Assembly: GCA_965199495.1 (NCBI GenBank)
Contig: CBDASK010000003.1
Coordinates: 3,136,001-3,200,000, forward strand
Direction of reading: 5' to 3'
Length of the DNA stretch: 64,000 nucleotides
Origin: Abditibacterium sp.
GTDB taxonomy: Bacteria; Armatimonadota; Abditibacteriia; Abditibacteriales; Abditibacteriaceae
In this document: positions 1 to 64,000 of the stretch, in pieces
Layout of the letters: each line of letters starts with the position of its first letter
Position numbering within the stretch: position 1 is the first letter of the stretch
The notes under the pieces: generated by a model
The model's input: only the letters and a program-made list of their open reading frames with translations
Databases searched by the model: none
What the model was told of the DNA's origin: nothing
Translations under genes and position numbers: made by a program

Positions 1-1860
1 GTGGCGACGATGCTCTTCGCGCTCGATCACCGTTCGGAAATTCACGCGCAGGTGACGGCGATTGTGCCCGCGCCCGCGCCCGGCCAAGATGTGAAACTGG
101 CGGCGCGCAGCTTGGCCGGAGTTTTGGGGATTTCGCTCTTCGTGGCCGTTTCGCTGTCGGGCCTATTGACCTCGCGCGATCCGCGCGACGGTTCGTCCTC
201 CGATTCCGCGATTTCGCTGTTGGCAATGCGCTTGACGCAGTTTAATTTTCAGCACGACGGCAGTTCCAATAGCTCTGGCATGGAGCGCCAGATCGATTTT
301 TCGACGGGCACTTCGCTTCCCACGCGCGCCATCTTGTGGAAAGCTGGCGTTTACACTCGCGATGGCCAGCAGATTTCCCCGGTTTATTGGCGACTTTTCA
401 CGCTATCGCAATATAATGGCGCGGTCTGGTCGCAGAGCAGCGGGAATACGCGCGACAGCGTGAAGCAACCTTGGACGGAAAGCCAATGGCCCAGCACAAG
501 TTCTCGCCAAGATGATAGTTTTGTTGTGGGTAAAAAGCAACCGAGAGATTTCACTCGGCCCCGTCAGGGAGGAAATTTCAGCAATGCGCTTACAGGATTC
601 GATATTTCCGAAGCGCAACCGCGACTAGCCCATATTTTCGGACGCCCCAGCCAACCCGTGCGTTATCGGCTGACGGCGATGCGCACAAGCTTGGGATTTT
701 TACCGTTGTTGCCCGCGCCCAGCACGCTCTATTTGCCCAGCAATCAACAAGACACTCTGCGCGTGCGCGACGATGGTGGCATTGACTTGAGTATTATCCT
801 CTCCGGTCAGACTTTTCGAGCGGTATCGCAGTTGCCCCAGGTTTCCCAATATGGTCTGAAAGGCGCGGGGCCGCCGCTAAAGAAAGTGGCCCCTTCCAAG
901 CAGCCACCGCCACAGGGTTCGCCCGTTTTGAGCGATTCCGAGCGCGCGATGTATCTGCAACTCCCCGCCGAATTGCCCGTGCGCGTGCGCCAGTTTGCGC
1001 GCGATGCGACGCGAAATATGGGCGCCGATGCCAGCAATTACGCGCGCGCGCAAAATCTGGCGCTCGCCACGCAAAAGGGCGCGATTTACACGTTGCGCCC
1101 GCCACAAATTCCCGCCGGACGCGATGCCGCCGACTTCTTTTTGTTCGAGAGTCGTCGCGGCTACTGCACCTATTTCGCGGGTGCTTTAACGATTTTATGC
1201 CGCACTGAGGGCATTCCGGCGCGCGTGGTTTCGGGCTTTGTCGCGCCCGAAAGGGATAGTAACGGTGAGAGCGTGATTCGCGATGCCAACGCGCACGCAT
1301 GGACAGAAATCTGGATCGAAGGTTGGGGCTGGGCCACCGTAGATGCCACGCCGCCCGATGATCGCGGCGACAACGCGCCAACGCTGCTGCAAAGCTGGGG
1401 CGACATCACCGCCGCTTTGCTGGATAAATCGCTGCGCGGGGCGCTCGTTCCCTGGCTGCCGGTGGCTGCTGGCGCGACTCTGATTGTGTTGGCTTTGGGC
1501 ATTTGGCGGTTTCGCCACGCCATCGCGCGCCGTTTGGGACGCACAACAATCGAGGAAACCGAACTCGCGCGCCGCCAAATCGCCGCCGATTACGAAAGTG
1601 GCGCGCGCGGATTGGCCCGTCGTTTTCGTCCGCGTCATGCGTGGGAAACGCCCGACGAATGGCTCCGCGCCGCGCGCGTTGCCGTGCCACAACTTCCGTT
1701 CGAGGCGTTGCAAATGCTCACCGATTTATACGTCCGCGCCCGTTTCTCGCCGCTCGATTTAAGCGCTAACGCTCTGCAACAATCGCAGCAAGCACGAACG
1801 GAAATTGTGTGGCCCAAAAGGAGAATATCGTCGCTTTTCCGCCGAGTGCCAAACAGTTAG
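1..1860 (+). CDS. Transglutaminase-like TgpA/DUF3488 membrane protein (probably 5'-truncated by the window edge)
   Basis: GYCTYFA...ARVVSGF...AHAWTEIW...WATVDATP gives the Cys-His-Asp transglutaminase triad, with flanking TM segments. Confidence 0.85.
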   Translation: MATMLFALDHRSEIHAQVTAIVPAPAPGQDVKLAARSLAGVLGISLFVAVSLSGLLTSRDPRDGSSSDSAISLLAMRLTQFNFQHDGSSNSSGMERQIDFSTGTSLPTRAILWKAGVYTRDGQQISPVYWRLFTLSQYNGAVWSQSSGNTRDSVKQPWTESQWPSTSSRQDDSFVVGKKQPRDFTRPRQGGNFSNALTGFDISEAQPRLAHIFGRPSQPVRYRLTAMRTSLGFLPLLPAPSTLYLPSNQQDTLRVRDDGGIDLSIILSGQTFRAVSQLPQVSQYGLKGAGPPLKKVAPSKQPPPQGSPVLSDSERAMYLQLPAELPVRVRQFARDATRNMGADASNYARAQNLALATQKGAIYTLRPPQIPAGRDAADFFLFESRRGYCTYFAGALTILCRTEGIPARVVSGFVAPERDSNGESVIRDANAHAWTEIWIEGWGWATVDATPPDDRGDNAPTLLQSWGDITAALLDKSLRGALVPWLPVAAGATLIVLALGIWRFRHAIARRLGRTTIEETELARRQIAADYESGARGLARRFRPRHAWETPDEWLRAARVAVPQLPFEALQMLTDLYVRARFSPLDLSANALQQSQQARTEIVWPKRRISSLFRRVPNS

Positions 1861-1896
1861 ATCGCTGTTTTGCATCCTTTTGGACGAGCTATAGAC

Positions 1897-1933
1897 AAAA
1901 AGACCGCGACCCAAAAGGGGTTGCGGTCTTTTT
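1897..1933. terminator. Bidirectional intrinsic terminator
   Basis: aaaaagaccgcgaccc-aaaag-gggttgcggtcttttt hairpin with A/T tails between convergent genes. Confidence 0.8.
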
Positions 1934-1949
1934 ACTTCGCGAGTCGAAA

Positions 1950-2294
1950 CTAAGATTTGGTTAAGCTCACGATCATATTCTGTGCGTCAGCGTCGAGACC
2001 ATAGCCCAGCGTGTTCTCGAAGAAACGGACGGGCACCATCATTTCGCCATTGTCAATCCAAGGGTGGGCTTGCAATTCGCTCTTTTCACCGTCAACATCA
2101 ACGGTGTTGTCGTTGCTTTTAAGAGTGATAATTTTGTCGTCCATGTAGACGATAGCAGTGCCCGTTGTCGGTTCCCAGTCCGCTTTGCCGCCCAGGGCGA
2201 CCACGACATCGCGCAGAGGCACATACATCGTGCCCGAACCCACGCGTGGCTCGGTGGCGACTTCGAGCATTTCGCCGTTTAACATATAAGGCAT
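1950..2294 (-). CDS. Copper amine oxidase N-terminal (stalk) domain protein
   Basis: MYVPLRDVVVALGGKADW and MMVPVRFFENTLG motifs; ATG at 2294 preceded by GGAGGG. Confidence 0.75.
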   Translation of the reverse strand: MPYMLNGEMLEVATEPRVGSGTMYVPLRDVVVALGGKADWEPTTGTAIVYMDDKIITLKSNDNTVDVDGEKSELQAHPWIDNGEMMVPVRFFENTLGYGLDADAQNMIVSLTKS

Positions 2295-2325
2295 AATTCC
2301 CTCCGAAAAAGTTAGGTCAGCTAAC

Positions 2326-2358
2326 AAAAAGGATGAACCTCGTGGCTCATCCTTTTTT
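2326..2358. terminator. Intrinsic terminator downstream of the BON lipoprotein gene
   Basis: aaaaaggatga...tcatcctttttt hairpin. Confidence 0.6.
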
Positions 2359-2362
2359 GTTT

Positions 2363-2917
2363 TTACATTTTTCCGCCAGCCACTTTCAACTGGTTGTCCA
2401 CGGTGAAACCGGTGGGGCCATTCTTTTTGGCGATGGCTTCGGCCATCGTCTTCTGCGCGGCGCTGGTGACAGTGCCACGCAATGCGATGGTATTTTTTGC
2501 GCCGATGGTGTCCACGTTAATGTTGCTGCCTTTCAACGCAGGTTGCGCGCCCAGAGCGGTTTTGATTTTCGGGGTGTAGGTCATCGCGTCGCCCGCGTTG
2601 GCAATCGCTCCACCAGCCGCTGCGGCACCCTGCGCGACATCAGTTGTCGCGTTGGCGGCGGCGTTGCCCATGGCATCGGTCGTATTGGCAGCCGCGTTGC
2701 CCATCGCGTCGGTGGTGTTACCAGCAGCGTCGGTCATGTTGCTCGCGGTGTTGCCCATGGCGTCGGCCACGTTTTCAGTTGTGTTGGCCGCTCCGCCAAC
2801 GACATTCTCGGTGGCGTCGGGCACGGCGTCATTGTCTTTGTTGGCGCAACCGGTGGCCAGCGTGATCATGACGCCTCCAGCTCCGAGCAGGGCAGTGTAT
2901 TTCTTGATGTTTTTCAT
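2363..2917 (-). CDS. BON-domain lipoprotein with internal 11-residue repeats
   Basis: Lipobox LATG-C; repeated NTTDAMGNAAA; C-terminal BON motif (KIKTAL...INVDT...IALRGTV...VDNQLKV). Confidence 0.8.
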   Translation of the reverse strand: MKNIKKYTALLGAGGVMITLATGCANKDNDAVPDATENVVGGAANTTENVADAMGNTASNMTDAAGNTTDAMGNAAANTTDAMGNAAANATTDVAQGAAAAGGAIANAGDAMTYTPKIKTALGAQPALKGSNINVDTIGAKNTIALRGTVTSAAQKTMAEAIAKKNGPTGFTVDNQLKVAGGKM

Positions 2918-3032
2918 TGATTTCTCCGTTGAAGTGCGTAAATTTTTACGACGCCCCCAGTTAAATGCAAATGCAAGGCCCGTGCAATAAGACAATGCAC
3001 ACAAAGTGAAATTTATTTAGTCCTTTCCCTTT

Positions 3033-4292
3033 TCACTTCATTGCATCGAGCGCCTCACTCAACGCTAAATTGAGTTGCTCGCCCGCATCCAAATCTTTGA
3101 GCGCGACGGTATCCGAAGCCAACTCGTTGTCGCCGATAATTAGCGCATAGCGCGCGCGGCTACGATTGGCCTCACGCATTTGCGCCTTCAGGCTGCGCCC
3201 CACGAAATCGCGGTCGCAACTCAAACCCGCGCCGCGCACGCGCGCCACCAATTGAGGCGCCGCCGCGCGCGCGTTGTCGCCCAGCGTCACCACGAACGCC
3301 GTCAATCGTTCGCGCTCAATCTTGGTTTGTTCCGATGCCGCGCGCACCAACAGCAACCGTTCGATGCCGCAACCGAACCCGATGCCCGGCGTGGCTGCTC
3401 CGCCCAACTCTTCGACCAAACCGTCGTAACGCCCGCCGCCCAAAACGGTGGACTGTGCGCCCAACTTGTCCGAAACCCACTCGAACGCCGTGCGCGAATA
3501 ATAATCGAAACCGCGCACCAGCAGCGAATCCACTTCATAAGCGATTTCTAAATTATCGAGAATCGCGCACACGCGCTCGAAGTGTTCGATAGATTCGCTG
3601 TCATGTTGCCGCAAATACGGCAACAATTCCGGCGCGCCTTCGAGGGCTTGATGATCGCGCTCGTCCTTGGAATCGAAGACGCGTAAGGGATTGGTATCCA
3701 ACCGGCGTTTGGAATCGTCGCTCAAGTTCTCGCGTTGCGGCTCCAAATAATCGCGTAGCCGCGCGATGTAGCCACGGCGGCTTTCCATCGTGCCCAGCGA
3801 ATTGATTTTCAGCGTCGCTTCGATGCCGATTGCGCGCAAAAACTCGGCGCTCAAAGCCAAAACTTCGGCATCGGCATCGGGCGAAGCCGCGCCCAACATC
3901 TCGACGCCGCATTGGTGATGCTGGCGATAACGCCCGGCCTGCACCGCTTCGTAGCGAAAATTCGGTTGAATATAAAACAGCTTGGCGACCGGCCCGCGCT
4001 CGTTGATGTGATGTTCCAAATAAGAGCGCACGACGCCCGCCGTGCCTTCGGGCCGCAATGTATACGATTCGCCGTCCAAAGCCGTGAAGGTATACATCTG
4101 CTTGGTCACCATCACGTCGGACGAGGCGCCGGTCGCGCGCGAAAAAAGTTCGGTTTGTTCAAAGAGCGGCGTGCGGATTTCGTGGAAACCGGCGCGCGCG
4201 CAGATTTGGCGAAACGTCTCTTCGACGAAGCGCCAATCGGCGATCTGTTCGGGCAAAATGTCGTGCGTGCCACGCGGAGATTGATATTTCAT
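3033..4292 (-). CDS. hisS: Histidine-tRNA ligase
   Basis: PRGTHD, LRPEGTAG, LVRGFDYY and GGGRYDGL motifs. Confidence 0.97.
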   Translation of the reverse strand: MKYQSPRGTHDILPEQIADWRFVEETFRQICARAGFHEIRTPLFEQTELFSRATGASSDVMVTKQMYTFTALDGESYTLRPEGTAGVVRSYLEHHINERGPVAKLFYIQPNFRYEAVQAGRYRQHHQCGVEMLGAASPDADAEVLALSAEFLRAIGIEATLKINSLGTMESRRGYIARLRDYLEPQRENLSDDSKRRLDTNPLRVFDSKDERDHQALEGAPELLPYLRQHDSESIEHFERVCAILDNLEIAYEVDSLLVRGFDYYSRTAFEWVSDKLGAQSTVLGGGRYDGLVEELGGAATPGIGFGCGIERLLLVRAASEQTKIERERLTAFVVTLGDNARAAAPQLVARVRGAGLSCDRDFVGRSLKAQMREANRSRARYALIIGDNELASDTVALKDLDAGEQLNLALSEALDAMK

Positions 4293-4342
4293 GGTTTGTG
4301 TTTAGGGTTTGGCAAGCGTTGTAATAGTGGAAGAAAACATTA

Positions 4343-4861
4343 TTATTTGCAAAGCGACAGAATCTGTGCTTCAAATGTGGGAAATTCTGCCTGCGCCCTT
4401 GCGATTATTTCGCTCGGCTTGCTTTGTGAAGTGGTTGAGTTCCGGCGGGCGAATGCGCTAAATTCGGCATCGGGAGTTTTGCCGTCATCCGGGGAAGAGA
4501 TGGCTTCAAGTGGGCCGTGTCCACTGGCTAACAACCATAAATAATCCGAAAAATTTCGGGCGATCACTCCCATTTCGCCCTCAGAACCAAAAAATACGAG
4601 GGGTTGCTCCAAAAGGTCTGATTGCTCTCGGACAAGCCAAAACGCGGCATATCCGCCAGTGCCATCTTGGCCAAAGATTAAGTAGTGGCTCGCGTCCGCG
4701 TTGACATTTCCCGTCCAAGCCCGAAACCAATTTTGAGTGTCTTCGACCGAAAGAAATGTCTCATACGGCTCAAAATCAATGCCCTCGCCATCCAGATAAT
4801 CGAAGGAAAAAGTATGGAGTTGCCGCATTAAAGCGGGCATCTCTATATTATTTGATTCCAT
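4343..4861 (-). CDS. SMI1/KNR4 (SUKH)-like immunity protein
   Basis: FGQDGTGGYAAFW...PLVFFGSEG...IARNFSDYL pattern. Confidence 0.65.
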   Translation of the reverse strand: MESNNIEMPALMRQLHTFSFDYLDGEGIDFEPYETFLSVEDTQNWFRAWTGNVNADASHYLIFGQDGTGGYAAFWLVREQSDLLEQPLVFFGSEGEMGVIARNFSDYLWLLASGHGPLEAISSPDDGKTPDAEFSAFARRNSTTSQSKPSEIIARAQAEFPTFEAQILSLCK

Positions 4862-4863
4862 AT

Positions 4864-6108
4864 TTACGCCGCCAGCGCGCTCATCACCGTATTAATATCT
4901 TTGTCGCCGCGCCCCGACAAATTGACGATAATCCTTTGATCCGCCGTCATCGAAGGCGCCAATTCGTTGAGATAAGCCAGCGCATGCGAACTTTCGAGCG
5001 CGGGCAAAATGCCTTCGAGGCGACACAACAATTGCAACGCGTCGAGCGCTTCCTGATCGGTCGCGGCGGCGTATTGGGCGCGTCCACTATCTTTTAAATG
5101 CGCGTGTTCCGGCCCGACGCCGGGATAATCCAAACCCGCCGAAATCGAGTGGGTTTCCTGGATCTGGCCCCAATCGTCCTGCATGATATACGAAAGCGAA
5201 CCGTGCAAAACGCCTTTGGTGCCCCGGTTCAAGGGCGCCGCGTGCTTGCCCGAATCCAGACCGTCGCCCGCCGCTTCGACGCCGATCAATCGCACGCTTT
5301 TGTCTTCGACGAACGGATAAAACAGGCCCATCGCATTGGAGCCGCCGCCGATGCACGCCAAACAAACGTCGGGCAATTGGCCGGTCTGCTCCAAAATCTG
5401 CGCGCGCGCTTCTTGGCCTGTGACGGCGTGGAAATCGCGCACCATCGCCGGAAACGGGTGCGGCCCGACGACGCTGCCGATAATATAATGCGTATCGCGC
5501 ACGTTAGTCACCCAATCGCGCATCGCTTCGTTGGTCGCGTCTTTGAGCGTTTTCGAGCCGCTCATCACGGGAATCACATTGGCGCCCAGCAGTTTCATGC
5601 GAAACACGTTGAGCGATTGGCGGCGCGTGTCTTCCTCGCCCATGTAAACGTCGCACGCGAAACCGAAACGCGCGGCGACGGTGGCAGTAGCCACGCCGTG
5701 CTGGCCCGCGCCGGTTTCGGCGATGAGACGCGGTTTGCCCATGCGCTTGGCGAGCAGCGCCTGGCCCAGCGCGTTATTAATTTTATGCGCGCCCGTATGC
5801 AGCAAATCTTCGCGCTTGAGGAAAATCTGCGCGCCGCCGAAATGTTCGGTCAGTCGCGTGGCGTGATAGAGCGGCGTCGGGCGCCCGGCGAAATCGCGCA
5901 ACAGTTCGCTGAGTTCGGCGCAAAACGATGGGTCGGCGAGCGCATTGCGATAGGTTTCTTCGAGTTCGCGCAACGCGACCATCAAAGTTTCGGGCACGAA
6001 CTGACCGCCAAACGCGCCAAAATGCCCCAGTTCGGACGATTCGAGTTGGGCGGCAACGGCTTCGGTTACGATTTCCTGCGCGGCATCGGAGGTAGCGACG
6101 GATGACAT
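4864..6108 (-). CDS. trpB: Tryptophan synthase beta chain
   Basis: HTGAHKINN (PLP lysine), [16 protein letters not shown] and SGRGDKD motifs. Confidence 0.97.
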
Positions 6109-6154
6109 ATTCCGTTAGTTTGCCAAATTGCGGGCTTTCCCGATTTGAATTAGT

Positions 6155-6302
6155 CACAGAGTTCACCGAGGACGCACAGAGGGGCACAGAGAAGGGAGAA
6201 GAAAGTAACTCACAAAAGCAAAAATATATTTTGTATTTATTCTATTTTTTGATTTCTTTTCCCTTCTCTGTGCCCCTCTGTGCGTCCTCGGTGAACTCTG
6301 TG
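6155..6302. repeat. Long palindromic REP-like element (CACAGAG family)
   Basis: Perfect 43-bp inverted arms at 6155-6197 and 6260-6302 around an AT-rich spacer. Confidence 0.9.
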
Positions 6303-7363
6303 GCTGAATCCAAAATCGCAATCGGTTCGCGCAGATAACCCGCGACGCTCGCCATGAAAGCTGCTGCGCCGACGCCATTGAGAATGCGATGATCGAAGGT
6401 TAAAACGAAGTTGACGACCTGCTGCCACTCCATGCCGCCATCGTCGGTTTTGACCGGAATATCACTTGGCGTGCCGACAAATAACGTCGCCACGGCGGGG
6501 AAAAGCACGCGAGGCGTGGCCGTCCAGATGTTGTGGCCCGCCATGTAGCTAATCAGCATTTGTGGACGGCCCGGCGTCGCGCGGCCCGCCTGAATGTCGG
6601 TGATGCTGTGGCGCATCGCGTCGAGGAAATTGCCCAGTTCGAGCGTACAGGCGGCGGGCAGAGAAGCCACGCCCAGTTCGTCGTGCGGCAGACCGACGGC
6701 GTTGCCCAGACACACTTCGCTCTGGGTTTCGTAGCCGCGCGCGCCGTTGTTATTGGTCAAAAAGCGCGGGTGATCTTTCATCGCGCGCGTCACGCTCCAC
6801 GCGATCAGTTCGGGCCGCGACGGACGATGATCTAAATTTTGCGATTCGCGCAACGCGTGACAGGTCGGTAGCAGGTTGTCCCACGGAATGCGAACCGTAA
6901 TCGAGGCTTCGGAAATATAATTCTGCGAATCGGAAAACAGTTGACCAAGCCGAACCTGGCGCACCGACAAATCGAGCGGTTCTTCGCGTGGTGCATCGGG
7001 CGCCTTGTTCTTTTGCGCCGCCTTTTCGCGCGGCGACATCGCCCGATTGCGTAGCTTGGAAACCGGCGATGGCGCCGCCGTGGCTGCATCGGAGATGGCG
7101 GCGTGTCCATTGGTTCCGTTGGTATGCGCCAGACTTTCGACGCGCGCGACGACGGTGCCAACGGGAATGGTTTCGCCGGGTTGCACGAGCCATTTGCGCA
7201 GACAACCACCGTGCGGAGTTTCAATTTCCATCACGGCTTTGTCGGTTTCCACTTCGAGCAGAAGCTCGTCTTTCTGAAGCATATCACCCTCGTTTTTGAG
7301 GAGTGCGACGACGCGAACTTCGGTCAGACCTTCGCCCAGTTGGGATATTTTGATTTCGTGCAT
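6242..7363 (-). CDS. 2-oxoacid dehydrogenase E2-like acyltransferase (lipoyl domain plus divergent catalytic domain)
   Basis: EVETDKA lipoyl motif and FDHRILNG; the last ~20 codons lie inside the 6155-6302 repeat. Confidence 0.85.
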   Translation of the reverse strand: MHEIKISQLGEGLTEVRVVALLKNEGDMLQKDELLLEVETDKAVMEIETPHGGCLRKWLVQPGETIPVGTVVARVESLAHTNGTNGHAAISDAATAAPSPVSKLRNRAMSPREKAAQKNKAPDAPREEPLDLSVRQVRLGQLFSDSQNYISEASITVRIPWDNLLPTCHALRESQNLDHRPSRPELIAWSVTRAMKDHPRFLTNNNGARGYETQSEVCLGNAVGLPHDELGVASLPAACTLELGNFLDAMRHSITDIQAGRATPGRPQMLISYMAGHNIWTATPRVLFPAVATLFVGTPSDIPVKTDDGGMEWQQVVNFVLTFDHRILNGVGAAAFMASVAGYLREPIAILDSATEFTEDAQRGTEKGKEIKK

Positions 7364-7375
7364 TTGTTAGGGAAT

Positions 7376-7518
7376 AGACACAGATGACACGGAGAACGCA
7401 CAGAGCGACACAGAGAAGAATGAAACAACTCAAACTCAATCGCTTGAATTGTCACTCTTTTTGACTTCTTTGTTCTTCTCTGTGTCTCTCTGTGCGTTCT
7501 CCGTGTCCTCTGTGGCTA
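7376..7518. repeat. Palindromic REP-like element (CACAGAG family)
   Basis: cacagatgacacggagaacgcacagagcgacacagagaagaa and ttcttctctgtgtctctctgtgcgttctccgtgtcctctgtg form imperfect inverted arms. Confidence 0.85.
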
Positions 7519-7522
7519 ATTT

Positions 7523-9478
7523 CTACTCTTCCATCGCGCGTCTCACCGCGTTTTTCACATCGTTCACCGAGGGCAAAAGCGCCAACTCTAAATCGGGATG
7601 GAATGGAATATGAGCATCGGCGCGCGCCACGAGTTGCGGGCGCGCCGCCAATTGGTTCCAAAATTCGGCGTCGGTCGTGGCGCGCGAGATAATCGCCTGA
7701 CCGAATCCGCAGGTCTCGTTGTCCTCGTGAACCACGATTAAGCGGCCCGTAACCGAGAGCGAACGTTGAATCGCGGCCCAGTCGCACGGCACGAGCGTGC
7801 GCAAATCCAAAACTTCGACCGATATATCCTCGTTTTCCAGCTCGGCAGCGGCGCTCAACGCGATTTCGACGCCGTTGCCCCACGTCACAATTGTCGCGTC
7901 TTCGCCCGCCAAACGCACGCTCGCGCGGCCAAATCCCTGCGGCGCGGGCACGTCCCATTCCCACTTGCGGCGCAGCAGATGCTTGGGCAACAGAAACACG
8001 ACCGGATCATCGAGCGTGTAGGCCGTCTCCAACAGAGCCACGGCGTCGTGTGGCGTCGAAGGATAGGCCAGCAAAAGTCCGGGAACGTGCGCGAAAAACG
8101 CTTCGCCGCTCTGGCTGTGCCACGGCCCGCCCGACGGCAGATAGCCGCCGCACGGCATGAAGAAAATGCCGGGACACTTCCACGCTCCGTCCGAGCGCCA
8201 GCGCAGCGTCGCCAGTTGGTTCATCAACTGGTTGAGCGCTGTGCCGACGAAATCAACGAATTGAACCTCGAATATCGGCTTCCAGCCCGCGACCGACAAG
8301 CCGGGCGCGGTGCCCATAATCGTCGCTTCGGCGAGCGGCGAATTGAACACGCGGTCGGGATATTTTTTCGACAAACCTTTGGTCAAACCGAACACGCCGC
8401 CCTTGGGGTCTTCGACATCTTCGCCGAAAAATAGCGCGTTTGGCTCGGCGGCAAAGCGGCGATGCAACGCGTCATTGAGCGCGCCCAAAATCGTCTGCGG
8501 TTCGCCGTGATGCCGCGAGCGGGGCGCCGTGGCTGCTCTCGCGTCAGCTTCCATTTCACGATTCGTCCATTGCGACTGCGGCGACGGCGCGTTTTCGGCG
8601 CGCGTGTAATCGGCCTCGACCGATTCGAGAATCGCCCGATGCTCCGTGCGCCAATCGGCCTCGGTCAATTCGCCTTCGCTGATGAGACGCGCTTTCAAAA
8701 GTTCAATCGGATCGCGCGCGCCCATCGCTTCGAGTTCGGCTTGCGGGCGATAAACCCGATGATCGTCCGACGCGGTGTGCGACCACAACCGGTCAATTTC
8801 CAGCCACAAAACGCTCGGCCCGCCACCACTGCGCGCTTCGTCCAATAACTTTTGGCTACAACCATAAACCGCGTGTGCGTTGCGTCCGTTGACGACGAAA
8901 CGTCGCTCCGGCGCGAGCGCGCCGATATTCCACGGCGTCATATTGCCCGTTGGCGTGGTGATGCCATAGCCGTTGTCTTCGACAACGAAAACAATCGGCA
9001 AATTTTCCTGTAACGCGAAACACCACGCTTCGTAGAACTCGCCCTGACGCGTCGAAGCGTCGCCGATGCAGCACAAAACCGCGTGGTTTTCGCCGCGCAG
9101 TTTGAACGCCCACGCCGTGCCCGTCGCGGGCAGACATTGCAAACCCGTTGGCGTCGCGCTGGGGAAAATATTGCGCGCGCGGTCGCTGTAATGGCTCGAC
9201 ATCAGGCGTCCCGCGCTGCACGAACCTGCGCGCGCGAAAAACGCCAATGCCAGATCGTAATTGGAAACGCCGCGCGCGAGGGCGAGGGCGCGCTCGCGGT
9301 AATACGGATAAATATAATCGCCCGGCCCCAGACAATCGGCCAGCACCGCCAGCGTTTCGTGCCCGGCACCCGGCACCTGAATCCAGCCGCGCCCCTGACG
9401 AAAGAGAATGCCTTCGCGCCGGTCGCCTTCGCGCGAAAGCGTCATGGTGCGCAACCAATTGAGGGGAATATTTTCCAT
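7523..9478 (-). CDS. Fused E1 alpha/beta TPP-dependent 2-oxoacid dehydrogenase
   Basis: GDASTRQG...DNGY TPP motif, GEDV..KGGVF, FNSPLAEA and EVLDLRTL. Confidence 0.9.
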   Translation of the reverse strand: MENIPLNWLRTMTLSREGDRREGILFRQGRGWIQVPGAGHETLAVLADCLGPGDYIYPYYRERALALARGVSNYDLALAFFARAGSCSAGRLMSSHYSDRARNIFPSATPTGLQCLPATGTAWAFKLRGENHAVLCCIGDASTRQGEFYEAWCFALQENLPIVFVVEDNGYGITTPTGNMTPWNIGALAPERRFVVNGRNAHAVYGCSQKLLDEARSGGGPSVLWLEIDRLWSHTASDDHRVYRPQAELEAMGARDPIELLKARLISEGELTEADWRTEHRAILESVEADYTRAENAPSPQSQWTNREMEADARAATAPRSRHHGEPQTILGALNDALHRRFAAEPNALFFGEDVEDPKGGVFGLTKGLSKKYPDRVFNSPLAEATIMGTAPGLSVAGWKPIFEVQFVDFVGTALNQLMNQLATLRWRSDGAWKCPGIFFMPCGGYLPSGGPWHSQSGEAFFAHVPGLLLAYPSTPHDAVALLETAYTLDDPVVFLLPKHLLRRKWEWDVPAPQGFGRASVRLAGEDATIVTWGNGVEIALSAAAELENEDISVEVLDLRTLVPCDWAAIQRSLSVTGRLIVVHEDNETCGFGQAIISRATTDAEFWNQLAARPQLVARADAHIPFHPDLELALLPSVNDVKNAVRRAMEE

Positions 9479-9607
9479 GCGGTTTACAAAACGTGCCGAT
9501 GGAGTTTAAGGGAAACCCCTCTACGCGTTTTGTAGAGAAGCACAAATGCAATAAATTCGCGGCTGTTTCAAGAGGCTTGTTATTGCTCAACTCAACTCAA
9601 TCCAAAC

Positions 9608-10837
9608 CTATCGGTTCATGCTCAAACGCGGCAAAGCAACGGTGCGACTGCCGTTGCGCAAATAGCCCTCGTTGCCGCTCATCGCCGTGGCTGGCGCTGG
9701 AGGTTGAGGCTGAAAACGCGCTTGATAATTATAATTCGGCGCTGTTGGGCGCACCGAGGCTTTGGCGACATAAGAAGTGGTCGCGAAAGCCGAGCGTTGA
9801 GGCGCACCGCCGATGTTACCGCCATAAAGCGGCGAGGCGGCGACTTGGCGAAACGCGCTGAGCGCGGCGGGCGTGGAATCGAAACGATAATTCGATTCGC
9901 CCATGTCGGTTTTGTCGCGGAAGAAATAATTGACCAGTCTCACGCGTGGATAACGGTTCGGGATTTCCTGCAAAAACGTGTCGGAAATCCATTGCGCTTT
10001 CGACTGGCCGCGCGGCGCGCCCTGTTCGGTCACGCCCAACTCGGCGATCATCATCGGCTTGTCCGAAATCGCGGTCAGCATACGATAGGAGCCGTCGAAT
10101 AATTGCTCGAACGAACGCCACGGGCGGCGCGCGCCATCATTATAAACCGACAAACCGATCCAATCCACCCACTCGTCGCCCGGATACAAATCACTCAAAT
10201 CAGCGCGCTGGCGTTCCAAAGAGTTGACCGGCGTTTGATAAACGATGTTAGGCGCCCACACCCAACTCGCGTTGGTCGCGCCCTCGACGCGAAAGATGCG
10301 CACCACGCGGCGCCACATATTCACGTAATCCGCCGGAGAATTATTGTTGTTGCGCGCATTATTGGACACATAGGCGGTGCCCCACGGATACCAATCGCCG
10401 TTCATTTCGTGGGCCAATCGAATCAAAACCGGCGCGCCGCTACTCTTGACCGCGCGTGCATATTGGCGAATATACGGATCGTAGGCGCCGCTCGCCACGG
10501 CGCGGCACGACCAACTGCTATCGCGCGCGCCGTTGTCCCACGGCTCCCACGTCACCATCAGGCGCCCGCCGATCTGGCTGGCGCGGCGCGCGCTGCTCAC
10601 GGGAAACTGGTTCCAGCCCGTCCATCCCTGATAAATAGACCACACGGCGGGCAAACGCCCGACCTGCGAACGCCACGCGTCAACCGCCGCGCTATCGCCG
10701 GGCGCGCACATACCGTTACCCAGATAATAATAAGCCCCCAACGCAATGCCGGTCGAAGCCTGAACGCGCGATGAGAGGGCAGAACCCAGCATTGCGGCTA
10801 TTGTGAAGGCGAGTATTGAAATTTTGGGAAACGTCAT
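9608..10837 (-). CDS. Secreted glycoside hydrolase family 26 (mannanase-like)
   Basis: Signal peptide; RLAHEMNGDWYPW, YPGDEWVDWIGLSVYN and KPMMIAELG motifs. Confidence 0.88.
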   Translation of the reverse strand: MTFPKISILAFTIAAMLGSALSSRVQASTGIALGAYYYLGNGMCAPGDSAAVDAWRSQVGRLPAVWSIYQGWTGWNQFPVSSARRASQIGGRLMVTWEPWDNGARDSSWSCRAVASGAYDPYIRQYARAVKSSGAPVLIRLAHEMNGDWYPWGTAYVSNNARNNNNSPADYVNMWRRVVRIFRVEGATNASWVWAPNIVYQTPVNSLERQRADLSDLYPGDEWVDWIGLSVYNDGARRPWRSFEQLFDGSYRMLTAISDKPMMIAELGVTEQGAPRGQSKAQWISDTFLQEIPNRYPRVRLVNYFFRDKTDMGESNYRFDSTPAALSAFRQVAASPLYGGNIGGAPQRSAFATTSYVAKASVRPTAPNYNYQARFQPQPPAPATAMSGNEGYLRNGSRTVALPRLSMNR

Positions 10838-11147
10838 AGAGGCGAAGAAGAACTACGAAAGATTGTTGCCAAATGAAAGCGCTCTAAAGCAGCGGCTTCT
10901 CTACGATGGGTTGTGACAATGGTTCAATCGAACGATTAAATCGCGCCAAGTGTGCATTTTCTAAATCCTTGTGTCAATTGAACTCACCCCTTTTCCTCGT
11001 TGGTTAAACCTTAAAGTTGTCCATACTCTTCCTATTATTACGCGCTTCTATGGCCTGAGATTAGTAATCAATGGAAGGACGCGCATTCTCAATGGCGCCA
11101 TTTTCTGAGGCGGAACAAGCCAAAGCGCGCCAAAACCGCTAAACCTT

Positions 11148-12320
11148 ATGCCTCCAATGGTTCCCAATTCTGCCGACGCGCCCGCGATGTCATCTTCGAT
11201 ACAACCCCTCACAAGTTCTGGGCGCGCTTCCCAAACTTCCGCGCTAATGTGGCGCGGCCTGATTCATCATTACCGCAAGCATTTGCCCGTCACCGACGCG
11301 ACGCCCAACATCACCCTGTGCGAAGGCAACACGCCTTTAATTCACGCGCCGCGTCTGGCGCAGCAGATCGCGCCCGACATCGAGCTTTATCTCAAGTTCG
11401 AGGGTACCAATCCCACGGGTTCGTTCAAAGACCGGGGCATGACGATGGCCGTTTCCAAAGCCGCCGAGAAAAACGCGCAGGTCGCGATTTGCGCTTCGAC
11501 AGGCAACACCAGCGCCGCCGCCGCCGCCTACTGCGCCGTGGCTGGCATTGCCTGCGTGGTTCTCATTCCCAACAACAACATCGCGCTGGGCAAATTAGCT
11601 CAGGCCTTAATCGAGGGCGCGACGGTTCTGGCCATCGAAGGCAACTTCGACGACGCCCTGAACATCGTGCGCGATTTGACCCAATCGCATCCGATTGAAC
11701 TGTTGAACTCGGTCAATCCCTATCGCATCGAGGGCCAGAAAACCGGCGCTTTCGAGGTCTGCGATTTTCTGGGTCACGCGCCCGATTACCATTTCGTGCC
11801 CGTCGGCAACGCGGGCAATATCACCGCGTATTGGAAAGGCTACCGCGAATATCACGCGGCGGGAGTTATCAATAGCTTGCCGAAAATGTGTGGATTTCAA
11901 GCGGCGGGCGCGGCGCCGCTGGTTTTGGGCCATAACGTGGACGCGCCCGAAACAGTAGCCACGGCGATCCGCATTGGTCACCCGGCGCGCGGCACCGAGG
12001 CGATTCAAGCGCGCGACGAATCGGGCGGCCTCATCGGCAGCGTCACCGACACCGAAATTTTGCAAGCGCAAAGCCTGACGGCGGCGCTATCGGGCGTCTT
12101 CGGCGAACCGGCGTGCGCCGCGCCGATTGCTGGAATCAAGAAATTATCCGCGCAAGGCTATTTTCGCGACGCGCGCGAAAAGTTGGGCCGCAAACCAATC
12201 GTCGTTTCGGTCGTAACGGGCCACGGCCTCAAAGACCCCGAAACCGCGATTCGCAACAGCGGCGCCCCGATTGTCGTGCCCGCCCGCAACGAAGACGTTC
12301 TGCGCGCAATTGGCTTTTAA
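11148..12320 (+). CDS. thrC: Threonine synthase (start may be downstream, e.g. 11187)
   Basis: NPTGSFKDRG, CASTGNTS, PVGNAGN and TGHGLKDP motifs. Confidence 0.92.
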   Translation: MPPMVPNSADAPAMSSSIQPLTSSGRASQTSALMWRGLIHHYRKHLPVTDATPNITLCEGNTPLIHAPRLAQQIAPDIELYLKFEGTNPTGSFKDRGMTMAVSKAAEKNAQVAICASTGNTSAAAAAYCAVAGIACVVLIPNNNIALGKLAQALIEGATVLAIEGNFDDALNIVRDLTQSHPIELLNSVNPYRIEGQKTGAFEVCDFLGHAPDYHFVPVGNAGNITAYWKGYREYHAAGVINSLPKMCGFQAAGAAPLVLGHNVDAPETVATAIRIGHPARGTEAIQARDESGGLIGSVTDTEILQAQSLTAALSGVFGEPACAAPIAGIKKLSAQGYFRDAREKLGRKPIVVSVVTGHGLKDPETAIRNSGAPIVVPARNEDVLRAIGF

Positions 12321-12335
12321 AAGCGCATCAAAAAT

Positions 12336-12370
12336 AAACGCCCCGCGACGAAAATCGCGGGGCGTTTGTT
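12336..12370. terminator. Intrinsic terminator after thrC
   Basis: aaacgccccgcga-cgaaaa-tcgcggggcgtttgtt hairpin. Confidence 0.8.
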
Positions 12371-12409
12371 GTTAAAGTTGGACTGTTTCAATTTGTTAAA
12401 GTGGGATAT

Positions 12410-12439
12410 GGCGTTTGACGATGTATTTTCTTGTTCGAC
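12410..12439 (-). other. Truncated attC remnant (R'' half) of cassette 4
   Basis: Minus strand GTCGAACaagaaaatacatcgtcaaacgcc resembles the left halves of the other attC sites; no R' half found. Confidence 0.45.
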
Positions 12440-12454
12440 GGCTAATTGTCTATA

Positions 12455-13060
12455 TTAGCCCCATTCTGGAATCCACATAAATGGAAGATGAGACCAGAAA
12501 TCAATACGTTTGGGCTTCTTCAATTTGGGACATGGATTACTAATTTTGAACTCATGTGCTAAATAACTGGGCAAATCTAAGCCGTAATAAATGATGTCCG
12601 TTTGCTATACAGAATAAATTGGATTGCCTTCAGCATGAGGAGAATCTGGCATATACCGATGGCCATAAATTGGGATCAGTGTTGGCGCTTAGTTCACTTT
12701 TTCATGAGCGATGGCACAAGCCTCCTCATCAGATGCAGGGCGTACGCCCCAATCGTCCATCCAAAAATTGTTATTTTTGATGTCGAAACACATGCCCTCA
12801 TAAGGCCAATTTAGCCTGTCCCGAATTTGGTTCTCGTCCTCAAAACGCCAGTTTGGAAACGGGTTCTTGTGCGTGCGTGCTGGATTAGGCGGCAGCGAAA
12901 CCGGCAACGCCATCTGCAAAAACATCTTCAGGTCAGGCGGGAACACGAAGCTAAATTTATTCTCTACGGCTTCGATTTCAGCGTCGGACAAACCATCTTC
13001 AAAAATGATTCCAAATTCTCGAAGTTGCTCGATTGCTACTTGGCAATATTCTGTATCCAT
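12455..13060 (-). pseudogene. SMI1/KNR4-family immunity gene with two in-frame stops
   Basis: The frame continues past TAA (12689-12691) as APTLIPIYGHRYMP...GNPIYSV and past TAG (12605-12607) as QTDIIYYGLDL...IDFWS, ending at TAA 12455. Confidence 0.85.
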
Positions 13061-13104
13061 GCTCAGATTCTAACATATCGCGCTTATACAAGCCGCGCGC
13101 AGCG

Positions 13105-13208
13105 ATGGAACACCAAGCTCATCCGCCGCCAGACGCGGAGTGAAACGGAACGACGAATGACTGAAACGAACGGAGCTGTGGGCGATTGGGTGTGGCACTT
13201 TGTTCTGC
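13105..13208 (-). other. attC site of cassette 3 (104 bp)
   Basis: GCAGAACaaagtgccacacccaatcgcc...ggcggcggatgagcttggtGTTCCAT imperfect palindrome just after the stop codon. Confidence 0.8.
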
Positions 13209-13229
13209 CGGTGTTGAGACGCTTTATTC

Positions 13230-13712
13230 CTAATCTTCGGCGACGCGGCCATAAATGGTTTTGCAAACTGCCTGCATGAAATCAGGCCCGTAAACCGGCA
13301 TATTATGAGACCAGCCAACGAGATGTTTGTTTTGTTCCTCAAATTGTCTGCACGCCTCTTTCACTCTGTCTGCTTCAACGCCTACTCCGCAAGTAATTAA
13401 GTTGTCTAACGCGCCCCAATGACCTTGCGATGCAGCAGCTATCCACCAACGGGTAGCAATTTGAATTGTTTCTTCGTAATTCCGATGATATTCTTCCTCG
13501 CTGTCACAACAAAAGCCCAGCCAGTAAATAGTTGCGAGTGCATACTGACAGCGCATCTCGCCAGCTTCCGCCAATGGGATAAGAAGTGCGCGCAACGCAG
13601 TGAATTCGTTTGTATCAGGTCGGTGCCAGATAGACGGATTATGAGAACAATCGCCCGTATTTAATTCAACAGCGCGTTCGTATTGCTGGAGCAGAGCATC
13701 AACTTCGTTCAT
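13230..13712 (-). CDS. Cassette 3: Sel1-like repeat protein
   Basis: LAEAGEMRCQYALATIY and RWWIAAASQGH Sel1-like motifs; start placed at ATG 13712, downstream of the cassette boundary at 13760. Confidence 0.6.
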   Translation of the reverse strand: MNEVDALLQQYERAVELNTGDCSHNPSIWHRPDTNEFTALRALLIPLAEAGEMRCQYALATIYWLGFCCDSEEEYHRNYEETIQIATRWWIAAASQGHWGALDNLITCGVGVEADRVKEACRQFEEQNKHLVGWSHNMPVYGPDFMQAVCKTIYGRVAED

Positions 13713-13753
13713 ACCATCTTTAATTGTAGCAACTACATCCAAGCCGCGCGCCA

Positions 13754-13778
13754 GCAGAACGTTAAGCCGATGTTGGGA
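13754..13778 (-). other. Internally deleted attC of cassette 2
   Basis: TCCCAAC-atcggcttaac-GTTCTGC: the R'' and R' boxes are only 11 bp apart. Confidence 0.6.
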
Positions 13779-13782
13779 TGTT

Positions 13783-14865
13783 TCAATCTGTTTGTCGCTT
13801 GGCAGCATCGAGGAATTGCGCATCGGTGACAACATCTTGAAATTCGGGTAGTCTCGTCCAAGCGTCGTAGTTACCTACAACTCGGTCTGCGCCTTGCTTG
13901 AGCAGTGATAACACTTCAGAGCGCGACTTTGTTGTGGCCCATAAAGAGGCTGCCAACCATGAATATGTCCAGTGTTCCCAGATACCGAGTTTGATTGCGC
14001 AACGGAACAAAGGGATAGCGAGGTCATATTGACGAGTGAAGTAAAGCGATGCAGCCAAGTTATGAAACAGTGTGCTCAACTTTCGCTTTTGTTCAAAGTC
14101 CAGGTCAGCGTTTTGCGCTCGATATGCCTCCAATTCCACGCTGGCATTTTGACCGATGCGGCGTATCTCTGGAACACTTTGCAGTTTCCAATATACCGCT
14201 ATTTTTGAGGCATAAGATTCTATTCTAACTCCAACTGATGCCTCCCAATTCTGATCTTCCTCACTCAGATCACGAATTCGGTTGGCCATCTGTAAGGCTT
14301 CCTCAAACTTTTCCAGTTGGCTATACATCCTGTTTGCCGTTCGCAGGTAAATAAAGCGGTCGTAACGATTTTCAGGTGAAGGAGTAATAACCGCCATAAT
14401 GTCATCGAAAATTTGAAGCCACTCATCGCCCTTCGACGTTGCTCTCCAACAGACAGCCTGCGTGCCGTCATACATAACCCACAAAAGCCGGTCTTGCGGT
14501 AAATATTCTCGTGCCCATGCTAAGAAATCTCGCTGTTTTTCGACCACTTCTTCGCATTGGCCCATCATAGCCAGATTATCGATAAGTTCCCACCGCGCCC
14601 AAGATTCCTCTTCTACGCTGAGCGGCTGAGTTAAGTATTGAGCCAAAACTTCGACGGTAAACTCTTTATTCCCGCCGAAGAAATAGGAAACCTCATTGGC
14701 AAGGTGAACAGCCTCAGTCGCCAAACAACCTTCTTGAAATTGCTCGTTCAGAAGGTCGTTGAGCGTCTTTCGGGCAGCTTCCAATAGAGATTGGTCTGCC
14801 GAAGATGTATCAGCTTTGAACTGCTGCCGATACTCATCCAGAAGTTGCTTCACTGTTTGAATCAT
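13783..14865 (-). CDS. Cassette 2: TPR-like helical hypothetical protein
   Basis: Long ORF between attC sites; HNLAASLY...YDLAIPLFRCAIKL is a TPR-like segment; start at ATG 14865. Confidence 0.65.
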   Translation of the reverse strand: MIQTVKQLLDEYRQQFKADTSSADQSLLEAARKTLNDLLNEQFQEGCLATEAVHLANEVSYFFGGNKEFTVEVLAQYLTQPLSVEEESWARWELIDNLAMMGQCEEVVEKQRDFLAWAREYLPQDRLLWVMYDGTQAVCWRATSKGDEWLQIFDDIMAVITPSPENRYDRFIYLRTANRMYSQLEKFEEALQMANRIRDLSEEDQNWEASVGVRIESYASKIAVYWKLQSVPEIRRIGQNASVELEAYRAQNADLDFEQKRKLSTLFHNLAASLYFTRQYDLAIPLFRCAIKLGIWEHWTYSWLAASLWATTKSRSEVLSLLKQGADRVVGNYDAWTRLPEFQDVVTDAQFLDAAKRQTD

Positions 14866-14910
14866 ATGTCTTTTCAGAGTACCAGAACACCCATCATGCC
14901 GCTCGCGACG

Positions 14911-14979
14911 GTCCAACGACAAGCTCACCCGCCGCCGGAAGCGAAGCTGTAGGCGGTCGGGTGCAGCGCCTTGTTAGCT
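14911..14979 (-). other. attC site of cassette 1 (69 bp)
   Basis: AGCTAACaaggcgctgcacccgaccgcc...ggcggcgggtgagcttgtcGTTGGAC has typical R''-L''-L'-R' structure. Confidence 0.9.
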
Positions 14980-14984
14980 TGCTG

Positions 14985-15419
14985 TTATTCGGTCGTGCTT
15001 ACTGCTTGGACTTTGTAATAAAGAGCTTGCACGGGAGTGTTGGTCTTTGGTGTTGCTACTCGTTTTCCTTCTGAGTTAATCCATACCAATTTGGAAAGTG
15101 GAATAACTTCGTAGGACTTGGGGCGAAGAAATAAAGGACGCGGTAATTGCGCTATGGCAGATAAAGCTGTGTCAATGTCGCGGGAGCCGACGGCTAAATG
15201 AGTGACGATAAAGGGGCCTCCTGACGAACTGACAATGAGAGCATCTTCACCTTTCGTATCGCTTTTACTTTCCCAACGCAACTGAAGTTTGTACGCGTTG
15301 GTGATAATGCGCCGCTCCAAATAATTGAATCCACCGATAAGCGTGGACACAGCAACCAAGACGAGCCAAAAGCGATTCTATCGAGTGAGCCTTTTAATTT
15401 GAGCATCATTGTCATTCAT
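14985..15419 (-). pseudogene. Cassette 1: membrane-anchored hypothetical gene with premature TAG at codon 14
   Basis: ATG at 15419 reads MNDNDAQIKRLTR*NRFWLVLVAVST..., in frame with the 14985-15359 ORF; TAG at 15378-15380. Confidence 0.7.
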
Positions 15420-15476
15420 AATCTTCAATATACATCACGGAGCATCTGTCGAGTACTCGCAAGACCGCGCGCAGCA

Positions 15477-15610
15477 AACTAACAATGTTATTATCCCGCA
15501 AATTTATACTTATCTGCGGGATAATCCCACACAAGCGACGTTGTTTTACCGCAAATTTACGCTCTCTCTAAATTGCGGGATATTCCTTTTAATGCGGAAT
15601 TATCCCGCTT
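15477..15610 (-). other. attI-like site
   Basis: GTTAGTT crossover box opens cassette 1 and nearly complements its AGCTAAC; it is preceded by several repeated TGCGG(G/T)ATAA-like boxes rather than an attC stem. Confidence 0.55.
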
Positions 15611-15625
15611 CTCCAAACCGCGCAA

Positions 15626-16528
15626 TTAACCGTGACGCAACCCAAATCCACCCGATTTTTTCTCGCTCGTCGAGCGGCGCAGATATTTTTGCACCGTTGG
15701 CAGTTGGCCGATGAAATCGCTCGCCAGCAAACCGTCTTCGGGGCCGTCTTTGGTCAGCGCCTCGCCCGCTTGCGCGTGCAGGTGAACGCCCCAAATTGTG
15801 GCGCGTGTGGCGTCCAATCCCTGCGCCAATAAACTGCCGATGATGCCCGCCAAAACATCGCCGCTTCCGGCGGTGCCCAGCGCGCGTGGGCCACTTTCTT
15901 CCAAATACGCGTCGCCTTCGGGCGTGGCGATGATGGTATGATGGCCTTTCAAGGCCAGCGTCGCGCCCGCTTTCTGGGCGTATTCGGTTGCCAATTGTTC
16001 GCGATTGTCACCGATGGTTTTGCCTGTCAGTGTCTCGAACTCGCCGTCATGCGGCGTCAGAATGCGCGCGCGCGCGTTGGCTTTCCAGTCGCTGGATAAC
16101 GCGCTAATCGCCTGCGCGTCAATCAATAGCGGAAGGGGCGCCGCTTCGACGACTTGGCGCGCGAACTCGTCGGTTTCGGAGTTTTCGTCCAAACCGGGGC
16201 CAAGCACGATGGCGTCGCAAACTTTCGCTTGCGCCGCGATGAGTTCGATGGCGTCCGCCGCAATCGTGCCATCTTTGGTTTCGGGGAGTGGCACGACCAT
16301 CAGTTCGGGCAAGGCGATTCCGATCGCCATCGCCACGCCCTGCGGTGCAGCCACGCGCACCGACCCGCAACCGGCGCGCAGCGCCGCGCGCGCGGCCAAA
16401 ATCGCGGCGCCGGGAATGCGCCGCGAACCGCCGATAATTAAAAGTTTGCCCCGGTCGGCTTTATGAGTTTCCTCGTTCCAGTCGGGCAGAGGATGAGATT
16501 TCAAAAGTTCAATGTCTATATTTTTCAT
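15626..16528 (-). CDS. nnrD: ADP-dependent NAD(P)HX dehydratase
   Basis: HKADRGKLLIIGGS, LTPHDGEF and GTAGSGDVLAG motifs. Confidence 0.92.
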   Translation of the reverse strand: MKNIDIELLKSHPLPDWNEETHKADRGKLLIIGGSRRIPGAAILAARAALRAGCGSVRVAAPQGVAMAIGIALPELMVVPLPETKDGTIAADAIELIAAQAKVCDAIVLGPGLDENSETDEFARQVVEAAPLPLLIDAQAISALSSDWKANARARILTPHDGEFETLTGKTIGDNREQLATEYAQKAGATLALKGHHTIIATPEGDAYLEESGPRALGTAGSGDVLAGIIGSLLAQGLDATRATIWGVHLHAQAGEALTKDGPEDGLLASDFIGQLPTVQKYLRRSTSEKKSGGFGLRHG

Positions 16529-16572
16529 GGAAAGTTAGGAGTCAGAATTAGAATTCATGCCAACTTCTGCCG

Positions 16573-17616
16573 TTACAATGTCGCTAAAAATTTGTTGCTG
16601 ATGTCGTGGCCATAATGCTGGCGATAGAACATTTTGCGCTCCAAATCTTCGATGACGGCGGCGTTGAAGTCTACGCCTTCATACTCGCTGGCGTGCCACA
16701 AACCGCCGGGCGAAAACACGTTGATTTCCATCAACTTATCGCCGACGATGTCGAGGCCGACCAAATACATTCCATCGGCGACCAATTTCGGACGCACGAT
16801 TTCGCAAATTTGAAGCATTTCCGGCGTAATCTCGGCGTGTTCACCCGTCCCGCCGACGTGCATATTCGAGCGCATATCGGCGGTCGTGCTTTTGCGCCGG
16901 AGCGCCGCATATTTGCCGTCAACTTCGAGCGGCTTGCCGTTCATCAAAAACAAACGCACATCGCCTTCCGACGCGGCGGGCAGATACTCCTGCGCCACGA
17001 CATAACCATCGCGCGCGATACTTTCGACCATTTGATTGAGGTTGGGCGCGTCGGTCGGGCGAACCAGAAACACGCCGCTTCCGCCCGAACCCTGCAACGG
17101 TTTAATCACCATATGCTCGTTGTTTTCCTGATGAAAACGCCGAATATCGTTGATGTCGCGCGAAATCAATGTTTTGGGGCGCACCGCTTCGGGAAAATGC
17201 TGGAAATACATTTTGTTAATCGCATCTGCGAGAGTCGCCGGATGATTGACCACCAACGGCCCGCGCCGCGCCGCCAACTGCCCGAAAACGATGCCCGCCG
17301 TTTGCGTCCAAGCGCCGCCGCCCGCGATGGGTTCGGCGGCGTCGTTGCGCAACATCAAAACATCGAGATCATCAATTTTCACATGACTCGGCGTGGCTGC
17401 TTGCATCGCCTTGATGTAAGTTTCGCTCGATTTATAATTCGACTTGGGCGCCGTCATCGCCAAGGCGCGGACGTGATTATCGCTTTCCTCGATAAAATCG
17501 CTGACGCCCATCGTCCAAACTTCGTGGTCGCGCTTGAGCGCCGTTAGCGCCAGCGAGGTCGTCGCGTAAGTCGCCTGTTCGGTCGCGACATCATTGACTA
17601 CAAATCCAATTTTCAT
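16573..17616 (-). CDS. Glutathione synthetase (GshB)-like ATP-grasp ligase
   Basis: DVLMLRND, VIKPLQGSGG, QEYLP...GDVR, RSNMHVGG and GLDIVGDKLMEINVFSP motifs. Confidence 0.88.
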   Translation of the reverse strand: MKIGFVVNDVATEQATYATTSLALTALKRDHEVWTMGVSDFIEESDNHVRALAMTAPKSNYKSSETYIKAMQAATPSHVKIDDLDVLMLRNDAAEPIAGGGAWTQTAGIVFGQLAARRGPLVVNHPATLADAINKMYFQHFPEAVRPKTLISRDINDIRRFHQENNEHMVIKPLQGSGGSGVFLVRPTDAPNLNQMVESIARDGYVVAQEYLPAASEGDVRLFLMNGKPLEVDGKYAALRRKSTTADMRSNMHVGGTGEHAEITPEMLQICEIVRPKLVADGMYLVGLDIVGDKLMEINVFSPGGLWHASEYEGVDFNAAVIEDLERKMFYRQHYGHDISNKFLATL

Positions 17617-17655
17617 ATTCAATGCGAGGCAAGCAAATCTAACACCGCCGAAAAG

Positions 17656-17890
17656 ATGGTTTTTCACAAAGACCTCGAAGAAGGAACACCGCAGTTGGCC
17701 TCACTCTGTCATTTCGAGCTTGCCGAGAAATCTTTTGCCCGCGCGGCAGCGCAAGTCCGCAAATCTTTCACTCTCAAGCTCGCGCATCATTTCCGCTGGC
17801 GCGGGGCCGCAAGATTTCTCGGCTTCGCTCGAAATGACAGAGCGAGGCCAACTGCGGTGTTCCTTCTTCGAGGTCTTTGTGAAAAACCAT
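17656..17890. repeat. 235-bp nested palindromic element (TGTCATTTCGAGC core with extra outer arms)
   Basis: atggtttttcacaaagacctc...gccgagaaatct arms about 75 bp long, inverted; the inner part matches 29901-30034. Confidence 0.9.
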
Positions 17891-17892
17891 TC

Positions 17893-19845
17893 TTATTCAC
17901 CCAGCGACGCCAACAAATCCAAAACCGTCATGCCCACTCGCATCCGAGTCAAACGCTCCTGCGCCAACGGTGTATCGAGAAAGCGCGGGCGCAATCGCAT
18001 CGGCTCCAAGACGCCGCGCAGGTGAAGTTCGCGCACCAGTGACAGCGTTTCCGCGCTGATTTTGCCGCTCCACAAAAGGTCAAACTCGCCGCCCTGTCCC
18101 AGATAATCGAGCAGCCACGCCAAGCCGCGCAGATAAACCGCGTCTTTAGTGAAGCCGCCGCCGCGATAAACGCGCATCGTCAAACTCCAACTGGCGCGCG
18201 CCGAAAAACCGTGATTGTCGTGCAAAGCCCGAAACGTTTCGATGAAATTGGCGCCGCTAATCAGCGAATTCACCGCCCACACGCGCGCCGCTAATAATCG
18301 CAATCGCAGCGGATGCAAACCGCCGCTGAGCCATTCGGCGAGTAGGGCGGTGCCCTCTTGCAACGGATCGTAATCGGGAAAACCGATATAGAGCAACTTG
18401 AGCGGTTGCGCCTTACCATTGGCGTGCGAGACGATGTGCGTGCCGACTTCGTGCTGAATTAAGGCTTCCAATCGCGGCGCCGGATAGGCGAAATTTTCGG
18501 CGATGAGCAACTGTCCTGCCGCGACCATGACGCCGGGCACATCGTCGCGCACTTGAACTTTGGACGAAAGTTCGGGATATTGCGCGCGATAAAAATCTAT
18601 TTCGCACTGGGCGCGCCGCGCGAATTCGTGCGCACTGACCATCTCAGTTTTTGGCAACGCGCCGACGCGCTTTTGGCGCGCTTCTCGTTCGTCGGCGTCA
18701 TCTTCCTCGTCTTCGATGGCGGGCGCGGTGCGCTCCAAAACCTGATTCGCCAATTCCAACAACGGCGCTTCGATGCCGCCGTAAAGCGCCATTGAACCCG
18801 GCAAAAATCGCGGCGTGTTGCGATCTTCCAACAACGTGATTTGGCGGTCTAATTCCAATCGCTTTTCGTGAAAGAGCGCCTGTAACGCGGGCGATTCGAC
18901 GCGTTCGAGTTCGATATTATAAAGATCGCGCTTGAGCAAGTCGGGGTCGAACGGCAATAATCGGTCGTGGAAAATCGGCGTTTTCGCAAATTTATTTTCT
19001 TTGAACTCGCGCCATTGCGTTTCGGTGTTGACCGGCGTGACGCCCAACAAAAAGTTCCAGTTGGCGGCGATTTCGGCGATTTGCCGGTCGGTTTCCCACA
19101 CGGCGTCGCCGACTTGCCGCAAACCCAACGCGCGAAAATCTTCGATCTCTTCGTCGGTCTGCACCTGCATGAACTCGGCGAACGTTTTTTGCAGCGCGAT
19201 GCCCAACTCGCGCCGCAAACTTTGCAGCGACGCCGGGAAAATCGGCCCATCGTCGGCCTCGCGAAAGAGCGGCGGCACTTCCAAACCCAACACGCGACAC
19301 GACCGTTCGCGCGCCTTGCCTTCGTCCAAAAGCGGTTGCCAGTCGAGCGCCCCACCCAAAGGTTCGATTTCGACTTCAATAGTCGCGCCCAACCAATTCA
19401 TTTTGCCCAGCGCGCGTTGCAAGCGCGCCGTCGAAACCGGCGTTTGTCCGGCTTCTTCGCCCGAACAAATCCGAAACCGCGCGCCCGACCCAGCCGCCGT
19501 GGCTGCATCTTCCGCGTCGGCGGGGCGCGTCCACAATTCGAGCAACAAAACCGCGCCAAACTTATCGGCCAATGCCAAAGTTATCGCTTCGATGAGCGCT
19601 TTTGTTTCGTCTTTGTGCTGCGTGGGCGCGATCAAAAACGAGCCTTGCCCCAGCAATAAATCGCCGCTTCCGGCATCGTAATGTCGCAGCCGATGAACGC
19701 TCAAAAACGGCAACGGGCGATCAATATGCAAACGCCCACCGTCGGGCAAAAGCCGATAAACGCGTTCGCCGTCGGCGATGCGCTGGCAAACTTCGGTAAT
19801 AAATTCGGGCGAAATCGAATCGCGAGCGGAGATAAAATCAGACAT
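17893..19845 (-). CDS. QEGLA-motif / DUF1704 (MATCAP-like) metallocarboxypeptidase
   Basis: HEVGTH (HExxxH), LQEGTA and GGFTKDAVYLRG motifs; N-terminal LHIDRPLPFL. Confidence 0.85.
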   Translation of the reverse strand: MSDFISARDSISPEFITEVCQRIADGERVYRLLPDGGRLHIDRPLPFLSVHRLRHYDAGSGDLLLGQGSFLIAPTQHKDETKALIEAITLALADKFGAVLLLELWTRPADAEDAATAAGSGARFRICSGEEAGQTPVSTARLQRALGKMNWLGATIEVEIEPLGGALDWQPLLDEGKARERSCRVLGLEVPPLFREADDGPIFPASLQSLRRELGIALQKTFAEFMQVQTDEEIEDFRALGLRQVGDAVWETDRQIAEIAANWNFLLGVTPVNTETQWREFKENKFAKTPIFHDRLLPFDPDLLKRDLYNIELERVESPALQALFHEKRLELDRQITLLEDRNTPRFLPGSMALYGGIEAPLLELANQVLERTAPAIEDEEDDADEREARQKRVGALPKTEMVSAHEFARRAQCEIDFYRAQYPELSSKVQVRDDVPGVMVAAGQLLIAENFAYPAPRLEALIQHEVGTHIVSHANGKAQPLKLLYIGFPDYDPLQEGTALLAEWLSGGLHPLRLRLLAARVWAVNSLISGANFIETFRALHDNHGFSARASWSLTMRVYRGGGFTKDAVYLRGLAWLLDYLGQGGEFDLLWSGKISAETLSLVRELHLRGVLEPMRLRPRFLDTPLAQERLTRMRVGMTVLDLLASLGE

Positions 19846-20046
19846 TTATTTATTAAACCACCGAATTACAAATCGTATTAAAACTGCATTGCTCGCCGCC
19901 CATAGGATGGCGCATGTAAGCATAGCAATGAAAAATCCAAAGTTGCCGAATTGATGCAAATACGGCTTCATGAAAATAAGACTTATTGCGCTTGGCACTG
20001 CCGCTATCAGCCAAACCAAAGCGACAACCAGATGATTGTAATTCAT
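19846..20046 (-). CDS. Small two-TM hypothetical protein (AT-rich)
   Basis: 66-aa hydrophobic ORF filling the gap; its TAA directly abuts the next ATG. Confidence 0.55.
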   Translation of the reverse strand: MNYNHLVVALVWLIAAVPSAISLIFMKPYLHQFGNFGFFIAMLTCAILWAASNAVLIRFVIRWFNK

Positions 20047-20051
20047 AGAAT

Positions 20052-20861
20052 TTATAATTTTGCCAACTCTTTGCGCGCGCCCTCGAACGTCGAAAGTAAT
20101 GCCAGCCGAATCAATTCGCGTTGCGCTTCGTCGGGATCGCCGCTCCATTCGTCCATCCAAAACTTTTTCCATTCGATGGCGATGCTACAAGCCGAATCGG
20201 GGAATTCGTCATGAATCCATTTGGAAAAGTAGCCGCCGCCGAATTTGACGTTTTCGCGTACGTCCAAATGGCGCCCGCCGAAATCGAAGGCGCGCAAATC
20301 GGCCATTACGCGTTCGATGAGCGGGCGAAATTTCGGATCGCCCAGCGTTTTAGTGCCGATATTGACTTCGGGATTTTCGTCGGGGTTGGCGATTGGCCCA
20401 TCGGCGCCGTCGCGGCGATGGTTGTAGGAATGCAAATCGTAGACGGCGAAATTGCCGAACGAAGCGCGCACCTTTTCCAGTTCGATTTTGGCTTCGGCAT
20501 AAAACGCTTCCTGCAGAGCCATCGAATCCGCAGCCACGGCGTCGGGCAAGTCGGTTTTCCACACATCCAAACCCCACGCATCGGCGGGCACGCGATAAAC
20601 CGCTTTATCGGGCGCGCGATTCAAATCGAGTTCAAATCGCGAATGGAGTCCGACGACATGACGCGGCAGTAAGCGCGCCATATCGCCGGTAAACGGGTCT
20701 TCTTCGCGCAAACGCCCGGCGTCATCGAGCGCGAAATGTGCGGAAACTTCGGGCCGGGCTTCGTGTCCATCGTGAACCGCCGCGCCCATAAGCGGCGAAA
20801 GTGTGCCGCCCCAGTTCCATGTCGGTTGCAGTTTTCGTCTGGTCAATTCGGGATGTTGCAT
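20052..20861 (-). CDS. N-formylglutamate amidohydrolase family protein
   Basis: VHDGH, REEDPFT, SRFELDLNR, DLHSYNHRR, ENVKFGGG and IAIEWKK motifs. Confidence 0.88.
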   Translation of the reverse strand: MQHPELTRRKLQPTWNWGGTLSPLMGAAVHDGHEARPEVSAHFALDDAGRLREEDPFTGDMARLLPRHVVGLHSRFELDLNRAPDKAVYRVPADAWGLDVWKTDLPDAVAADSMALQEAFYAEAKIELEKVRASFGNFAVYDLHSYNHRRDGADGPIANPDENPEVNIGTKTLGDPKFRPLIERVMADLRAFDFGGRHLDVRENVKFGGGYFSKWIHDEFPDSACSIAIEWKKFWMDEWSGDPDEAQRELIRLALLSTFEGARKELAKL

Positions 20862-20968
20862 TCTGGGGCAAGGCCGCAAAGTAAAGGCCGTCATTTTGTC
20901 CGCGAAGGCGGACAGTCGCGGCGAAGCCGATCCCAGACCCACATTTTAATGTGGGGACACGGCGCTCC

Positions 20969-21499
20969 TCATTTCACTTGACTCGCGCACCATTGCAACA
21001 AAAGTTTCATTTCCAAGCGCTGCACTTCGCGCAATGCGTCGTCCGATTCGCCCGTTTCGGCGGATTTTTCGCACCATTGGTTGAACGTGCGGGGAATCCA
21101 TGTCGGCGCGTTGCGCAGTTCGTCCAAAAATCCGAATTCGGGCACGCGATGCAAAATCATGTCGTGCAATTCGTCGAAAACCGGATGCTGCCCCGCGCGA
21201 TTCCACCAATAATTGGCGTTGGAAAAATCGCCTTCGCGGCGGTGCATAATGCCGTGCCAAAAACTGCTCGTCGGCGTGTCAATGACTTGGAAAATATTGT
21301 GAGCGCGCACCAAATCGTCGTTGAACATTAATAATCCGGCACGACACAATTCGGACATCATGGCATCATCGGCGGTGTTGTGATTCGGGAATAGATTGGC
21401 GCCCATAATTTCGCGCGACAAAACGTCATCGAGCGGTTGGGTGGGCATCAAAACGACGGGCGTTTCGGTGAGGTGAAGGTAGGAAGAAAAATCGGCCAT
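20969..21499 (-). CDS. Conserved hypothetical protein
   Basis: AHNIFQ...FWHGIMHRREGDFSNANYWW motif; fits the operon layout. Confidence 0.7.
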   Translation of the reverse strand: MADFSSYLHLTETPVVLMPTQPLDDVLSREIMGANLFPNHNTADDAMMSELCRAGLLMFNDDLVRAHNIFQVIDTPTSSFWHGIMHRREGDFSNANYWWNRAGQHPVFDELHDMILHRVPEFGFLDELRNAPTWIPRTFNQWCEKSAETGESDDALREVQRLEMKLLLQWCASQVK

Positions 21500-21521
21500 T
21501 GTCCGACAGTTTAACTTTCGT

Positions 21522-21938
21522 TTAGCCGCCGGGCAGGGGAAACGCGCCCGCCAACCGCGCGACCCAAAACGTGAAAAGCAAAGTTGACATTCCGATGAGA
21601 AATACGCGTTGCGCGCGCACGGGTTGGGGAAACGGCGGTTTTGTCAGTGACAGCCACGCCGACCACATTGTGTAGATTAAGGCGCTCACAAACAGAAATG
21701 GCCCCAACGGATGCCACACCAACGCTTCGCGGAAGTATCCGTGTGCCATCGAAACCCACGCGCGCGTCAGGCCGCAACCGGGACATGGATAGCCCGTGAG
21801 ATTGTGAAACGCACAAATCGAAGGCATGCCCGCGATGGCGTTATCGTGGGGCAAGGGCAAAATCGCCGAGGCCATAAGCAGCGCCGCCAGAAAATAAGTC
21901 GAGGGCCACAAACGAAATTGGCGAATTGATTTTTCCAT
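21522..21938 (-). CDS. DUF2752 membrane protein
   Basis: CAFHNLTGYPCPGCGLTRA motif. Confidence 0.85.
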   Translation of the reverse strand: MEKSIRQFRLWPSTYFLAALLMASAILPLPHDNAIAGMPSICAFHNLTGYPCPGCGLTRAWVSMAHGYFREALVWHPLGPFLFVSALIYTMWSAWLSLTKPPFPQPVRAQRVFLIGMSTLLFTFWVARLAGAFPLPGG

Positions 21939-21970
21939 TGGTTAAAGCGAAATCGAGTTTAGCTTATGGC

Positions 21971-21988
21971 CAGCGAATTTATTCGCTG
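21971..21988. repeat. Short palindromic REP unit CAGCGAATTTATTCGCTG
   Basis: The same unit occurs at 24299-24324 and inside 34566-34714. Confidence 0.75.
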
Positions 21989-22040
21989 ATGTCTTGAAAA
22001 ACGGCCCACGTTAAACTTGAGGCGACAAATTCACCGACCG

Positions 22041-22799
22041 ATGAAATCGCTTTTTAAACAAATGATCGCGCGCGCCATGCCCGGTTCTTATTCGCACCGC
22101 GTGCCGGGACGGCCCAATCCCATCGCCATTGCCATCGCCGAAAAATACGGCTATCGCGTTCTGAACGGCCCGTTCGCCGGATTGAATTACACGCGCAAAG
22201 CGGCGGGTTCGGCGCTCGCTCCGAAATTAATCGGTTCTTACGAGCGCGAATTGCATCCGGTGTGGGAACAAATTCTGCGCAAAAATTACGATTTAGTTGT
22301 GGACATCGGTTGCGCCGAGGGTTATTATGCGGTCGGTCTGGCGAAACATCTGCCGGGCACGCCGCGCGTTGTGGCTTTCGATATAGATTATGAAGCGCGT
22401 CTGTTATGCCGCGAATTGTCTATCAAAAATGGCGTTTCCAATCGCGTCGAAGTTTTGGGCGAATGCGACGTGGCTGCACTTGGGCGCGTCTTGAAACCGC
22501 GTTCATTAGTGGTCTGCGATTGCGAGGGCGCCGAAGTGGATTTGCTGCAACCCGACCAAGTCGAGGCGCTACGCCACTCCGATATTTTGGTCGAATTGCA
22601 CGATTTTCTGCGCACGGGCGTCACGCCGACTTTAACGGAGCGTTTCGCGAAAACGCACGATATTCAACTGATTGACAGCGCGCAACCCGATGCGTCGCTC
22701 TATAAAGAACTCGAAATTCTGACGCCGCAACAACGTGAAATCGCGTTGGACGAACGCGCCAAGCCGATGCAATGGGCGTGGATGACGGCGAAAGTTTGA
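22041..22799 (+). CDS. Class I SAM-dependent methyltransferase-like protein
   Basis: VDIGCAEGYY, VVAFDID and DCEGAE motifs. Confidence 0.8.
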   Translation: MKSLFKQMIARAMPGSYSHRVPGRPNPIAIAIAEKYGYRVLNGPFAGLNYTRKAAGSALAPKLIGSYERELHPVWEQILRKNYDLVVDIGCAEGYYAVGLAKHLPGTPRVVAFDIDYEARLLCRELSIKNGVSNRVEVLGECDVAALGRVLKPRSLVVCDCEGAEVDLLQPDQVEALRHSDILVELHDFLRTGVTPTLTERFAKTHDIQLIDSAQPDASLYKELEILTPQQREIALDERAKPMQWAWMTAKV

Positions 22800-22803
22800 T
22801 TAC

Positions 22804-22939
22804 AATTTTTACCTAAGCCCGTGACACAGGAGCAGCGGGGCTGACGCACCCTTCCAATCGGCGGACTTCCTCGAATAAATACCGATTGGAAGGGTGCGTC
22901 AGCCCCGCTGCTCCTGTGTCACGGGCTTAGGTAAAAATT
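22804..22939. repeat. Perfect 58-bp inverted-repeat element between convergent genes
   Basis: Arms at 22804-22861 and 22882-22939. Confidence 0.9.
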
Positions 22940-22942
22940 TTA

Positions 22943-23659
22943 TTACAACAGCGACAATTGTTCTGGCGCCATATCCATGTCGTTTTCGCCGATGGGCGCG
23001 ATGCACGCCGCGTCATCGAAGGCGACGTTGCCGACTTTGCGATCCACGGGAAACGCTTCCATTTCGGTGTCGGGAAAAGTTTTGAGCAATTCCAGAGCAT
23101 CGTGGGCCGAAACTTTCGGATCGAGCCAGATTTTTTCGTCCTGCGGTTTTAAAATTACCGCCATCCGATGATGCAAAGTCGCCAGCAACGGATTCGGATC
23201 GGACGTGATAATCGTCGCGGTGCGCAGTGGCGCATCGCCCGGCCCGTTCCACTCTTCCCACAACCCGGCGAACGCGTAAATGCGGTCATCGGTGAAGCGA
23301 ATATAATGCGGCTGTTTGGTTTTGCCGACGGTTTTCCATTCGTAAAATCCGTCTGCGGGAATCAGGCAACGCCGACTGCGCAAGGCGTTTTTAAACGATG
23401 GCTTTTCGATTAACGTTTCGGCGCGCGCGTTGATCATTTTGGCGCCAATCGCGTCGTCTTTGGCCCACGAAGGCACCAAACCCCAGCGATAACCTTCCAA
23501 AACGCGCTTGCCGTCGCCATAAGCGTTTTGGGTGACAACGGCCAAAGGCTGCATCGGTGCGATGTTATAGCGCGCGGGAAACTCGAACAAAGTTTCCTGC
23601 ACCACGAAGCGCGCGGCGACTTCGGGCGCCGAATGATGAAGAGTGAAACGTCCGCACAT
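22943..23659 (-). CDS. SOS response-associated peptidase (SRAP/YedK/HMCES family)
   Basis: N-terminal MCGRF (catalytic Cys2), RYNIAP, WGLVPSW, INARAET and GFYEW motifs. Confidence 0.93.
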   Translation of the reverse strand: MCGRFTLHHSAPEVAARFVVQETLFEFPARYNIAPMQPLAVVTQNAYGDGKRVLEGYRWGLVPSWAKDDAIGAKMINARAETLIEKPSFKNALRSRRCLIPADGFYEWKTVGKTKQPHYIRFTDDRIYAFAGLWEEWNGPGDAPLRTATIITSDPNPLLATLHHRMAVILKPQDEKIWLDPKVSAHDALELLKTFPDTEMEAFPVDRKVGNVAFDDAACIAPIGENDMDMAPEQLSLL

Positions 23660-23744
23660 AATGGCGCGTTTGTGTTGCAAGGCAAGCGCCAGAATGGGCA
23701 AGGATAAAGGCTGAAGGCTAAAGGATAAAAAGTAAATTCACTCG

Positions 23745-24293
23745 ATGATTAAACCCACGCCCGAACAATTGCGCGCCGCCGTTGGCGATTTTACGCCCGA
23801 TATACTCGCGCCGAATTTGAACGTTCTCTTTTGCGGCATTAATCCGAGCGTTTATTCGGCGGTCGTCGGCCACCATTTCGCGCGGCCCGGTAATCGGTTT
23901 TGGCGCGCGTTGCATCGCGGCGGCTTCACGCCGCACCAAATCGCGCCCGAAAATGACGCGCAATTGCTCGATTATGGTTTGGGCGTAACCAACGTGGTTG
24001 CGCGCGCCACGGTCGCCGCCGCCGATTTGACCAACGCCGAATTACGCGCTGGAGCGCCCTTACTCATCGAGAAAATCGAGACGTTCCAGCCGACGTGGCT
24101 GGCAATTGTGGGCATCGGCGCCTATCGCGTGGCGTTCGATGAACCTAAAGCGACAATCGGCCCGCAAACGCGCACAATTGGCGCGACCAAAGTTTGGGTT
24201 TTGCCCAATCCCAGCGGCTTAAACGCGCATTATCCGCCCGACGCGTTGGCCGAGAAATTCGGCGAATTGTGGGCGGTGGTTTGTTCCAGTTGA
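23745..24293 (+). CDS. mug: G/U mismatch-specific DNA glycosylase
   Basis: GINPS, HHFARPGNRFW and LPNPSGLN motifs. Confidence 0.92.
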   Translation: MIKPTPEQLRAAVGDFTPDILAPNLNVLFCGINPSVYSAVVGHHFARPGNRFWRALHRGGFTPHQIAPENDAQLLDYGLGVTNVVARATVAAADLTNAELRAGAPLLIEKIETFQPTWLAIVGIGAYRVAFDEPKATIGPQTRTIGATKVWVLPNPSGLNAHYPPDALAEKFGELWAVVCSS

Positions 24294-24298
24294 ATGAT

Positions 24299-24324
24299 TT
24301 TCCAGCGAATTTATTCGCTGGAAA
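24299..24324. repeat. Short palindromic REP unit
   Basis: tttccagcgaat-tt-attcgctggaaa. Confidence 0.75.
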
Positions 24325-24349
24325 CGTGCGATTTCGCGCTAAATTTGCT

Positions 24350-24524
24350 TAATGTAGCTTGACGCGAGTTTCTGCGTAATGCGGCCCGTAGGGTCAAAAC
24401 ACGTTTTGACCGCGTCACAGAGGCTAACCTTTTAACGAGGAAACAGGCTCACGTTTTGACGCGGTCAAAACGTGTTTTGACCCTACGGGCCGCATTACGC
24501 AGAAACTCGCGTCAAGCTACATTA
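24350..24524. repeat. REPIN-like doublet: GTAG-type REP within 68-bp inverted arms
   Basis: GTAGGGTCAAAACACGTTTTGACC at 24388 with an inverted copy; arms at 24350-24417 and 24457-24524. Confidence 0.9.
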
Positions 24525-24546
24525 ATTTGATGCCTATGGAAAACAC

Positions 24547-25482
24547 TCAACTTTCCAACAAAACTTCCGCGTCGCGCGGCCCGATGCGCGCCGCTTCCAA
24601 CTGCGCGGCGTTGGCGGCGCCCGCAGCCATGCCCCAGCGCGCGGCTTGATAAACGTCGCCGCTTTGCAGCCAGCGCGCGACAAACGCGCCGACCAACGAA
24701 TCGCCCGAACCGACGGGCGAAACTTCCTCGACGGAGGGCGCGGCCAACCATTCGATTTGGCCGTCATTGCCCAGCCACAAGCCGCGCGCGCCGCACGACA
24801 AAAGCACGACCGCAACGCCCATTCGCATCAGTTCGCGCACGGCATTACGCTGCGCTTCGGGCGTTTCCAATTCGCGATTTAGCAGTTCGCTCGCTTCGGC
24901 CAAATTGGGTTTAATCGCCCACGGCGGATTACGAGATTGCAGCGCGCGCGCGAACTGCGCGCCTTTGCCGTCATACAAAACCGGTTTGCCCGCGCGCGCC
25001 GCCAGTTCGCACAAATGCGCGCCACTCATATCGTCAACAAATGGCGGATACGAACCGCCGATAATCGCGATTTGGCAAGTTGGCAAATGAACGTCGAAAC
25101 GCTCGCCAATCATTTCCGCTTCGCGCGCCGACAACGCGTTGCCAGCCTCGACGAGTTCGGTAAAGCCGCTTTGGTGAACGATGTTGGTCGCGGTGCGTGT
25201 ATCGGCTTCGACTTCAACTAAATCGTGTAATAAATTATCGTCGCGCAGCAGTTCGCGAAATTGCGCGCTTTGATGGCGACCAACGGGCGCCAAAACGCGA
25301 ATGTGGGCGCCGAAACGAGCCGCCACGCGCGCGGCGTTGATACCTTTGCCGCCCGCCGTCACGCGCAGATTTTCTGTCGCGACGCGGTGAGAATGGCCGC
25401 GCGCGAAATCGGCGACGAAAAGCGTGCGTTCGATGCAAGGATTGGGCGTGAAAAAAAACGCGTCAATGGTTGCGGATTCCAT
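24547..25482 (-). CDS. 1-phosphofructokinase-family (PfkB) hexose kinase
   Basis: NPCIE, AGGKGINAAR, IKPNLAE and VGSGDS motifs. Confidence 0.88.
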   Translation of the reverse strand: MESATIDAFFFTPNPCIERTLFVADFARGHSHRVATENLRVTAGGKGINAARVAARFGAHIRVLAPVGRHQSAQFRELLRDDNLLHDLVEVEADTRTATNIVHQSGFTELVEAGNALSAREAEMIGERFDVHLPTCQIAIIGGSYPPFVDDMSGAHLCELAARAGKPVLYDGKGAQFARALQSRNPPWAIKPNLAEASELLNRELETPEAQRNAVRELMRMGVAVVLLSCGARGLWLGNDGQIEWLAAPSVEEVSPVGSGDSLVGAFVARWLQSGDVYQAARWGMAAGAANAAQLEAARIGPRDAEVLLES

Positions 25483-25560
25483 GTTAAAGTCGAGTCGAAA
25501 AATGGTAAAAATGGTTCAATACCATTGGTAAATCCCGCCGGAAGTTCGTTTTTCCCGACC

Positions 25561-25755
25561 GTGAAAAATCTCCATCAATTTTCGCCCTACGAGGAGCGCC
25601 AGCGCCGCTACCCGTTTTTAGTCGCCATTGATTTAATGGTGCATTTCGCGCTCTCTTTTTCGGCCATCATTTTGTCCGTCATCGCCATTGCGATGGCCGT
25701 TGATGCGGTCTTTCCCGGCATCGTGCGCATCCCGCCGTTCTGGATTCATTTTTGA
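25561..25755 (+). CDS. Possible small membrane protein
   Basis: GTG-started 64-aa ORF with a hydrophobic segment, filling the gap between genes. Confidence 0.35.
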   Translation: MKNLHQFSPYEERQRRYPFLVAIDLMVHFALSFSAIILSVIAIAMAVDAVFPGIVRIPPFWIHF

Positions 25756-25756
25756 C

Positions 25757-27685
25757 TTAAAACGCCTCGTGGCTCTTGTCTTCGCGCGGGCCGTCGAACA
25801 GCCACGTCTTGAGCGCGACCAACATAAAGCGCGGCACATAACCCATCTTTTTCCAGCGCGCTGGCTCGACCCACACGCGATAAAGCCACTCTAATCCGAT
25901 GCGCTGGATGGCGACGGGCGCGCGCGTAAATTTGCCCGAATAAACGTCGAACGAGCCGCCGACGCCAATCGAAACCGGCACGTTCATGCGCTGCATATGT
26001 GCGGCGATGAACTTCTCCTGCATCGGAATTCCCATCGCCACGAACAAAACGTCGGGCGCGGCCTGCGCGATGACATCGGCCATGATTTCGTCGCTTTCGT
26101 CCCTGGAAAACCCGTTTTCTTCGCCCTCTTTGCGCCAAAAACCGTGATGCGTGCCCACGACCGTCAAGCCGGGATATTTCTGTTCCAGATTGCGCGCGGC
26201 AACGGATGAAATACTCTCGCCGCCCGGCGTAAATCCCGAACCCAAAATATAAATTTTGTAACCTTTTTCTGCCGCTCGCTCGCAGATGCCAGTCACCATA
26301 TCAACGCCGGTCACGCGCTCGTAAATCGGCAAATTGAGCAGACGCGCGCCCCAAATAACGCCGAATCCATCGGGCGTCGTCAGCGAGGCGTTGCGCATAA
26401 TTTTAAGGTATTCGGGATCATTGCGTGAAGTCAAAATCGCGTTGGCATCGGTGGTTAAAACCTGATGCGGCTGGCCCGACTGGATGAAACCCTCGACGCG
26501 GTCGAGCGCTTCGCTCATGCTGACTGGCGAGATTTTGACGCCAAACGCGTCAATGCTTTCGGGCAACTCTTCGTCGGTTTTACGGCGCATCTGCAAGCGC
26601 GCCAGCGAAAAGAAAACGATGGCGCCCGCGCCCGCCAAAAACAGCAAAATCAAGCCGTAAAAAATCGCCATCAAAGTTGACGGCGGCGAGCCAAAAAACC
26701 AGTGCGTCGCCAGAAACGCCAGTCCGCACAGCCACGCGCCGACGCAAAAATAATAAAGCGCGATTTTGGCGCGCGGCACACCGCGCTCTTCCAAGGCCTG
26801 ATCAAGGCGCATCTGGCGGTTGCTCCAATTGACGTTATAACCGCGCAAGCGCGCGCGCACCTTGACAATCGAGACGTTGAGTAAGGGCAATCCCAGCGAC
26901 AAAAGCCCCAGCGCCAAGAGGGCTGGCAACGTGTTTTTGAGTAGGCCCATCGCCGTGGCTGTTCCGACCAGAAAGCCCAGCGCCAGCACCGACGACCAGC
27001 CCAAATTAATGTTGGGCCTTTTGAGCGCCACGGCAAACGCGGCCAAACCCGCGCCCGCCACAGCCCAGGTTGCGGTCGGCGCGAACAGGTTTTCGGTGCG
27101 CCCGTTGGTGCTCCACAACAGCGCGACGGTAAGCGCGAACAATCCCAGATAACCACCAGCCACGGCGGGCACGCGGTTGAGCGAGGCGCACAATCGCGCA
27201 ACTAACCAAATCCACGCGACAGTGATAAGGGTATCAATCGGCCCCAATTCAACCAACCCCGAATCGGCGGAAGTCGAGCGGGCGACCTGAATTATGACAT
27301 CGCTCGAAATGCGCGTGGCGAGAAACGCCGCTCCGACCACCACGATGTCGGCGACCCACGCGGGCAAACGGCCCAATCCGCGTAGCGCCGCCAAAACGTA
27401 AACCGCCAGCGCCAAAATCCCCAGTTGGATGCCCGCCAAAAGTTCGGGCGAATATCTGACCTGCGAAAGTGCCGTAATCTGATCGGGCGTCATGTTCGCG
27501 TAAATCGTTGGCGAGGTGCTGCGCGCCATCTCATAAAACCAGAACGAAAGGGCGCCCACCAACAAAGTCGCGCCGACCAAAACGATGCCTTCGGGGCGCG
27601 GATTGAAACGACCGTAAGTGTGCTGCGAGAGCAAAAGCCCCCCATAAGTTAAAATTATCGCTGCCAGAAAAGTCCAGATAAACAT
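25757..27685 (-). CDS. Degenerate MraY/WecA(TagO)-like membrane domain fused to a WecB/TagA/CpsF glycosyltransferase
   Basis: Multi-TM N-terminal part; C-terminal TPDGFGVIW, ERVTGVD, VAMGIPMQE, GVGGSFD and GLEWLYR motifs. Confidence 0.85.
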   Translation of the reverse strand: MFIWTFLAAIILTYGGLLLSQHTYGRFNPRPEGIVLVGATLLVGALSFWFYEMARSTSPTIYANMTPDQITALSQVRYSPELLAGIQLGILALAVYVLAALRGLGRLPAWVADIVVVGAAFLATRISSDVIIQVARSTSADSGLVELGPIDTLITVAWIWLVARLCASLNRVPAVAGGYLGLFALTVALLWSTNGRTENLFAPTATWAVAGAGLAAFAVALKRPNINLGWSSVLALGFLVGTATAMGLLKNTLPALLALGLLSLGLPLLNVSIVKVRARLRGYNVNWSNRQMRLDQALEERGVPRAKIALYYFCVGAWLCGLAFLATHWFFGSPPSTLMAIFYGLILLFLAGAGAIVFFSLARLQMRRKTDEELPESIDAFGVKISPVSMSEALDRVEGFIQSGQPHQVLTTDANAILTSRNDPEYLKIMRNASLTTPDGFGVIWGARLLNLPIYERVTGVDMVTGICERAAEKGYKIYILGSGFTPGGESISSVAARNLEQKYPGLTVVGTHHGFWRKEGEENGFSRDESDEIMADVIAQAAPDVLFVAMGIPMQEKFIAAHMQRMNVPVSIGVGGSFDVYSGKFTRAPVAIQRIGLEWLYRVWVEPARWKKMGYVPRFMLVALKTWLFDGPREDKSHEAF

Positions 27686-27838
27686 TCGCGTTAAACCGTC
27701 GGCCCGTCGCTGGCCCGTTAAGTCTTGCGCCCTCAGTATGAATCCAAACCGCGCCCAACGCAAAACAGCCCGACGATTTCTCGTCGAGCCGTTTTGGTGA
27801 ATTAGCGTGAGAGATAGGAGTTACGGATTTGGGCGCGT

Positions 27839-27973
27839 TTGTTATTCTGAGCGCAGTGAGGCACGAACGAAGTCGAAGAATCCACCGGTTGCGACTAAGT
27901 TTGACTTTCGTCAGTAGATTTACGTCATGGATTCTTCGACTTCGTTCGTGCCTCACTGCGCTCAGAATGACAA
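27839..27973. repeat. Palindromic element (GTCATTCTGAGCGCAG family)
   Basis: About 46-bp inverted arms ttgttattctgagcgcagtgaggcacgaacgaagtcgaagaatcca; a half copy lies at 60304. Confidence 0.9.
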
Positions 27974-28054
27974 TGAAGGCGAGTTTCAAGCGTCAACCAA
28001 ACTTACTCGCCGAGTTAAATAAAAAGAGTTAGCAACGCGTTTTGTTAGTTAAAT

Positions 28055-29830
28055 TTATTCATCAAGCCAAGACTCATCATAGTCTTTGAGTTCATGGTCA
28101 ACCGAGCCTTTCTTTGTAGGTTCCACGCTTAGTTCTGGAATTCCCAATAAAGCTTTTACCTTCGCCACAACTTCGCCCGATGCGACAGCCACGGCGTCTT
28201 TGCTTTGGCGCGTGCGCACTTCCAAGTCGCCGCTTTCTTTGGTCGTGCGCCCGGCCATAACGCGCGTCGGAATGCCGAACAGGTCGGCGTCGGCGAACTT
28301 GCTGCCGGGGCGTTCGGTGCGGTCGTCATAAAGCACGTCCAAACCCGCCGCGCGCAGTTCGTCGTAGAGTTTGTCGGCGATTTGAACAACCGCTTCGTCG
28401 CGTTCGAGCAACAATAAATGCACGTCGAACGGCGCCAGTTCACGCGGCCAAATCGGGCCGCGATCATCGTGGTGCGCTTCGACGACTGCGGCCATAATGC
28501 GCGACACGCCGATGCCGTAACAGCCCATTTCGGGGATGCGTTTTTTCTGGTCTTTGTCCAAAAACGTCGCGCCCATCGCGCGGCTATATTTGTTGCCCAA
28601 TTTGAAAATGTGGCCCATCTCGATACATTTCGCGCTTTCGAGCGGCCCGCCGCCATTGGGCGACAACTCGCCCGCATTCGCCTCGCGCACATCAGCCCAC
28701 TTTTCAACTTGAATATCGCGTTCGACATTGACGCCGCGCAAATGAAAACCGTCTTCGTTGGCACCCGTCGTCATGTGCGCGCGTCCGCGCAAGGCTTCGT
28801 CGGCTGTGATCGGCACGTTTTCGACGCCGACCGCGCCCAGACTGCCGGGATGCGCGCCCAGTAAATCAACGATTTCGTCCGCCGTGGCTGCTCGCAACTC
28901 GCTCGCGCCCAGAGCGCTACCCAACTTCGATTGGTTGAGTTGATGATCGCCGCGCAGCAAAACCAATTGCGGTTTGCCATCGGCCCTCATCACTAATGTT
29001 TTAATTTGATGAACGGCTGCCGCGCCGCCCTCGAAATTCGCCAGTTCGTCAATGGTAGCCACGCCGGGCGTGGCGAATTTTTCCAATTCGTCCGCGATGT
29101 CGTCGCGATTTTCGACTGGCTCCAAAATTGAAGTCGCCAATTCCAAATTGCTGGCGTAGCCGTCGCTTTTGTTAAAGAGCATCAAATCTTCGCCCGACGG
29201 GCTGACGACCATGAACTCTTTGGTGTCGAAACCGCCGATGCCGCCGCCCGCCGCGTCCACGATTTGCGCGTCCAATCCGCAACGCGCGAAAATGCGCTGA
29301 TACGCGCCGACCATTTTATCGAACGATTTGTCCAACCCGGCGATGTCCACATCGAACGAGTAGGCGTCCTTCATGATGAACTCGCGCCCGCGCAAAAGTC
29401 CAGCGCGAGGACGCGGTTCGTCGCGAAATTTGGTCTGAATTTGATAAAGCGTGAGCGGTAGCTGCTTATAACTTTCGATGGAAGCGCGCACGATGTCGGT
29501 TACGACCTCTTCATGCGTCGGGCCGAGCGTGTAGTCGGAGCCTTTGCCGTCTTGCAATCGAAATAAAATGTCGAGGCCAGCGCGCCCACTTTCCTGCCAA
29601 ATTTCGATGGGTTGGAGGGCGGGCATCAAGAGTTCGACGGCGCCCGCCTCGTCCATTTCTTGGCGCACGATGCTCTCGATTTTGTGCAAAACGCGCAGGC
29701 CGAGCGGCAGATAAGAGTAGATGCCCGCGCCCAATTGGCGAATATAAGCGCCGCGCAAAAGTAAGGCGTGGCCTTCGTTGTCGGCTTTGACGTTGCGCAA
29801 TGTGGGCGCGAAAAATTGACTTTGTCTCAT
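28055..29830 (-). CDS. proS: Proline-tRNA ligase (bacterial type with editing insertion)
   Basis: LGPTHEE, FRDEPRPRAGLLRGREF, GHIFKLG and MGCYGIG motifs. Confidence 0.97.
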   Translation of the reverse strand: MRQSQFFAPTLRNVKADNEGHALLLRGAYIRQLGAGIYSYLPLGLRVLHKIESIVRQEMDEAGAVELLMPALQPIEIWQESGRAGLDILFRLQDGKGSDYTLGPTHEEVVTDIVRASIESYKQLPLTLYQIQTKFRDEPRPRAGLLRGREFIMKDAYSFDVDIAGLDKSFDKMVGAYQRIFARCGLDAQIVDAAGGGIGGFDTKEFMVVSPSGEDLMLFNKSDGYASNLELATSILEPVENRDDIADELEKFATPGVATIDELANFEGGAAAVHQIKTLVMRADGKPQLVLLRGDHQLNQSKLGSALGASELRAATADEIVDLLGAHPGSLGAVGVENVPITADEALRGRAHMTTGANEDGFHLRGVNVERDIQVEKWADVREANAGELSPNGGGPLESAKCIEMGHIFKLGNKYSRAMGATFLDKDQKKRIPEMGCYGIGVSRIMAAVVEAHHDDRGPIWPRELAPFDVHLLLLERDEAVVQIADKLYDELRAAGLDVLYDDRTERPGSKFADADLFGIPTRVMAGRTTKESGDLEVRTRQSKDAVAVASGEVVAKVKALLGIPELSVEPTKKGSVDHELKDYDESWLDE

Positions 29831-29900
29831 TGTTGAACTTGGCAGTTTAGTGCGAACGGTTCTTTCGGATGTCGGATGACGCGACCTATTTGCGAGCGCT

Positions 29901-30034
29901 TGTCATTTCGAGCGTAGCCGAGAAATCTTGCGCCCGCGCGGCAGCGCAGGTTAAAACCGCTTCAACGCCAAAGATAAAGCATGACTTCCGCTGGCGCGGG
30001 GCCAAAAGATTTCTCGGCTTCGCTCGAAATGACA
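29901..30034. repeat. Palindromic element (TGTCATTTCGAGC family)
   Basis: tgtcatttcgagcgtagccgagaaatct...agatttctcggcttcgctcgaaatgaca; the spacer resembles that of the 17656-17890 element. Confidence 0.9.
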
Positions 30035-30063
30035 GGCGAATGTGTTTCGTAATCAGACATCCG

Positions 30064-30828
30064 CTAATCCCCCAACAATCGCAACCCATTGAGCGTCAAA
30101 TGTGGCTCGACGCGTTCGATCATCGGCACGAGCGGCGCGATGAGTTCGGCCAAACCGCCGGTCGCGAAAATCGTCGGCTCGGTCGGCCAATCGGCGACGA
30201 AATCGGCGCGCGCGCGTTCGAGCAGTTCGCGCGTGAGTCCGGCGTAACCGAAAACCAGACCGGCTTGAATGGATTCGGTCGTGTTGTGCGCCAAGGTGCG
30301 CGAAGGCGCGCGCAGTTCGACGCGCGGCAAGCGGGCGGCGGCGCGAAACAGAGCGTCGCTCGAAATGCCGATGCCGGGCGCAATCGCGCCGCCCAGATAA
30401 GTGCCGTCGGGCGAAACCGCGTCAATGGTGGTCGCCGTGCCAAAATCGGCGATAATCGCGCCGCCCGGCGCCATTTTGTGCGCGCTCAACGCGTTAATCA
30501 AACGGTCGGCGCCCACGGCAGTGGGCGGCTGATACAGATTCTTGAGGCCAGTAGTAGAAGCATCAGCCACGGCGGGTTCGCAATTCAGATAATCGCGGCA
30601 TAACTGAATCGCTTGCGGCGTTAGAGACGGCACCACGCTACACAAAGCCGCGCTTTCGACTTGATCGAACGCAAAACCGCGCGCGTTCAAAGCGAATTGA
30701 AGAAACGCCGCCAATTCGTCGGAAGTCGCATCGCGCCGCGTGGCCATGCGCCAATGTCCGACGAGATTTTCGCCATCGAACAGGCCGATGGCCAAGTTGG
30801 TATTGCCAAAATCGAGCGCCAAAAACAT
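30064..30828 (-). CDS. coaX: Type III pantothenate kinase
   Basis: DFGNTN, VGADR, DFGTATT and GGAIAPG motifs. Confidence 0.95.
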   Translation of the reverse strand: MFLALDFGNTNLAIGLFDGENLVGHWRMATRRDATSDELAAFLQFALNARGFAFDQVESAALCSVVPSLTPQAIQLCRDYLNCEPAVADASTTGLKNLYQPPTAVGADRLINALSAHKMAPGGAIIADFGTATTIDAVSPDGTYLGGAIAPGIGISSDALFRAAARLPRVELRAPSRTLAHNTTESIQAGLVFGYAGLTRELLERARADFVADWPTEPTIFATGGLAELIAPLVPMIERVEPHLTLNGLRLLGD

Positions 30829-30897
30829 GGGAAAATGGTAAAGATTGAAGGATGAAACGGGGATGCGCCATTTTCATCCTTACAACTTCTTTTTGCT

Positions 30898-31860
30898 TCA
30901 GATGTCGTGTTGTGCGAGGTCGAGCTGATACCAACAGGTGTTCAGGAAAAGATGTAAAGTCGAGTTGCGATTAAGGACGCGTGCTTTTGCAATTGGATCG
31001 CCGGAAGGAAGAACCAGTTCAATTTCGCGGGCATTCTGCATCGCGTCTTCTCCCAAATCCTGAATAACGCATCGTGAGCGGTTTTCTGTGTAACCACCGA
31101 ACAGCAAAACGCGATGATTGTCAACAATGAGGCCGCGCGCGCCAGTCATTTCGTTGCGCCACATCTGCTGACTTCCGTCAGGTTTAATGCAAACAATAGG
31201 AAAATCGGTATAAGGACAAGACCAAACCCCATCGTCCGCAACGTTGAGCGTGTAACAGTCGGCCATTGAATTCAATTTGCACTGCCAAAGGATGTCGCCT
31301 TGAACATTAAAGCGCGCAATTCCCGATGCTCCAATCGGCGCTTTCTGCTCGTTTTCACTATTCGCGCCCCACCCAAAATTACCGAAAATTCCTTCGTCGG
31401 AGTAGCCCGTCCAAATTGTGCCATCGCGCGCAACTGCGACGTGTTTCAGGCCGTCGCCCAATAAAAAGCGTCGCGCGAATGTTCCATCTTGTTCATAGAC
31501 CGCCGCGTTGAATTCGGGATTGCCATCGCGATTGTGGCAACGCGCCGCCACAACGAGCGATTCGCCGTTTGGAAGTGGCTGAACAAAGGGGTGGGCTTCT
31601 TCGATCTCAATCGGGACTTCGCCTTGGAATTCGGGAGTGAATTTTAAGACATCGGCTCGATAGGGCGCAACTTTCGATTTTGGAAACGAAGCCCATCCCG
31701 GTTGAACATCTCGCCCCAACGCTTGTTTTTTGACTGTGCTTGTAGTGGCCAACAATAGAACTTCGTTTTTTGGTCCCACATTCACCGATACAATTTCACG
31801 TCCGTTCAACGGCGCCGCGAAGTCAGCAACAAAAGTGAGTTCAACCTTTTTCTTTGGCAT
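30898..31860 (-). CDS. Hypothetical protein (beta-propeller-like)
   Basis: LGDGLKHV...IWTGYSDEGIFGN...DCYTLN...YTDFPI pattern; somewhat lower GC. Confidence 0.65.
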   Translation of the reverse strand: MPKKKVELTFVADFAAPLNGREIVSVNVGPKNEVLLLATTSTVKKQALGRDVQPGWASFPKSKVAPYRADVLKFTPEFQGEVPIEIEEAHPFVQPLPNGESLVVAARCHNRDGNPEFNAAVYEQDGTFARRFLLGDGLKHVAVARDGTIWTGYSDEGIFGNFGWGANSENEQKAPIGASGIARFNVQGDILWQCKLNSMADCYTLNVADDGVWSCPYTDFPIVCIKPDGSQQMWRNEMTGARGLIVDNHRVLLFGGYTENRSRCVIQDLGEDAMQNAREIELVLPSGDPIAKARVLNRNSTLHLFLNTCWYQLDLAQHDI

Positions 31861-31881
31861 TAGAAGTAGTTTTGCCCGCGT

Positions 31882-32970
31882 TTACGCCACCTTAGCGTCG
31901 GCGTCGCTGCGGCGCATCATCTGGCGCAGTTCCGAGCGGATGCCCGCGTAATCCAATGCCATTTCTTCGGTGATTTTGCCCTCGCGATAATATTTATCCA
32001 AAGCCATGTTCATCGTTTGCATCTTCCACTGCGAAGCGCCTTCTTTGATCGCCTGATAAATCTGACCGGTACGACCTTCTTCAATATATTGGGCCACGGT
32101 TGGGCTAACATTGAGAATTTCGATGGCGCAGGCGCGGCCTTTGCCGTCTACGGTCGGCACCAATTTCTGCGACAGAATCGCGCGCAGAGTTTTGCTCAAG
32201 CGCTGTTGCACCAACTCTTTTTCGTGCGGCTGAAACATCGAAAGCATGCGCTCCATGCTTTCGGCGGCGGACGGCGTGTGCAGCGTCGAAAAAACCAAGT
32301 GACCGGTTTCGGCGGCTTGCAGACAGATGCCCATCGTTTCGGCGTCGCGAAGCTCGCCGACCAGAATAATATCGGGCGCTTCGCGCAAAGCGGCGCGCAG
32401 GGCGCTGGCGAAATTTTTGGTGTCCAGACCGACTTCGCGCTGCGAAACGAAACAGTTTTTGTCAGGATGGACGTATTCAATCGGGTCTTCGATGGTGACG
32501 ATATGACCTTTGCGCTCTTGGTTTATTAAATCAATCATCGCCGCCAAAGTCGTGGATTTGCCGCTGCCCGTGGCTCCCGTCACCAAGACTAAACCGGAAT
32601 GGGCGCGCGTGAATTCGGCCAGAACTTCGGGCAGACCCAGTTCAGAGAATTTGCGGATGCGCAGTTGAACCACGCGCAAACAGAGCGCGTAGCCGCCCTT
32701 GACCTTATAGATGTTGACGCGAAAACGCGCGATGTCGGGGATGTTGTAGGAAACATCGTGGTCGGGGTCTTTCTGAAAATGCTCGAACTGTTCGGGCGTC
32801 ATCAGGCTGCGCACGACCGGCTCCAAATCTTCTTTGGTGAGCGGCGGATGTTCGAGCTTGCGCAACGTCGAATCAATTTTGAGCGCGGGGGGCGCGTCTT
32901 CTTTAATGTAAATGTCGGACGCGCCGCTCTCGGCGGCGAATCGGCACAATCCTTCAAAATCAAGAGCCAT
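31882..32970 (-). CDS. pilT: PilT/PilU family type IV pilus retraction ATPase
   Basis: TGATGSGKST, TIEDPIE, LREAPDIILVGE and ETGHLVFSTLHT motifs. Confidence 0.88.
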   Translation of the reverse strand: MALDFEGLCRFAAESGASDIYIKEDAPPALKIDSTLRKLEHPPLTKEDLEPVVRSLMTPEQFEHFQKDPDHDVSYNIPDIARFRVNIYKVKGGYALCLRVVQLRIRKFSELGLPEVLAEFTRAHSGLVLVTGATGSGKSTTLAAMIDLINQERKGHIVTIEDPIEYVHPDKNCFVSQREVGLDTKNFASALRAALREAPDIILVGELRDAETMGICLQAAETGHLVFSTLHTPSAAESMERMLSMFQPHEKELVQQRLSKTLRAILSQKLVPTVDGKGRACAIEILNVSPTVAQYIEEGRTGQIYQAIKEGASQWKMQTMNMALDKYYREGKITEEMALDYAGIRSELRQMMRRSDADAKVA

Positions 32971-33031
32971 AATTGGAAAACCTTGGGAGTTGGAATCTGA
33001 AAATTTCAGATTTTAGATGTTCACTTGCGAA

Positions 33032-33499
33032 CTAAACAGTTTGGCTTTGCCAGTGCCGAAACGACAACAGCGCGCCTGCTCCAATGCTGGCAACGGCCAG
33101 CAAAGCGAAAAACCACGAAAGCGGCGTCGGCGTCATTTGATCAACGCGCAGTCCGCTGGTCAGCGCCGCGCGCACCGCGCCGTGCAACGTCAGCAAGCAA
33201 AACGCCGCCATCAGCCAGCCAAAGGCCGATAACAGCAAACCGTTATCGCGCAAGCGCAGGTCGCTTTCGCGCGCGTAGCCAAAACCGTAGCAGACCGCCA
33301 GCGCCAGAGGCACCGGCGTCATCCACAGATAAGCCGTGTCGAGCGCCACATCGCCGCCCAACAGGCCGATGCCCACGCCCAGAGCGTAAAGCAGCAACAC
33401 CGCCGCGCCAACAAAAAACGCGACATTCTGCGCCGCGTCATCGGCGCGCGAAGGGGAATTGGCTGGAAGCACGTTAAAAGCATAACTCAAATTAGCCAT
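33032..33499 (-). CDS. Hypothetical membrane protein
   Basis: Four hydrophobic segments. Confidence 0.6.
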   Translation of the reverse strand: MANLSYAFNVLPANSPSRADDAAQNVAFFVGAAVLLLYALGVGIGLLGGDVALDTAYLWMTPVPLALAVCYGFGYARESDLRLRDNGLLLSAFGWLMAAFCLLTLHGAVRAALTSGLRVDQMTPTPLSWFFALLAVASIGAGALLSFRHWQSQTV

Positions 33500-33563
33500 C
33501 GTTTGAATGGCTGGAAATGTTTCCCGGCGCAAGGGAAACGTTCGCTGCGTTAAATTATCTGGG

Positions 33564-34604
33564 GTGACGCCCGATTCCATTTTGCGCGAGGCCATCGAAA
33601 ACGCCGCTTTTCCCGGCGCCGTGGCTTGGTGCGCGCGCGGCGAAAACGTGATGTTTCACGGTGCGCAGGGCCATTTGGGCCTCGCGCCGCCGTTCGATAA
33701 GCCCGCCGATTTAAACACGATTTACGATTTGGCTTCGCTCACCAAAATCTACGTGTTGGCCGCCGCGTTGCGCTGTTTGCGCGCGCACCAAATCGCGCTC
33801 GATACGCCGTTGGCCCATTTTCTCGACGGCTTCGCGCCGTCAATTACGCTCGCGCATTTGATGAATCATAGCAGCGGCCTCGATCTGCATCTGCAAGCGC
33901 TGACAGAACTTCCAATTGAACAATGGTTGCCCCAAATCCGTGTTGCGCCGATAACAGCCACGCCGGGCGAGCGCGTGCTTTATCTTTGCACCAACTATTT
34001 TTTGCTGGGCCGCGCGCTCGCTCAAATCGAGGGCGTGCCGCTCGAAACCATCGTCGAAAAATATGTTTTGAAACCCGCCAATCTGCGCGCGACGTTTGCG
34101 CCGATGGTTTTTGCCAACGTCGCGCCAACCGAAACGGACGGGCAAGGCGGCACTTTTCGCGGCATCGTTCACGACGAAGCCGCGCGCGCTTTTCGCGCGC
34201 AAACCGGCGATTGCGCGGGCAACGCCGGAGTGTTCGCCGACGCGCGAGATGTCGGCAAATTCGGCCAATTATGGCTGGACAATTTCTTCCATCCCGCCGA
34301 CGTGGCTGCTGTTTGCGCGCGTCCGTTGCCCGAAGAAAGCGGCGCGCGCGGATTGGGTTTTCAAATTGACAAACCGTTTTATATGAGCGACAAAGCGCCG
34401 CCTAATACGTGGGGACATCTGGGTTTTACCGGCCCGTCTCTGGTCATTCATCGCGCGACGAAAAGCGTGATTGTGCTGCTCAATAATCGCGTTCATCCCA
34501 CGCGCAACGGGCCGAATCGCATGCCGTGGCATCGCGCGCTGGCGGCGTGGAGTTTTTCGGATGTCGCATCCGTCCAGCGAATGAATTCGCGGCTGGGAGG
34601 CTAA
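33564..34604 (+). CDS. Serine hydrolase, beta-lactamase class C-like family
   Basis: SLTK, YLCTNY, VHDE and WGHLGFTG motifs; the C-terminus runs into the 34566 repeat. Confidence 0.88.
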   Translation: MTPDSILREAIENAAFPGAVAWCARGENVMFHGAQGHLGLAPPFDKPADLNTIYDLASLTKIYVLAAALRCLRAHQIALDTPLAHFLDGFAPSITLAHLMNHSSGLDLHLQALTELPIEQWLPQIRVAPITATPGERVLYLCTNYFLLGRALAQIEGVPLETIVEKYVLKPANLRATFAPMVFANVAPTETDGQGGTFRGIVHDEAARAFRAQTGDCAGNAGVFADARDVGKFGQLWLDNFFHPADVAAVCARPLPEESGARGLGFQIDKPFYMSDKAPPNTWGHLGFTGPSLVIHRATKSVIVLLNNRVHPTRNGPNRMPWHRALAAWSFSDVASVQRMNSRLGG

Positions 34605-34714
34605 AGCCGGAAGTCCGCCTACGCGGACACGAGATTACAACTGTTCTTCGTGTCCGCGCAGGCGGACTTCCGGCTTTAGCCTCCCAGCCGCGAATTTATT
34701 CGCTGGACGGATGC
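34566..34714. repeat. Compound palindromic element (CAGCGAAT unit plus AAGTCCGCCTACGCGGAC unit)
   Basis: About 67-bp inverted arms at 34566-34632 and 34648-34714. Confidence 0.9.
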
Positions 34715-34770
34715 TTTGAACAATCCGAAATCTGACATCCGCCATCCGACATCTGAAATACTTCAGCGCG

Positions 34771-36363
34771 ATGAAATTATTTTTCACAAGCGCGCTCACG
34801 TTGAGCGCGCTGAGTTGCGTTTGGGCCAAACCCGCGCCGACCCAATTGCCGCCCGCGACGCTAAAACAAATCGAAAGTTTGCTGCGCCATCCCGGCATTC
34901 AGAACGCGCGCGTCGGCATTTCGGTTGTGGCATTGGGCGAAGCGAAAACTCCGGCGCAATTTCCCGCCAATCCCTACGATAACGGCGCGCAACCTTTACT
35001 GTTTGGCCGCGACGAAACCAAGCGATTCACGCCCGCCAGCAATTTTAAATTGTTCACCGCGACGTGGGCCTTGAAAACGCTGGGGCCAAAAACTACGCTC
35101 GAAACGAAAGTTTTGGCCGCGCCCGCCACTTTTCTCAAGCCCGGTTCGTGGCCCGATAGTGAAAAGACGCCGACGGTTTTGACGCTCGTTGGCGGCGGCG
35201 ACCCTTCGCTTACGACCGAGGATATTCAGGCGCTGGCGCGTCAGATTACGTCGCCGATTGCGGGTGCCGACAAAGGATTTTTCGTGGTGCGCGCGCAAAA
35301 TTCCATCGCGGGCGATTTGCTCAACGGCGAATTTGGCGGGCACCGCTATCCCGACGGTTGGACGCTCGACGATGCGATTTGGTATTACGGCGCGCCCGTC
35401 ACCGGTCTGGCGGTCAATCGCAACGAGGTGGATGTGAAGATTACTGGCGCCGATAAAGCGGGCGAGCTGGCGCAAACCGCGAGCGAGCCAAATGCGCCAT
35501 TTCAAATTTTGTCCACGGTGATTACGGTGGATAAAACCGATGCGCGCGCCGGAAAAATTTCGTGGGACAGAGGCGATTCCGATTCGCCGCTGGGCAACAC
35601 GCTGCGCCTGCGCGGTTTTATCGCGGTCGGCGCCCGCGCGACCGAAGGTATTGCCGTCCCCGATCCGACGCAGTGGGCGGCCAACATTTTGGCCGACGAA
35701 ATCGTGGCGCAGGGCGGCAAAATCGCCCAACTGAGCAGTCCCTATTCGATTGACCAAGCCGTCGTCGTGGCGCGCCACCAATCAGCGCCGGTCGGCACGT
35801 TGATTCACCGCTTTCTCAAAAATTCCGATAATCTCTATGGCGAAATGCTGCTGCGCCGCGCCGGAGCCACGATTACCAAAGACGCGCCATTGCCACCAAA
35901 TTCGGGCGCCTCCATTTCGTCGGAGGGCGTGGCTGCAGTTGCGCACCGCAACCTTATCGGTTGGCTAATGCAAAACAAAGTGCCCGTTGCGGGTCTGCGT
36001 TTTTCCGACGGCAGCGGTCTGTCGCGCTACGATACAGCCACGCCGCTCGCCATCACGCGCGTGTTGGGTGTCGCGCAAACGTTGGACGGCGGCGATTTAT
36101 TCTACAACTCGCTCCCGATTGCTGGCGTTGATGGCACGCTAAAAAATCGTTTCAAAGATAGCGCCGCGCAGGGCAATTTGCACGGCAAAACCGGCACCTT
36201 TTCTACCGTCAATTGCCTGAGTGGCTACGTCACCACGCGCGACGGGCAACGTCTGGCGGTCTCGATTTTGACCAACTTCATCGAAGACAGCGAACTCGCC
36301 CGCAACTGGGAAGGCCGCATCATGGCGACTTTGGCGAACGCGAGTTGGACGGAGAAAAAATAA
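34771..36363 (+). CDS. dacB: D-alanyl-D-alanine carboxypeptidase/endopeptidase (PBP4, S13 family)
   Basis: PASNFK, GGGDPSL, SDN, DGSGLSR and KTG motifs. Confidence 0.93.
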   Translation: MKLFFTSALTLSALSCVWAKPAPTQLPPATLKQIESLLRHPGIQNARVGISVVALGEAKTPAQFPANPYDNGAQPLLFGRDETKRFTPASNFKLFTATWALKTLGPKTTLETKVLAAPATFLKPGSWPDSEKTPTVLTLVGGGDPSLTTEDIQALARQITSPIAGADKGFFVVRAQNSIAGDLLNGEFGGHRYPDGWTLDDAIWYYGAPVTGLAVNRNEVDVKITGADKAGELAQTASEPNAPFQILSTVITVDKTDARAGKISWDRGDSDSPLGNTLRLRGFIAVGARATEGIAVPDPTQWAANILADEIVAQGGKIAQLSSPYSIDQAVVVARHQSAPVGTLIHRFLKNSDNLYGEMLLRRAGATITKDAPLPPNSGASISSEGVAAVAHRNLIGWLMQNKVPVAGLRFSDGSGLSRYDTATPLAITRVLGVAQTLDGGDLFYNSLPIAGVDGTLKNRFKDSAAQGNLHGKTGTFSTVNCLSGYVTTRDGQRLAVSILTNFIEDSELARNWEGRIMATLANASWTEKK

Positions 36364-36496
36364 GCCACCAAGTGCGCGAAGGGGCACAAAGATGGGAAAA
36401 GAAATTAATTTGTAAAAGCAAAACTATGAAATTTAGTTCTGTTCCTTTTTAATCTCTTTTCCCATCTTTGTGCCCCTTCGCGCACTTGGTGGCTTA
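36361..36496. repeat. Perfect 42-bp inverted-repeat element whose ends are the stop codons of both flanking genes
   Basis: TAAgccaccaagtgcgcgaaggggcacaaag... at 36361-36402 and the inverted copy at 36455-36496. Confidence 0.9.
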
Positions 36497-36709
36497 TTTC
36501 AAATCGTCGAATGTGGTTTGGTCTATTCCCAATTGGCGCAAAATATCGTAATAAAGCCGATTTCTGATTGTCGTAGAAGGATGAACTGGAATCGTTGTTG
36601 CCCGACCATCGGGATGAATCCAGGGTTGATGACTGCCTTTTTGACGCGATATGGCGAAACCTAATTTGCGCGCGACGCGCTGAAACTCGGACGATTTTGC
36701 ATCAGGCAC
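36494..36709 (-). CDS. hicA: HicA-family toxin
   Basis: LGF...RQKGSH...HPDGR.TTIPVH motif. Confidence 0.88.
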   Translation of the reverse strand: MPDAKSSEFQRVARKLGFAISRQKGSHQPWIHPDGRATTIPVHPSTTIRNRLYYDILRQLGIDQTTFDDLK

Positions 36710-36914
36710 AAACAAGCTCCCGATTGGCGGGCAACGCTTCGCCGCGCGCGCGAAACTCGTCCGTAATCATCTCAAATACGAGTTGAAGTTCATCTAACGC
36801 TTCATCACGCGTTGGCATGAGCGCGTGACAACCTTCGATGGACGGGATTTGAGCGACCCACCAACCATCGCTCTGCCGGTAAAGCACAATGTGGTAATCG
36901 TTTATCGTTGACAT
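36702..36914 (-). CDS. hicB: HicB-family antitoxin (short form)
   Basis: DGWWVAQIPSIEGC...TRDEAL...GEALP motif; overlaps the hicA start. Confidence 0.85.
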   Translation of the reverse strand: MSTINDYHIVLYRQSDGWWVAQIPSIEGCHALMPTRDEALDELQLVFEMITDEFRARGEALPANRELVCA

Positions 36915-36935
36915 AATTCAAGTTTACTCGCGCGT

Positions 36936-38204
36936 TTAATTCAACGGGCGCAAAACCATTCCCGTCATCAATTTTGGATAAAAATAAGTGGACTTCTGTG
37001 GCATCTTTTCGCCCGACGCCGCGACTTCCGCGACCTGTTTGGCGGGCGTCGCACGCATCAAAAACGCCGCTTGCGCCGCGCCGCTCTCGACTTTTTCTAT
37101 CGCTTCTGCCGCATGAATCGTGTAACCGACGTGCTGCCCCGCCGCGAGTTTGTCGGCGTCAATGCCCAGTTCTTGTTCCAAGATTTGGTTGTGCAAAACC
37201 GAAACGTCCAACTTTTCCAACGCGCTTTGGGCGTTATTTTCGCGGAGCGTCAAAAGATAGCTCTGGCCGGGCAAATGCAAACCTAATTTCGCATTTCCGC
37301 CTTCATCGGCCAGCGCCTTCGATACAGCCACGGCGCCGCCATCGAGCGGCGTAACATCGAACAACTGTTTCAATGATGCGGGCAAATTCGCGACTTTTTC
37401 TGGCTCGACATTTTGGATCAAACGATGCGTCGGCAACACGATTAAACCGGCATCGTTCATCGAAACGCACATCATCATCACGCCGTTGGCGGCTTCGGCG
37501 CCCGTCCAATTTTCGCCCGCTTTTTCGCGCTGTTCGCGCATATAATTGAGCGCTGTTTCGTAGCGATGATGCCCATCGGCGATGAGAATATTCTCGTTCT
37601 CGAAGCCGGCTTCGATGCCGTTGACGGTTTCGTCGTCGGTGATTTTCCACAAACGATGCACAACGCCCTCGCCATCAGTCGCCACGCCGTCCGGGGCAGT
37701 CTCGCTAACGCTGTCCAAAAGCAGTTCAACCCACGCATCGTCGTCGGCGATTAATCCGAAAATCGGCGAAATATTGGTTTGCGTAGCGCGCAACAAATTC
37801 AAGCGGTCAGCTTTGGGGCCGCTCAGCGTGTGTTCGTGCGGTTGCACGCCTTCGCCAAACTCTTCCAAAGTGAGAGCGCCCATCACGCCGCGCCGTTTAA
37901 CCGTGTCGGGCGTGCCGGGCACGGCGAACTCTTGTTCATAAAGATAATACGACGAATCGTCGCGCACCAAAACGCCTTCGCTGATCCACTGCGAAAGTAA
38001 ATCGGCGGATTGTTGGTATTGCCCCGCCGTGGCTGCTTCGCCGTAGGGCGCGGCCAGTTCGACGGCGACGATGTTATGCGCGTCGCGCTGCATAAGTTCG
38101 GCGCGCGCGTCGCCTTTGATCACGTCGTAAGGCGGGCAAATGACGGCGGAGAGATCGGCGTCGGAAGAATAGCGGAGACCGCGAAAGGGAAGAAATTGTG
38201 CCAT
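36936..38204 (-). CDS. DUF1015 family protein
   Basis: PPYDVI, PHEHTL, IADGHHRY and MPQKSTYFYPK motifs. Confidence 0.9.
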   Translation of the reverse strand: MAQFLPFRGLRYSSDADLSAVICPPYDVIKGDARAELMQRDAHNIVAVELAAPYGEAATAGQYQQSADLLSQWISEGVLVRDDSSYYLYEQEFAVPGTPDTVKRRGVMGALTLEEFGEGVQPHEHTLSGPKADRLNLLRATQTNISPIFGLIADDDAWVELLLDSVSETAPDGVATDGEGVVHRLWKITDDETVNGIEAGFENENILIADGHHRYETALNYMREQREKAGENWTGAEAANGVMMMCVSMNDAGLIVLPTHRLIQNVEPEKVANLPASLKQLFDVTPLDGGAVAVSKALADEGGNAKLGLHLPGQSYLLTLRENNAQSALEKLDVSVLHNQILEQELGIDADKLAAGQHVGYTIHAAEAIEKVESGAAQAAFLMRATPAKQVAEVAASGEKMPQKSTYFYPKLMTGMVLRPLN

Positions 38205-38246
38205 GATTTTTTAGGTTTTTGGGAGAAATGGTAAGTTTCATCGCCT

Positions 38247-38343
38247 CGTAGAGACGCCGATTTATCGCGTCTAAAACGTGAATGAATCCGCAAAGTTAGC
38301 GGGAATTATGACGTTTTAGACGCGATAAATCGGCGTCTCTACG
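38247..38343. repeat. REPIN-like doublet of GTAGAGACGCCGATTTATCGCGTCT
   Basis: 33-bp inverted arms; other copies at 51598 and 52333. Confidence 0.9.
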
Positions 38344-38358
38344 GGAACAAAGCGAACT

Positions 38359-40185
38359 CTAATTATCCAATAATGCCGCCCGCTTACGCGCGGAGGCCTC
38401 CAAATCGGAAGCCAACGCATCATCGCGTTCGGCGCACGCCGCCGCCAATCGCTCTTCGCTCTGGCCCAGCGCGGCCAGAACTTCGGCGCGCGCTAAAGCC
38501 GGGTTGACGGTTTGCGCGACGGCTTTTTGCAACGCATCGGAAAAGCTCAATTGCGCCGCGTCCATTTCAACATGATCGACTTGTTCGATGCCCGTCGCCA
38601 ACAGCGAAATGCCGGTCATCGCGGCGGGTTTTTCGATGTTCATCAAGTCGAGTAATGTCGGCGCGATGTCGGCCAAACGTCCGCCGCCACGCAAAACGGC
38701 GCCTTCGGGGAAATGGCCCCACAGCGCGCACGGAACCGGATTCGTCGTGTGCGCCGTGTGCGGCTCGCCGGTTATCGGGTCAACCATCACTTCGCAATTG
38801 CCGTGATCGGCGATGACAATTAAAGCGCCGCCAACGCCTTCGATGGCGTCCATCACTATGCCCAAACCTTCGTCAGTCGCTTCGACGGCTTCAATCGCTG
38901 CGCTCAAAATGCCGGTGTGACCGACCATATCGGGGTTGGCGAAGTTGAGAATAATCAAGTCCAAATTGCCGCTTTCGATGGCGTATTTGACCGATTCAGC
39001 GACTTCGGGTTCGCTCATTTCGGGCTGCAAATCGTAAGTCGCTACGTCGGGCGAATTAACTAAGCTGCGTTCTTCGCCCGTCCAGGGCGTTTCCATGCCG
39101 CCCGAAAAGAAGAACGTGACGTGCGGATACTTCTCGGTCTCAGCGATGCGCAACTGCGTTTTTCCGGCTTTGGCGACGGTTTCGCCCAGACCGTCGCGTT
39201 GTGGGCGCGGCCCGAACGCATACGGCGCGGTTTGGTTTTCCGCATAACGCGTCATCGTCGTCCATAAAACATCGGGACGCACTTTGCGCACAAACGGCGC
39301 GCGCTCCGCGTCGGGCGGCGTGGCTGGTAGGTCGGCGTCGAAGTCGGGATCCAAAAACACGTCGGTCAGTTCGCGGCCCCGATCCGAGCGATAATTAAAG
39401 AAAATGACCGCGTCGCCATCTTCGATGCGCGGGCGCGGGTTGCCGTCTTTGTCGAGAACAACCGTCGCGCCGATAAATTCGTCGGTTTCGCCGCGCTCGT
39501 AAGCGGCTTTAATCGCGCTAATCGCGTCGGGCGCGCTGTGGCCGATGCCCTGCGTCAACAGTTCATACGCCTGTTTCACGCGCGGCCAGCGCGTGTCTCT
39601 GTCCATCGCGTAATAGCGCCCGACGACCGAACCGACGCAACCGCATCCGGTTTTCATCATCTGTTCGAGCAAACGCGAAACGTAGCCCAGACCCGATTGC
39701 GGCGGCGTATCGCGCCCATCGGTGAAAACGTGAAATACGACTTTATCGCCGGTCAAACCGTGGCGCGCCGCCATTTCGAGTAAAGCGAAATAATGGCCTT
39801 CTGAGGCGTGAACGTTGCCATTTGAAGTCAAACCCAGCAAATGCAAACGCGTGTTATTTTCTTTGACTTTATGAATCGCGGCGAGCAAATTTTCGTTGTC
39901 GAAAAATTCGCCGGTGCGAATGGACTGGTCAATCAGCGACGAATCCTGAAACACGATGCGCCCGGCGCCGATGTTGAGATGGCCGACTTCGGAGTTGCCC
40001 ATCACGCCGGGCGGCAAACCAACGTCAACGCCGTGCGCGACGAGTTGCGTGTGCGGCCCGCGCATCAAACGGTCGTAGTTGGGCGTGCGCGCCTGCGCGA
40101 CGGCGTTATTTTCGGGGTTATCGGAAAGGCCCCAGCCGTCCAAAATGGTCAGCATCACGGGGCGCGGAGTGGTTTGTTCAGACAT
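38359..40185 (-). CDS. gpmI: 2,3-bisphosphoglycerate-independent phosphoglycerate mutase with C-terminal extension
   Basis: ILDGWG, MGNSEVGH, GRYYAMDRD, NPDMVGHTG and ADHGN motifs. Confidence 0.95.
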   Translation of the reverse strand: MSEQTTPRPVMLTILDGWGLSDNPENNAVAQARTPNYDRLMRGPHTQLVAHGVDVGLPPGVMGNSEVGHLNIGAGRIVFQDSSLIDQSIRTGEFFDNENLLAAIHKVKENNTRLHLLGLTSNGNVHASEGHYFALLEMAARHGLTGDKVVFHVFTDGRDTPPQSGLGYVSRLLEQMMKTGCGCVGSVVGRYYAMDRDTRWPRVKQAYELLTQGIGHSAPDAISAIKAAYERGETDEFIGATVVLDKDGNPRPRIEDGDAVIFFNYRSDRGRELTDVFLDPDFDADLPATPPDAERAPFVRKVRPDVLWTTMTRYAENQTAPYAFGPRPQRDGLGETVAKAGKTQLRIAETEKYPHVTFFFSGGMETPWTGEERSLVNSPDVATYDLQPEMSEPEVAESVKYAIESGNLDLIILNFANPDMVGHTGILSAAIEAVEATDEGLGIVMDAIEGVGGALIVIADHGNCEVMVDPITGEPHTAHTTNPVPCALWGHFPEGAVLRGGGRLADIAPTLLDLMNIEKPAAMTGISLLATGIEQVDHVEMDAAQLSFSDALQKAVAQTVNPALARAEVLAALGQSEERLAAACAERDDALASDLEASARKRAALLDN

Positions 40186-40241
40186 AAAGCGAACGCGAGT
40201 TTAAAAGAATCGCTTGAGAGGGGTTCGATTGGCGCCCCAAT

Positions 40242-41174
40242 TCAAGCAGCCACGGCGCGCAGCAAGTCTTCGACATGACGGCGCGGCGGCGCGCCGAAAA
40301 AACGGCGATAATCGCGGCTGAAATGCGATGGGTCGTCGTAACCGACGCGCCCGCCCGCGCTGGCGGCGTCCAGTTCGCCCGCGAGCATCAGGCGTTTGGC
40401 CTCTTGCAAGCGCATCTGCTTGCCGAATTGCAGCGGGCTAAGGCCAGTCACGTCCTTGAAATGATGATGCAGCGCCGACAAACTCATGCCGGTTTCGCGC
40501 GCTAATTTTTCCAATTTTAGCGGCTTGTCGAAGTTCTGGCGCACCCATTCGATGGCGCCCAGAACGCGTTGCGTTTGTCCGCCGCTCGCCGCGATTTGAT
40601 GCAGACGCGGTGCTTGATCGGTTTGCAGCAGACGATAAACGATTTCGCGCGTTAACAAAGGCGCCAGAAATTTGGCGTCGTTTGGCGTCTCGAACAAACG
40701 CGCCAAACGCACGACGGCATCGAGCAAATTGGCGTTAATCGCGGGCGTTTCCATCGCCGCTAACGGCGCGCTGGAAGCTGGAAGTGCCAATTCGCTTTCG
40801 ACGAAGACCGAAGCGATGGTCGCCGCATCGAGTTCGAGCATGACCCACAAACACGGACAATGCGGCGTCGCTTCGATGACTTGTCCCGACGCGGGCAACG
40901 CGACTGAATTGAGCAAAAAGCGGCCTCGATTGTAGACCAAGTTTTGCGCGCCCATCGTAATTTGTTTGGCGCCTTGCGCCATGACGCACAGCATCGGCGT
41001 GTAAATCGCGTGGCTGGGCGCGGTTGGGCGATTGGCGCGCAAAGCCCACAGCGGCCCCAAACGAACGTGCGCGTCAAAATCGCCCAATGCCGCGCCCCCC
41101 GCGACGGCGCGTTCGATGATTTGTGCGAGTTCGTCCAATAAATTATCGAGTTCTGGCGAGTGTGAATTGGGCAT
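40242..41174 (-). CDS. AraC family regulator (YqhC-like)
   Basis: QGAK, REIVYRLL and VGYDDPSHFSRDYRRFFG motifs. Confidence 0.9.
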   Translation of the reverse strand: MPNSHSPELDNLLDELAQIIERAVAGGAALGDFDAHVRLGPLWALRANRPTAPSHAIYTPMLCVMAQGAKQITMGAQNLVYNRGRFLLNSVALPASGQVIEATPHCPCLWVMLELDAATIASVFVESELALPASSAPLAAMETPAINANLLDAVVRLARLFETPNDAKFLAPLLTREIVYRLLQTDQAPRLHQIAASGGQTQRVLGAIEWVRQNFDKPLKLEKLARETGMSLSALHHHFKDVTGLSPLQFGKQMRLQEAKRLMLAGELDAASAGGRVGYDDPSHFSRDYRRFFGAPPRRHVEDLLRAVAA

Positions 41175-41312
41175 CGCAGTTTCAGACGCGTAGCTTCGTC
41201 GCGGCTCCGCATTTTGCAGGATCGTCCAATGAAAAACGAAGATTGTTCAAGTCGTTGGCGTTTTTACAACGTTTGTTCAATGCAGCAAAAAAACTGCCGA
41301 CAGGAATCAACA

Positions 41313-42365
41313 ATGACGAAAACTTTAGCTTACGCGGCGCAGTCCGCGACGACACCGATGGCGCCGTGGGAATTTGAGCGCCGCGAATTGCGCGCCGACG
41401 ACGCGGACATCGAAATATTATATTGCGGCGTCTGTCACACCGACATTCACATGACGCGCGACGAGTGGGGCGGCGGCGTTTTCCCGATGGTGCCCGGCCA
41501 CGAAATCATCGGGCGCGTCGTTGGCGTCGGCAGCGCCGTGACCAAACACCAAGTTGGCGATATGGTCGGCGTCGGCACTCTGGTGGATTCGTGCCGCGAA
41601 TGCGCGGCTTGCCAGCAAGATTTGGAAGTGTATTGCGAGCAATATCCGACTTCGACTTACGGCGCGCGCGACCGTCACGACGGCTCCCTGACTTACGGCG
41701 GTTACTCGCAGCGCATCGTGACGGCGGAGCATTTCGTGTTGAAATTGCCCGAAGGTTTAAACCCGAAATCTGCCGGGCCGCTGCTCTGCGCGGGCATCAC
41801 GACTTACTCGCCGCTGCGCCACTGGAAAGTCGGGCCGGGACAACGCGTCGCGGTCATCGGTTTGGGCGGTTTGGGCCACATGGGAATCAAATTCGCTCAC
41901 GCGATGGGCGCGCAGGTCACGCTGTTCACGCGCAGCGCAGACAAAGCCGAAGAAGCCACGCGATTGGGCGCCACAAACGTGATAATTTCGACCGATGCGG
42001 AACAGATGAAAGCGGCGGGCAACAGTTTCGATTTGATTCTCGATACGGTTCCGGTCGCCCACGATTTGAACCCGTATCTGGCGACTTTGAAGCTAAACGG
42101 CACCTTCGTCATCGTCGGCCAACTGGACGCGATTGACCCGACAGTGCAGGCGGTTTCGTTGATTTTGAACCGTCGTTCGCTGGCCGGTTCGGGCAGCGGA
42201 GGCGTTGCTGAGACGCAGGAAATGCTCGAATTCTGCGCCGAAAAAGGTATCACTTGCGACGTGGAAATGATTGATATTCAAGACATCAATCAGGCGTTCG
42301 AGCGCGTGGTGAAAAGCGATGTGCGCTATCGTTTCGTGATCGATATGGCGTCGCTGAAAAAGTAG
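41313..42365 (+). CDS. NAD(P)-dependent zinc alcohol dehydrogenase (YahK/CAD-like)
   Basis: CGVCHTD, PGHE, CRECAAC, GLGGLG and YRFVID motifs. Confidence 0.92.
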   Translation: MTKTLAYAAQSATTPMAPWEFERRELRADDADIEILYCGVCHTDIHMTRDEWGGGVFPMVPGHEIIGRVVGVGSAVTKHQVGDMVGVGTLVDSCRECAACQQDLEVYCEQYPTSTYGARDRHDGSLTYGGYSQRIVTAEHFVLKLPEGLNPKSAGPLLCAGITTYSPLRHWKVGPGQRVAVIGLGGLGHMGIKFAHAMGAQVTLFTRSADKAEEATRLGATNVIISTDAEQMKAAGNSFDLILDTVPVAHDLNPYLATLKLNGTFVIVGQLDAIDPTVQAVSLILNRRSLAGSGSGGVAETQEMLEFCAEKGITCDVEMIDIQDINQAFERVVKSDVRYRFVIDMASLKK

Positions 42366-42385
42366 GGGAGCGCATAAAATAAATC

Positions 42386-43354
42386 ATGTCACAGAATTCA
42401 AACCCAACGAAAACGATGAAAGCGATGATGGTGCCGCAATTTGGCGGGAGCGACCAATTTCGCATGGAACAGATCGAACGTCCCGCCCCCAAAGCTGGCG
42501 AAGTGCTGATTCGGATCGCGGGAACGAGCGTGAATCCGGTTGATGTCAAAGCCCGCGCGGGCGAACTTCCGCAGATGTTTCCCCCGGCGCGACTGCCATT
42601 TTTGCTCGGATTCGATGCCAGTGGCCGAGTGGAAGAGTTGGGCGCGGGCGTCAGCGATTGGAAAATTGGCGATACGGTTTATGGCTTTCCCGCGATGGAT
42701 CCGGGCACCTTCGCCGAATATGTTTGCATTGATGCGAATAACGTCGCCGCGCCGCCGCAATCTTTGGCGCTGGCCGATGCGGGCGCAATTCCCCTCGCGG
42801 CGATGACGGCGTGGCATGGTCTGATCACACAGGGCGAAATGAAGCGCGGTCAAAGCGTGCTAATTCAGGGCGGATCGGGCGGCGTCGGTCATTTCGCCGT
42901 GCAGTTCGCTCATCGGTTGGGCGCTAAGGTTTACGTCACGGCGTCGGGCAAAAATCAGGATTTTCTGCGCGAACTGGGCGCGGACATGGCGATTGATTAC
43001 AACACCGATGAACTTCAAGAGTTGGCGGGCCAGATGGATTTGGTGTTCGACCTCGCGTTTTTCAAAACGCAGGAAAAATCGTGGGCGTGCCTGAAACCCG
43101 ACGGGATGCTGGTGATGGCGGCGGGGCAACCCAATATGACGCTGGCCACTTCGCCCAATCAACGCGCCCTTTTTGCGATGGCGCAATCCACGAGCGACGA
43201 TTTGGCGCGCGTCGCCAAAATGGTGGATGACAACGAAGTGCGCCTCACGATTTCTGGGCGTTTTGATTTGGAACAAGTCGGCGCCGCGCAAGACCAATTG
43301 GATCGCGGCGGCAATCGGGGCAAATTGTTGGTGACCGTCGCGCCAGAACTCTAA
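42386..43354 (+). CDS. NADP-dependent quinone oxidoreductase (MDR family)
   Basis: SVNPVD and GGSGGVG motifs. Confidence 0.88.
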   Translation: MSQNSNPTKTMKAMMVPQFGGSDQFRMEQIERPAPKAGEVLIRIAGTSVNPVDVKARAGELPQMFPPARLPFLLGFDASGRVEELGAGVSDWKIGDTVYGFPAMDPGTFAEYVCIDANNVAAPPQSLALADAGAIPLAAMTAWHGLITQGEMKRGQSVLIQGGSGGVGHFAVQFAHRLGAKVYVTASGKNQDFLRELGADMAIDYNTDELQELAGQMDLVFDLAFFKTQEKSWACLKPDGMLVMAAGQPNMTLATSPNQRALFAMAQSTSDDLARVAKMVDDNEVRLTISGRFDLEQVGAAQDQLDRGGNRGKLLVTVAPEL

Positions 43355-43475
43355 AGTTGGAAGCCGCTTTCGAGCGCAAAATTAAAAATATAAAAACATG
43401 ACACGTCGGCCTCGTCGGAGCCAATCCGAACCAGAGTTGGGCCAAACTTTCGCATTTGCTTGCGATTGCGGCTTT

Positions 43476-43498
43476 GCGAACACAAGATTCGCCCCTAC
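43476..43498 (-). repeat. Single GTAG-type REP (GTAGGGGCGAATCTTGTGTTCGC)
   Basis: GTAG tetranucleotide followed by a GCGAA...TTCGC palindrome. Confidence 0.6.
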
Positions 43499-43521
43499 GA
43501 AAAAACGTAATCAACCAATAT

Positions 43522-44463
43522 TCAGCCCGCGTAAATTTCCAGTTCCCAATCTTCCAATTCCGGTTCGGGCGAATCGCGCGCGAACTCGACCGCCGCTTCG
43601 ATTTCGGCTTCGACAGCAGCAGCCACGGCGGCGTAATCGTCATCGCTAATATTCATCGCGCGACGCAATTGCAAAATTGGGTCGCGCAATTTTTCGCGGT
43701 CTTCTTCTTCGCGCGTGCGGTAATCGCGCATATCGCTTTTGGAGTGGCCGTAATAACGATAGGTTTTCATCTCCAACAAACTCGGCCCTTGGCCGTCGCG
43801 CGCGCGCGTGGCTGCTATCTCGACGGCATTGCGCACGGCGAAGAAATCGCTGCCATCGGTGACGCTGCCCGGCACGCCATAACCGATGGCGCGCGCGGCG
43901 ATGTCGGGCGTGGCGAAGGCTTCGTCGAAACGCGTGGACATCGCGTATTGATTGTTTTCGCAGATGAACAAAACCGGCAGTTTCCAGATCGCCGCCATAT
44001 TCAAACTTTCGTGAAACGTGCCCTGATTGGCGCCGCCCTCGCCGAAAAATGTGGCGACGATTTGCCCGCTTTCACGCATCTGCGCGCTCAAGCCCGCGCC
44101 GGTGGCTATTGGCAGGCCGCCTGCCGTGATGCCGTTTGAACCTAAAAAACCAATCCCATAATCGGCGACGTGCTGCGAGCCGCCGCGCCCTTTGCTCGGC
44201 CCGCCCGATTTCCCCCAGATTTCGGCCATCAAAGCCGGAGCGCTACCGCCTTTGGCCAGAAAATGGCCGTGCCCGCGATGCGTCGAAGTCATTAAATCGT
44301 CATCGCGCAAAACGGCGCACACGCCACAAGCCACGGCCTCTTGACCGGCGTAAAGATGCGACGTGCCTTTAATGACGCCGCTCGAAAACAGTTCGTCGAG
44401 CTTTTCTTCAAAGCGGCGAATTAAAAGCATCTGGCGCAAAACGGGGAGCAGTTGTTGGGGCAT
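43522..44463 (-). CDS. TPP-dependent dehydrogenase E1 alpha subunit (pyruvate/acetoin type), stand-alone
   Basis: HLYAGQEA, THRGHGH, GEGGANQG...ENNQY and YRYYGHS motifs. Confidence 0.9.
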   Translation of the reverse strand: MPQQLLPVLRQMLLIRRFEEKLDELFSSGVIKGTSHLYAGQEAVACGVCAVLRDDDLMTSTHRGHGHFLAKGGSAPALMAEIWGKSGGPSKGRGGSQHVADYGIGFLGSNGITAGGLPIATGAGLSAQMRESGQIVATFFGEGGANQGTFHESLNMAAIWKLPVLFICENNQYAMSTRFDEAFATPDIAARAIGYGVPGSVTDGSDFFAVRNAVEIAATRARDGQGPSLLEMKTYRYYGHSKSDMRDYRTREEEDREKLRDPILQLRRAMNISDDDYAAVAAAVEAEIEAAVEFARDSPEPELEDWELEIYAG

Positions 44464-44535
44464 AAAATAAGTTTGACAGACGTTCAGTTCTCTGGTGCCG
44501 CAAGTTAAACTTTGGTTTGGAGTTAATAAATTTTT

Positions 44536-45042
44536 ATGCCCCATTATTTCTACAATGGCGAGTTCACCAGCGAAGGAGATTTCGGCGACTCAGACCCACA
44601 TTCACGCGATGAGAACGGAGATTTTAGTGGCTATTATTCGGCCAATGCGCGGTTTGAGGCCAGCCAGTTACCCGCGCGCACACGCCGAATTCTCGGTGTT
44701 TTTGCCAATATGGGTGCGACTCATGTTCATTGTTCCTATAACGGCGGCTTCGACGAAGGATTCGCATTTTTCGAGGCGCTGACCGTTCACGGCGAAAAAG
44801 TCGAAAAAGCGACTGTCATTGAGCGCATCATTGCTAATTCGTTAGATCAAATGCCGGATTATGAATTTAACGGATATGAGCCAAATTCGCCTGAAGAGAA
44901 AATTGGCAATTTGCTCGATTGGTATTTCGCCGATGTTCTGGCGACGCTCTTGTTAGGGCGTGGCTATGGAACGGGCGAAGGTTCGATGCGCGGCGCTTTT
45001 GTAGCCGATTTAGGGAGCGGCCAAATCACTGACCAAGAGTAA
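44536..45042 (+). CDS. Hypothetical protein, DUF6878-like
   Basis: Acidic protein with VHCSYNGGFDEG and GYGTGEG; lies directly upstream of the DUF6915-like gene. Confidence 0.5.
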   Translation: MPHYFYNGEFTSEGDFGDSDPHSRDENGDFSGYYSANARFEASQLPARTRRILGVFANMGATHVHCSYNGGFDEGFAFFEALTVHGEKVEKATVIERIIANSLDQMPDYEFNGYEPNSPEEKIGNLLDWYFADVLATLLLGRGYGTGEGSMRGAFVADLGSGQITDQE

Positions 45043-45048
45043 ATTTTC

Positions 45049-45456
45049 ATGGCTCATCCTTATCATCACGCCGTTCGTTCGGCCAAATTGTTCGGCGGCG
45101 AGCCAGAAGATTATCTGGCGATTCATTCGTGGTTCGACGAGTCAAAAGCGTTTATGCCCGACATTCGGCATCGGGCTTTGCGCCATCACAGCGAAGGCAT
45201 CTTTTTGTGCGAGAGCATTTTTGGCGTGACGCTGGGAAACAGCGCCGGACGCAAGGTGCCCGTGCGTTCGATTGGCGAACAGCACGTTCAAGACGATTTA
45301 GGTTGGATTCCCACGGTCAAAGATTGGCTGGGCCAAATGCCGATTCAGCCTTGGATGGGCCGCACGCCTTTTCGTCCGGCCCGCGAAGCAAGCCGGGAAT
45401 CGGAGCAAACGAAGGACGCGGAATCACAACGACAAAACGGCCCGATTTCGCAGTGA
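45049..45456 (+). CDS. DUF6915-like His-rich protein
   Basis: MAHPYHHA, IHSWFDESK, RHRALRHHSEG and EQHVQDDLG motifs. Confidence 0.75.
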   Translation: MAHPYHHAVRSAKLFGGEPEDYLAIHSWFDESKAFMPDIRHRALRHHSEGIFLCESIFGVTLGNSAGRKVPVRSIGEQHVQDDLGWIPTVKDWLGQMPIQPWMGRTPFRPAREASRESEQTKDAESQRQNGPISQ

Positions 45457-45470
45457 AAGCGGGCCGTTTT
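45434..45470. terminator. Bidirectional terminator
   Basis: aaaacggcccg...cgggccgtttt hairpin between convergent genes. Confidence 0.7.
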
Positions 45471-45482
45471 AATTCCGTCCAA

Positions 45483-46748
45483 TTACAAATTTAAAAACGC
45501 GCTTGGCCCGTTCTCGAAATCGAGACGCACGCCGCGACGGTTGTTGTCATACGTCGCGCTGCCGTTCAACCCATCGGCCAAAGTCGCGATGGGCGCGAAG
45601 AAATCGCTGCCGCTCTGTTGAATGGGCGCCGAAATATCCACGCGGCGCCCGTTGACGTTGGCGGTTTTGGCGCCCGGCGTGAAGACGACATAAGCATCAC
45701 CGCGCGACACAACCAACTCGCGCCCGCGCCGTTCGATGTTGCCGCCCGCATAACGCGCCATATCGTTGGCCGAAGCCAAAACTACGCGATATTTTCCATC
45801 CTGCACCATGCGAACGCCAATCGTGCGATTGCCGGTTTGTGGCATCGGATTGGGCGCCGTGTTCGATGGCCGAGGTGTGTTCGGGGAGTTGTAAGTTGGA
45901 TAATTATTGTTGGTCGGATAAATATCGCCGTTGTTGTAATTGCCACCTGATCCCGACAGGTTAAGCAAGCCGCCGCCTTTTTGAGCGACTTGCACCAGAT
46001 TATCTTTGCGAATGACTTCGGTCAGCTTTTTCACGCGCGCATCGGAAGTCGGATGGTCGGACAGATATTTACCGATGCCGTTGCCGCCATCGCCCAATTT
46101 GCCCATCATCGAAACCGCCGCGCGTGGGTCGAAGCCCAAACGCGACATCGCGTGAACGCCATAGTCATCGGCGTCGCTTTCCTCGCCACGCGAATAGCCC
46201 TTTTGCCACAGCGTGAAACCCACGCCAGTCAAAGTGCCAACGACGTTGCCATTGCCGCCACCACCCAAAATCGCGCCCAAAATGCCGACGCCCAAGCCGA
46301 CTTGCTGCTGTTTCTCGACCGAATGCACAACGTCGCGATGTTCGATGTGCCCGGTTTCGTGGCCCAAAACAAACGCCAGTTCGGCGTCGTTGGAGGTCGT
46401 CGAAATCAGCTTTGTCGTGACGAAAATCGGGCCACCGGGCGCGGCGAAGGCGTTCAAAACTTTATCGTTTTGCAAAACCGTGTAAGAGTAGGGAATGTTT
46501 TTGCGCGAAGCCTGGCGCGCGAACATCGCACCGATGCGATTGACGCGTTGCTGACGCGCATCGTTTTGCGAGAGCGCGCGGCCATACTCTTTCTCGGCCT
46601 GCGCTTTAGCCTGACGACCGGCGTCAATCTCTTCCTGCTCGGAAATTTTGGAAAACTGCGCCTGCGCCGGAGGAGCCACCGCGAGGGCGCCGCCAGTGGC
46701 GAGGGTGCAAAGCAACGCGGTGCGTCGCAAAAGAGAATTAAGTTTCAT
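45483..46748 (-). CDS. Secreted M48 metallopeptidase with C-terminal stalk domain
   Basis: Signal peptide; NAFAAPGG, ELAFVLGHETGH, E..AD and LSDHP motifs; true start likely ATG 46748. Confidence 0.88.
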   Translation of the reverse strand: MKLNSLLRRTALLCTLATGGALAVAPPAQAQFSKISEQEEIDAGRQAKAQAEKEYGRALSQNDARQQRVNRIGAMFARQASRKNIPYSYTVLQNDKVLNAFAAPGGPIFVTTKLISTTSNDAELAFVLGHETGHIEHRDVVHSVEKQQQVGLGVGILGAILGGGGNGNVVGTLTGVGFTLWQKGYSRGEESDADDYGVHAMSRLGFDPRAAVSMMGKLGDGGNGIGKYLSDHPTSDARVKKLTEVIRKDNLVQVAQKGGGLLNLSGSGGNYNNGDIYPTNNNYPTYNSPNTPRPSNTAPNPMPQTGNRTIGVRMVQDGKYRVVLASANDMARYAGGNIERRGRELVVSRGDAYVVFTPGAKTANVNGRRVDISAPIQQSGSDFFAPIATLADGLNGSATYDNNRRGVRLDFENGPSAFLNL

Positions 46749-46875
46749 GGTTTTTGGAATTTTGGCGCTCGAAAATGCGCCGGTTTGTTGGGTTTCAGAG
46801 ACGGCAAAATTCGCACCGCGTTCAAAATATCGCGAAAGGCGCGTAACTTGCGACAGGATTTGCGAAGAACTTTCA

Positions 46876-46934
46876 TCTAATCCTACCTCGCAGGTGGGAT
46901 TAGACTTGAACTCCGTTAGCGCGCAGGGTAAAAT
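46876..46934 (+). promoter_or_regulatory. Palindromic operator abutting a sigma70-type promoter
   Basis: TCTAATCCTACCT-cgc-AGGTGGGATTAGA (46876-46904), then TTGAAC-17 bp-TAAAAT (46906-46934). Confidence 0.65.
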
Positions 46935-46973
46935 AATTTGCGCCGCGCGAAGAATTGCAAGGAAAAAATCAGA

Positions 46974-47825
46974 ATGTCCATTGAAAACAAGGGCTATGCC
47001 CACCCCGAAGTGCTGGTTGATACCGATTGGGTTCGCCAGCATAAAGATGACGCCAACGTTAAATTGTTGGAAGTTGACGTTGACACCAACGCTTATGACG
47101 AGGGCCACATTCCCGGTGCCGTCGCATGGAACTGGACGAGCCAATTGTCCGATAATGTGCGCCGCGATATTTTGAGCGCCGACGATTTGGAAAAGTTGGC
47201 GTCGCAGAGCGGCGTTTCCAACGACGACACCATCATTTTGTATGGCGACAACAACAACTGGTTCGCGGCGTTCGCGTTCTGGATTTTGAAGATGTATGGT
47301 CACCAAGATGTGCGCCTGATGGATGGTGGACGCAAAAAATGGGTCGCCGAAAACGGCGAACTGACGACGAGCGAGGAAAAGCCCGAATCGAGCGAATATA
47401 AGTCGCAAGAGTTGGATTCGAGCATCCGCTCCAACGTCACCGAAGTTTTGCGCATCATCGAGAGCGGCGATTATCAGTTGGTTGATGTGCGCTCGCCCGC
47501 CGAATTTAGCGGCGACGTGATCGCACCGCCCGGCATGACCGAAACCGCCCAGCGCGGCGGCCACGTCCCCGGCGCCAAAAGCATTCCGTGGGCTTTGACT
47601 GTCGAAGAAGATGGCACTTTCAAGGACGCCGACAAGTTGAAAAATTTGTATGGCGACAAGGGCATTGATACCGATAAACCCGTCGTGGCTTACTGCCGCA
47701 TCGGCGAGCGTTCGAGCCATACCTGGTTCGTTTTAACCTATCTGCTGGGCGTCGAAGGTTGCAAAAACTACGACGGTTCATGGACGGAATACGGCTCGAT
47801 GGTCGGCGTGCCCATCGAGAAATAG
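46974..47825 (+). CDS. Tandem-domain sulfurtransferase (rhodanese, CysA/SseA-like)
   Basis: GHIPGA, DVRSPAEF, YCRIGERS active site and YDGSWTE motifs. Confidence 0.92.
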   Translation: MSIENKGYAHPEVLVDTDWVRQHKDDANVKLLEVDVDTNAYDEGHIPGAVAWNWTSQLSDNVRRDILSADDLEKLASQSGVSNDDTIILYGDNNNWFAAFAFWILKMYGHQDVRLMDGGRKKWVAENGELTTSEEKPESSEYKSQELDSSIRSNVTEVLRIIESGDYQLVDVRSPAEFSGDVIAPPGMTETAQRGGHVPGAKSIPWALTVEEDGTFKDADKLKNLYGDKGIDTDKPVVAYCRIGERSSHTWFVLTYLLGVEGCKNYDGSWTEYGSMVGVPIEK

Positions 47826-47952
47826 TCGCACTGTAAATCACGCCAAAACTCTGAAATGGCTTTGTCCGCGCCCGCGAAAGGGAATGCGATTTTCGTATTT
47901 AAAGGCGCGCCCGTGCGGGCAAAGTCTTGTTTGCTCACCCGATAACCCTCTT

Positions 47953-48453
47953 ATGTCAACCCAAGAATCTCATCTCCGCAGCCTCGTCAAAGGCATTAGC
48001 TGGCGTGCAACCGGCACCATTGATACAATCGTCATCGCGACTTTTGTGACGCACGATTTTTCGACTGCCCTCAAAATCGGCGCCGTCGAAGTTTTCACCA
48101 AAGTTGCGCTTTATTACGGCCACGAACGCGTGTGGCAGAAAATCGGCTGGGGCAAACCCGTCGTCAACGCGCAGTGGAAGACTGAAAAACCGACCAAAGA
48201 TTCTCCACTGCGCAGCATTGTCAAAGGTATCAGTTGGCGCATCACCGGCACCGTGGACACGATGGTCATCTCCTACTTCGTCACTGGGAATCCGATGTTG
48301 GCGCTTAAAATCGGTGGCGTCGAGATATTCACCAAGCTGGCGCTTTACTATGTTCACGAGCGCGTCTGGCAAAAAGTCAAGTGGGGCCAACCCAAAAATT
48401 CGAGCGGCCAAACGCCCACAATTGGCGCCGAAGCGACGGCCATCGGTTCGTAA
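47953..48453 (+). CDS. Tandem DUF2061 membrane protein
   Basis: Two copies of RS.VKGISWR.TGT.DT...LYY.HERVW. Confidence 0.85.
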   Translation: MSTQESHLRSLVKGISWRATGTIDTIVIATFVTHDFSTALKIGAVEVFTKVALYYGHERVWQKIGWGKPVVNAQWKTEKPTKDSPLRSIVKGISWRITGTVDTMVISYFVTGNPMLALKIGGVEIFTKLALYYVHERVWQKVKWGQPKNSSGQTPTIGAEATAIGS

Positions 48454-48456
48454 ATT

Positions 48457-48840
48457 ATGTCTACCGCTTCCAACTTCACCAAAAAAGTCTTGAACGCGCC
48501 CGAATTGGCGCAGATTCCGTTCGACGTGGCTGTGCTTGACGGCTACCTCGAAAAAAGCGATGTGCGTATCACGCGTACACGTAGCGTGGGGCGAGTTAAG
48601 GCGCCGACGTGGAGCGTGGATTTTGGCATTGCGCCCGATGAAAAAACACTTCACGTCACGCTCAATCAGTTGATTCAGAAACTGCCCGAACGCGAGCGCG
48701 AAAACTGGTTCCGCCATGTTGCCGCCGACCGTTATTCGGAGAATTATCTGAAGATGCAAGGTTCGCACGCCTGCATTGACGACGGTAACTTGCGCGGCTG
48801 GGGCGAACCCGAGCCATCGGACGAAGATAGTTTGTTTTAA
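48457..48840 (+). CDS. Hypothetical protein
   Basis: Starts 3 bp after the previous stop and is followed by a terminator. Confidence 0.65.
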   Translation: MSTASNFTKKVLNAPELAQIPFDVAVLDGYLEKSDVRITRTRSVGRVKAPTWSVDFGIAPDEKTLHVTLNQLIQKLPERERENWFRHVAADRYSENYLKMQGSHACIDDGNLRGWGEPEPSDEDSLF

Positions 48841-48850
48841 AACGGATAGT

Positions 48851-48906
48851 AAAAGACCCGCGACGAGAGTGGAGCCAAACGGTTTAACTCTTGTCGCGGG
48901 TTTTTG
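48851..48906 (+). terminator. Intrinsic terminator
   Basis: gacccgcgacgagagt...actcttgtcgcgggttttt hairpin. Confidence 0.7.
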
Positions 48907-48927
48907 TTTTTGGGAGCATAATTTATT

Positions 48928-49359
48928 ATGATGAAATGGCAAGCCAGTTGGCAATTTTGGGCTTTGGGTAGCGCGATTTTCGCGGCGGCGACGGCGATTA
49001 CCGCCAAAGTCGGCGTGAGCGGCGTGGATTCCAACTTGGCGACGGCGATTCGCACCGTCGTCATCGGCGCGTTCGCGTGGGCTATCGCGTGGAAAACCGG
49101 CGCCTTTAGCGAAGTCGGCCAACTCAGCAATCGCACTTGGCTGTTTTTGATTATTTCGGGTTTGGCGACGGGCGCTTCGTGGCTCTGTTACTTTCGTGCG
49201 TTGCAGTTGGGGCCAGCCGCGCGCGTGGCGCCGGTTGACAAACTCAGCGTTGTCTTCGTCATCGTTTTGGCGGCGCTGTTTCTGGGCGAACCTCTGACTT
49301 GGCGTTCTGCGCTGGGCGGTGGACTTATCGCGTTAGGCGCGTGGATTTTGGCGACTTAA
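48928..49359 (+). CDS. EamA family small transporter
   Basis: AKVG...DSNLATAIRT and SWLCYFRALQLG...VAPVDKLS motifs. Confidence 0.9.
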   Translation: MMKWQASWQFWALGSAIFAAATAITAKVGVSGVDSNLATAIRTVVIGAFAWAIAWKTGAFSEVGQLSNRTWLFLIISGLATGASWLCYFRALQLGPAARVAPVDKLSVVFVIVLAALFLGEPLTWRSALGGGLIALGAWILAT

Positions 49360-50345
49360 CGCATCTCGATTTTGCTCACGCGCATCATTTTGTTGCTCCA
49401 CGAGCCGGTCAATTTGACTTTGGAACCGACGGTCAAAAGCGCGGGTTTGGCGACCAGTAATTGAATCGGATAATTGGTATCGCCAGCGCGCACCGTCCAT
49501 TTGGAGCCACCGCCAGCGACGATATTGCCGCTCAAAACGCGCGGGCGATAATTGGGGCCATAGGGTTTGCTGACATTGGGCGCTGAACCGATGCCACTGG
49601 ATTTACCATTCAAAACGCGCAGGTTGCTCGCTTGCCACAAGCCTTGCGCGCTATCCCAAAAAGCCCAGATGCGCACGCGCTGACCCGCCTTCACATTGGG
49701 ATTATCGCCAAAAAGCGAAAGCACGCGATCTTGCCTTCCACCGGCTTGAATCTCGAAAATGTTGCCGCGCGGATTACTGGCGACGGCGCCCACAACAGCC
49801 TGCTGCGGTTCGTAAGTGGGCGCTGTGCCAATCGCCTGACGTTGCGCCGTGATCATCACTTGGGTCGCCAGAACCACGCCTTTTTCGCGCTTGCCGACAA
49901 CGCTCACCAAATCGCCGCGACTTAGCCCCGCCGCCTTTTCCTTGACCGGTAAAACGCGATAAATCGAGCCTCCCAGACTTTTAACCTGAAATTCATCGCC
50001 CGGCAAATCGCGATAAACCGCACCGCTAATTGTGAAATTTGGCGTGACTTTGCCGTTCAACGCTTTCACAGATTTCCAACTATAACCGGTCAAAACGCCG
50101 TTTTTCCACGCTCCCGATACGCGAATTCGGTCGCCGTTAGCAATTGCGAACGGCGCTTTGCCCGCGACGCGATAATAACGGTCATAGGAACGCAGCCAAA
50201 CTTCGTCTGCATCGCGACGCCCGACGATGTCGCCCGTCAACGTTAAGGTCTGCGCGCTTTGCGCTTGCGCGACGGGCAAACTAAGCGGCAAAGTCAACGG
50301 CGTGACGAGAAAAAGCGAGAGCGAAACGGCGGTTTTAGTTTTCAT
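49356..50345 (-). CDS. Secreted hypothetical protein with repeated OB-fold-like modules
   Basis: Signal peptide; four GD/GQ/GS-x-V-x-(V/I/L) beta-rich repeats. Confidence 0.6.
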   Translation of the reverse strand: MKTKTAVSLSLFLVTPLTLPLSLPVAQAQSAQTLTLTGDIVGRRDADEVWLRSYDRYYRVAGKAPFAIANGDRIRVSGAWKNGVLTGYSWKSVKALNGKVTPNFTISGAVYRDLPGDEFQVKSLGGSIYRVLPVKEKAAGLSRGDLVSVVGKREKGVVLATQVMITAQRQAIGTAPTYEPQQAVVGAVASNPRGNIFEIQAGGRQDRVLSLFGDNPNVKAGQRVRIWAFWDSAQGLWQASNLRVLNGKSSGIGSAPNVSKPYGPNYRPRVLSGNIVAGGGSKWTVRAGDTNYPIQLLVAKPALLTVGSKVKLTGSWSNKMMRVSKIEMR

Positions 50346-50411
50346 GGATGACAAACTCATGAGCGTTTTTCGCGCCACGAACTGAGCGCGATGAGTTTTC
50401 AAACGTCGCAT

Positions 50412-51581
50412 TTATTGGCCAATTACATCTTTGGCGTCGGTCGCTGTCCACAGCGCGCGCGCTTTTAGGCGCATTTCGTCGTATTCGGCCTCGGCGTCCG
50501 AATCGGCGACGATGCCGCCGCCCGCATGGAAATAGGCGCGCTTGCCGACAATCGTCGCCGTGCGAATCGCGACGTTCCATTCCATATCGCCGTCGAAACC
50601 GAAATAACCGATGGCTCCCATCGAAGCGCCGCGTGGTCGCATTTCCAATTCATTGAGTATCTGCATCGCGCGAATTTTGGGCGCGCCCGTAATTGAGCCG
50701 CACGGAAACGCCGCGACAAACGCATCGAGGCCATCGCACTCCGCGCGTAACTTTCCGCGCACGACCGAAACTCCGTGATGCAGCGTCGGAAACGTTTCGA
50801 TTTGATACAATTGCGGCACATGGACGCTGCCAAATTCGCAGACGCGGCCCAGATCGTTGCGCATCAAATCCACGATCATCACGTTTTCGGCGCGGTCTTT
50901 CGCGCTATTTCTAAGTTGAGTTATGCGCGCCTGATCATCGGTGGCATCGCAGCCACGGCGCATGGTGCCTTTAATCGGGCGCGCTTCGAGAACGCTGTTT
51001 TGCAGGGTCAGAAACGTTTCGGGCGAATCGGAGATAATCGAGAAATCGCGCCATTGCAATAATGCTCCACGATTCGCGAGACGGCCATTAAAAAACGATA
51101 ATCTATCGTCTAATTCGGCGGCACTATAATTTGTTTTAACCGCAAAACGGTAGGTTAAATTCGCCTGATAAATATCGCCCGCCGCGATATAATTTTTAAT
51201 TTTCTCGACGCCCGCGCAGTAAAATTCGCGTGCTTCGGCAAAATCTGGCGCTTCGATTGGCTCTATCGGAGCGTAGCGATAACGTTTGAACAGTTGTTTA
51301 CGGCGCTCTAACTTTTCGTAAAACACCAAACGCGCGAGCGGCAAACCCAAATCATCAGCGCGTGGCTGTGGAATCGAGCGCGGCTCCAAGCTGCGCAACG
51401 CTTCGTAACTCCAAAAGCCGATGGCGCCGCCATTGGGGAAACGAACGCGCGCGCCTTCAAGACGCGCGCGCAATGCAGTCCCATCGAACGGCTCGTCGGC
51501 GCGCAATTCCCAAACATCGAACGGATCGAGACCGGAAATATCATCGCCGTTGAAATGCAGGACATGACTGCCAAAGTTCAT
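50412..51581 (-). CDS. pabB: Aminodeoxychorismate/anthranilate synthase component I family protein
   Basis: GDIYQANL, SPETF, PIKGT, MIVDLMRNDL and GSITGAPK motifs; the longer ORF start lies inside a REP element. Confidence 0.8.
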   Translation of the reverse strand: MNFGSHVLHFNGDDISGLDPFDVWELRADEPFDGTALRARLEGARVRFPNGGAIGFWSYEALRSLEPRSIPQPRADDLGLPLARLVFYEKLERRKQLFKRYRYAPIEPIEAPDFAEAREFYCAGVEKIKNYIAAGDIYQANLTYRFAVKTNYSAAELDDRLSFFNGRLANRGALLQWRDFSIISDSPETFLTLQNSVLEARPIKGTMRRGCDATDDQARITQLRNSAKDRAENVMIVDLMRNDLGRVCEFGSVHVPQLYQIETFPTLHHGVSVVRGKLRAECDGLDAFVAAFPCGSITGAPKIRAMQILNELEMRPRGASMGAIGYFGFDGDMEWNVAIRTATIVGKRAYFHAGGGIVADSDAEAEYDEMRLKARALWTATDAKDVIGQ

Positions 51582-51597
51582 GCGGTGAAATTGTTTT

Positions 51598-51694
51598 CGT
51601 AAAGACGTCAATTTATCGCGTCTAAAATGTCGAATTTGCTTTAAAGTTAGAGCAATTTCCACTTTTTTAGACGCGATAAATCGGCGTCTCTACG
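51598..51694. repeat. REPIN-like doublet (GTAGAGACG family) with a degenerate left arm
   Basis: cgtaaagacgtcaatttatcgcgtctaaaa and ttttagacgcgataaatcggcgtctctacg. Confidence 0.85.
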
Positions 51695-51700
51695 ATTGGC

Positions 51701-51949
51701 TTAACCTGCCATAATGTCGCCGCCTGCGGGCGTGACACGAACGCCCTGTTCTTCGAGCCACTTAATCGCTTTGTCAATTTCGGTTTGATCGCCTTCGAGC
51801 GACAAATCCATCCAACCGGCCTGCGGTTGAATGTCAGCGCGACGAATCGAAAAAGTGACGTCGAATTTCTTGGCCATCTGACACACGACGGGTTCGGTCG
51901 CGCGCGGCGGATAAAAAGTGAGCCGTAAACGGTCGGAATGTTCGTTCAT
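51701..51949 (-). CDS. Stand-alone NIL-domain protein
   Basis: RLTF...EPVV...FDV.FSIRRA...GWMDLSLEG...AIKWL..QGVRV pattern. Confidence 0.8.
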   Translation of the reverse strand: MNEHSDRLRLTFYPPRATEPVVCQMAKKFDVTFSIRRADIQPQAGWMDLSLEGDQTEIDKAIKWLEEQGVRVTPAGGDIMAG

Positions 51950-51953
51950 AATT

Positions 51954-52235
51954 TTAGATTTGGCCGCCAGCAATCGCGGGGACAATCGAAACCTCGTCGC
52001 CGTCTTTGAGCGGCGTGTCCAATTTCTGAAGAAAACGCACGTCTTCTTCGTTGACGTAAACGTTGACGAAACGGCGCAACTCGCCTTTGTCGTCGAGCAT
52101 ACGGGTTTTGAACTCGTCGCTCTGCGATGCGAGTTCGTTGACGGCGCCCCGCAAATCGGTGGCTTCAACGGAAACTTCGGCGCGGTCGCCGACGAGTTTT
52201 TGTAATGGTGTGGGAATGCGAACTAAAACGGACAT
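51954..52235 (-). CDS. MoaD/ThiS/CysO-like ubiquitin-fold sulfur carrier ending in GG-QI
   Basis: RIPTPL, RRFVNVYVNEEDVRF and PAIAGGQI*. Confidence 0.9.
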   Translation of the reverse strand: MSVLVRIPTPLQKLVGDRAEVSVEATDLRGAVNELASQSDEFKTRMLDDKGELRRFVNVYVNEEDVRFLQKLDTPLKDGDEVSIVPAIAGGQI

Positions 52236-52332
52236 GATATTTTTGTGTTGTGCTCGTTGCGAGCTTTTTTGTGACAGCTTCAATCAACGCGCAAGCGGCG
52301 CGCGGCGTTGCAAATGTTGTGCTTTTGTTTTC

Positions 52333-52426
52333 GTAGAGACACCGATTTATCGCGTCTAAAAACGTATGAATTGCGTCAAATTCGGCGATTATCAAGTTTT
52401 TAGACGCGATAAATCGGTGTCTCTAT
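52333..52426. repeat. REPIN-like doublet (GTAGAGAC family)
   Basis: gtagagacaccgatttatcgcgtctaaaaac and its inverted copy. Confidence 0.9.
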
Positions 52427-52440
52427 GGGGAAGAAGAGAT

Positions 52441-53742
52441 TTATAACTTTCGGCCCAGCGCTTTCTCAAACGAAGCCAAATTCGCCTCGATTTGCATCGG
52501 CTGGCCGATTTTACCAGCCACGGCCTCGACGGTCTTCAAGCCGCCGCCGGTGATATAAGCCACTGTCACTTCGTCGGGCTTGATATGGCCGCTCTCGGCC
52601 ATTTTTTTCAGGTTGGCGATGGTGACGCCGCCCGCCGTTTCGCCCCAGATGCCTTCGGTTTCGGCCAACAATTGAATGCCTTCAACGACTTCTTCGTCGG
52701 TCACAGCGCCCGCCGCGCCATTTGTGGAGCGCATGGTTTCGAGCGCGTAAATGCCGTCGGCAGGATTGCCAATCGCCAGACTTTTGGCGATAGTGTTGGG
52801 TTTAACCGGCGTCACGAAATCCAAACCTTCGGCGAACGCTTTAGCGACGGGCGAACAGCCTTGCGCTTGCGCGCCCGAAACGCGGAAATCTTTTTGATCA
52901 ATTAAACCGAGCTTCATCAGCTCGTTGAAACCTTTATGAATTTTGGTCAGCATCGAACCCGACGCGATGGGAATCACGACGTGATCGGGCGCGACCCAGC
53001 CCAATTGTTCGGCGACTTCGTAGGCCAGAGTTTTGCTGCCTTCCGAGTAAAACGGGCGCACGTTGACGTTGACAAACGCCCAATCGGTGCGGTCGGCGAT
53101 TTCGGCGCACAAACGGTTCACTTCGTCGTAGTTGCCCTTGACGGCGACCAAGTTCGGCTTGTAAATCAGCGACCCCATGACTTTGCCGCTTTCCAAATCG
53201 GACGGAATAAAAACGTAGGCTTTCATGCCCGCGCGCGCGGCGTGCGCGGCCACGCTGTTGGCCAAATTGCCCGTCGAAGCGCAAGCGGCGGTGTCGAACC
53301 CGAACTCAACGGCGCGACTCAACGCGGTCGAAACGACGCGATCTTTGAAGCTCCAAGTTGGATTGGCCGTATCGTTTTTGATGTAAAGATTTTTGATGCC
53401 CAATCGTTTGCCCAGATTATGAGCTTTGACGAGCGGCGTAAATCCGGCGCCAATGTCAACGGCGGGCGTGCCTTCGACGGGCAATAAATCTTGATAACGC
53501 CAGATCGAGCGCGGGCCTTTTTCGATTTTTTCGCGCGAGATTTGACCGGCGATAACGTCGTAATCGTATTGGACTTCGAGCGGGCCAAAACACAATTCGC
53601 AAACGTGTTTGGGTTCGATGGGATACTCGGCGCCACATTCGCGGCAGGTGAGATTTTTGAGGCGCGATGCGCGCGGTGCGGCGGAAGTTTTTCCGTTGGC
53701 GTGGCCGTTGGTGGACGGCGTTGGGAGAGTTTCTGTGGACAA
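52441..53742 (-). CDS. thrC: Threonine synthase-like PLP enzyme with an N-terminal Zn ribbon (second paralog)
   Basis: CREC...CELC, NPTWSFKDR and ASTGNLA motifs; TTG start at 53742 after AAGGA. Confidence 0.85.
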   Translation of the reverse strand: MSTETLPTPSTNGHANGKTSAAPRASRLKNLTCRECGAEYPIEPKHVCELCFGPLEVQYDYDVIAGQISREKIEKGPRSIWRYQDLLPVEGTPAVDIGAGFTPLVKAHNLGKRLGIKNLYIKNDTANPTWSFKDRVVSTALSRAVEFGFDTAACASTGNLANSVAAHAARAGMKAYVFIPSDLESGKVMGSLIYKPNLVAVKGNYDEVNRLCAEIADRTDWAFVNVNVRPFYSEGSKTLAYEVAEQLGWVAPDHVVIPIASGSMLTKIHKGFNELMKLGLIDQKDFRVSGAQAQGCSPVAKAFAEGLDFVTPVKPNTIAKSLAIGNPADGIYALETMRSTNGAAGAVTDEEVVEGIQLLAETEGIWGETAGGVTIANLKKMAESGHIKPDEVTVAYITGGGLKTVEAVAGKIGQPMQIEANLASFEKALGRKL

Positions 53743-53895
53743 GAGAGCGTGTTCCTTGCGGTGCGTTAGCGAAAAAGAGGCTGGCACGCGCCATCGTTTT
53801 GGGTTCTCCGTTCGGCGAATCCCTTTTGCCGTTTTCGAGCAAAAAACGGCACCTTTGAAACGCGCAACGCAGGACGATGACTGCATTAAAGCCTA

Positions 53896-54507
53896 TCACT
53901 TTTCGGGCCGAACGGAAATCTCTGTGTCGTCAATTTCTTGGCGCAACGGCATGTTGCGGCCAAGGTTTCGGACATCGGCGAGCAAAGCAGCCAATCCGCG
54001 CGCGCCGAAAAGTAAGTAAAGACCGAGCGCGATTTCTACGAAAGTGTAAACCAAATTGGGCGCAAAACCCGTCCAATCTCGCTGGAATATGGCGTCTTGC
54101 GATTTGATGTTCCACGCGCGAACTAAAAGTTGCGTGAGGCGCGGCAGGGCAAGCGTCAAAACGTAAGCGCCCAAAACGGAAAACGCGAGTTGTTGGATCT
54201 CTTGATTTGTGGAAATGGGCACAACTTTTTCGTTGCGCTCGCCGACCATTTTTGCAGCCACGAAATCGGCTTCCATCCACAAAAATCCGGCAAAAATGAG
54301 CAGCAACGCTATGGGCGAAAGATAAATTAACGCCACCCAAAGTGACAGTGGAACAAAGCCGATGGGCGATTCCATTCTTGGAAACTGGTCGGGATTGAAC
54401 GCTTCATAAAAGGACGGCAGCAAAAACGCGCTCGCTTGAATAACGCTGATTAACGCCACAATCGACAAAATTCGGCACGCCAGCGCCGCCACAGAACGCA
54501 AATTCAT
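53896..54507 (-). CDS. Hypothetical membrane protein
   Basis: Four hydrophobic segments. Confidence 0.6.
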   Translation of the reverse strand: MNLRSVAALACRILSIVALISVIQASAFLLPSFYEAFNPDQFPRMESPIGFVPLSLWVALIYLSPIALLLIFAGFLWMEADFVAAKMVGERNEKVVPISTNQEIQQLAFSVLGAYVLTLALPRLTQLLVRAWNIKSQDAIFQRDWTGFAPNLVYTFVEIALGLYLLFGARGLAALLADVRNLGRNMPLRQEIDDTEISVRPEK

Positions 54508-54516
54508 ACTTCGATT

Positions 54517-55083
54517 TTACTCGATGTCGGTTGGCACATTCCAATTACTAAACATTTTTAAATTTTCATCGAACTCGCGCGCGACTTCGGGCGCGATAAA
54601 ATGGGCGCCAATTTCTTCCAAAACGCGACGAAGCGGTGGCATTTTGCCTTCGATTCGCAAATATCGCTCGAAAAACGGCGTCGCCGTGGCTGCATAGATC
54701 GCGTGCAACGGCTCGAAGCCGTCGTCGGATAAAGGCACGCGCGCGATTCCGTCGAAATCTCGAATCAAGTAGCGAATGAAATCGGCGTTTAAATATGGCA
54801 TATCGCACGCGACGACAAACGTTGGCGCGCCAAAATGAGACAATGCGGCGTGAATGCCGCCGAGCGAGCCGCGATTGAGGAAGACATCAGCCACGGCGGG
54901 CAATCCGGCGGCGCGTGCGATAGTTGGATTGGCGGTGACGACGATGATTTCGTCGAAAATTGGCGTCAGAATTTGCGCGATATGCGCAATGAGCGGTTGG
55001 CCGTTGAACGGAATTAACGCTTTATCGCGGCCCATGCGCGACGATTTGCCGCCCGCGATTATCGCGGCGCGCGTGACGTTCAT
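54517..55083 (-). CDS. mobA: Molybdenum cofactor guanylyltransferase
   Basis: AGGKSSRMGRDKA, GSLGGI, ACDMP and EPLHAIY motifs. Confidence 0.92.
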   Translation of the reverse strand: MNVTRAAIIAGGKSSRMGRDKALIPFNGQPLIAHIAQILTPIFDEIIVVTANPTIARAAGLPAVADVFLNRGSLGGIHAALSHFGAPTFVVACDMPYLNADFIRYLIRDFDGIARVPLSDDGFEPLHAIYAATATPFFERYLRIEGKMPPLRRVLEEIGAHFIAPEVAREFDENLKMFSNWNVPTDIE

Positions 55084-55086
55084 GGT

Positions 55087-55479
55087 TTAATAATCGGCTT
55101 CGTAAGCCGAAACGACGGGCATTTCCTCGATTTCGGGCGCGCTCTGTCGGTCGGATTTGCGGCGTTTTTGTGTGCTGGCCTCTTTTTGCGCTTCGATGAA
55201 AACTTGGCGTTGCAGGAAAAACGCGTAAGCCAACGCCAGACCGAAAATCATTTCGACGATGGACGAAAGTTGCAGCGCGCTCATGTAGGGCACGCCGACG
55301 ATTTCGCAAAAGCGCAGCGCCTGCATCAATGCGAACAAAACCGCCGCGATAATCATCACGCGCCACGAAGCACCCGTGCGTCCGACGCGCAGTTGCGGAT
55401 AAAGATTAATCGCCAGCACCGCCGCGCCGATGCTGGTCAGAAACGAAAAGAGCGCGGAAATAACGTCGTAAGAAGCCAT
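55087..55479 (-). CDS. Hypothetical membrane protein
   Basis: Three TM segments; co-oriented within the operon. Confidence 0.6.
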   Translation of the reverse strand: MASYDVISALFSFLTSIGAAVLAINLYPQLRVGRTGASWRVMIIAAVLFALMQALRFCEIVGVPYMSALQLSSIVEMIFGLALAYAFFLQRQVFIEAQKEASTQKRRKSDRQSAPEIEEMPVVSAYEADY

Positions 55480-55507
55480 AATAAAGACGTTTGAAAAACG
55501 GTGGGAA

Positions 55508-56404
55508 TTAAATTTTCGCCAGTTCGATGCCTCGCTCCACTAACGGAGCTACGCGCGTCATGGCTCCTTGAGTTAGCACGTCTTTCGCCAACGAGATTTC
55601 CAGTTGCGCACGCGCGCCGCGCGCCGCATTTTCGTCGGAGAAGAGTCCGAAACACGCCGATCCGCTACCGCTCATCTGCGCGCCCAACGCGCCATTTTGT
55701 TTCAACAATTCGACGCAACGCGCGGGCGAAAGTGTCAGTTCGTCCACGACGCGCGCGAAATCGTTGCCCATTCGTTTGGCAACAGCAGCTACGTCGCCCG
55801 CGTCCCAGACTTTTAATAGTTCTGGCGTCGCGTTTTCGCTGGCCAAACCGCTGTCGTCCCACGCGCGATACATCGGTGGCGTCGCCAGCGAAACCTGTGG
55901 TTTAACAATTAATATCCAACCTTGCAACGGCTCAAGCGGCGTTAGTTTTTCGCCGGTGCCTTCCATCAACATCGCGCCGCCGCGAATAAATAGTGGCACG
56001 TCGGCGCCCAACTGCGCGCCAATTTTTTCCAATGCGCCATCGGAAATCTGAATTTTCGACGCGCTTTGCAACGCCTTGAGAATCGCCGCCGCGTTGCCCG
56101 AACCTCCACCCAACCCGGCGCCCGTTGGAATGTTTTTAACTAACCGAATGCGCGCGCCAAAAACATCGCCGGTAGATTCGTTCCAGACGCGCACAGCGCG
56201 CGCACACAAATTCGATTCGCCGCACAAATCTGGATTGGCGCACGAAACGTTAATGCGGTCGTCGCGCGTCAGTTGCAATTCGATTTCGTCATACCAGCCG
56301 CAGGTGTGAACGACCGAGCGCAATTCGTGGTAACCGTCGGCGCGGCGCGATAATAAGTCGAGCGAAAAATTAACTTTGGCGGCGGATTGAAGCTGAAATT
56401 TCAT
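55508..56404 (-). CDS. ispE: 4-(cytidine 5'-diphospho)-2-C-methyl-D-erythritol kinase
   Basis: AKVN, DGYHEL, IPTGAGLGGGS and MSGSGS motifs. Confidence 0.95.
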   Translation of the reverse strand: MKFQLQSAAKVNFSLDLLSRRADGYHELRSVVHTCGWYDEIELQLTRDDRINVSCANPDLCGESNLCARAVRVWNESTGDVFGARIRLVKNIPTGAGLGGGSGNAAAILKALQSASKIQISDGALEKIGAQLGADVPLFIRGGAMLMEGTGEKLTPLEPLQGWILIVKPQVSLATPPMYRAWDDSGLASENATPELLKVWDAGDVAAVAKRMGNDFARVVDELTLSPARCVELLKQNGALGAQMSGSGSACFGLFSDENAARGARAQLEISLAKDVLTQGAMTRVAPLVERGIELAKI

Positions 56405-56410
56405 AATTCA

Positions 56411-56525
56411 AAATTCGCGCAGAGATGCGGAGGGAATAAAGCGATCTGAAAATTAGAGAACAGGCGAATAAATACTTTTAGAATTGCTTTATTCTCCCTG
56501 CGTCTCCGCGTCTCTGCGCGAATTT
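56411..56525. repeat. Palindromic element (CGCAGAGACGCGGAG type) overlapping the rsmA 3' end
   Basis: aaattcgcgcagagatgcggag and ctccgcgtctctgcgcgaattt inverted arms. Confidence 0.8.
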
Positions 56526-57400
56526 TCGTCCGTTTCTGTTGCCAGAGCATCCGTCAAATTTCCAAATTCGTCCAGCGATAACGTTTCGCCGCGTCGCATC
56601 GGGTCAATGCCCGTGGCTTGCCAAACTTCGGCCAATTTTTCTTTCGAGGCCAACGGTTTCATCGTGTTGCCCAGAGTTTTGCGGCGCTGCGAAAACGCGG
56701 CGCGCACGACCGTCCAAAAGCGTTTTTCGTCGTGCAGTTCCAATGCGGGCGTTTCCAAAAATTGCGCGTGAATTACGCTTGACGTGACTTCGGGCGCTGG
56801 CATAAACGAGCCGGGCGCGATGTCGAAAATGCGCTTGGTTTGGGAATACAAATGCGCCATAATCGAAAGCGGCCCATATTCGCGCGTGCCCGGCTGCGCG
56901 ATCATGCGCAACGCGACTTCGCGTTGCACGAGTAGAGTCGCGCTACTCAAATGCGGGCGCCACTCTTCGTAAACGCGGCGTAGCATCGGTTTGGAAATCG
57001 AGTAGGGCAAGTTCGCCACGATTTTGGTTCCATCGGGCAATTCGAGGTCTTCCCACGCGATGTCGAGGGCATCGCCGTGAATGAGCCGAAACGGTTGCGG
57101 CGCGAACTGGCGTTCCAAAAACGCGGCGAATTTCGCGTCTTTTTCGATGGCGACGACGCGGCCACCATCGCGCAATAATCGCACCGATAACGCGCCCAAT
57201 CCGGGGCCGATTTCTAAAATCGCGTCGTCTTTGGACAGTTGCGCCGTCGCAGCAATTTTATCCAATGCGCCCGAATTGACCAAAAAGTTTTGGCCCAGAG
57301 TTTTATTGGGCGCGGCGCCCAAAAGTTCGAGGATTTCGCGCGCCGTCGAGAGGCGCGACGGATCGAATTCGAGAGGATTTGGCGAAATTTCGGGCGGCAT
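56489..57400 (-). CDS. rsmA: 16S rRNA adenine dimethyltransferase
   Basis: LGQNFL, EIGPGLG, ANLPYSIS, FSQRRKTL and RGETL motifs. Confidence 0.95.
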   Translation of the reverse strand: MPPEISPNPLEFDPSRLSTAREILELLGAAPNKTLGQNFLVNSGALDKIAATAQLSKDDAILEIGPGLGALSVRLLRDGGRVVAIEKDAKFAAFLERQFAPQPFRLIHGDALDIAWEDLELPDGTKIVANLPYSISKPMLRRVYEEWRPHLSSATLLVQREVALRMIAQPGTREYGPLSIMAHLYSQTKRIFDIAPGSFMPAPEVTSSVIHAQFLETPALELHDEKRFWTVVRAAFSQRRKTLGNTMKPLASKEKLAEVWQATGIDPMRRGETLSLDEFGNLTDALATETDENSRRDAETQGE

Positions 57401-57412
57401 GAGACGGAGAGT

Positions 57413-59374
57413 TTAGCGAGCGACCTCATTCACTTGCGCCCACGCGCGTAGCGTTTCGGCGACGCTCCACGCTTGCGCGAAACAGCCGCGTGTCTGGTGC
57501 GGCGCGGCGCCGTCGAATATCTCGGAAATCGAACCTAATCCGGCTTCGTCCAGATGCGCGATCATCGGTTGCAGCCACGTTTGCACCTGCGCTTTGGATT
57601 CGTCGCTTTCGGCGTTGACGTGCAAATAGGCGCTCAAAAACGGCCCCAAAAGCCAGCCCCACACCGTGCCCTGATGATACGCCGAATCGCGTTGCCACTG
57701 GTCGCCTTCGTAATACGGACGATAGCGCGAATCGCGCGGCGACAGCGAACGAAGCCCAACGGGCGTTAGTAACTCGCGCTGCACGACTTCGACGACCGCT
57801 TTGTTTTGCTCGTCGCTCAATAATTGATGCGGCAGCGAAACCGCGAAAATTTGGTTGGGCCGAATCGCGCCATCCTTGGAGTTGTCGTCAATGCAATCGT
57901 AAAGGCAATTTTCGGCTTCGTTCCAAAACGCGTCGGGAAAACTCGCGGCGATTTTGCGGCTCCACTCGGTGCAAATCGCCGCCGTATTGTGATCGTCAAA
58001 GCAACGCCCCCATGTCGCCATTTCGCATAACGCGTTAAACCACAACGCCTGAATTTCGACGGCTTTGCCCGACCTCGGCGTGAAAGCTGTGTCGCCGACT
58101 TTGGCGTCCATCCACGTTAATTGCGTGTTTTTGTCGCCCGCGCGCAACATCCCGTCATCGTCGTCGGCCACGATGCCGTAGCGCGTGCCCGCCAGATGCC
58201 ATTCGATGCTCTCGACCAACTTCGGATAAAGTTCCTGCACCGTTTTCCAGTCGCCCGAAATATGACCGTATTGAAAGACCGCGTGAAAGAACCATAATGT
58301 GCCGTCCACGGTATTATAATCGGGCGTTTCGTTGCCTTCGGGAAAGCGATTGGGAATCATGCCTTGACTCATCGCGCCCGCGAAACTGCGCAAAATCGAG
58401 GCGGCGATGTCGTATCGTTTCGTCGTCAAACACAAGCCGGGCAGGGCAATCATGGTGTCGCGGCCCCAGTCGGTGAACCACGGATAACCCGCCAAAACCG
58501 TATGCAAACCGTCGGCGCGCCGCACGATGAATTGGTCGGCGGCCAACTCCAAGCGTGCCGTGGCTGCACCCCAGTCGTCGCTCTGAATTAAGCCGCGTTT
58601 ATATTCGATATTCTTTTGCTCAGATTTAGCGGCAGTTTCCAAATCAATCGGTTCAATCGAAGCCGCGAATAATTTGGACGCCTTAACTTCGAGCGACAGA
58701 GAAAAATAACCGGGACAAAACGCGTCTTCGCTACTTTCCAAACCGCGCTCTTTTTCGAGCGGCCATTGAAAGCCATAATACCAATTTTCGTCGGCACAAA
58801 ACCGCCCATCGCTCGCCAGATGAACCGGCGGTTGCGAGGGATAAGGCCGCATTGAAAGCGCGCTTTGATCGGCGTTGAGTTCGATATTTTTATCGAACTC
58901 AGCGTTGACGCGTTGCTCCGAATGATACGAGCGCGGCGCCAAAAACGCGCGCACCTGCAACTCGCAATGTGGCCCGCTTTTGAGTTCGTAACGCGCAACC
59001 GACACGTTTTTGTGCGCTTCCATCCAAATCGTTTTCTCGATGACGATTTCGCCTTCGTCGGTCGGCACGCGATACGTCCAGCGCGGAAGCGGAGCCATCT
59101 CGAAATTTTCGATGAACAAATCGCCGCGCGGTGAAACGTCATTGGGCCAGAAGTTGGTGCCGAGGGGATAAGTTTTGCCGTCGCAAATCACGGTATCTTC
59201 GATTTTGGTGACCAAAACGCGACGATCTTGCGGGCCGTTTAGGGCCGCGCACAAAAACGCGTGATAGCGGCGCGTGACAGCGCCCGCAACGCTGCCGCTG
59301 GCAAAAGCTCCACTGCCGTTGGTGGCGAGCCACTCGTTATAAAATCGGCGCGTCGGCGCCCATTGGGGAATCAT
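57413..59374 (-). CDS. Amylo-alpha-1,6-glucosidase (glycogen debranching enzyme family)
   Basis: EWLATNG.G, AGYPWFTDWGRD, LTWMDA, AYHQGTVW and QAWSVAE motifs. Confidence 0.9.
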   Translation of the reverse strand: MIPQWAPTRRFYNEWLATNGSGAFASGSVAGAVTRRYHAFLCAALNGPQDRRVLVTKIEDTVICDGKTYPLGTNFWPNDVSPRGDLFIENFEMAPLPRWTYRVPTDEGEIVIEKTIWMEAHKNVSVARYELKSGPHCELQVRAFLAPRSYHSEQRVNAEFDKNIELNADQSALSMRPYPSQPPVHLASDGRFCADENWYYGFQWPLEKERGLESSEDAFCPGYFSLSLEVKASKLFAASIEPIDLETAAKSEQKNIEYKRGLIQSDDWGAATARLELAADQFIVRRADGLHTVLAGYPWFTDWGRDTMIALPGLCLTTKRYDIAASILRSFAGAMSQGMIPNRFPEGNETPDYNTVDGTLWFFHAVFQYGHISGDWKTVQELYPKLVESIEWHLAGTRYGIVADDDDGMLRAGDKNTQLTWMDAKVGDTAFTPRSGKAVEIQALWFNALCEMATWGRCFDDHNTAAICTEWSRKIAASFPDAFWNEAENCLYDCIDDNSKDGAIRPNQIFAVSLPHQLLSDEQNKAVVEVVQRELLTPVGLRSLSPRDSRYRPYYEGDQWQRDSAYHQGTVWGWLLGPFLSAYLHVNAESDESKAQVQTWLQPMIAHLDEAGLGSISEIFDGAAPHQTRGCFAQAWSVAETLRAWAQVNEVAR

Positions 59375-59411
59375 CGCGCTTTAGTTTTGCAGATACGGCG
59401 CCCAAAAACAT

Positions 59412-60254
59412 TTACTGCAAATATCGTCCAAAGAAACGTGCGATGCGCGCGTCGGCCTGGGCGCGCGCGTTCTTCAATCCATGCGCTTCGCCCGCGTAAA
59501 CCTGAAAATCCACCGTCGCGCCCGCCGCCTTTAATTTTTGATACAATTTTTCGCTTTGTTGAAGTGGCACGAATTCGTCGGCATCGCCGTGCAACAGCAA
59601 AATCGGTGGCGCATATTCGTCGGCGTAAAATAATGGACTGGCGCGCTGGGCCAAATCGGCTTTTTGCTGAACTGTGCCGCCCAACAATCGTGTGAGCGGC
59701 GACAAAGGCGCGTTCCAATCTAAACCCGCGCCGTTGTTTAAGCTGAGCAAATCGGTCGGCGCGCTTTCGAGCGCGGCGCATTTGACACTCGAACTCGTCA
59801 GCGCCAACAATCCGGCCAAATGTCCGCCCGTCGAAATTCCGTAAACGCCGATTTTGGCGGCATCGAGCGAATAATTTTTGGCGTGTTGCTTAATAAAGCC
59901 AATCGCCGCTCGACAATCGTCAATTTGCGCCGGATAAACCGCGTCATCGCTGGAGCGGAACTCGACAGCAGCCACGGCGAAGCCCAACTTCGCCAAATTC
60001 CACGCGGCGCTGTTGAGTTTTTCGTAAGAGCCGGTGCGCCACGCGCCGCCGTGCAGATAAATCACGACCGGTAACGCGGTTTTGGGCAATGGATTGGGCC
60101 GCGACAACAACAGATGCAATTGGTGTTTGCCGATTTTGGAATAGACGATTTCACGTTTAACACCAACGCCCTGCGGCGGCGTGGCTGTTGATTTTTGTGC
60201 GTGCGCGGCGGGCGCAAAAATGGAGCAAAGCGCGATTGCCCAAAGGATTTTCAT
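59412..60254 (-). CDS. Secreted alpha/beta hydrolase (esterase)
   Basis: HGGAW, GISTGG and HGDAD...H motifs. Confidence 0.88.
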   Translation of the reverse strand: MKILWAIALCSIFAPAAHAQKSTATPPQGVGVKREIVYSKIGKHQLHLLLSRPNPLPKTALPVVIYLHGGAWRTGSYEKLNSAAWNLAKLGFAVAAVEFRSSDDAVYPAQIDDCRAAIGFIKQHAKNYSLDAAKIGVYGISTGGHLAGLLALTSSSVKCAALESAPTDLLSLNNGAGLDWNAPLSPLTRLLGGTVQQKADLAQRASPLFYADEYAPPILLLHGDADEFVPLQQSEKLYQKLKAAGATVDFQVYAGEAHGLKNARAQADARIARFFGRYLQ

Positions 60255-60303
60255 GTTTTGATTATAGCGCGATTATGTGAGAAGTTATAGATATGCTCAC
60301 TTC

Positions 60304-60331
60304 GTCATTCTGAGCGCAGTGAAGCACGAAC
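60304..60331 (+). repeat. Half copy of the 27839 repeat family
   Basis: gtcattctgagcgcagtgaagcacgaac. Confidence 0.7.
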
Positions 60332-60382
60332 AAAGCGGGCATATTTATAACTAAAACAAAGTGGAAGAATCGCGTTCTAAAC

Positions 60383-61642
60383 TCACTCCGCCGTCCTGTT
60401 CAAACCGGCAAACGAGTGCGCGCCATCACGGGCGAACGGCAAATCGGTGGGGCGACCGTTAGTGAAGACGATTTGATGCACATAAACGTCTTCGACGCGC
60501 AGGCTGGCCGCCGAAAATTGCAGATACAAACGCCACATTCGCACGAACTCAGCGCCGTATTTCGCCTCGACCCAATTCACCTCGCGCTCGAAATTTTCGG
60601 CCCATTTGTCGAGTGTGAGCGGATAATTCGGGCCTATATTTTCCACATCCCAGATAATTAAATCTTCGCGCGTCAGTTCGCGCACGATTTCGGAAATACC
60701 GGGAATATAGCCGCCGGGGAAAATATATTTGACCAGCCACGCGCTCGTCGGCTCCTCGACGATGCCGGTGATGCAGTGCAATAATCCGACGCCGCCCGGT
60801 TTGAGCAATTTTTTCAAAGCCGCGATATAGCCGGGCAAATTGTGACGCCCGACGTGTTCGGCCATGCCGACGCTGACGATTTTATCGAAACGCTCGCCGC
60901 GCTCAACGAGGGTTTGATAGTGCAACAATTCCATTTCGGCACTCGCGCCATCAGGCAGTTCGGGCCGATGCGCCTGAAACCATTCGAGTTGCTCTTGGCT
61001 GAGCGTAATTCCCAGCGCTTTAGCGCCTTTGTCGCGCGCGGCGCTCGCAATCAGCGCGCCCCAACCGCAACCGACATCGAGCAGAGTTTCGCCCGGCTGC
61101 AAGCGCAATTTGCTGAGAACGTGGCGAATTTTACGCTGTTGGGCGTCTTCCAAATCGCCGTTTCCGCCGTCGAAATAAGCGCACGAATAACTCATCGTCG
61201 GGTCGAGCCAGCGCCAGTAAAACTCGTTGCCCAAATCGTAATGATGACTGACATCGCGGCGGTGCGCGCCGATGGAAAGCGGGCGGGCGCGCGCGATAAT
61301 CGTCGCGGCGCCAAACAATCGCTCCAAAATCCACGGCATCGGCGCGTCGTTGGCGTCCAAAATCCGCAGCAAATCGTCGAGCGAACCATCAATTTCGATT
61401 TGGTCGCGCATGATCGCCTCGCCAAACGCGAGTTCCGGGTCAACCAGCAGACGCGGCACCAATTTCGCGTCGCGCAAACGCAGACCGACGCGCGGCAAAC
61501 CGTTTCCTAAAACAGCGCGCGTGCCGTCCCAAAATGTGAGATCAATGGTGCCGCCGCGCAGCTTGCGCCCGCCGCGCCGAATTAAACGTTTGTAAAGATT
61601 GATAGCAAATTCCTCGGTAGGCGCTGTTAAAATGCGCGCCAT
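60383..61642 (-). CDS. cfa: Cyclopropane-fatty-acyl-phospholipid synthase family methyltransferase
   Basis: HHYDLGNEFY, MSYSCAYF, LDVGCGWG and KYIFPGG motifs. Confidence 0.9.
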   Translation of the reverse strand: MARILTAPTEEFAINLYKRLIRRGGRKLRGGTIDLTFWDGTRAVLGNGLPRVGLRLRDAKLVPRLLVDPELAFGEAIMRDQIEIDGSLDDLLRILDANDAPMPWILERLFGAATIIARARPLSIGAHRRDVSHHYDLGNEFYWRWLDPTMSYSCAYFDGGNGDLEDAQQRKIRHVLSKLRLQPGETLLDVGCGWGALIASAARDKGAKALGITLSQEQLEWFQAHRPELPDGASAEMELLHYQTLVERGERFDKIVSVGMAEHVGRHNLPGYIAALKKLLKPGGVGLLHCITGIVEEPTSAWLVKYIFPGGYIPGISEIVRELTREDLIIWDVENIGPNYPLTLDKWAENFEREVNWVEAKYGAEFVRMWRLYLQFSAASLRVEDVYVHQIVFTNGRPTDLPFARDGAHSFAGLNRTAE

Positions 61643-61731
61643 TGCCACCGAGTTTGCCAGAGCTAAAGCGTTTGGGGCATCGAATCTGAGCCGACTCTTA
61701 ACCGCGCGAAACGCGCCGTGCCACTACGAAA

Positions 61732-62550
61732 CTAAAACGACTGATTTTCATCGTTTTCGCGTGCCTGCGCCTCGCGAATCAAACGCCGTTCTTTAATCGA
61801 AACTTGAATCGCGCGAACCATCAACGGCCCCATCATCCAGAATATAATCCAAGTCAATAACAATAATTTTATCGGTTCGCCGATTTTAATATCATAGACA
61901 ATCACATAATAAGCTGGAACCATCGCGAGTGCAAGATAAAATATGGCCCACAAAAGCAACGTGCTGACGCGCACGATTTTCCACGTCAGTGATTTCCCCG
62001 ACCAATCCACGTTATTGAAACTTCTTACCGCTAACTCGTGTGTATTGGCGGGCACGAACGGTTTTTCAACTCGCTTGCCTTGTAATTGCGCTTCGACAAA
62101 ACGCCACAATTCGCGCCGTTGCACGATGATTTTGTTCGACGATTTAAGAACGTGGGCGAAACCTTGAAACACGATTTCGCCGCGCGCATTCAGCAGAACC
62201 GGTTCGACGTGGCTGCGTCGCTCAGCGTGATAGCGCGGGTTAAAATCGAGGTAATAACTTTCGACCTGTGACCAAAGCACACTTTGGCGAAAAAAGCCGT
62301 TGAATTGCGAAATCCCGTCGCGGTCGGCGCGAATAGAATAGCGCATGATCGGCCAAAAGCAAAAGAAAAATCCGCTCAAAAATAATCCGAGCGCAATCGC
62401 CAAAATTGGATGCGGCGCTGGCCCACTGAATATCGGCAGCCACGGCGAAACGCAACACGCCAAGCCCGCGACGATAAACGGCAAAGCGACGACCGAAGCA
62501 AATATTTTTTGCCACAGCGCGCTTTTGACTTCAACAAAATCGGATTGCAC
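61732..62550 (-). CDS. Hypothetical membrane protein
   Basis: Four TM segments around a soluble domain. Confidence 0.6.
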   Translation of the reverse strand: MQSDFVEVKSALWQKIFASVVALPFIVAGLACCVSPWLPIFSGPAPHPILAIALGLFLSGFFFCFWPIMRYSIRADRDGISQFNGFFRQSVLWSQVESYYLDFNPRYHAERRSHVEPVLLNARGEIVFQGFAHVLKSSNKIIVQRRELWRFVEAQLQGKRVEKPFVPANTHELAVRSFNNVDWSGKSLTWKIVRVSTLLLWAIFYLALAMVPAYYVIVYDIKIGEPIKLLLLTWIIFWMMGPLMVRAIQVSIKERRLIREAQARENDENQSF

Positions 62551-62559
62551 TTTCGTAAG

Positions 62560-63732
62560 TTATTTCCGCGAAACGCGCCACAAACGGCCCATGCCGTCGT
62601 CGGTGAACAAAAGCGATCCGTCGGGCGCGATTTGCACGTCAACGGGCCGACCGACTTCGCTGCCGTTATCGTCCAAACCGGTCACGAAATCCGAAATTTT
62701 CGCTGGTTTGCCGCCCTCGAAATGAACGCGCACCAATTTATAGCCGGTTTTTTGCGAGCGATTCCACGAACCGTGAAACGCTAAAAACGCGTCGCCGTTG
62801 TAATCGGCGCCAAAAGTGCCGCCGCTCGTCGGGTAAAATGCCAAACCCAGCGCCGCCGAATGCGCCTGAACCGGGAAAGAAGGCGCCGTGGTTTGCGCGA
62901 CTTTGGCGGGATTTTTATCGCCAAACGTTGGGTCGGGATGAATTTTTCCTTCGATGTCGGTATAAGCGTAAGGCCATCCGTAAAATCCGCCGTCTTTGAC
63001 GCGCGTCAGATAATCGGGCGGTACGTCGTCGCCCAGATTATCGCGTTCGTTGACGACCGTCCATAATTCGTCCGATCCGGGCCGCAGCGCCAAACCGACG
63101 GGATTACGTAGACCCGACGCGTAAACGCGTTTGCCGCTGCCGTCGGGGTTCATCACCGAAATGGCGGCGCGTTGCGGATCGGATTCTTCGCAGGTGTTGC
63201 ACGACGAACCGACGGTAACAAACAGCTTGGTTTTGTCGCGATTCGCCAGCAGATTGCGCGTCCAATGTTGGTTGTAGCCGCCCTGCGTCAGTGTCGCGAC
63301 GCGTTGCGGTTGCGCGCTGGTTTCAGTTTCGCCGGTTGTGTAGGGCACTTTCACGACGGCGTCGGTGTTGCCGATGTAGAGCGAATCATTCAAGAACGCC
63401 AATCCATACGGTTGATTCAAACCTTCGATCCATTTGGTGCGTTTAGTGGTTTTGCCGTCTTCGATGCGCACGAGGGAAACGCGATTGGCTTTGCTTTCGG
63501 CGATGAGAATATCGTATTTTTGCGCGGTCGCGCCCGGCGCAAAGGCGATGCGGCGCGGCACGGTGAAATTGTCGGCCACGACTTCGATTTTGAAACCTTC
63601 GGGCACTCGCGTCCCGAACGGCCCACTCACTGTGCCCGGCGTGGCGGGATTGGCGGGCCGACTGCCGCCGCCCGATGAGCAGCCAGCAAACAAAACGATG
63701 CCCAGCAATGGCAAGAAAATTGGCTTTAACAT
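62560..63732 (-). CDS. PQQ-dependent sugar/sorbosone dehydrogenase family lipoprotein
   Basis: Lipobox FAG-C; GLRNPVG, NERD.LG, YGWP, HSAALG, HGSWNR and GRPVD motifs. Confidence 0.9.
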   Translation of the reverse strand: MLKPIFLPLLGIVLFAGCSSGGGSRPANPATPGTVSGPFGTRVPEGFKIEVVADNFTVPRRIAFAPGATAQKYDILIAESKANRVSLVRIEDGKTTKRTKWIEGLNQPYGLAFLNDSLYIGNTDAVVKVPYTTGETETSAQPQRVATLTQGGYNQHWTRNLLANRDKTKLFVTVGSSCNTCEESDPQRAAISVMNPDGSGKRVYASGLRNPVGLALRPGSDELWTVVNERDNLGDDVPPDYLTRVKDGGFYGWPYAYTDIEGKIHPDPTFGDKNPAKVAQTTAPSFPVQAHSAALGLAFYPTSGGTFGADYNGDAFLAFHGSWNRSQKTGYKLVRVHFEGGKPAKISDFVTGLDDNGSEVGRPVDVQIAPDGSLLFTDDGMGRLWRVSRK

Positions 63733-63786
63733 TGAGGTAAATGGACAATTGAAGCGCGCGTGCGTTCTGTCAATCGTGTAAGTTCA

Positions 63787-63830
63787 AAAACAGAAAAGCT
63801 CGCAGCAAACGCCGCGAGCTTTTCTGTTTT
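63787..63830. terminator. Intrinsic terminator
   Basis: aaaacagaaaagctcgc...gcgagcttttctgtttt hairpin. Confidence 0.75.
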
Positions 63831-63999
63831 ACCGTCGCACGAACGGCTGTTTCTCTTCGCGGAAACCGCCGCCGTTTTTATCATAAAGCCACAACGTTTC
63901 TTTGTTGCGGCCCTCTTTGTGCGAAAACACGCCATAACTGCTTAAAACCGAAGCCATCAGGCGCTTGGAAGTGCGGCGAACGACGTTGACTTCGGCCCA
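63829..63999 (-). CDS. 3' end of a CDS extending beyond the window
   Basis: Open frame WAEVNVVRR...QPFVRR* ending at the terminator. Confidence 0.5.
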   Translation of the reverse strand, partial: WAEVNVVRRTSKRLMASVLSSYGVFSHKEGRNKETLWLYDKNGGGFREEKQPFVRR

Positions 64000-64000
64000 C

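Follow-up and report, generated by a model that had tools for sequence, protein, structure and literature searches.

A short word with strand-specific spacing in Abditibacterium, putatively a transformation-linked self-DNA signal

The window analysed here is a 64,000-nucleotide stretch of an Abditibacterium chromosome (genome G000) in which CGTGGCTG occurs 45 times, 23 times on the plus strand and 22 times on the minus strand, exactly where an earlier note had placed it. Crude in-house gene calls place 45 of 45 copies within coding sequences (CDS), as that note had claimed, and all six frames are used, with the peptides that it had given: sense frame 2 (17 copies, xVAx), antisense frame 1 (16, xAT), sense frame 1 (8, xWL), antisense frame 2 (2, xSHx), sense frame 0 (1, RGC) and antisense frame 0 (1, QPR). 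Each copy is given below with its strand and the peptide that identifies its frame. The first five lie at 3390–3397 (+, AAT) in a histidyl-tRNA synthetase gene (3033–4292, −), 7079–7086 (+, AAT) in a 2-oxoacid dehydrogenase E2 gene (6242–7363, −), 8528–8535 (+, AAT) in an E1 dehydrogenase gene (7523–9478, −), 9686–9693 (+, PAT) in a GH26-like gene (9608–10837, −) and 11537–11544 (+, AVAG) in a PLP-enzyme gene (11148–12320, +). A low-GC stretch free of the word follows (12321–15625; 49% GC bin, atypical genes), an example of a motif-poor island. Beyond it, copies are found at 16348–16355 (−, RVAA) in an NAD(P)H-hydrate dehydratase gene (15626–16528, −), 17392–17399 (+, AAT) in a glutathione synthetase gene (16573–17667, −), 18112–18119 (−, AWL) and 19498–19505 (+, AAT) in gene 17893–19845 (−), 20531–20538 (−, AVAA) in gene 20052–20942 (−), 21651–21658 (−, AWL) in gene 21522–21938 (−), 22469–22476 (+, DVAA) in gene 22017–22799 (+) and 24094–24101 (+, TWL) in a UDG-superfamily gene (23745–24293, +).

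For the central copies we also give the state in related genomes. Gene 25757–27763 (−) carries four: 25799–25806 (−, TWL; kept in G011, absent from G004 and G006), 26729–26736 (−, AWL; kept in G011 only), 26954–26961 (+, TAT; G000-only, CGTGGCGA in G011) and 27157–27164 (−, AVAG; kept in G011). The prolyl-tRNA synthetase gene (28055–29830, −) holds 28186–28193 (−, AVAV; G000-only, three adjacent bases differing in the orthologues) and 28883–28890 (+, AAT; common to G011 and G004), and a pantothenate kinase gene (30064–30828, −) holds 30564–30571 (−, AVAD; kept in G011). Further copies lie at 33955–33962 (−, TAT; one-off CAGCCACA in G011) and 34301–34308 (+, DVAA; common to G004, CGTGGCTA in G011) in gene 33507–34604 (+), at 35928–35935 (+, GVAA; common to G011 and G004) and 36035–36042 (−, TAT; kept in G011) in gene 34771–36363 (+), at 37325–37332 (−, AVAV; G000-only, G011 differing at 4) and 38028–38035 (+, AAT; common to G011 and G004) in gene 36936–38204 (−), and at 39319–39326 (+, PAT; kept in G011) in a phosphoglycerate mutase gene (38359–40185, −).

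The remaining copies are 40247–40254 (−, AVAA) and 41009–41016 (+, PSHA) in an AraC-type regulator gene (40242–41174, −), 43620–43627 (−, AVAA) and 43807–43814 (+, AAT; kept in G011) in another E1 dehydrogenase gene (43522–44544, −), 48525–48532 (+, DVAV) in gene 48457–48840 (+), 50950–50957 (−, RGC) and 51361–51368 (+, QPR) in a chorismate-binding enzyme gene (50412–51662, −), 52515–52522 (−, AVAG) in a PLP-enzyme gene (52441–53886, −), 54255–54262 (−, FVAA) in gene 53896–54507 (−), 54685–54692 (+, AAT) and 54888–54895 (−, AVAD) in gene 54517–55083 (−), 57572–57579 (−, TWL) and 58559–58566 (+, AAT) in a glycogen debranching enzyme gene (57413–59374, −), 59969–59976 (−, AVAA) and 60180–60187 (+, TAT) in a hydrolase gene (59412–60254, −), 60734–60741 (−, AWL) in a cyclopropane-fatty-acid-synthase-like gene (60383–61648, −), and 62208–62215 (+, RSHV) and 62437–62444 (−, PWL) in gene 61732–62550 (−). 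The variant TAGCCACG stands at the four positions reported for it (3769, 5688, 11956 and 29056).

Dinucleotide-preserving shuffles of the window returned 2.03 ± 1.34 copies (maximum 6; 0 of 100 reached 45). On the 4.72-Mb chromosome, CGTGGCTG numbers 3,083 copies versus 234 expected under an order-3 Markov model (13-fold), and it is the top over-represented 8-mer genome-wide. The excess also persists against an order-4 model; it vanishes into order-5 and order-6 models only because sub-words of CGTGGCTG itself are part of their training. Called CDS contain 2,862 of the 3,083 copies, in every frame, versus 269.6 ± 14.2 in 20 synonymous-codon shuffles. The enrichment outlasted this codon-preserving shuffle and the order-3 and order-4 Markov models, nulls of the kinds that the earlier note had proposed. 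Each of the six reading frames is enriched (3.5–23-fold in chromosomal CDS), and non-coding DNA alone holds 211 copies versus 19.1 expected (11-fold), its absolute density being 0.31/kb versus 0.72/kb in coding DNA. GC content is 55.7% for the chromosome and 49–58% in 4-kb bins of the window, where about 58% had been estimated. The full word approximates CGN-CGTGGCTG-CT, in which the core GTGGCT is strict; enrichment is 13-fold as an 8-mer and 51-fold as a 10-mer, and flank preferences are the same at coding and non-coding sites. One-off variants occur near background, the internal ones being slightly depleted overall (0.6–1.1-fold per position).

Site identity between G000 and G011 was 68–77% for CGTGGCTG and 36% for control 8-mers, about a twofold difference, and flanks of conserved sites diverged more than those of conserved controls (0.327 vs 0.148 for G004; 0.161 vs 0.114 for G011). 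G000 sites align to word-less orthologues through base substitutions, mostly gap-free. New sites mostly result from one synonymous change at position 7, with gains from GCG and from GCC, thus by more than one mutation type. Lineage-specific sites show an excess of multi-base differences, matching what an excerpt of PMC2397512 reports for new DUS. The shuffles, the non-coding excess, the conservation of sites and their variable flanks strongly support the earlier suggestion that the word is kept by a force on the DNA itself and not on the protein.

Where is the word missing? Both small replicons stand at background level (0.08–0.09/kb versus 0.65/kb on the chromosome), and low-GC islands are poor in it. 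Thirteen gaps between copies exceed 9 kb, about half of them low in GC, and density falls to 0.39/kb in the least native-like gene decile versus about 0.75/kb. Only 3 of 27 genomes of the family are rich in CGTGGCTG, namely G000, G011 (0.55/kb) and G004, which are mutual closest relatives and form one clade.

The two orientations are balanced on the chromosome (1,525/1,558). Polarity reached at most 52.4% over all origin/terminus bipartitions tried, with no leading-strand bias, which sets aside KOPS and a polarised skew of the E. coli Chi type; HIP1, a palindrome, is set aside because CGTGGCTG is not one. The earlier note was right to discount all three. The chromosome itself has neither GC skew nor gene-strand bias. 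The word had been called strand-neutral, which holds for its counts but not for its placement, and here a new finding emerged: copies on one strand exclude one another over ∼1 kb, whereas opposite-strand copies are independent. Same-strand pair density was 0.10–0.87 of expected out to 1.5 kb, and opposite-strand density was ∼1.0. For single sites, the same/opposite ratios (0.28, 0.49 and 0.74) fell outside those of all 40 control 7-mers, and the rule recurs in G004 and G011. Across genes of opposite orientation (32 vs 61), exclusion tracks the DNA strand rather than the sense of the transcript. Edge variants show it to a graded extent, internal one-offs not at all. Ninety-seven tight inverted pairs were found (58 −/+ and 39 +/−).

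As small benchmarks we took authentic DUS from Neisseria and Chi from E. coli, and neither reproduced the spacing rule of CGTGGCTG. In the DUS sample, the same-orientation deficit was weak at most (0.76–1.0 for all sites; for singles, 28 vs 49 at 60–400 bp, then 0.90), and Chi showed no same-strand exclusion (13 pairs vs 15.1 expected below 800 bp, gap CV 1.02, for 100 forward sites only). DUS resemble CGTGGCTG in that one-off variants lie near background; the DUS 10-mer is enriched 95-fold in the sample versus 51-fold here. Unlike DUS, CGTGGCTG has a lower absolute density in non-coding DNA, and its tight pairs lie mostly inside genes (82 of 97 within CDS). Tight inverted USS pairs number 69 and 40 in the part of PMC7811141 that treats them, as compared with the −/+ and +/− counts given above. 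In density and enrichment CGTGGCTG exceeds E. coli Chi (1,008 sites versus 240 for the reversed word).

What reads the word? The most likely concrete mechanism, which we put forward tentatively from this analysis, is a putative transformation-linked self-DNA signal like DUS and USS. Its density, strand balance, near-background one-offs, permissive sites and absence from plasmids and islands favour this reading, as does a full competence gene set: a PilT-type ATPase, secretins, ComEA, ComEC and DprA are present. Competence genes of these kinds are common in bacteria without an uptake sequence. The PilT-family ATPase noticed earlier in the window is indeed a T2SSE/PilT-type gene (31882–32967, −), a type IV pilus/competence context with a candidate association with the word only. 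The uptake sequence first suggested thus stands as the likeliest single reading by its traits, but the strand-specific spacing is unexpected for an orientation-blind double-strand receptor, which would produce exclusion in both orientations; opposite-strand pairs show none. The decisive recognition or pay-off may therefore fall at a single-strand stage, and we infer that the reader is linked to recombination or uptake and recognises single-stranded DNA.

A site for a nucleoid or recombination protein, the other suggestion of the earlier note, is kept as an alternative alongside uptake. Somewhat unlikely in our view, the word could serve another strand-specific reader in chromosome maintenance (replication, repair strand choice, segregation or defence self-marking), with a status like that of HIP1 and a selected function apart from uptake or end resection. 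HIP1 sites, too, are conserved above background within variable flanks, according to a portion of PMC5861425; the spacing matches neither benchmark class, and a scale of roughly 0.5–1 kb would fit several tract-limited processes. However, CGTGGCTG could be linked to no candidate protein and no modifying enzyme, and neither background levels on plasmids nor presence in merely 3 of 27 family genomes sits obviously with a housekeeping role.

Alternatively, the word could be a Chi-like control signal or nuclease self-marker, read on one strand by an end-entering helicase-nuclease that switches from degradation to repair; we think this unlikely. Each orientation would serve one direction of travel, hence the independent spacing, and such a directional reader accounts for same-strand exclusion together with opposite-strand independence. 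Also in favour, the word is an octamer, enriched in resident DNA and at background levels on plasmids. With no GC skew or gene-strand bias anywhere in the genome, the missing polarity weighs less against this reading. A candidate reader is a clade-restricted 1,421-aa Dna2-like protein (C3:4111368-4115630) with an N-terminal PD-(D/E)XK nuclease domain and a C-terminal AAA_11/AAA_12 (SF1B) helicase, whose best solved relatives are the DNA2 and Upf1 helicase cores. Its gene, found only in G000, G004 and G011 among 13 genomes of the genus, carries four alternating CGTGGCTG sites and is thus a long resident. Since the three genomes form one clade, this co-occurrence amounts to a single evolutionary event. 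Moreover, the G011 copy is a remnant (residues 680–1421 alone, bearing a frameshift and a TGA; the nuclease half is absent from the 3 kb upstream), yet word density and the one-off spectrum in G011 show no decay, and in G016, which has a 45%-identical homologue, the word is not abundant across 159 kb. A search of 31 genomes for RecC found it in none, the only two PDDEXK_1 hits are neither AddAB- nor AdnAB-like, and Chi itself shows neither the exclusion nor this abundance.

A functionless by-product of a sequence-specific bias in mutation or repair (methylation-linked deamination, very-short-patch-type repair, biased gene conversion) or of codon/amino-acid usage is already disfavoured and, we judge, very improbable. 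The single synonymous change at position 7 and the depletion of internal one-offs, as though these had been turned into perfect copies, would suit it, but a local bias cannot sense a same-strand copy 100–1,000 bp away, position 7 starts from G as well as C, non-coding DNA is equally enriched, the excess outlasts the synonymous shuffle, co-resident plasmids are unaffected and sites are conserved above controls. Hardly credible as a general explanation is the footprint of a small mobile element of the REP/REPIN or MITE type, mobilised by a Y1 transposase: it is the likely origin of the G004 doublets only. There the core sits in an arm of 21 nt headed by GTAG, and 400 kb contain 32 hairpin doublets of such arms (single arrangement, modal offset 36 bp). 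Each of the two Y1_Tnp genes in that sample has one of these elements no more than about 450 bp away, and 25 of 27 family genomes carry Y1_Tnp genes. But the long form is G004-specific (340/Mb; 2/Mb in G000, 0 in G011), the short form is common to the trio (142–184/Mb), and for the dispersed single copies of G000 we rejected it on their residence in CDS in all frames, their substitution-based, mostly gap-free differences and MITE- and REP-like repeats free of the word.

As a transformation-linked signal, CGN-CGTGGCTG-CT, with GTGGCT as its essential core, would be a lineage-specific mark of self in long-resident chromosomal DNA, kept in place by a force acting on the DNA. Its reader would work on a single strand at once over stretches of roughly 1 kb, for each of which roughly one copy on each strand would suffice and be needed; another same-strand copy within about 1 kb would be redundant, and so neither built nor retained, and copies on the other strand would be irrelevant. 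Uptake, protection or recombination would favour DNA bearing the word, and word-creating substitutions, mostly synonymous and at permissive positions, would spread. In this small group of related Abditibacterium from soil and rock, one short word recurs ∼3,000 times, on both strands and in all frames, and the spacing of its copies points to a chromosome-reading machine that deals with each strand separately.

A pattern search recovered all 45 copies of CGTGGCTG that the earlier note had counted in the window (23 on the + and 22 on the - strand), and dinucleotide-preserving shuffles of the window yielded only 2.03 +/- 1.34 copies, with none of 100 shuffles attaining 45. The word is indeed non-palindromic, as it differs from its own reverse complement. 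Each of the 45 copies falls within a called gene, every one of the six frames is used, with the peptides that the note had named, the four TAGCCACG variants it had placed in the window are there, and so is the PilT-type ATPase gene; only the GC content had been overestimated, at about 58% instead of the measured 55.7%. Gene calls were our own and crude (longest codon-usage-scored ORFs; 3,575 genes, 84.8% coding). The genes concerned are ordinary housekeeping genes, encoding HisRS, ProRS, the E1 and E2 components of a 2-oxoacid dehydrogenase, PLP enzymes, pantothenate kinase, phosphoglycerate mutase, the PilT-type ATPase and others. The 649-aa product of the window's gene at 17893-19845 (- strand) strongly matches MATCAP, the microtubule-associated tyrosine carboxypeptidase family (E 2e-82), here encoded by a bacterium.

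The genome that holds the window (G000) comprises three contigs (4.81 Mb), the window being C3:3136001-3200000. Its 4.72-Mb chromosome carries 1,525 forward and 1,558 reverse copies (0.65/kb), and the small contigs of 24.7 kb and 64.6 kb have 2 and 6 copies (0.08-0.09/kb, approximately chance level). On the 64.6-kb contig, C2, one strand has 5 of the 6 copies, a count too small to interpret. Under an order-3 Markov model, no 8-mer of the genome is more over-represented than CGTGGCTG (3,083 vs 234, z = 186, 13x), and the excess disappears under order-5 and order-6 models only because these incorporate sub-words of CGTGGCTG itself. Raw k-mer counts of the chromosome are topped by CpG-rich words (CGCGCGC and similar) at only 55.7% GC. 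The earlier note had read the use of all frames as selection on the DNA, and coding-preserving shuffles bear this out: CDS contain 2,862 copies vs 269.6 +/- 14.2 in 20 within-gene synonymous shuffles (maximum 313), a 10.6x excess to which all six frames contribute, with enrichments of 3.5x to 23x. In non-coding DNA, 211 copies were observed vs 19.1 under a model trained on non-coding DNA alone, an 11-fold excess. Thus, the signal is on the DNA and independent of coding. The signal is genuine, and a single clade maintains it.

The word has a strict core and graded edges. Single-mismatch variants at positions 2-7 (GTGGCT) occur at 0.2-1.7x expectation, and positions 1 and 8 are tolerant (1.4-4.1x). 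The flank logo reads CGN-CGTGGCTG-CT, with C at 75% at -3, G at 82% at -2, C at 58% at +8 and T at 49% at +9. These preferences are equal in the 221 non-coding or edge sites and in the 2,862 coding sites and are therefore not codon artefacts.

Along the chromosome, the strand neutrality reported from the window holds throughout: no strand bias was found in 200-kb bins, and the maximum polarity over every origin/terminus bipartition on a 50-kb grid was 52.4%. The strong polarity toward the terminus that marks KOPS and other architecture-imparting sequences is thus not a property of CGTGGCTG. GC skew is nearly flat and gene-strand bias is lacking, so no replichore structure is visible in G000. 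Site density is uniform along gene bodies and among gene classes, the exception being the decile of genes with the least native-like codon usage (0.39 vs about 0.75/kb). Gaps above 9 kb number 13, about half of them low in GC. As is typical of uptake sequences, the word is scarce in recently acquired DNA (small replicons, >9-kb gaps, least typical genes). One word-free stretch in the window (12321-15625), with low GC (49%), atypical codon usage, weak SUKH-1/SMI1-KNR4 and TPR matches and no tRNA, is probably a small acquired islet.

How are the copies arranged relative to each other? Neighbouring sites form 1,940 opposite-strand and 1,142 same-strand pairs, a departure from 50:50 of about 14 standard deviations by our own arithmetic. 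Expressed as a fraction of the uniform expectation, same-strand pairs drop to 0.10 below 60 bp and recover with distance, to 0.25 at 60-200 bp, 0.29 at 200-400 bp, 0.42 at 400-600 bp, 0.65 at 600-800 bp, 0.78 at 800-1000 bp, 0.87 at 1000-1500 bp and about 1.0 beyond 1500 bp. Opposite-strand pairs stay at 0.87-1.24 of expectation everywhere beyond 60 bp, and tight inverted pairs are slightly enriched (97 pairs, 1.3-2.0). Most of the latter (82) are inside called CDS, whereas 10 are intergenic and 5 sit on gene edges; they are not the intergenic terminators that inverted uptake sequences form. Isolated sites have same/opposite ratios of 0.28 at 60-400 bp, 0.49 at 400-800 bp and 0.74 at 800-1500 bp, and 40 abundance-matched control 7-mers gave mean ratios of 1.15 and 1.09 (minima 0.47 and 0.61). 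Several features of this exclusion emerged: (i) it tracks the DNA strand and not transcript sense, as sense-sense and antisense-antisense pairs are both depleted and, between genes of opposite orientation, there are 32 same-DNA-strand pairs vs 61 at 60-800 bp (baseline at 2-4 kb, 801 vs 758); (ii) it is graded, edge variants partly avoiding perfect same-strand sites (0.57-0.82) and internal one-offs not (0.81-1.25); and (iii) it recurs in 400-kb samples of two Abditibacterium relatives, G004 (adjacent same 104, opposite 172) and G011 (73 and 127). Strand-specific spacing is a new feature of CGTGGCTG.

G000, G011 and G004 are the only word-rich genomes among 27 of the family (1,783, 1,411 and 972 copies of the 9-mer vs about 140 for controls); the remaining 24 are at control level. 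Nucleotide identity to G000 is 85-91% in G011, 78-85% in G004 and 67-79% in the congeners G006, G009 and G012, and the word-rich trio forms one clade. CGTGGCTG is common to its three species, with a different flank consensus in G004, and was not found in the other 24 family genomes. Across a 20-kb orthologous region, 10 of 16 aligned sites are kept in G011 and 4 of 14 in G004, and none in G006 (0/11), G009 (0/5) or G012 (0/6). No hyper-abundant 8-mer that could be a dialect word was found in 200-kb samples of G009, G012 and a further congener, G010. The G006 sample (L096-L105) has TCTCTGTG, which differs from CGTGGCTG, 20x over-represented (46 copies in 200 kb, 0.23/kb).

Site turnover was compared over about 200-240 kb of alignment, the relatives being sampled at 159-400 kb each and not as whole genomes. 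Site identity is 67.8% from G000 to G011 and 77.3% from G011 to G000, vs 36.4% for control 8-mers, and 27.4% and 48.9% with G004, vs 26.5% for controls. Conservation between genomes beyond that of codons, a hallmark of HIP1-type words, is therefore present here too (68-77% vs 36%). Within 6 bp, flanks diverge more around conserved word sites than around conserved control 8-mers (0.327 vs 0.148 for G004, 0.161 vs 0.114 for G011); thus, the word is preserved as an island in permissive sequence. Lineage-specific sites differ chiefly at position 7 (95 of 122 vs G004), where the change is synonymous within Ala and GCG and GCC both serve as source codons. Sites with at least three differences are in excess (45% vs 22-30%). 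Imported flanks at these multi-difference sites were considered and rejected, as flank divergence there is similar to controls.

The pay-off of a CGTGGCTG copy may saturate per strand per ~1 kb, which would fit a reader that works along a single strand, in tracts of kilobase size. What, then, reads the word? We tentatively favour a candidate transformation-linked self-DNA signal with a single-strand recognition step, a reading suggested by the resemblance to known uptake sequences. DUS belong to the Neisseriaceae (with ComP, a minor pilin in Neisseria, as receptor) and USS to the Pasteurellaceae, and single-strand transformation of Neisseria shows a strand preference. CGTGGCTG is like both in its thousands of copies, about 1/kb, equal on the two strands and free of replichore polarity; in copies lying in genes at permissive positions and in several frames; in a core with graded flanks and one-offs near background; in conservation above controls, new sites that often differ at several bases and some tight inverted pairs; in being missing from recently acquired DNA; perhaps in the differing, dialect-like flank consensus of a sister lineage; and in a complete competence gene set, G000 having the generic components ComEC, ComEA, DprA, several secretins and a PilT-type ATPase. 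It differs in its host phylum, Abditibacteriota, near Armatimonadota; in tight pairs that lie inside genes and are not terminators; in its lower enrichment; and in its presence in 3 of 27 family genomes, whereas DUS and USS span a whole family. From DUS it differs further in an exclusion that is strong over ~1 kb with the opposite strand fully independent, the DUS effect being weak and confined to <400 bp.

The DUS figures come from about 0.77 Mb of non-redundant Neisseria-type metagenome contigs, located with the published DUS terminator pair. The 10-mer is 95x enriched there and one-off variants only 1.8x; because one-offs are near background in this sample too, the one-off spectrum was dropped as a discriminator from DUS. 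The same/opposite ratio is 0.76-1.0 for all sites; among 429 single sites, it is 0.57 at 60-400 bp (28 vs 49) and 0.90 at longer range. Chi sites of E. coli K-12 (the first 100 on the forward strand) form 13 same-strand pairs within 800 bp vs 15.1 expected, with a gap CV of 1.02. Neither benchmark, both of them small, reproduces the G000 spacing rule. Excerpts of Treangen et al. 2008 (PMC2397512) state that DUS spacing fits a conversion-tract length of ~1.1 kb and that the divergence of new DUS is too great for an origin by point mutation; 'orientation' does not occur as a word in that excerpted text. Excerpts of Mora et al. 2020 (PMC7811141) describe 109 tight USS pairs (69 -/+ and 40 +/-) and no gain in uptake when two USS lie within 100 bp. 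Among the papers that our literature searches listed, none deals with CGTGGCTG, with uptake sequences in the phylum or with a genome motif of Abditibacterium or Abditibacteriota, full-text matches to the octamer being primers and unrelated sequences.

Another strand-specific maintenance reader is a possible though unlikely alternative to the transformation-linked signal. Chi-like control of a nuclease-helicase appears doubtful. CGTGGCTG is like Chi a non-palindromic octamer enriched in resident chromosomal DNA, and one-strand, orientation-dependent reading would explain the spacing rule. The divergence asymmetry around oriented sites, an indirect probe of orientation-dependent recombination stimulation or nuclease attenuation, is 0.009 +/- 0.007, with no signal at this sample size. 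Moreover, a 1,421-aa Dna2-like protein of G000 (C3:4111368-4115630) joins an N-terminal PD-(D/E)XK nuclease to a C-terminal SF1B helicase, and within the genus its gene was found only in the three word-rich genomes of 13, a co-occurrence that is one clade and one evolutionary event. Against such control, the G011 copy is a frameshifted remnant without the nuclease half and no decay of the word was seen in that genome, and a further genome, G016, has a 45% homologue with no abundant word in 159 kb. In addition, RecBCD-, AddAB- or AdnAB-type helicase-nucleases were not found for the CGTGGCTG host and leading-strand skew is absent; word density is ~3x that of E. coli Chi, enrichment is 13x vs about 4x over the reversed word, and E. 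coli Chi shows no same-strand exclusion (100 sites). RecC was found in none of the 31 genomes searched, and PDDEXK_1 matches in G000 are only two, a 299-aa open frame and the Dna2-like fusion, with no AddAB-type nuclease among them.

The Dna2-like gene adjoins a bacterial topoisomerase IB gene, and on the minus strand of G000:C3:4106001-4124000 (L005) the two stand with genes for a TPR protein and a beta-propeller protein, possibly as one operon. The Dna2-like protein exceeds the cut-off of no curated family; its matches in NCBIfam and PADLOC, like those to solved structures, are to helicase cores only. Its nearest characterised bacterial relative, in kind, is Bad of Geobacillus stearothermophilus, a DNA2-like helicase-nuclease (PMC7430649) likened to it by architecture (PD-(D/E)XK nuclease and SF1B helicase in one chain), whose excerpted description contains no sequence-specific recognition. 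The prediction that homologue-bearing genomes have their own word was not upheld: G016 has none, and the family genome G017, with a 42% homologue, has only a terminator-like palindrome. This perfect palindrome, aaaaAGTACGGTCGAATTCGACCGTACTtttt (24-26 bp, flanked by A and T runs; G017:C14:400001-600000, L118-L127), occurs at ~1 half-site/kb (193 half-sites, of which 61 tight pairs are formed). Exclusion is seen for both orientations, and the element resembles a bidirectional terminator; a search of the G017 genome detected no Y1 transposase.

CGTGGCTG might also be neither an uptake sequence nor a classical Chi, but an example of an undescribed class of genome-wide signal, read one strand at a time at 'one copy per strand per kilobase', which we consider rather improbable. 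It could, for example, do for a single-strand-threading Dna2-like nuclease-helicase what Chi does for RecBCD, in a phylum with RecC in 0/31 genomes. HIP1 (GCGATCGC) is likewise an octamer of very high abundance that occurs within genes as well as between them and is kept by selection on DNA; however, it is palindromic, so that strand-specific spacing is impossible, and it spans most of a phylum. Excerpts of PMC5861425 describe HIP1 as conserved by selection with a function still unknown. A 10-90 kb periodicity is its reported arrangement. A neutral bias is very improbable for CGTGGCTG, as a purely local mutation or repair bias cannot depend on a neighbour up to 1 kb away.

Even less credible is a mobile-element footprint, since the G000 copies are single, in frame and substitutional, and only long-form doublets in G004 have the REP/REPIN hallmark. 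In G004:C8:100001-500000 (L036-L055), a hairpin family with 136 long-form sites has 21-nt arms that embed the CGTGGCTG core. Its long form ...GTAGGACGTGGCTGGTGTC... occurs at 340/Mb in G004 vs 2/Mb in G000 and 0 in G011, and the short form CGTGGCTGCT is common to all three (142-184/Mb). The 32 hairpin doublets share one arrangement throughout (modal offset 36 bp), and both Y1 transposase genes in the sample are near such an element; this family is REPIN-like. Within its arm, 7 of the 8 bases of E. coli Chi are matched, probably by coincidence. The G000 chromosome has 294 copies of a REP-like consensus, tcCGTAGAGACaCCGAtTTaTCGcGTCTAAAACGT, outside the window's site list and headed by GTAG, a trait of REPs; its 8-mer GTAGAGAC is 12x over-represented. 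Other repeats in the window are a ~140-bp MITE-like element without CGTGGCTG (27836-27975; two long inverted arms, with both-strand matches at many places in G011 and G004) and two short intergenic repeats (38243-38346 and 29890-30040) with many copies in G004 and/or G011.

To our knowledge, uptake sequences are established in two proteobacterial families only, and we know of no function found for HIP1 in decades. CGTGGCTG is a genome word as extreme as these, in a phylum that has hardly been studied, and it is young enough (3 of 27 family genomes) for its emergence to be reconstructed. It comes with a quantitative signature, a strand-specific exclusion over ~1 kb graded by match quality, which suggests a reader constrained to one strand and to kilobase-scale tracts. 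As a simple statistic, this signature is applicable to other genomes, and the question of what reads hyper-abundant genome words becomes directly testable.
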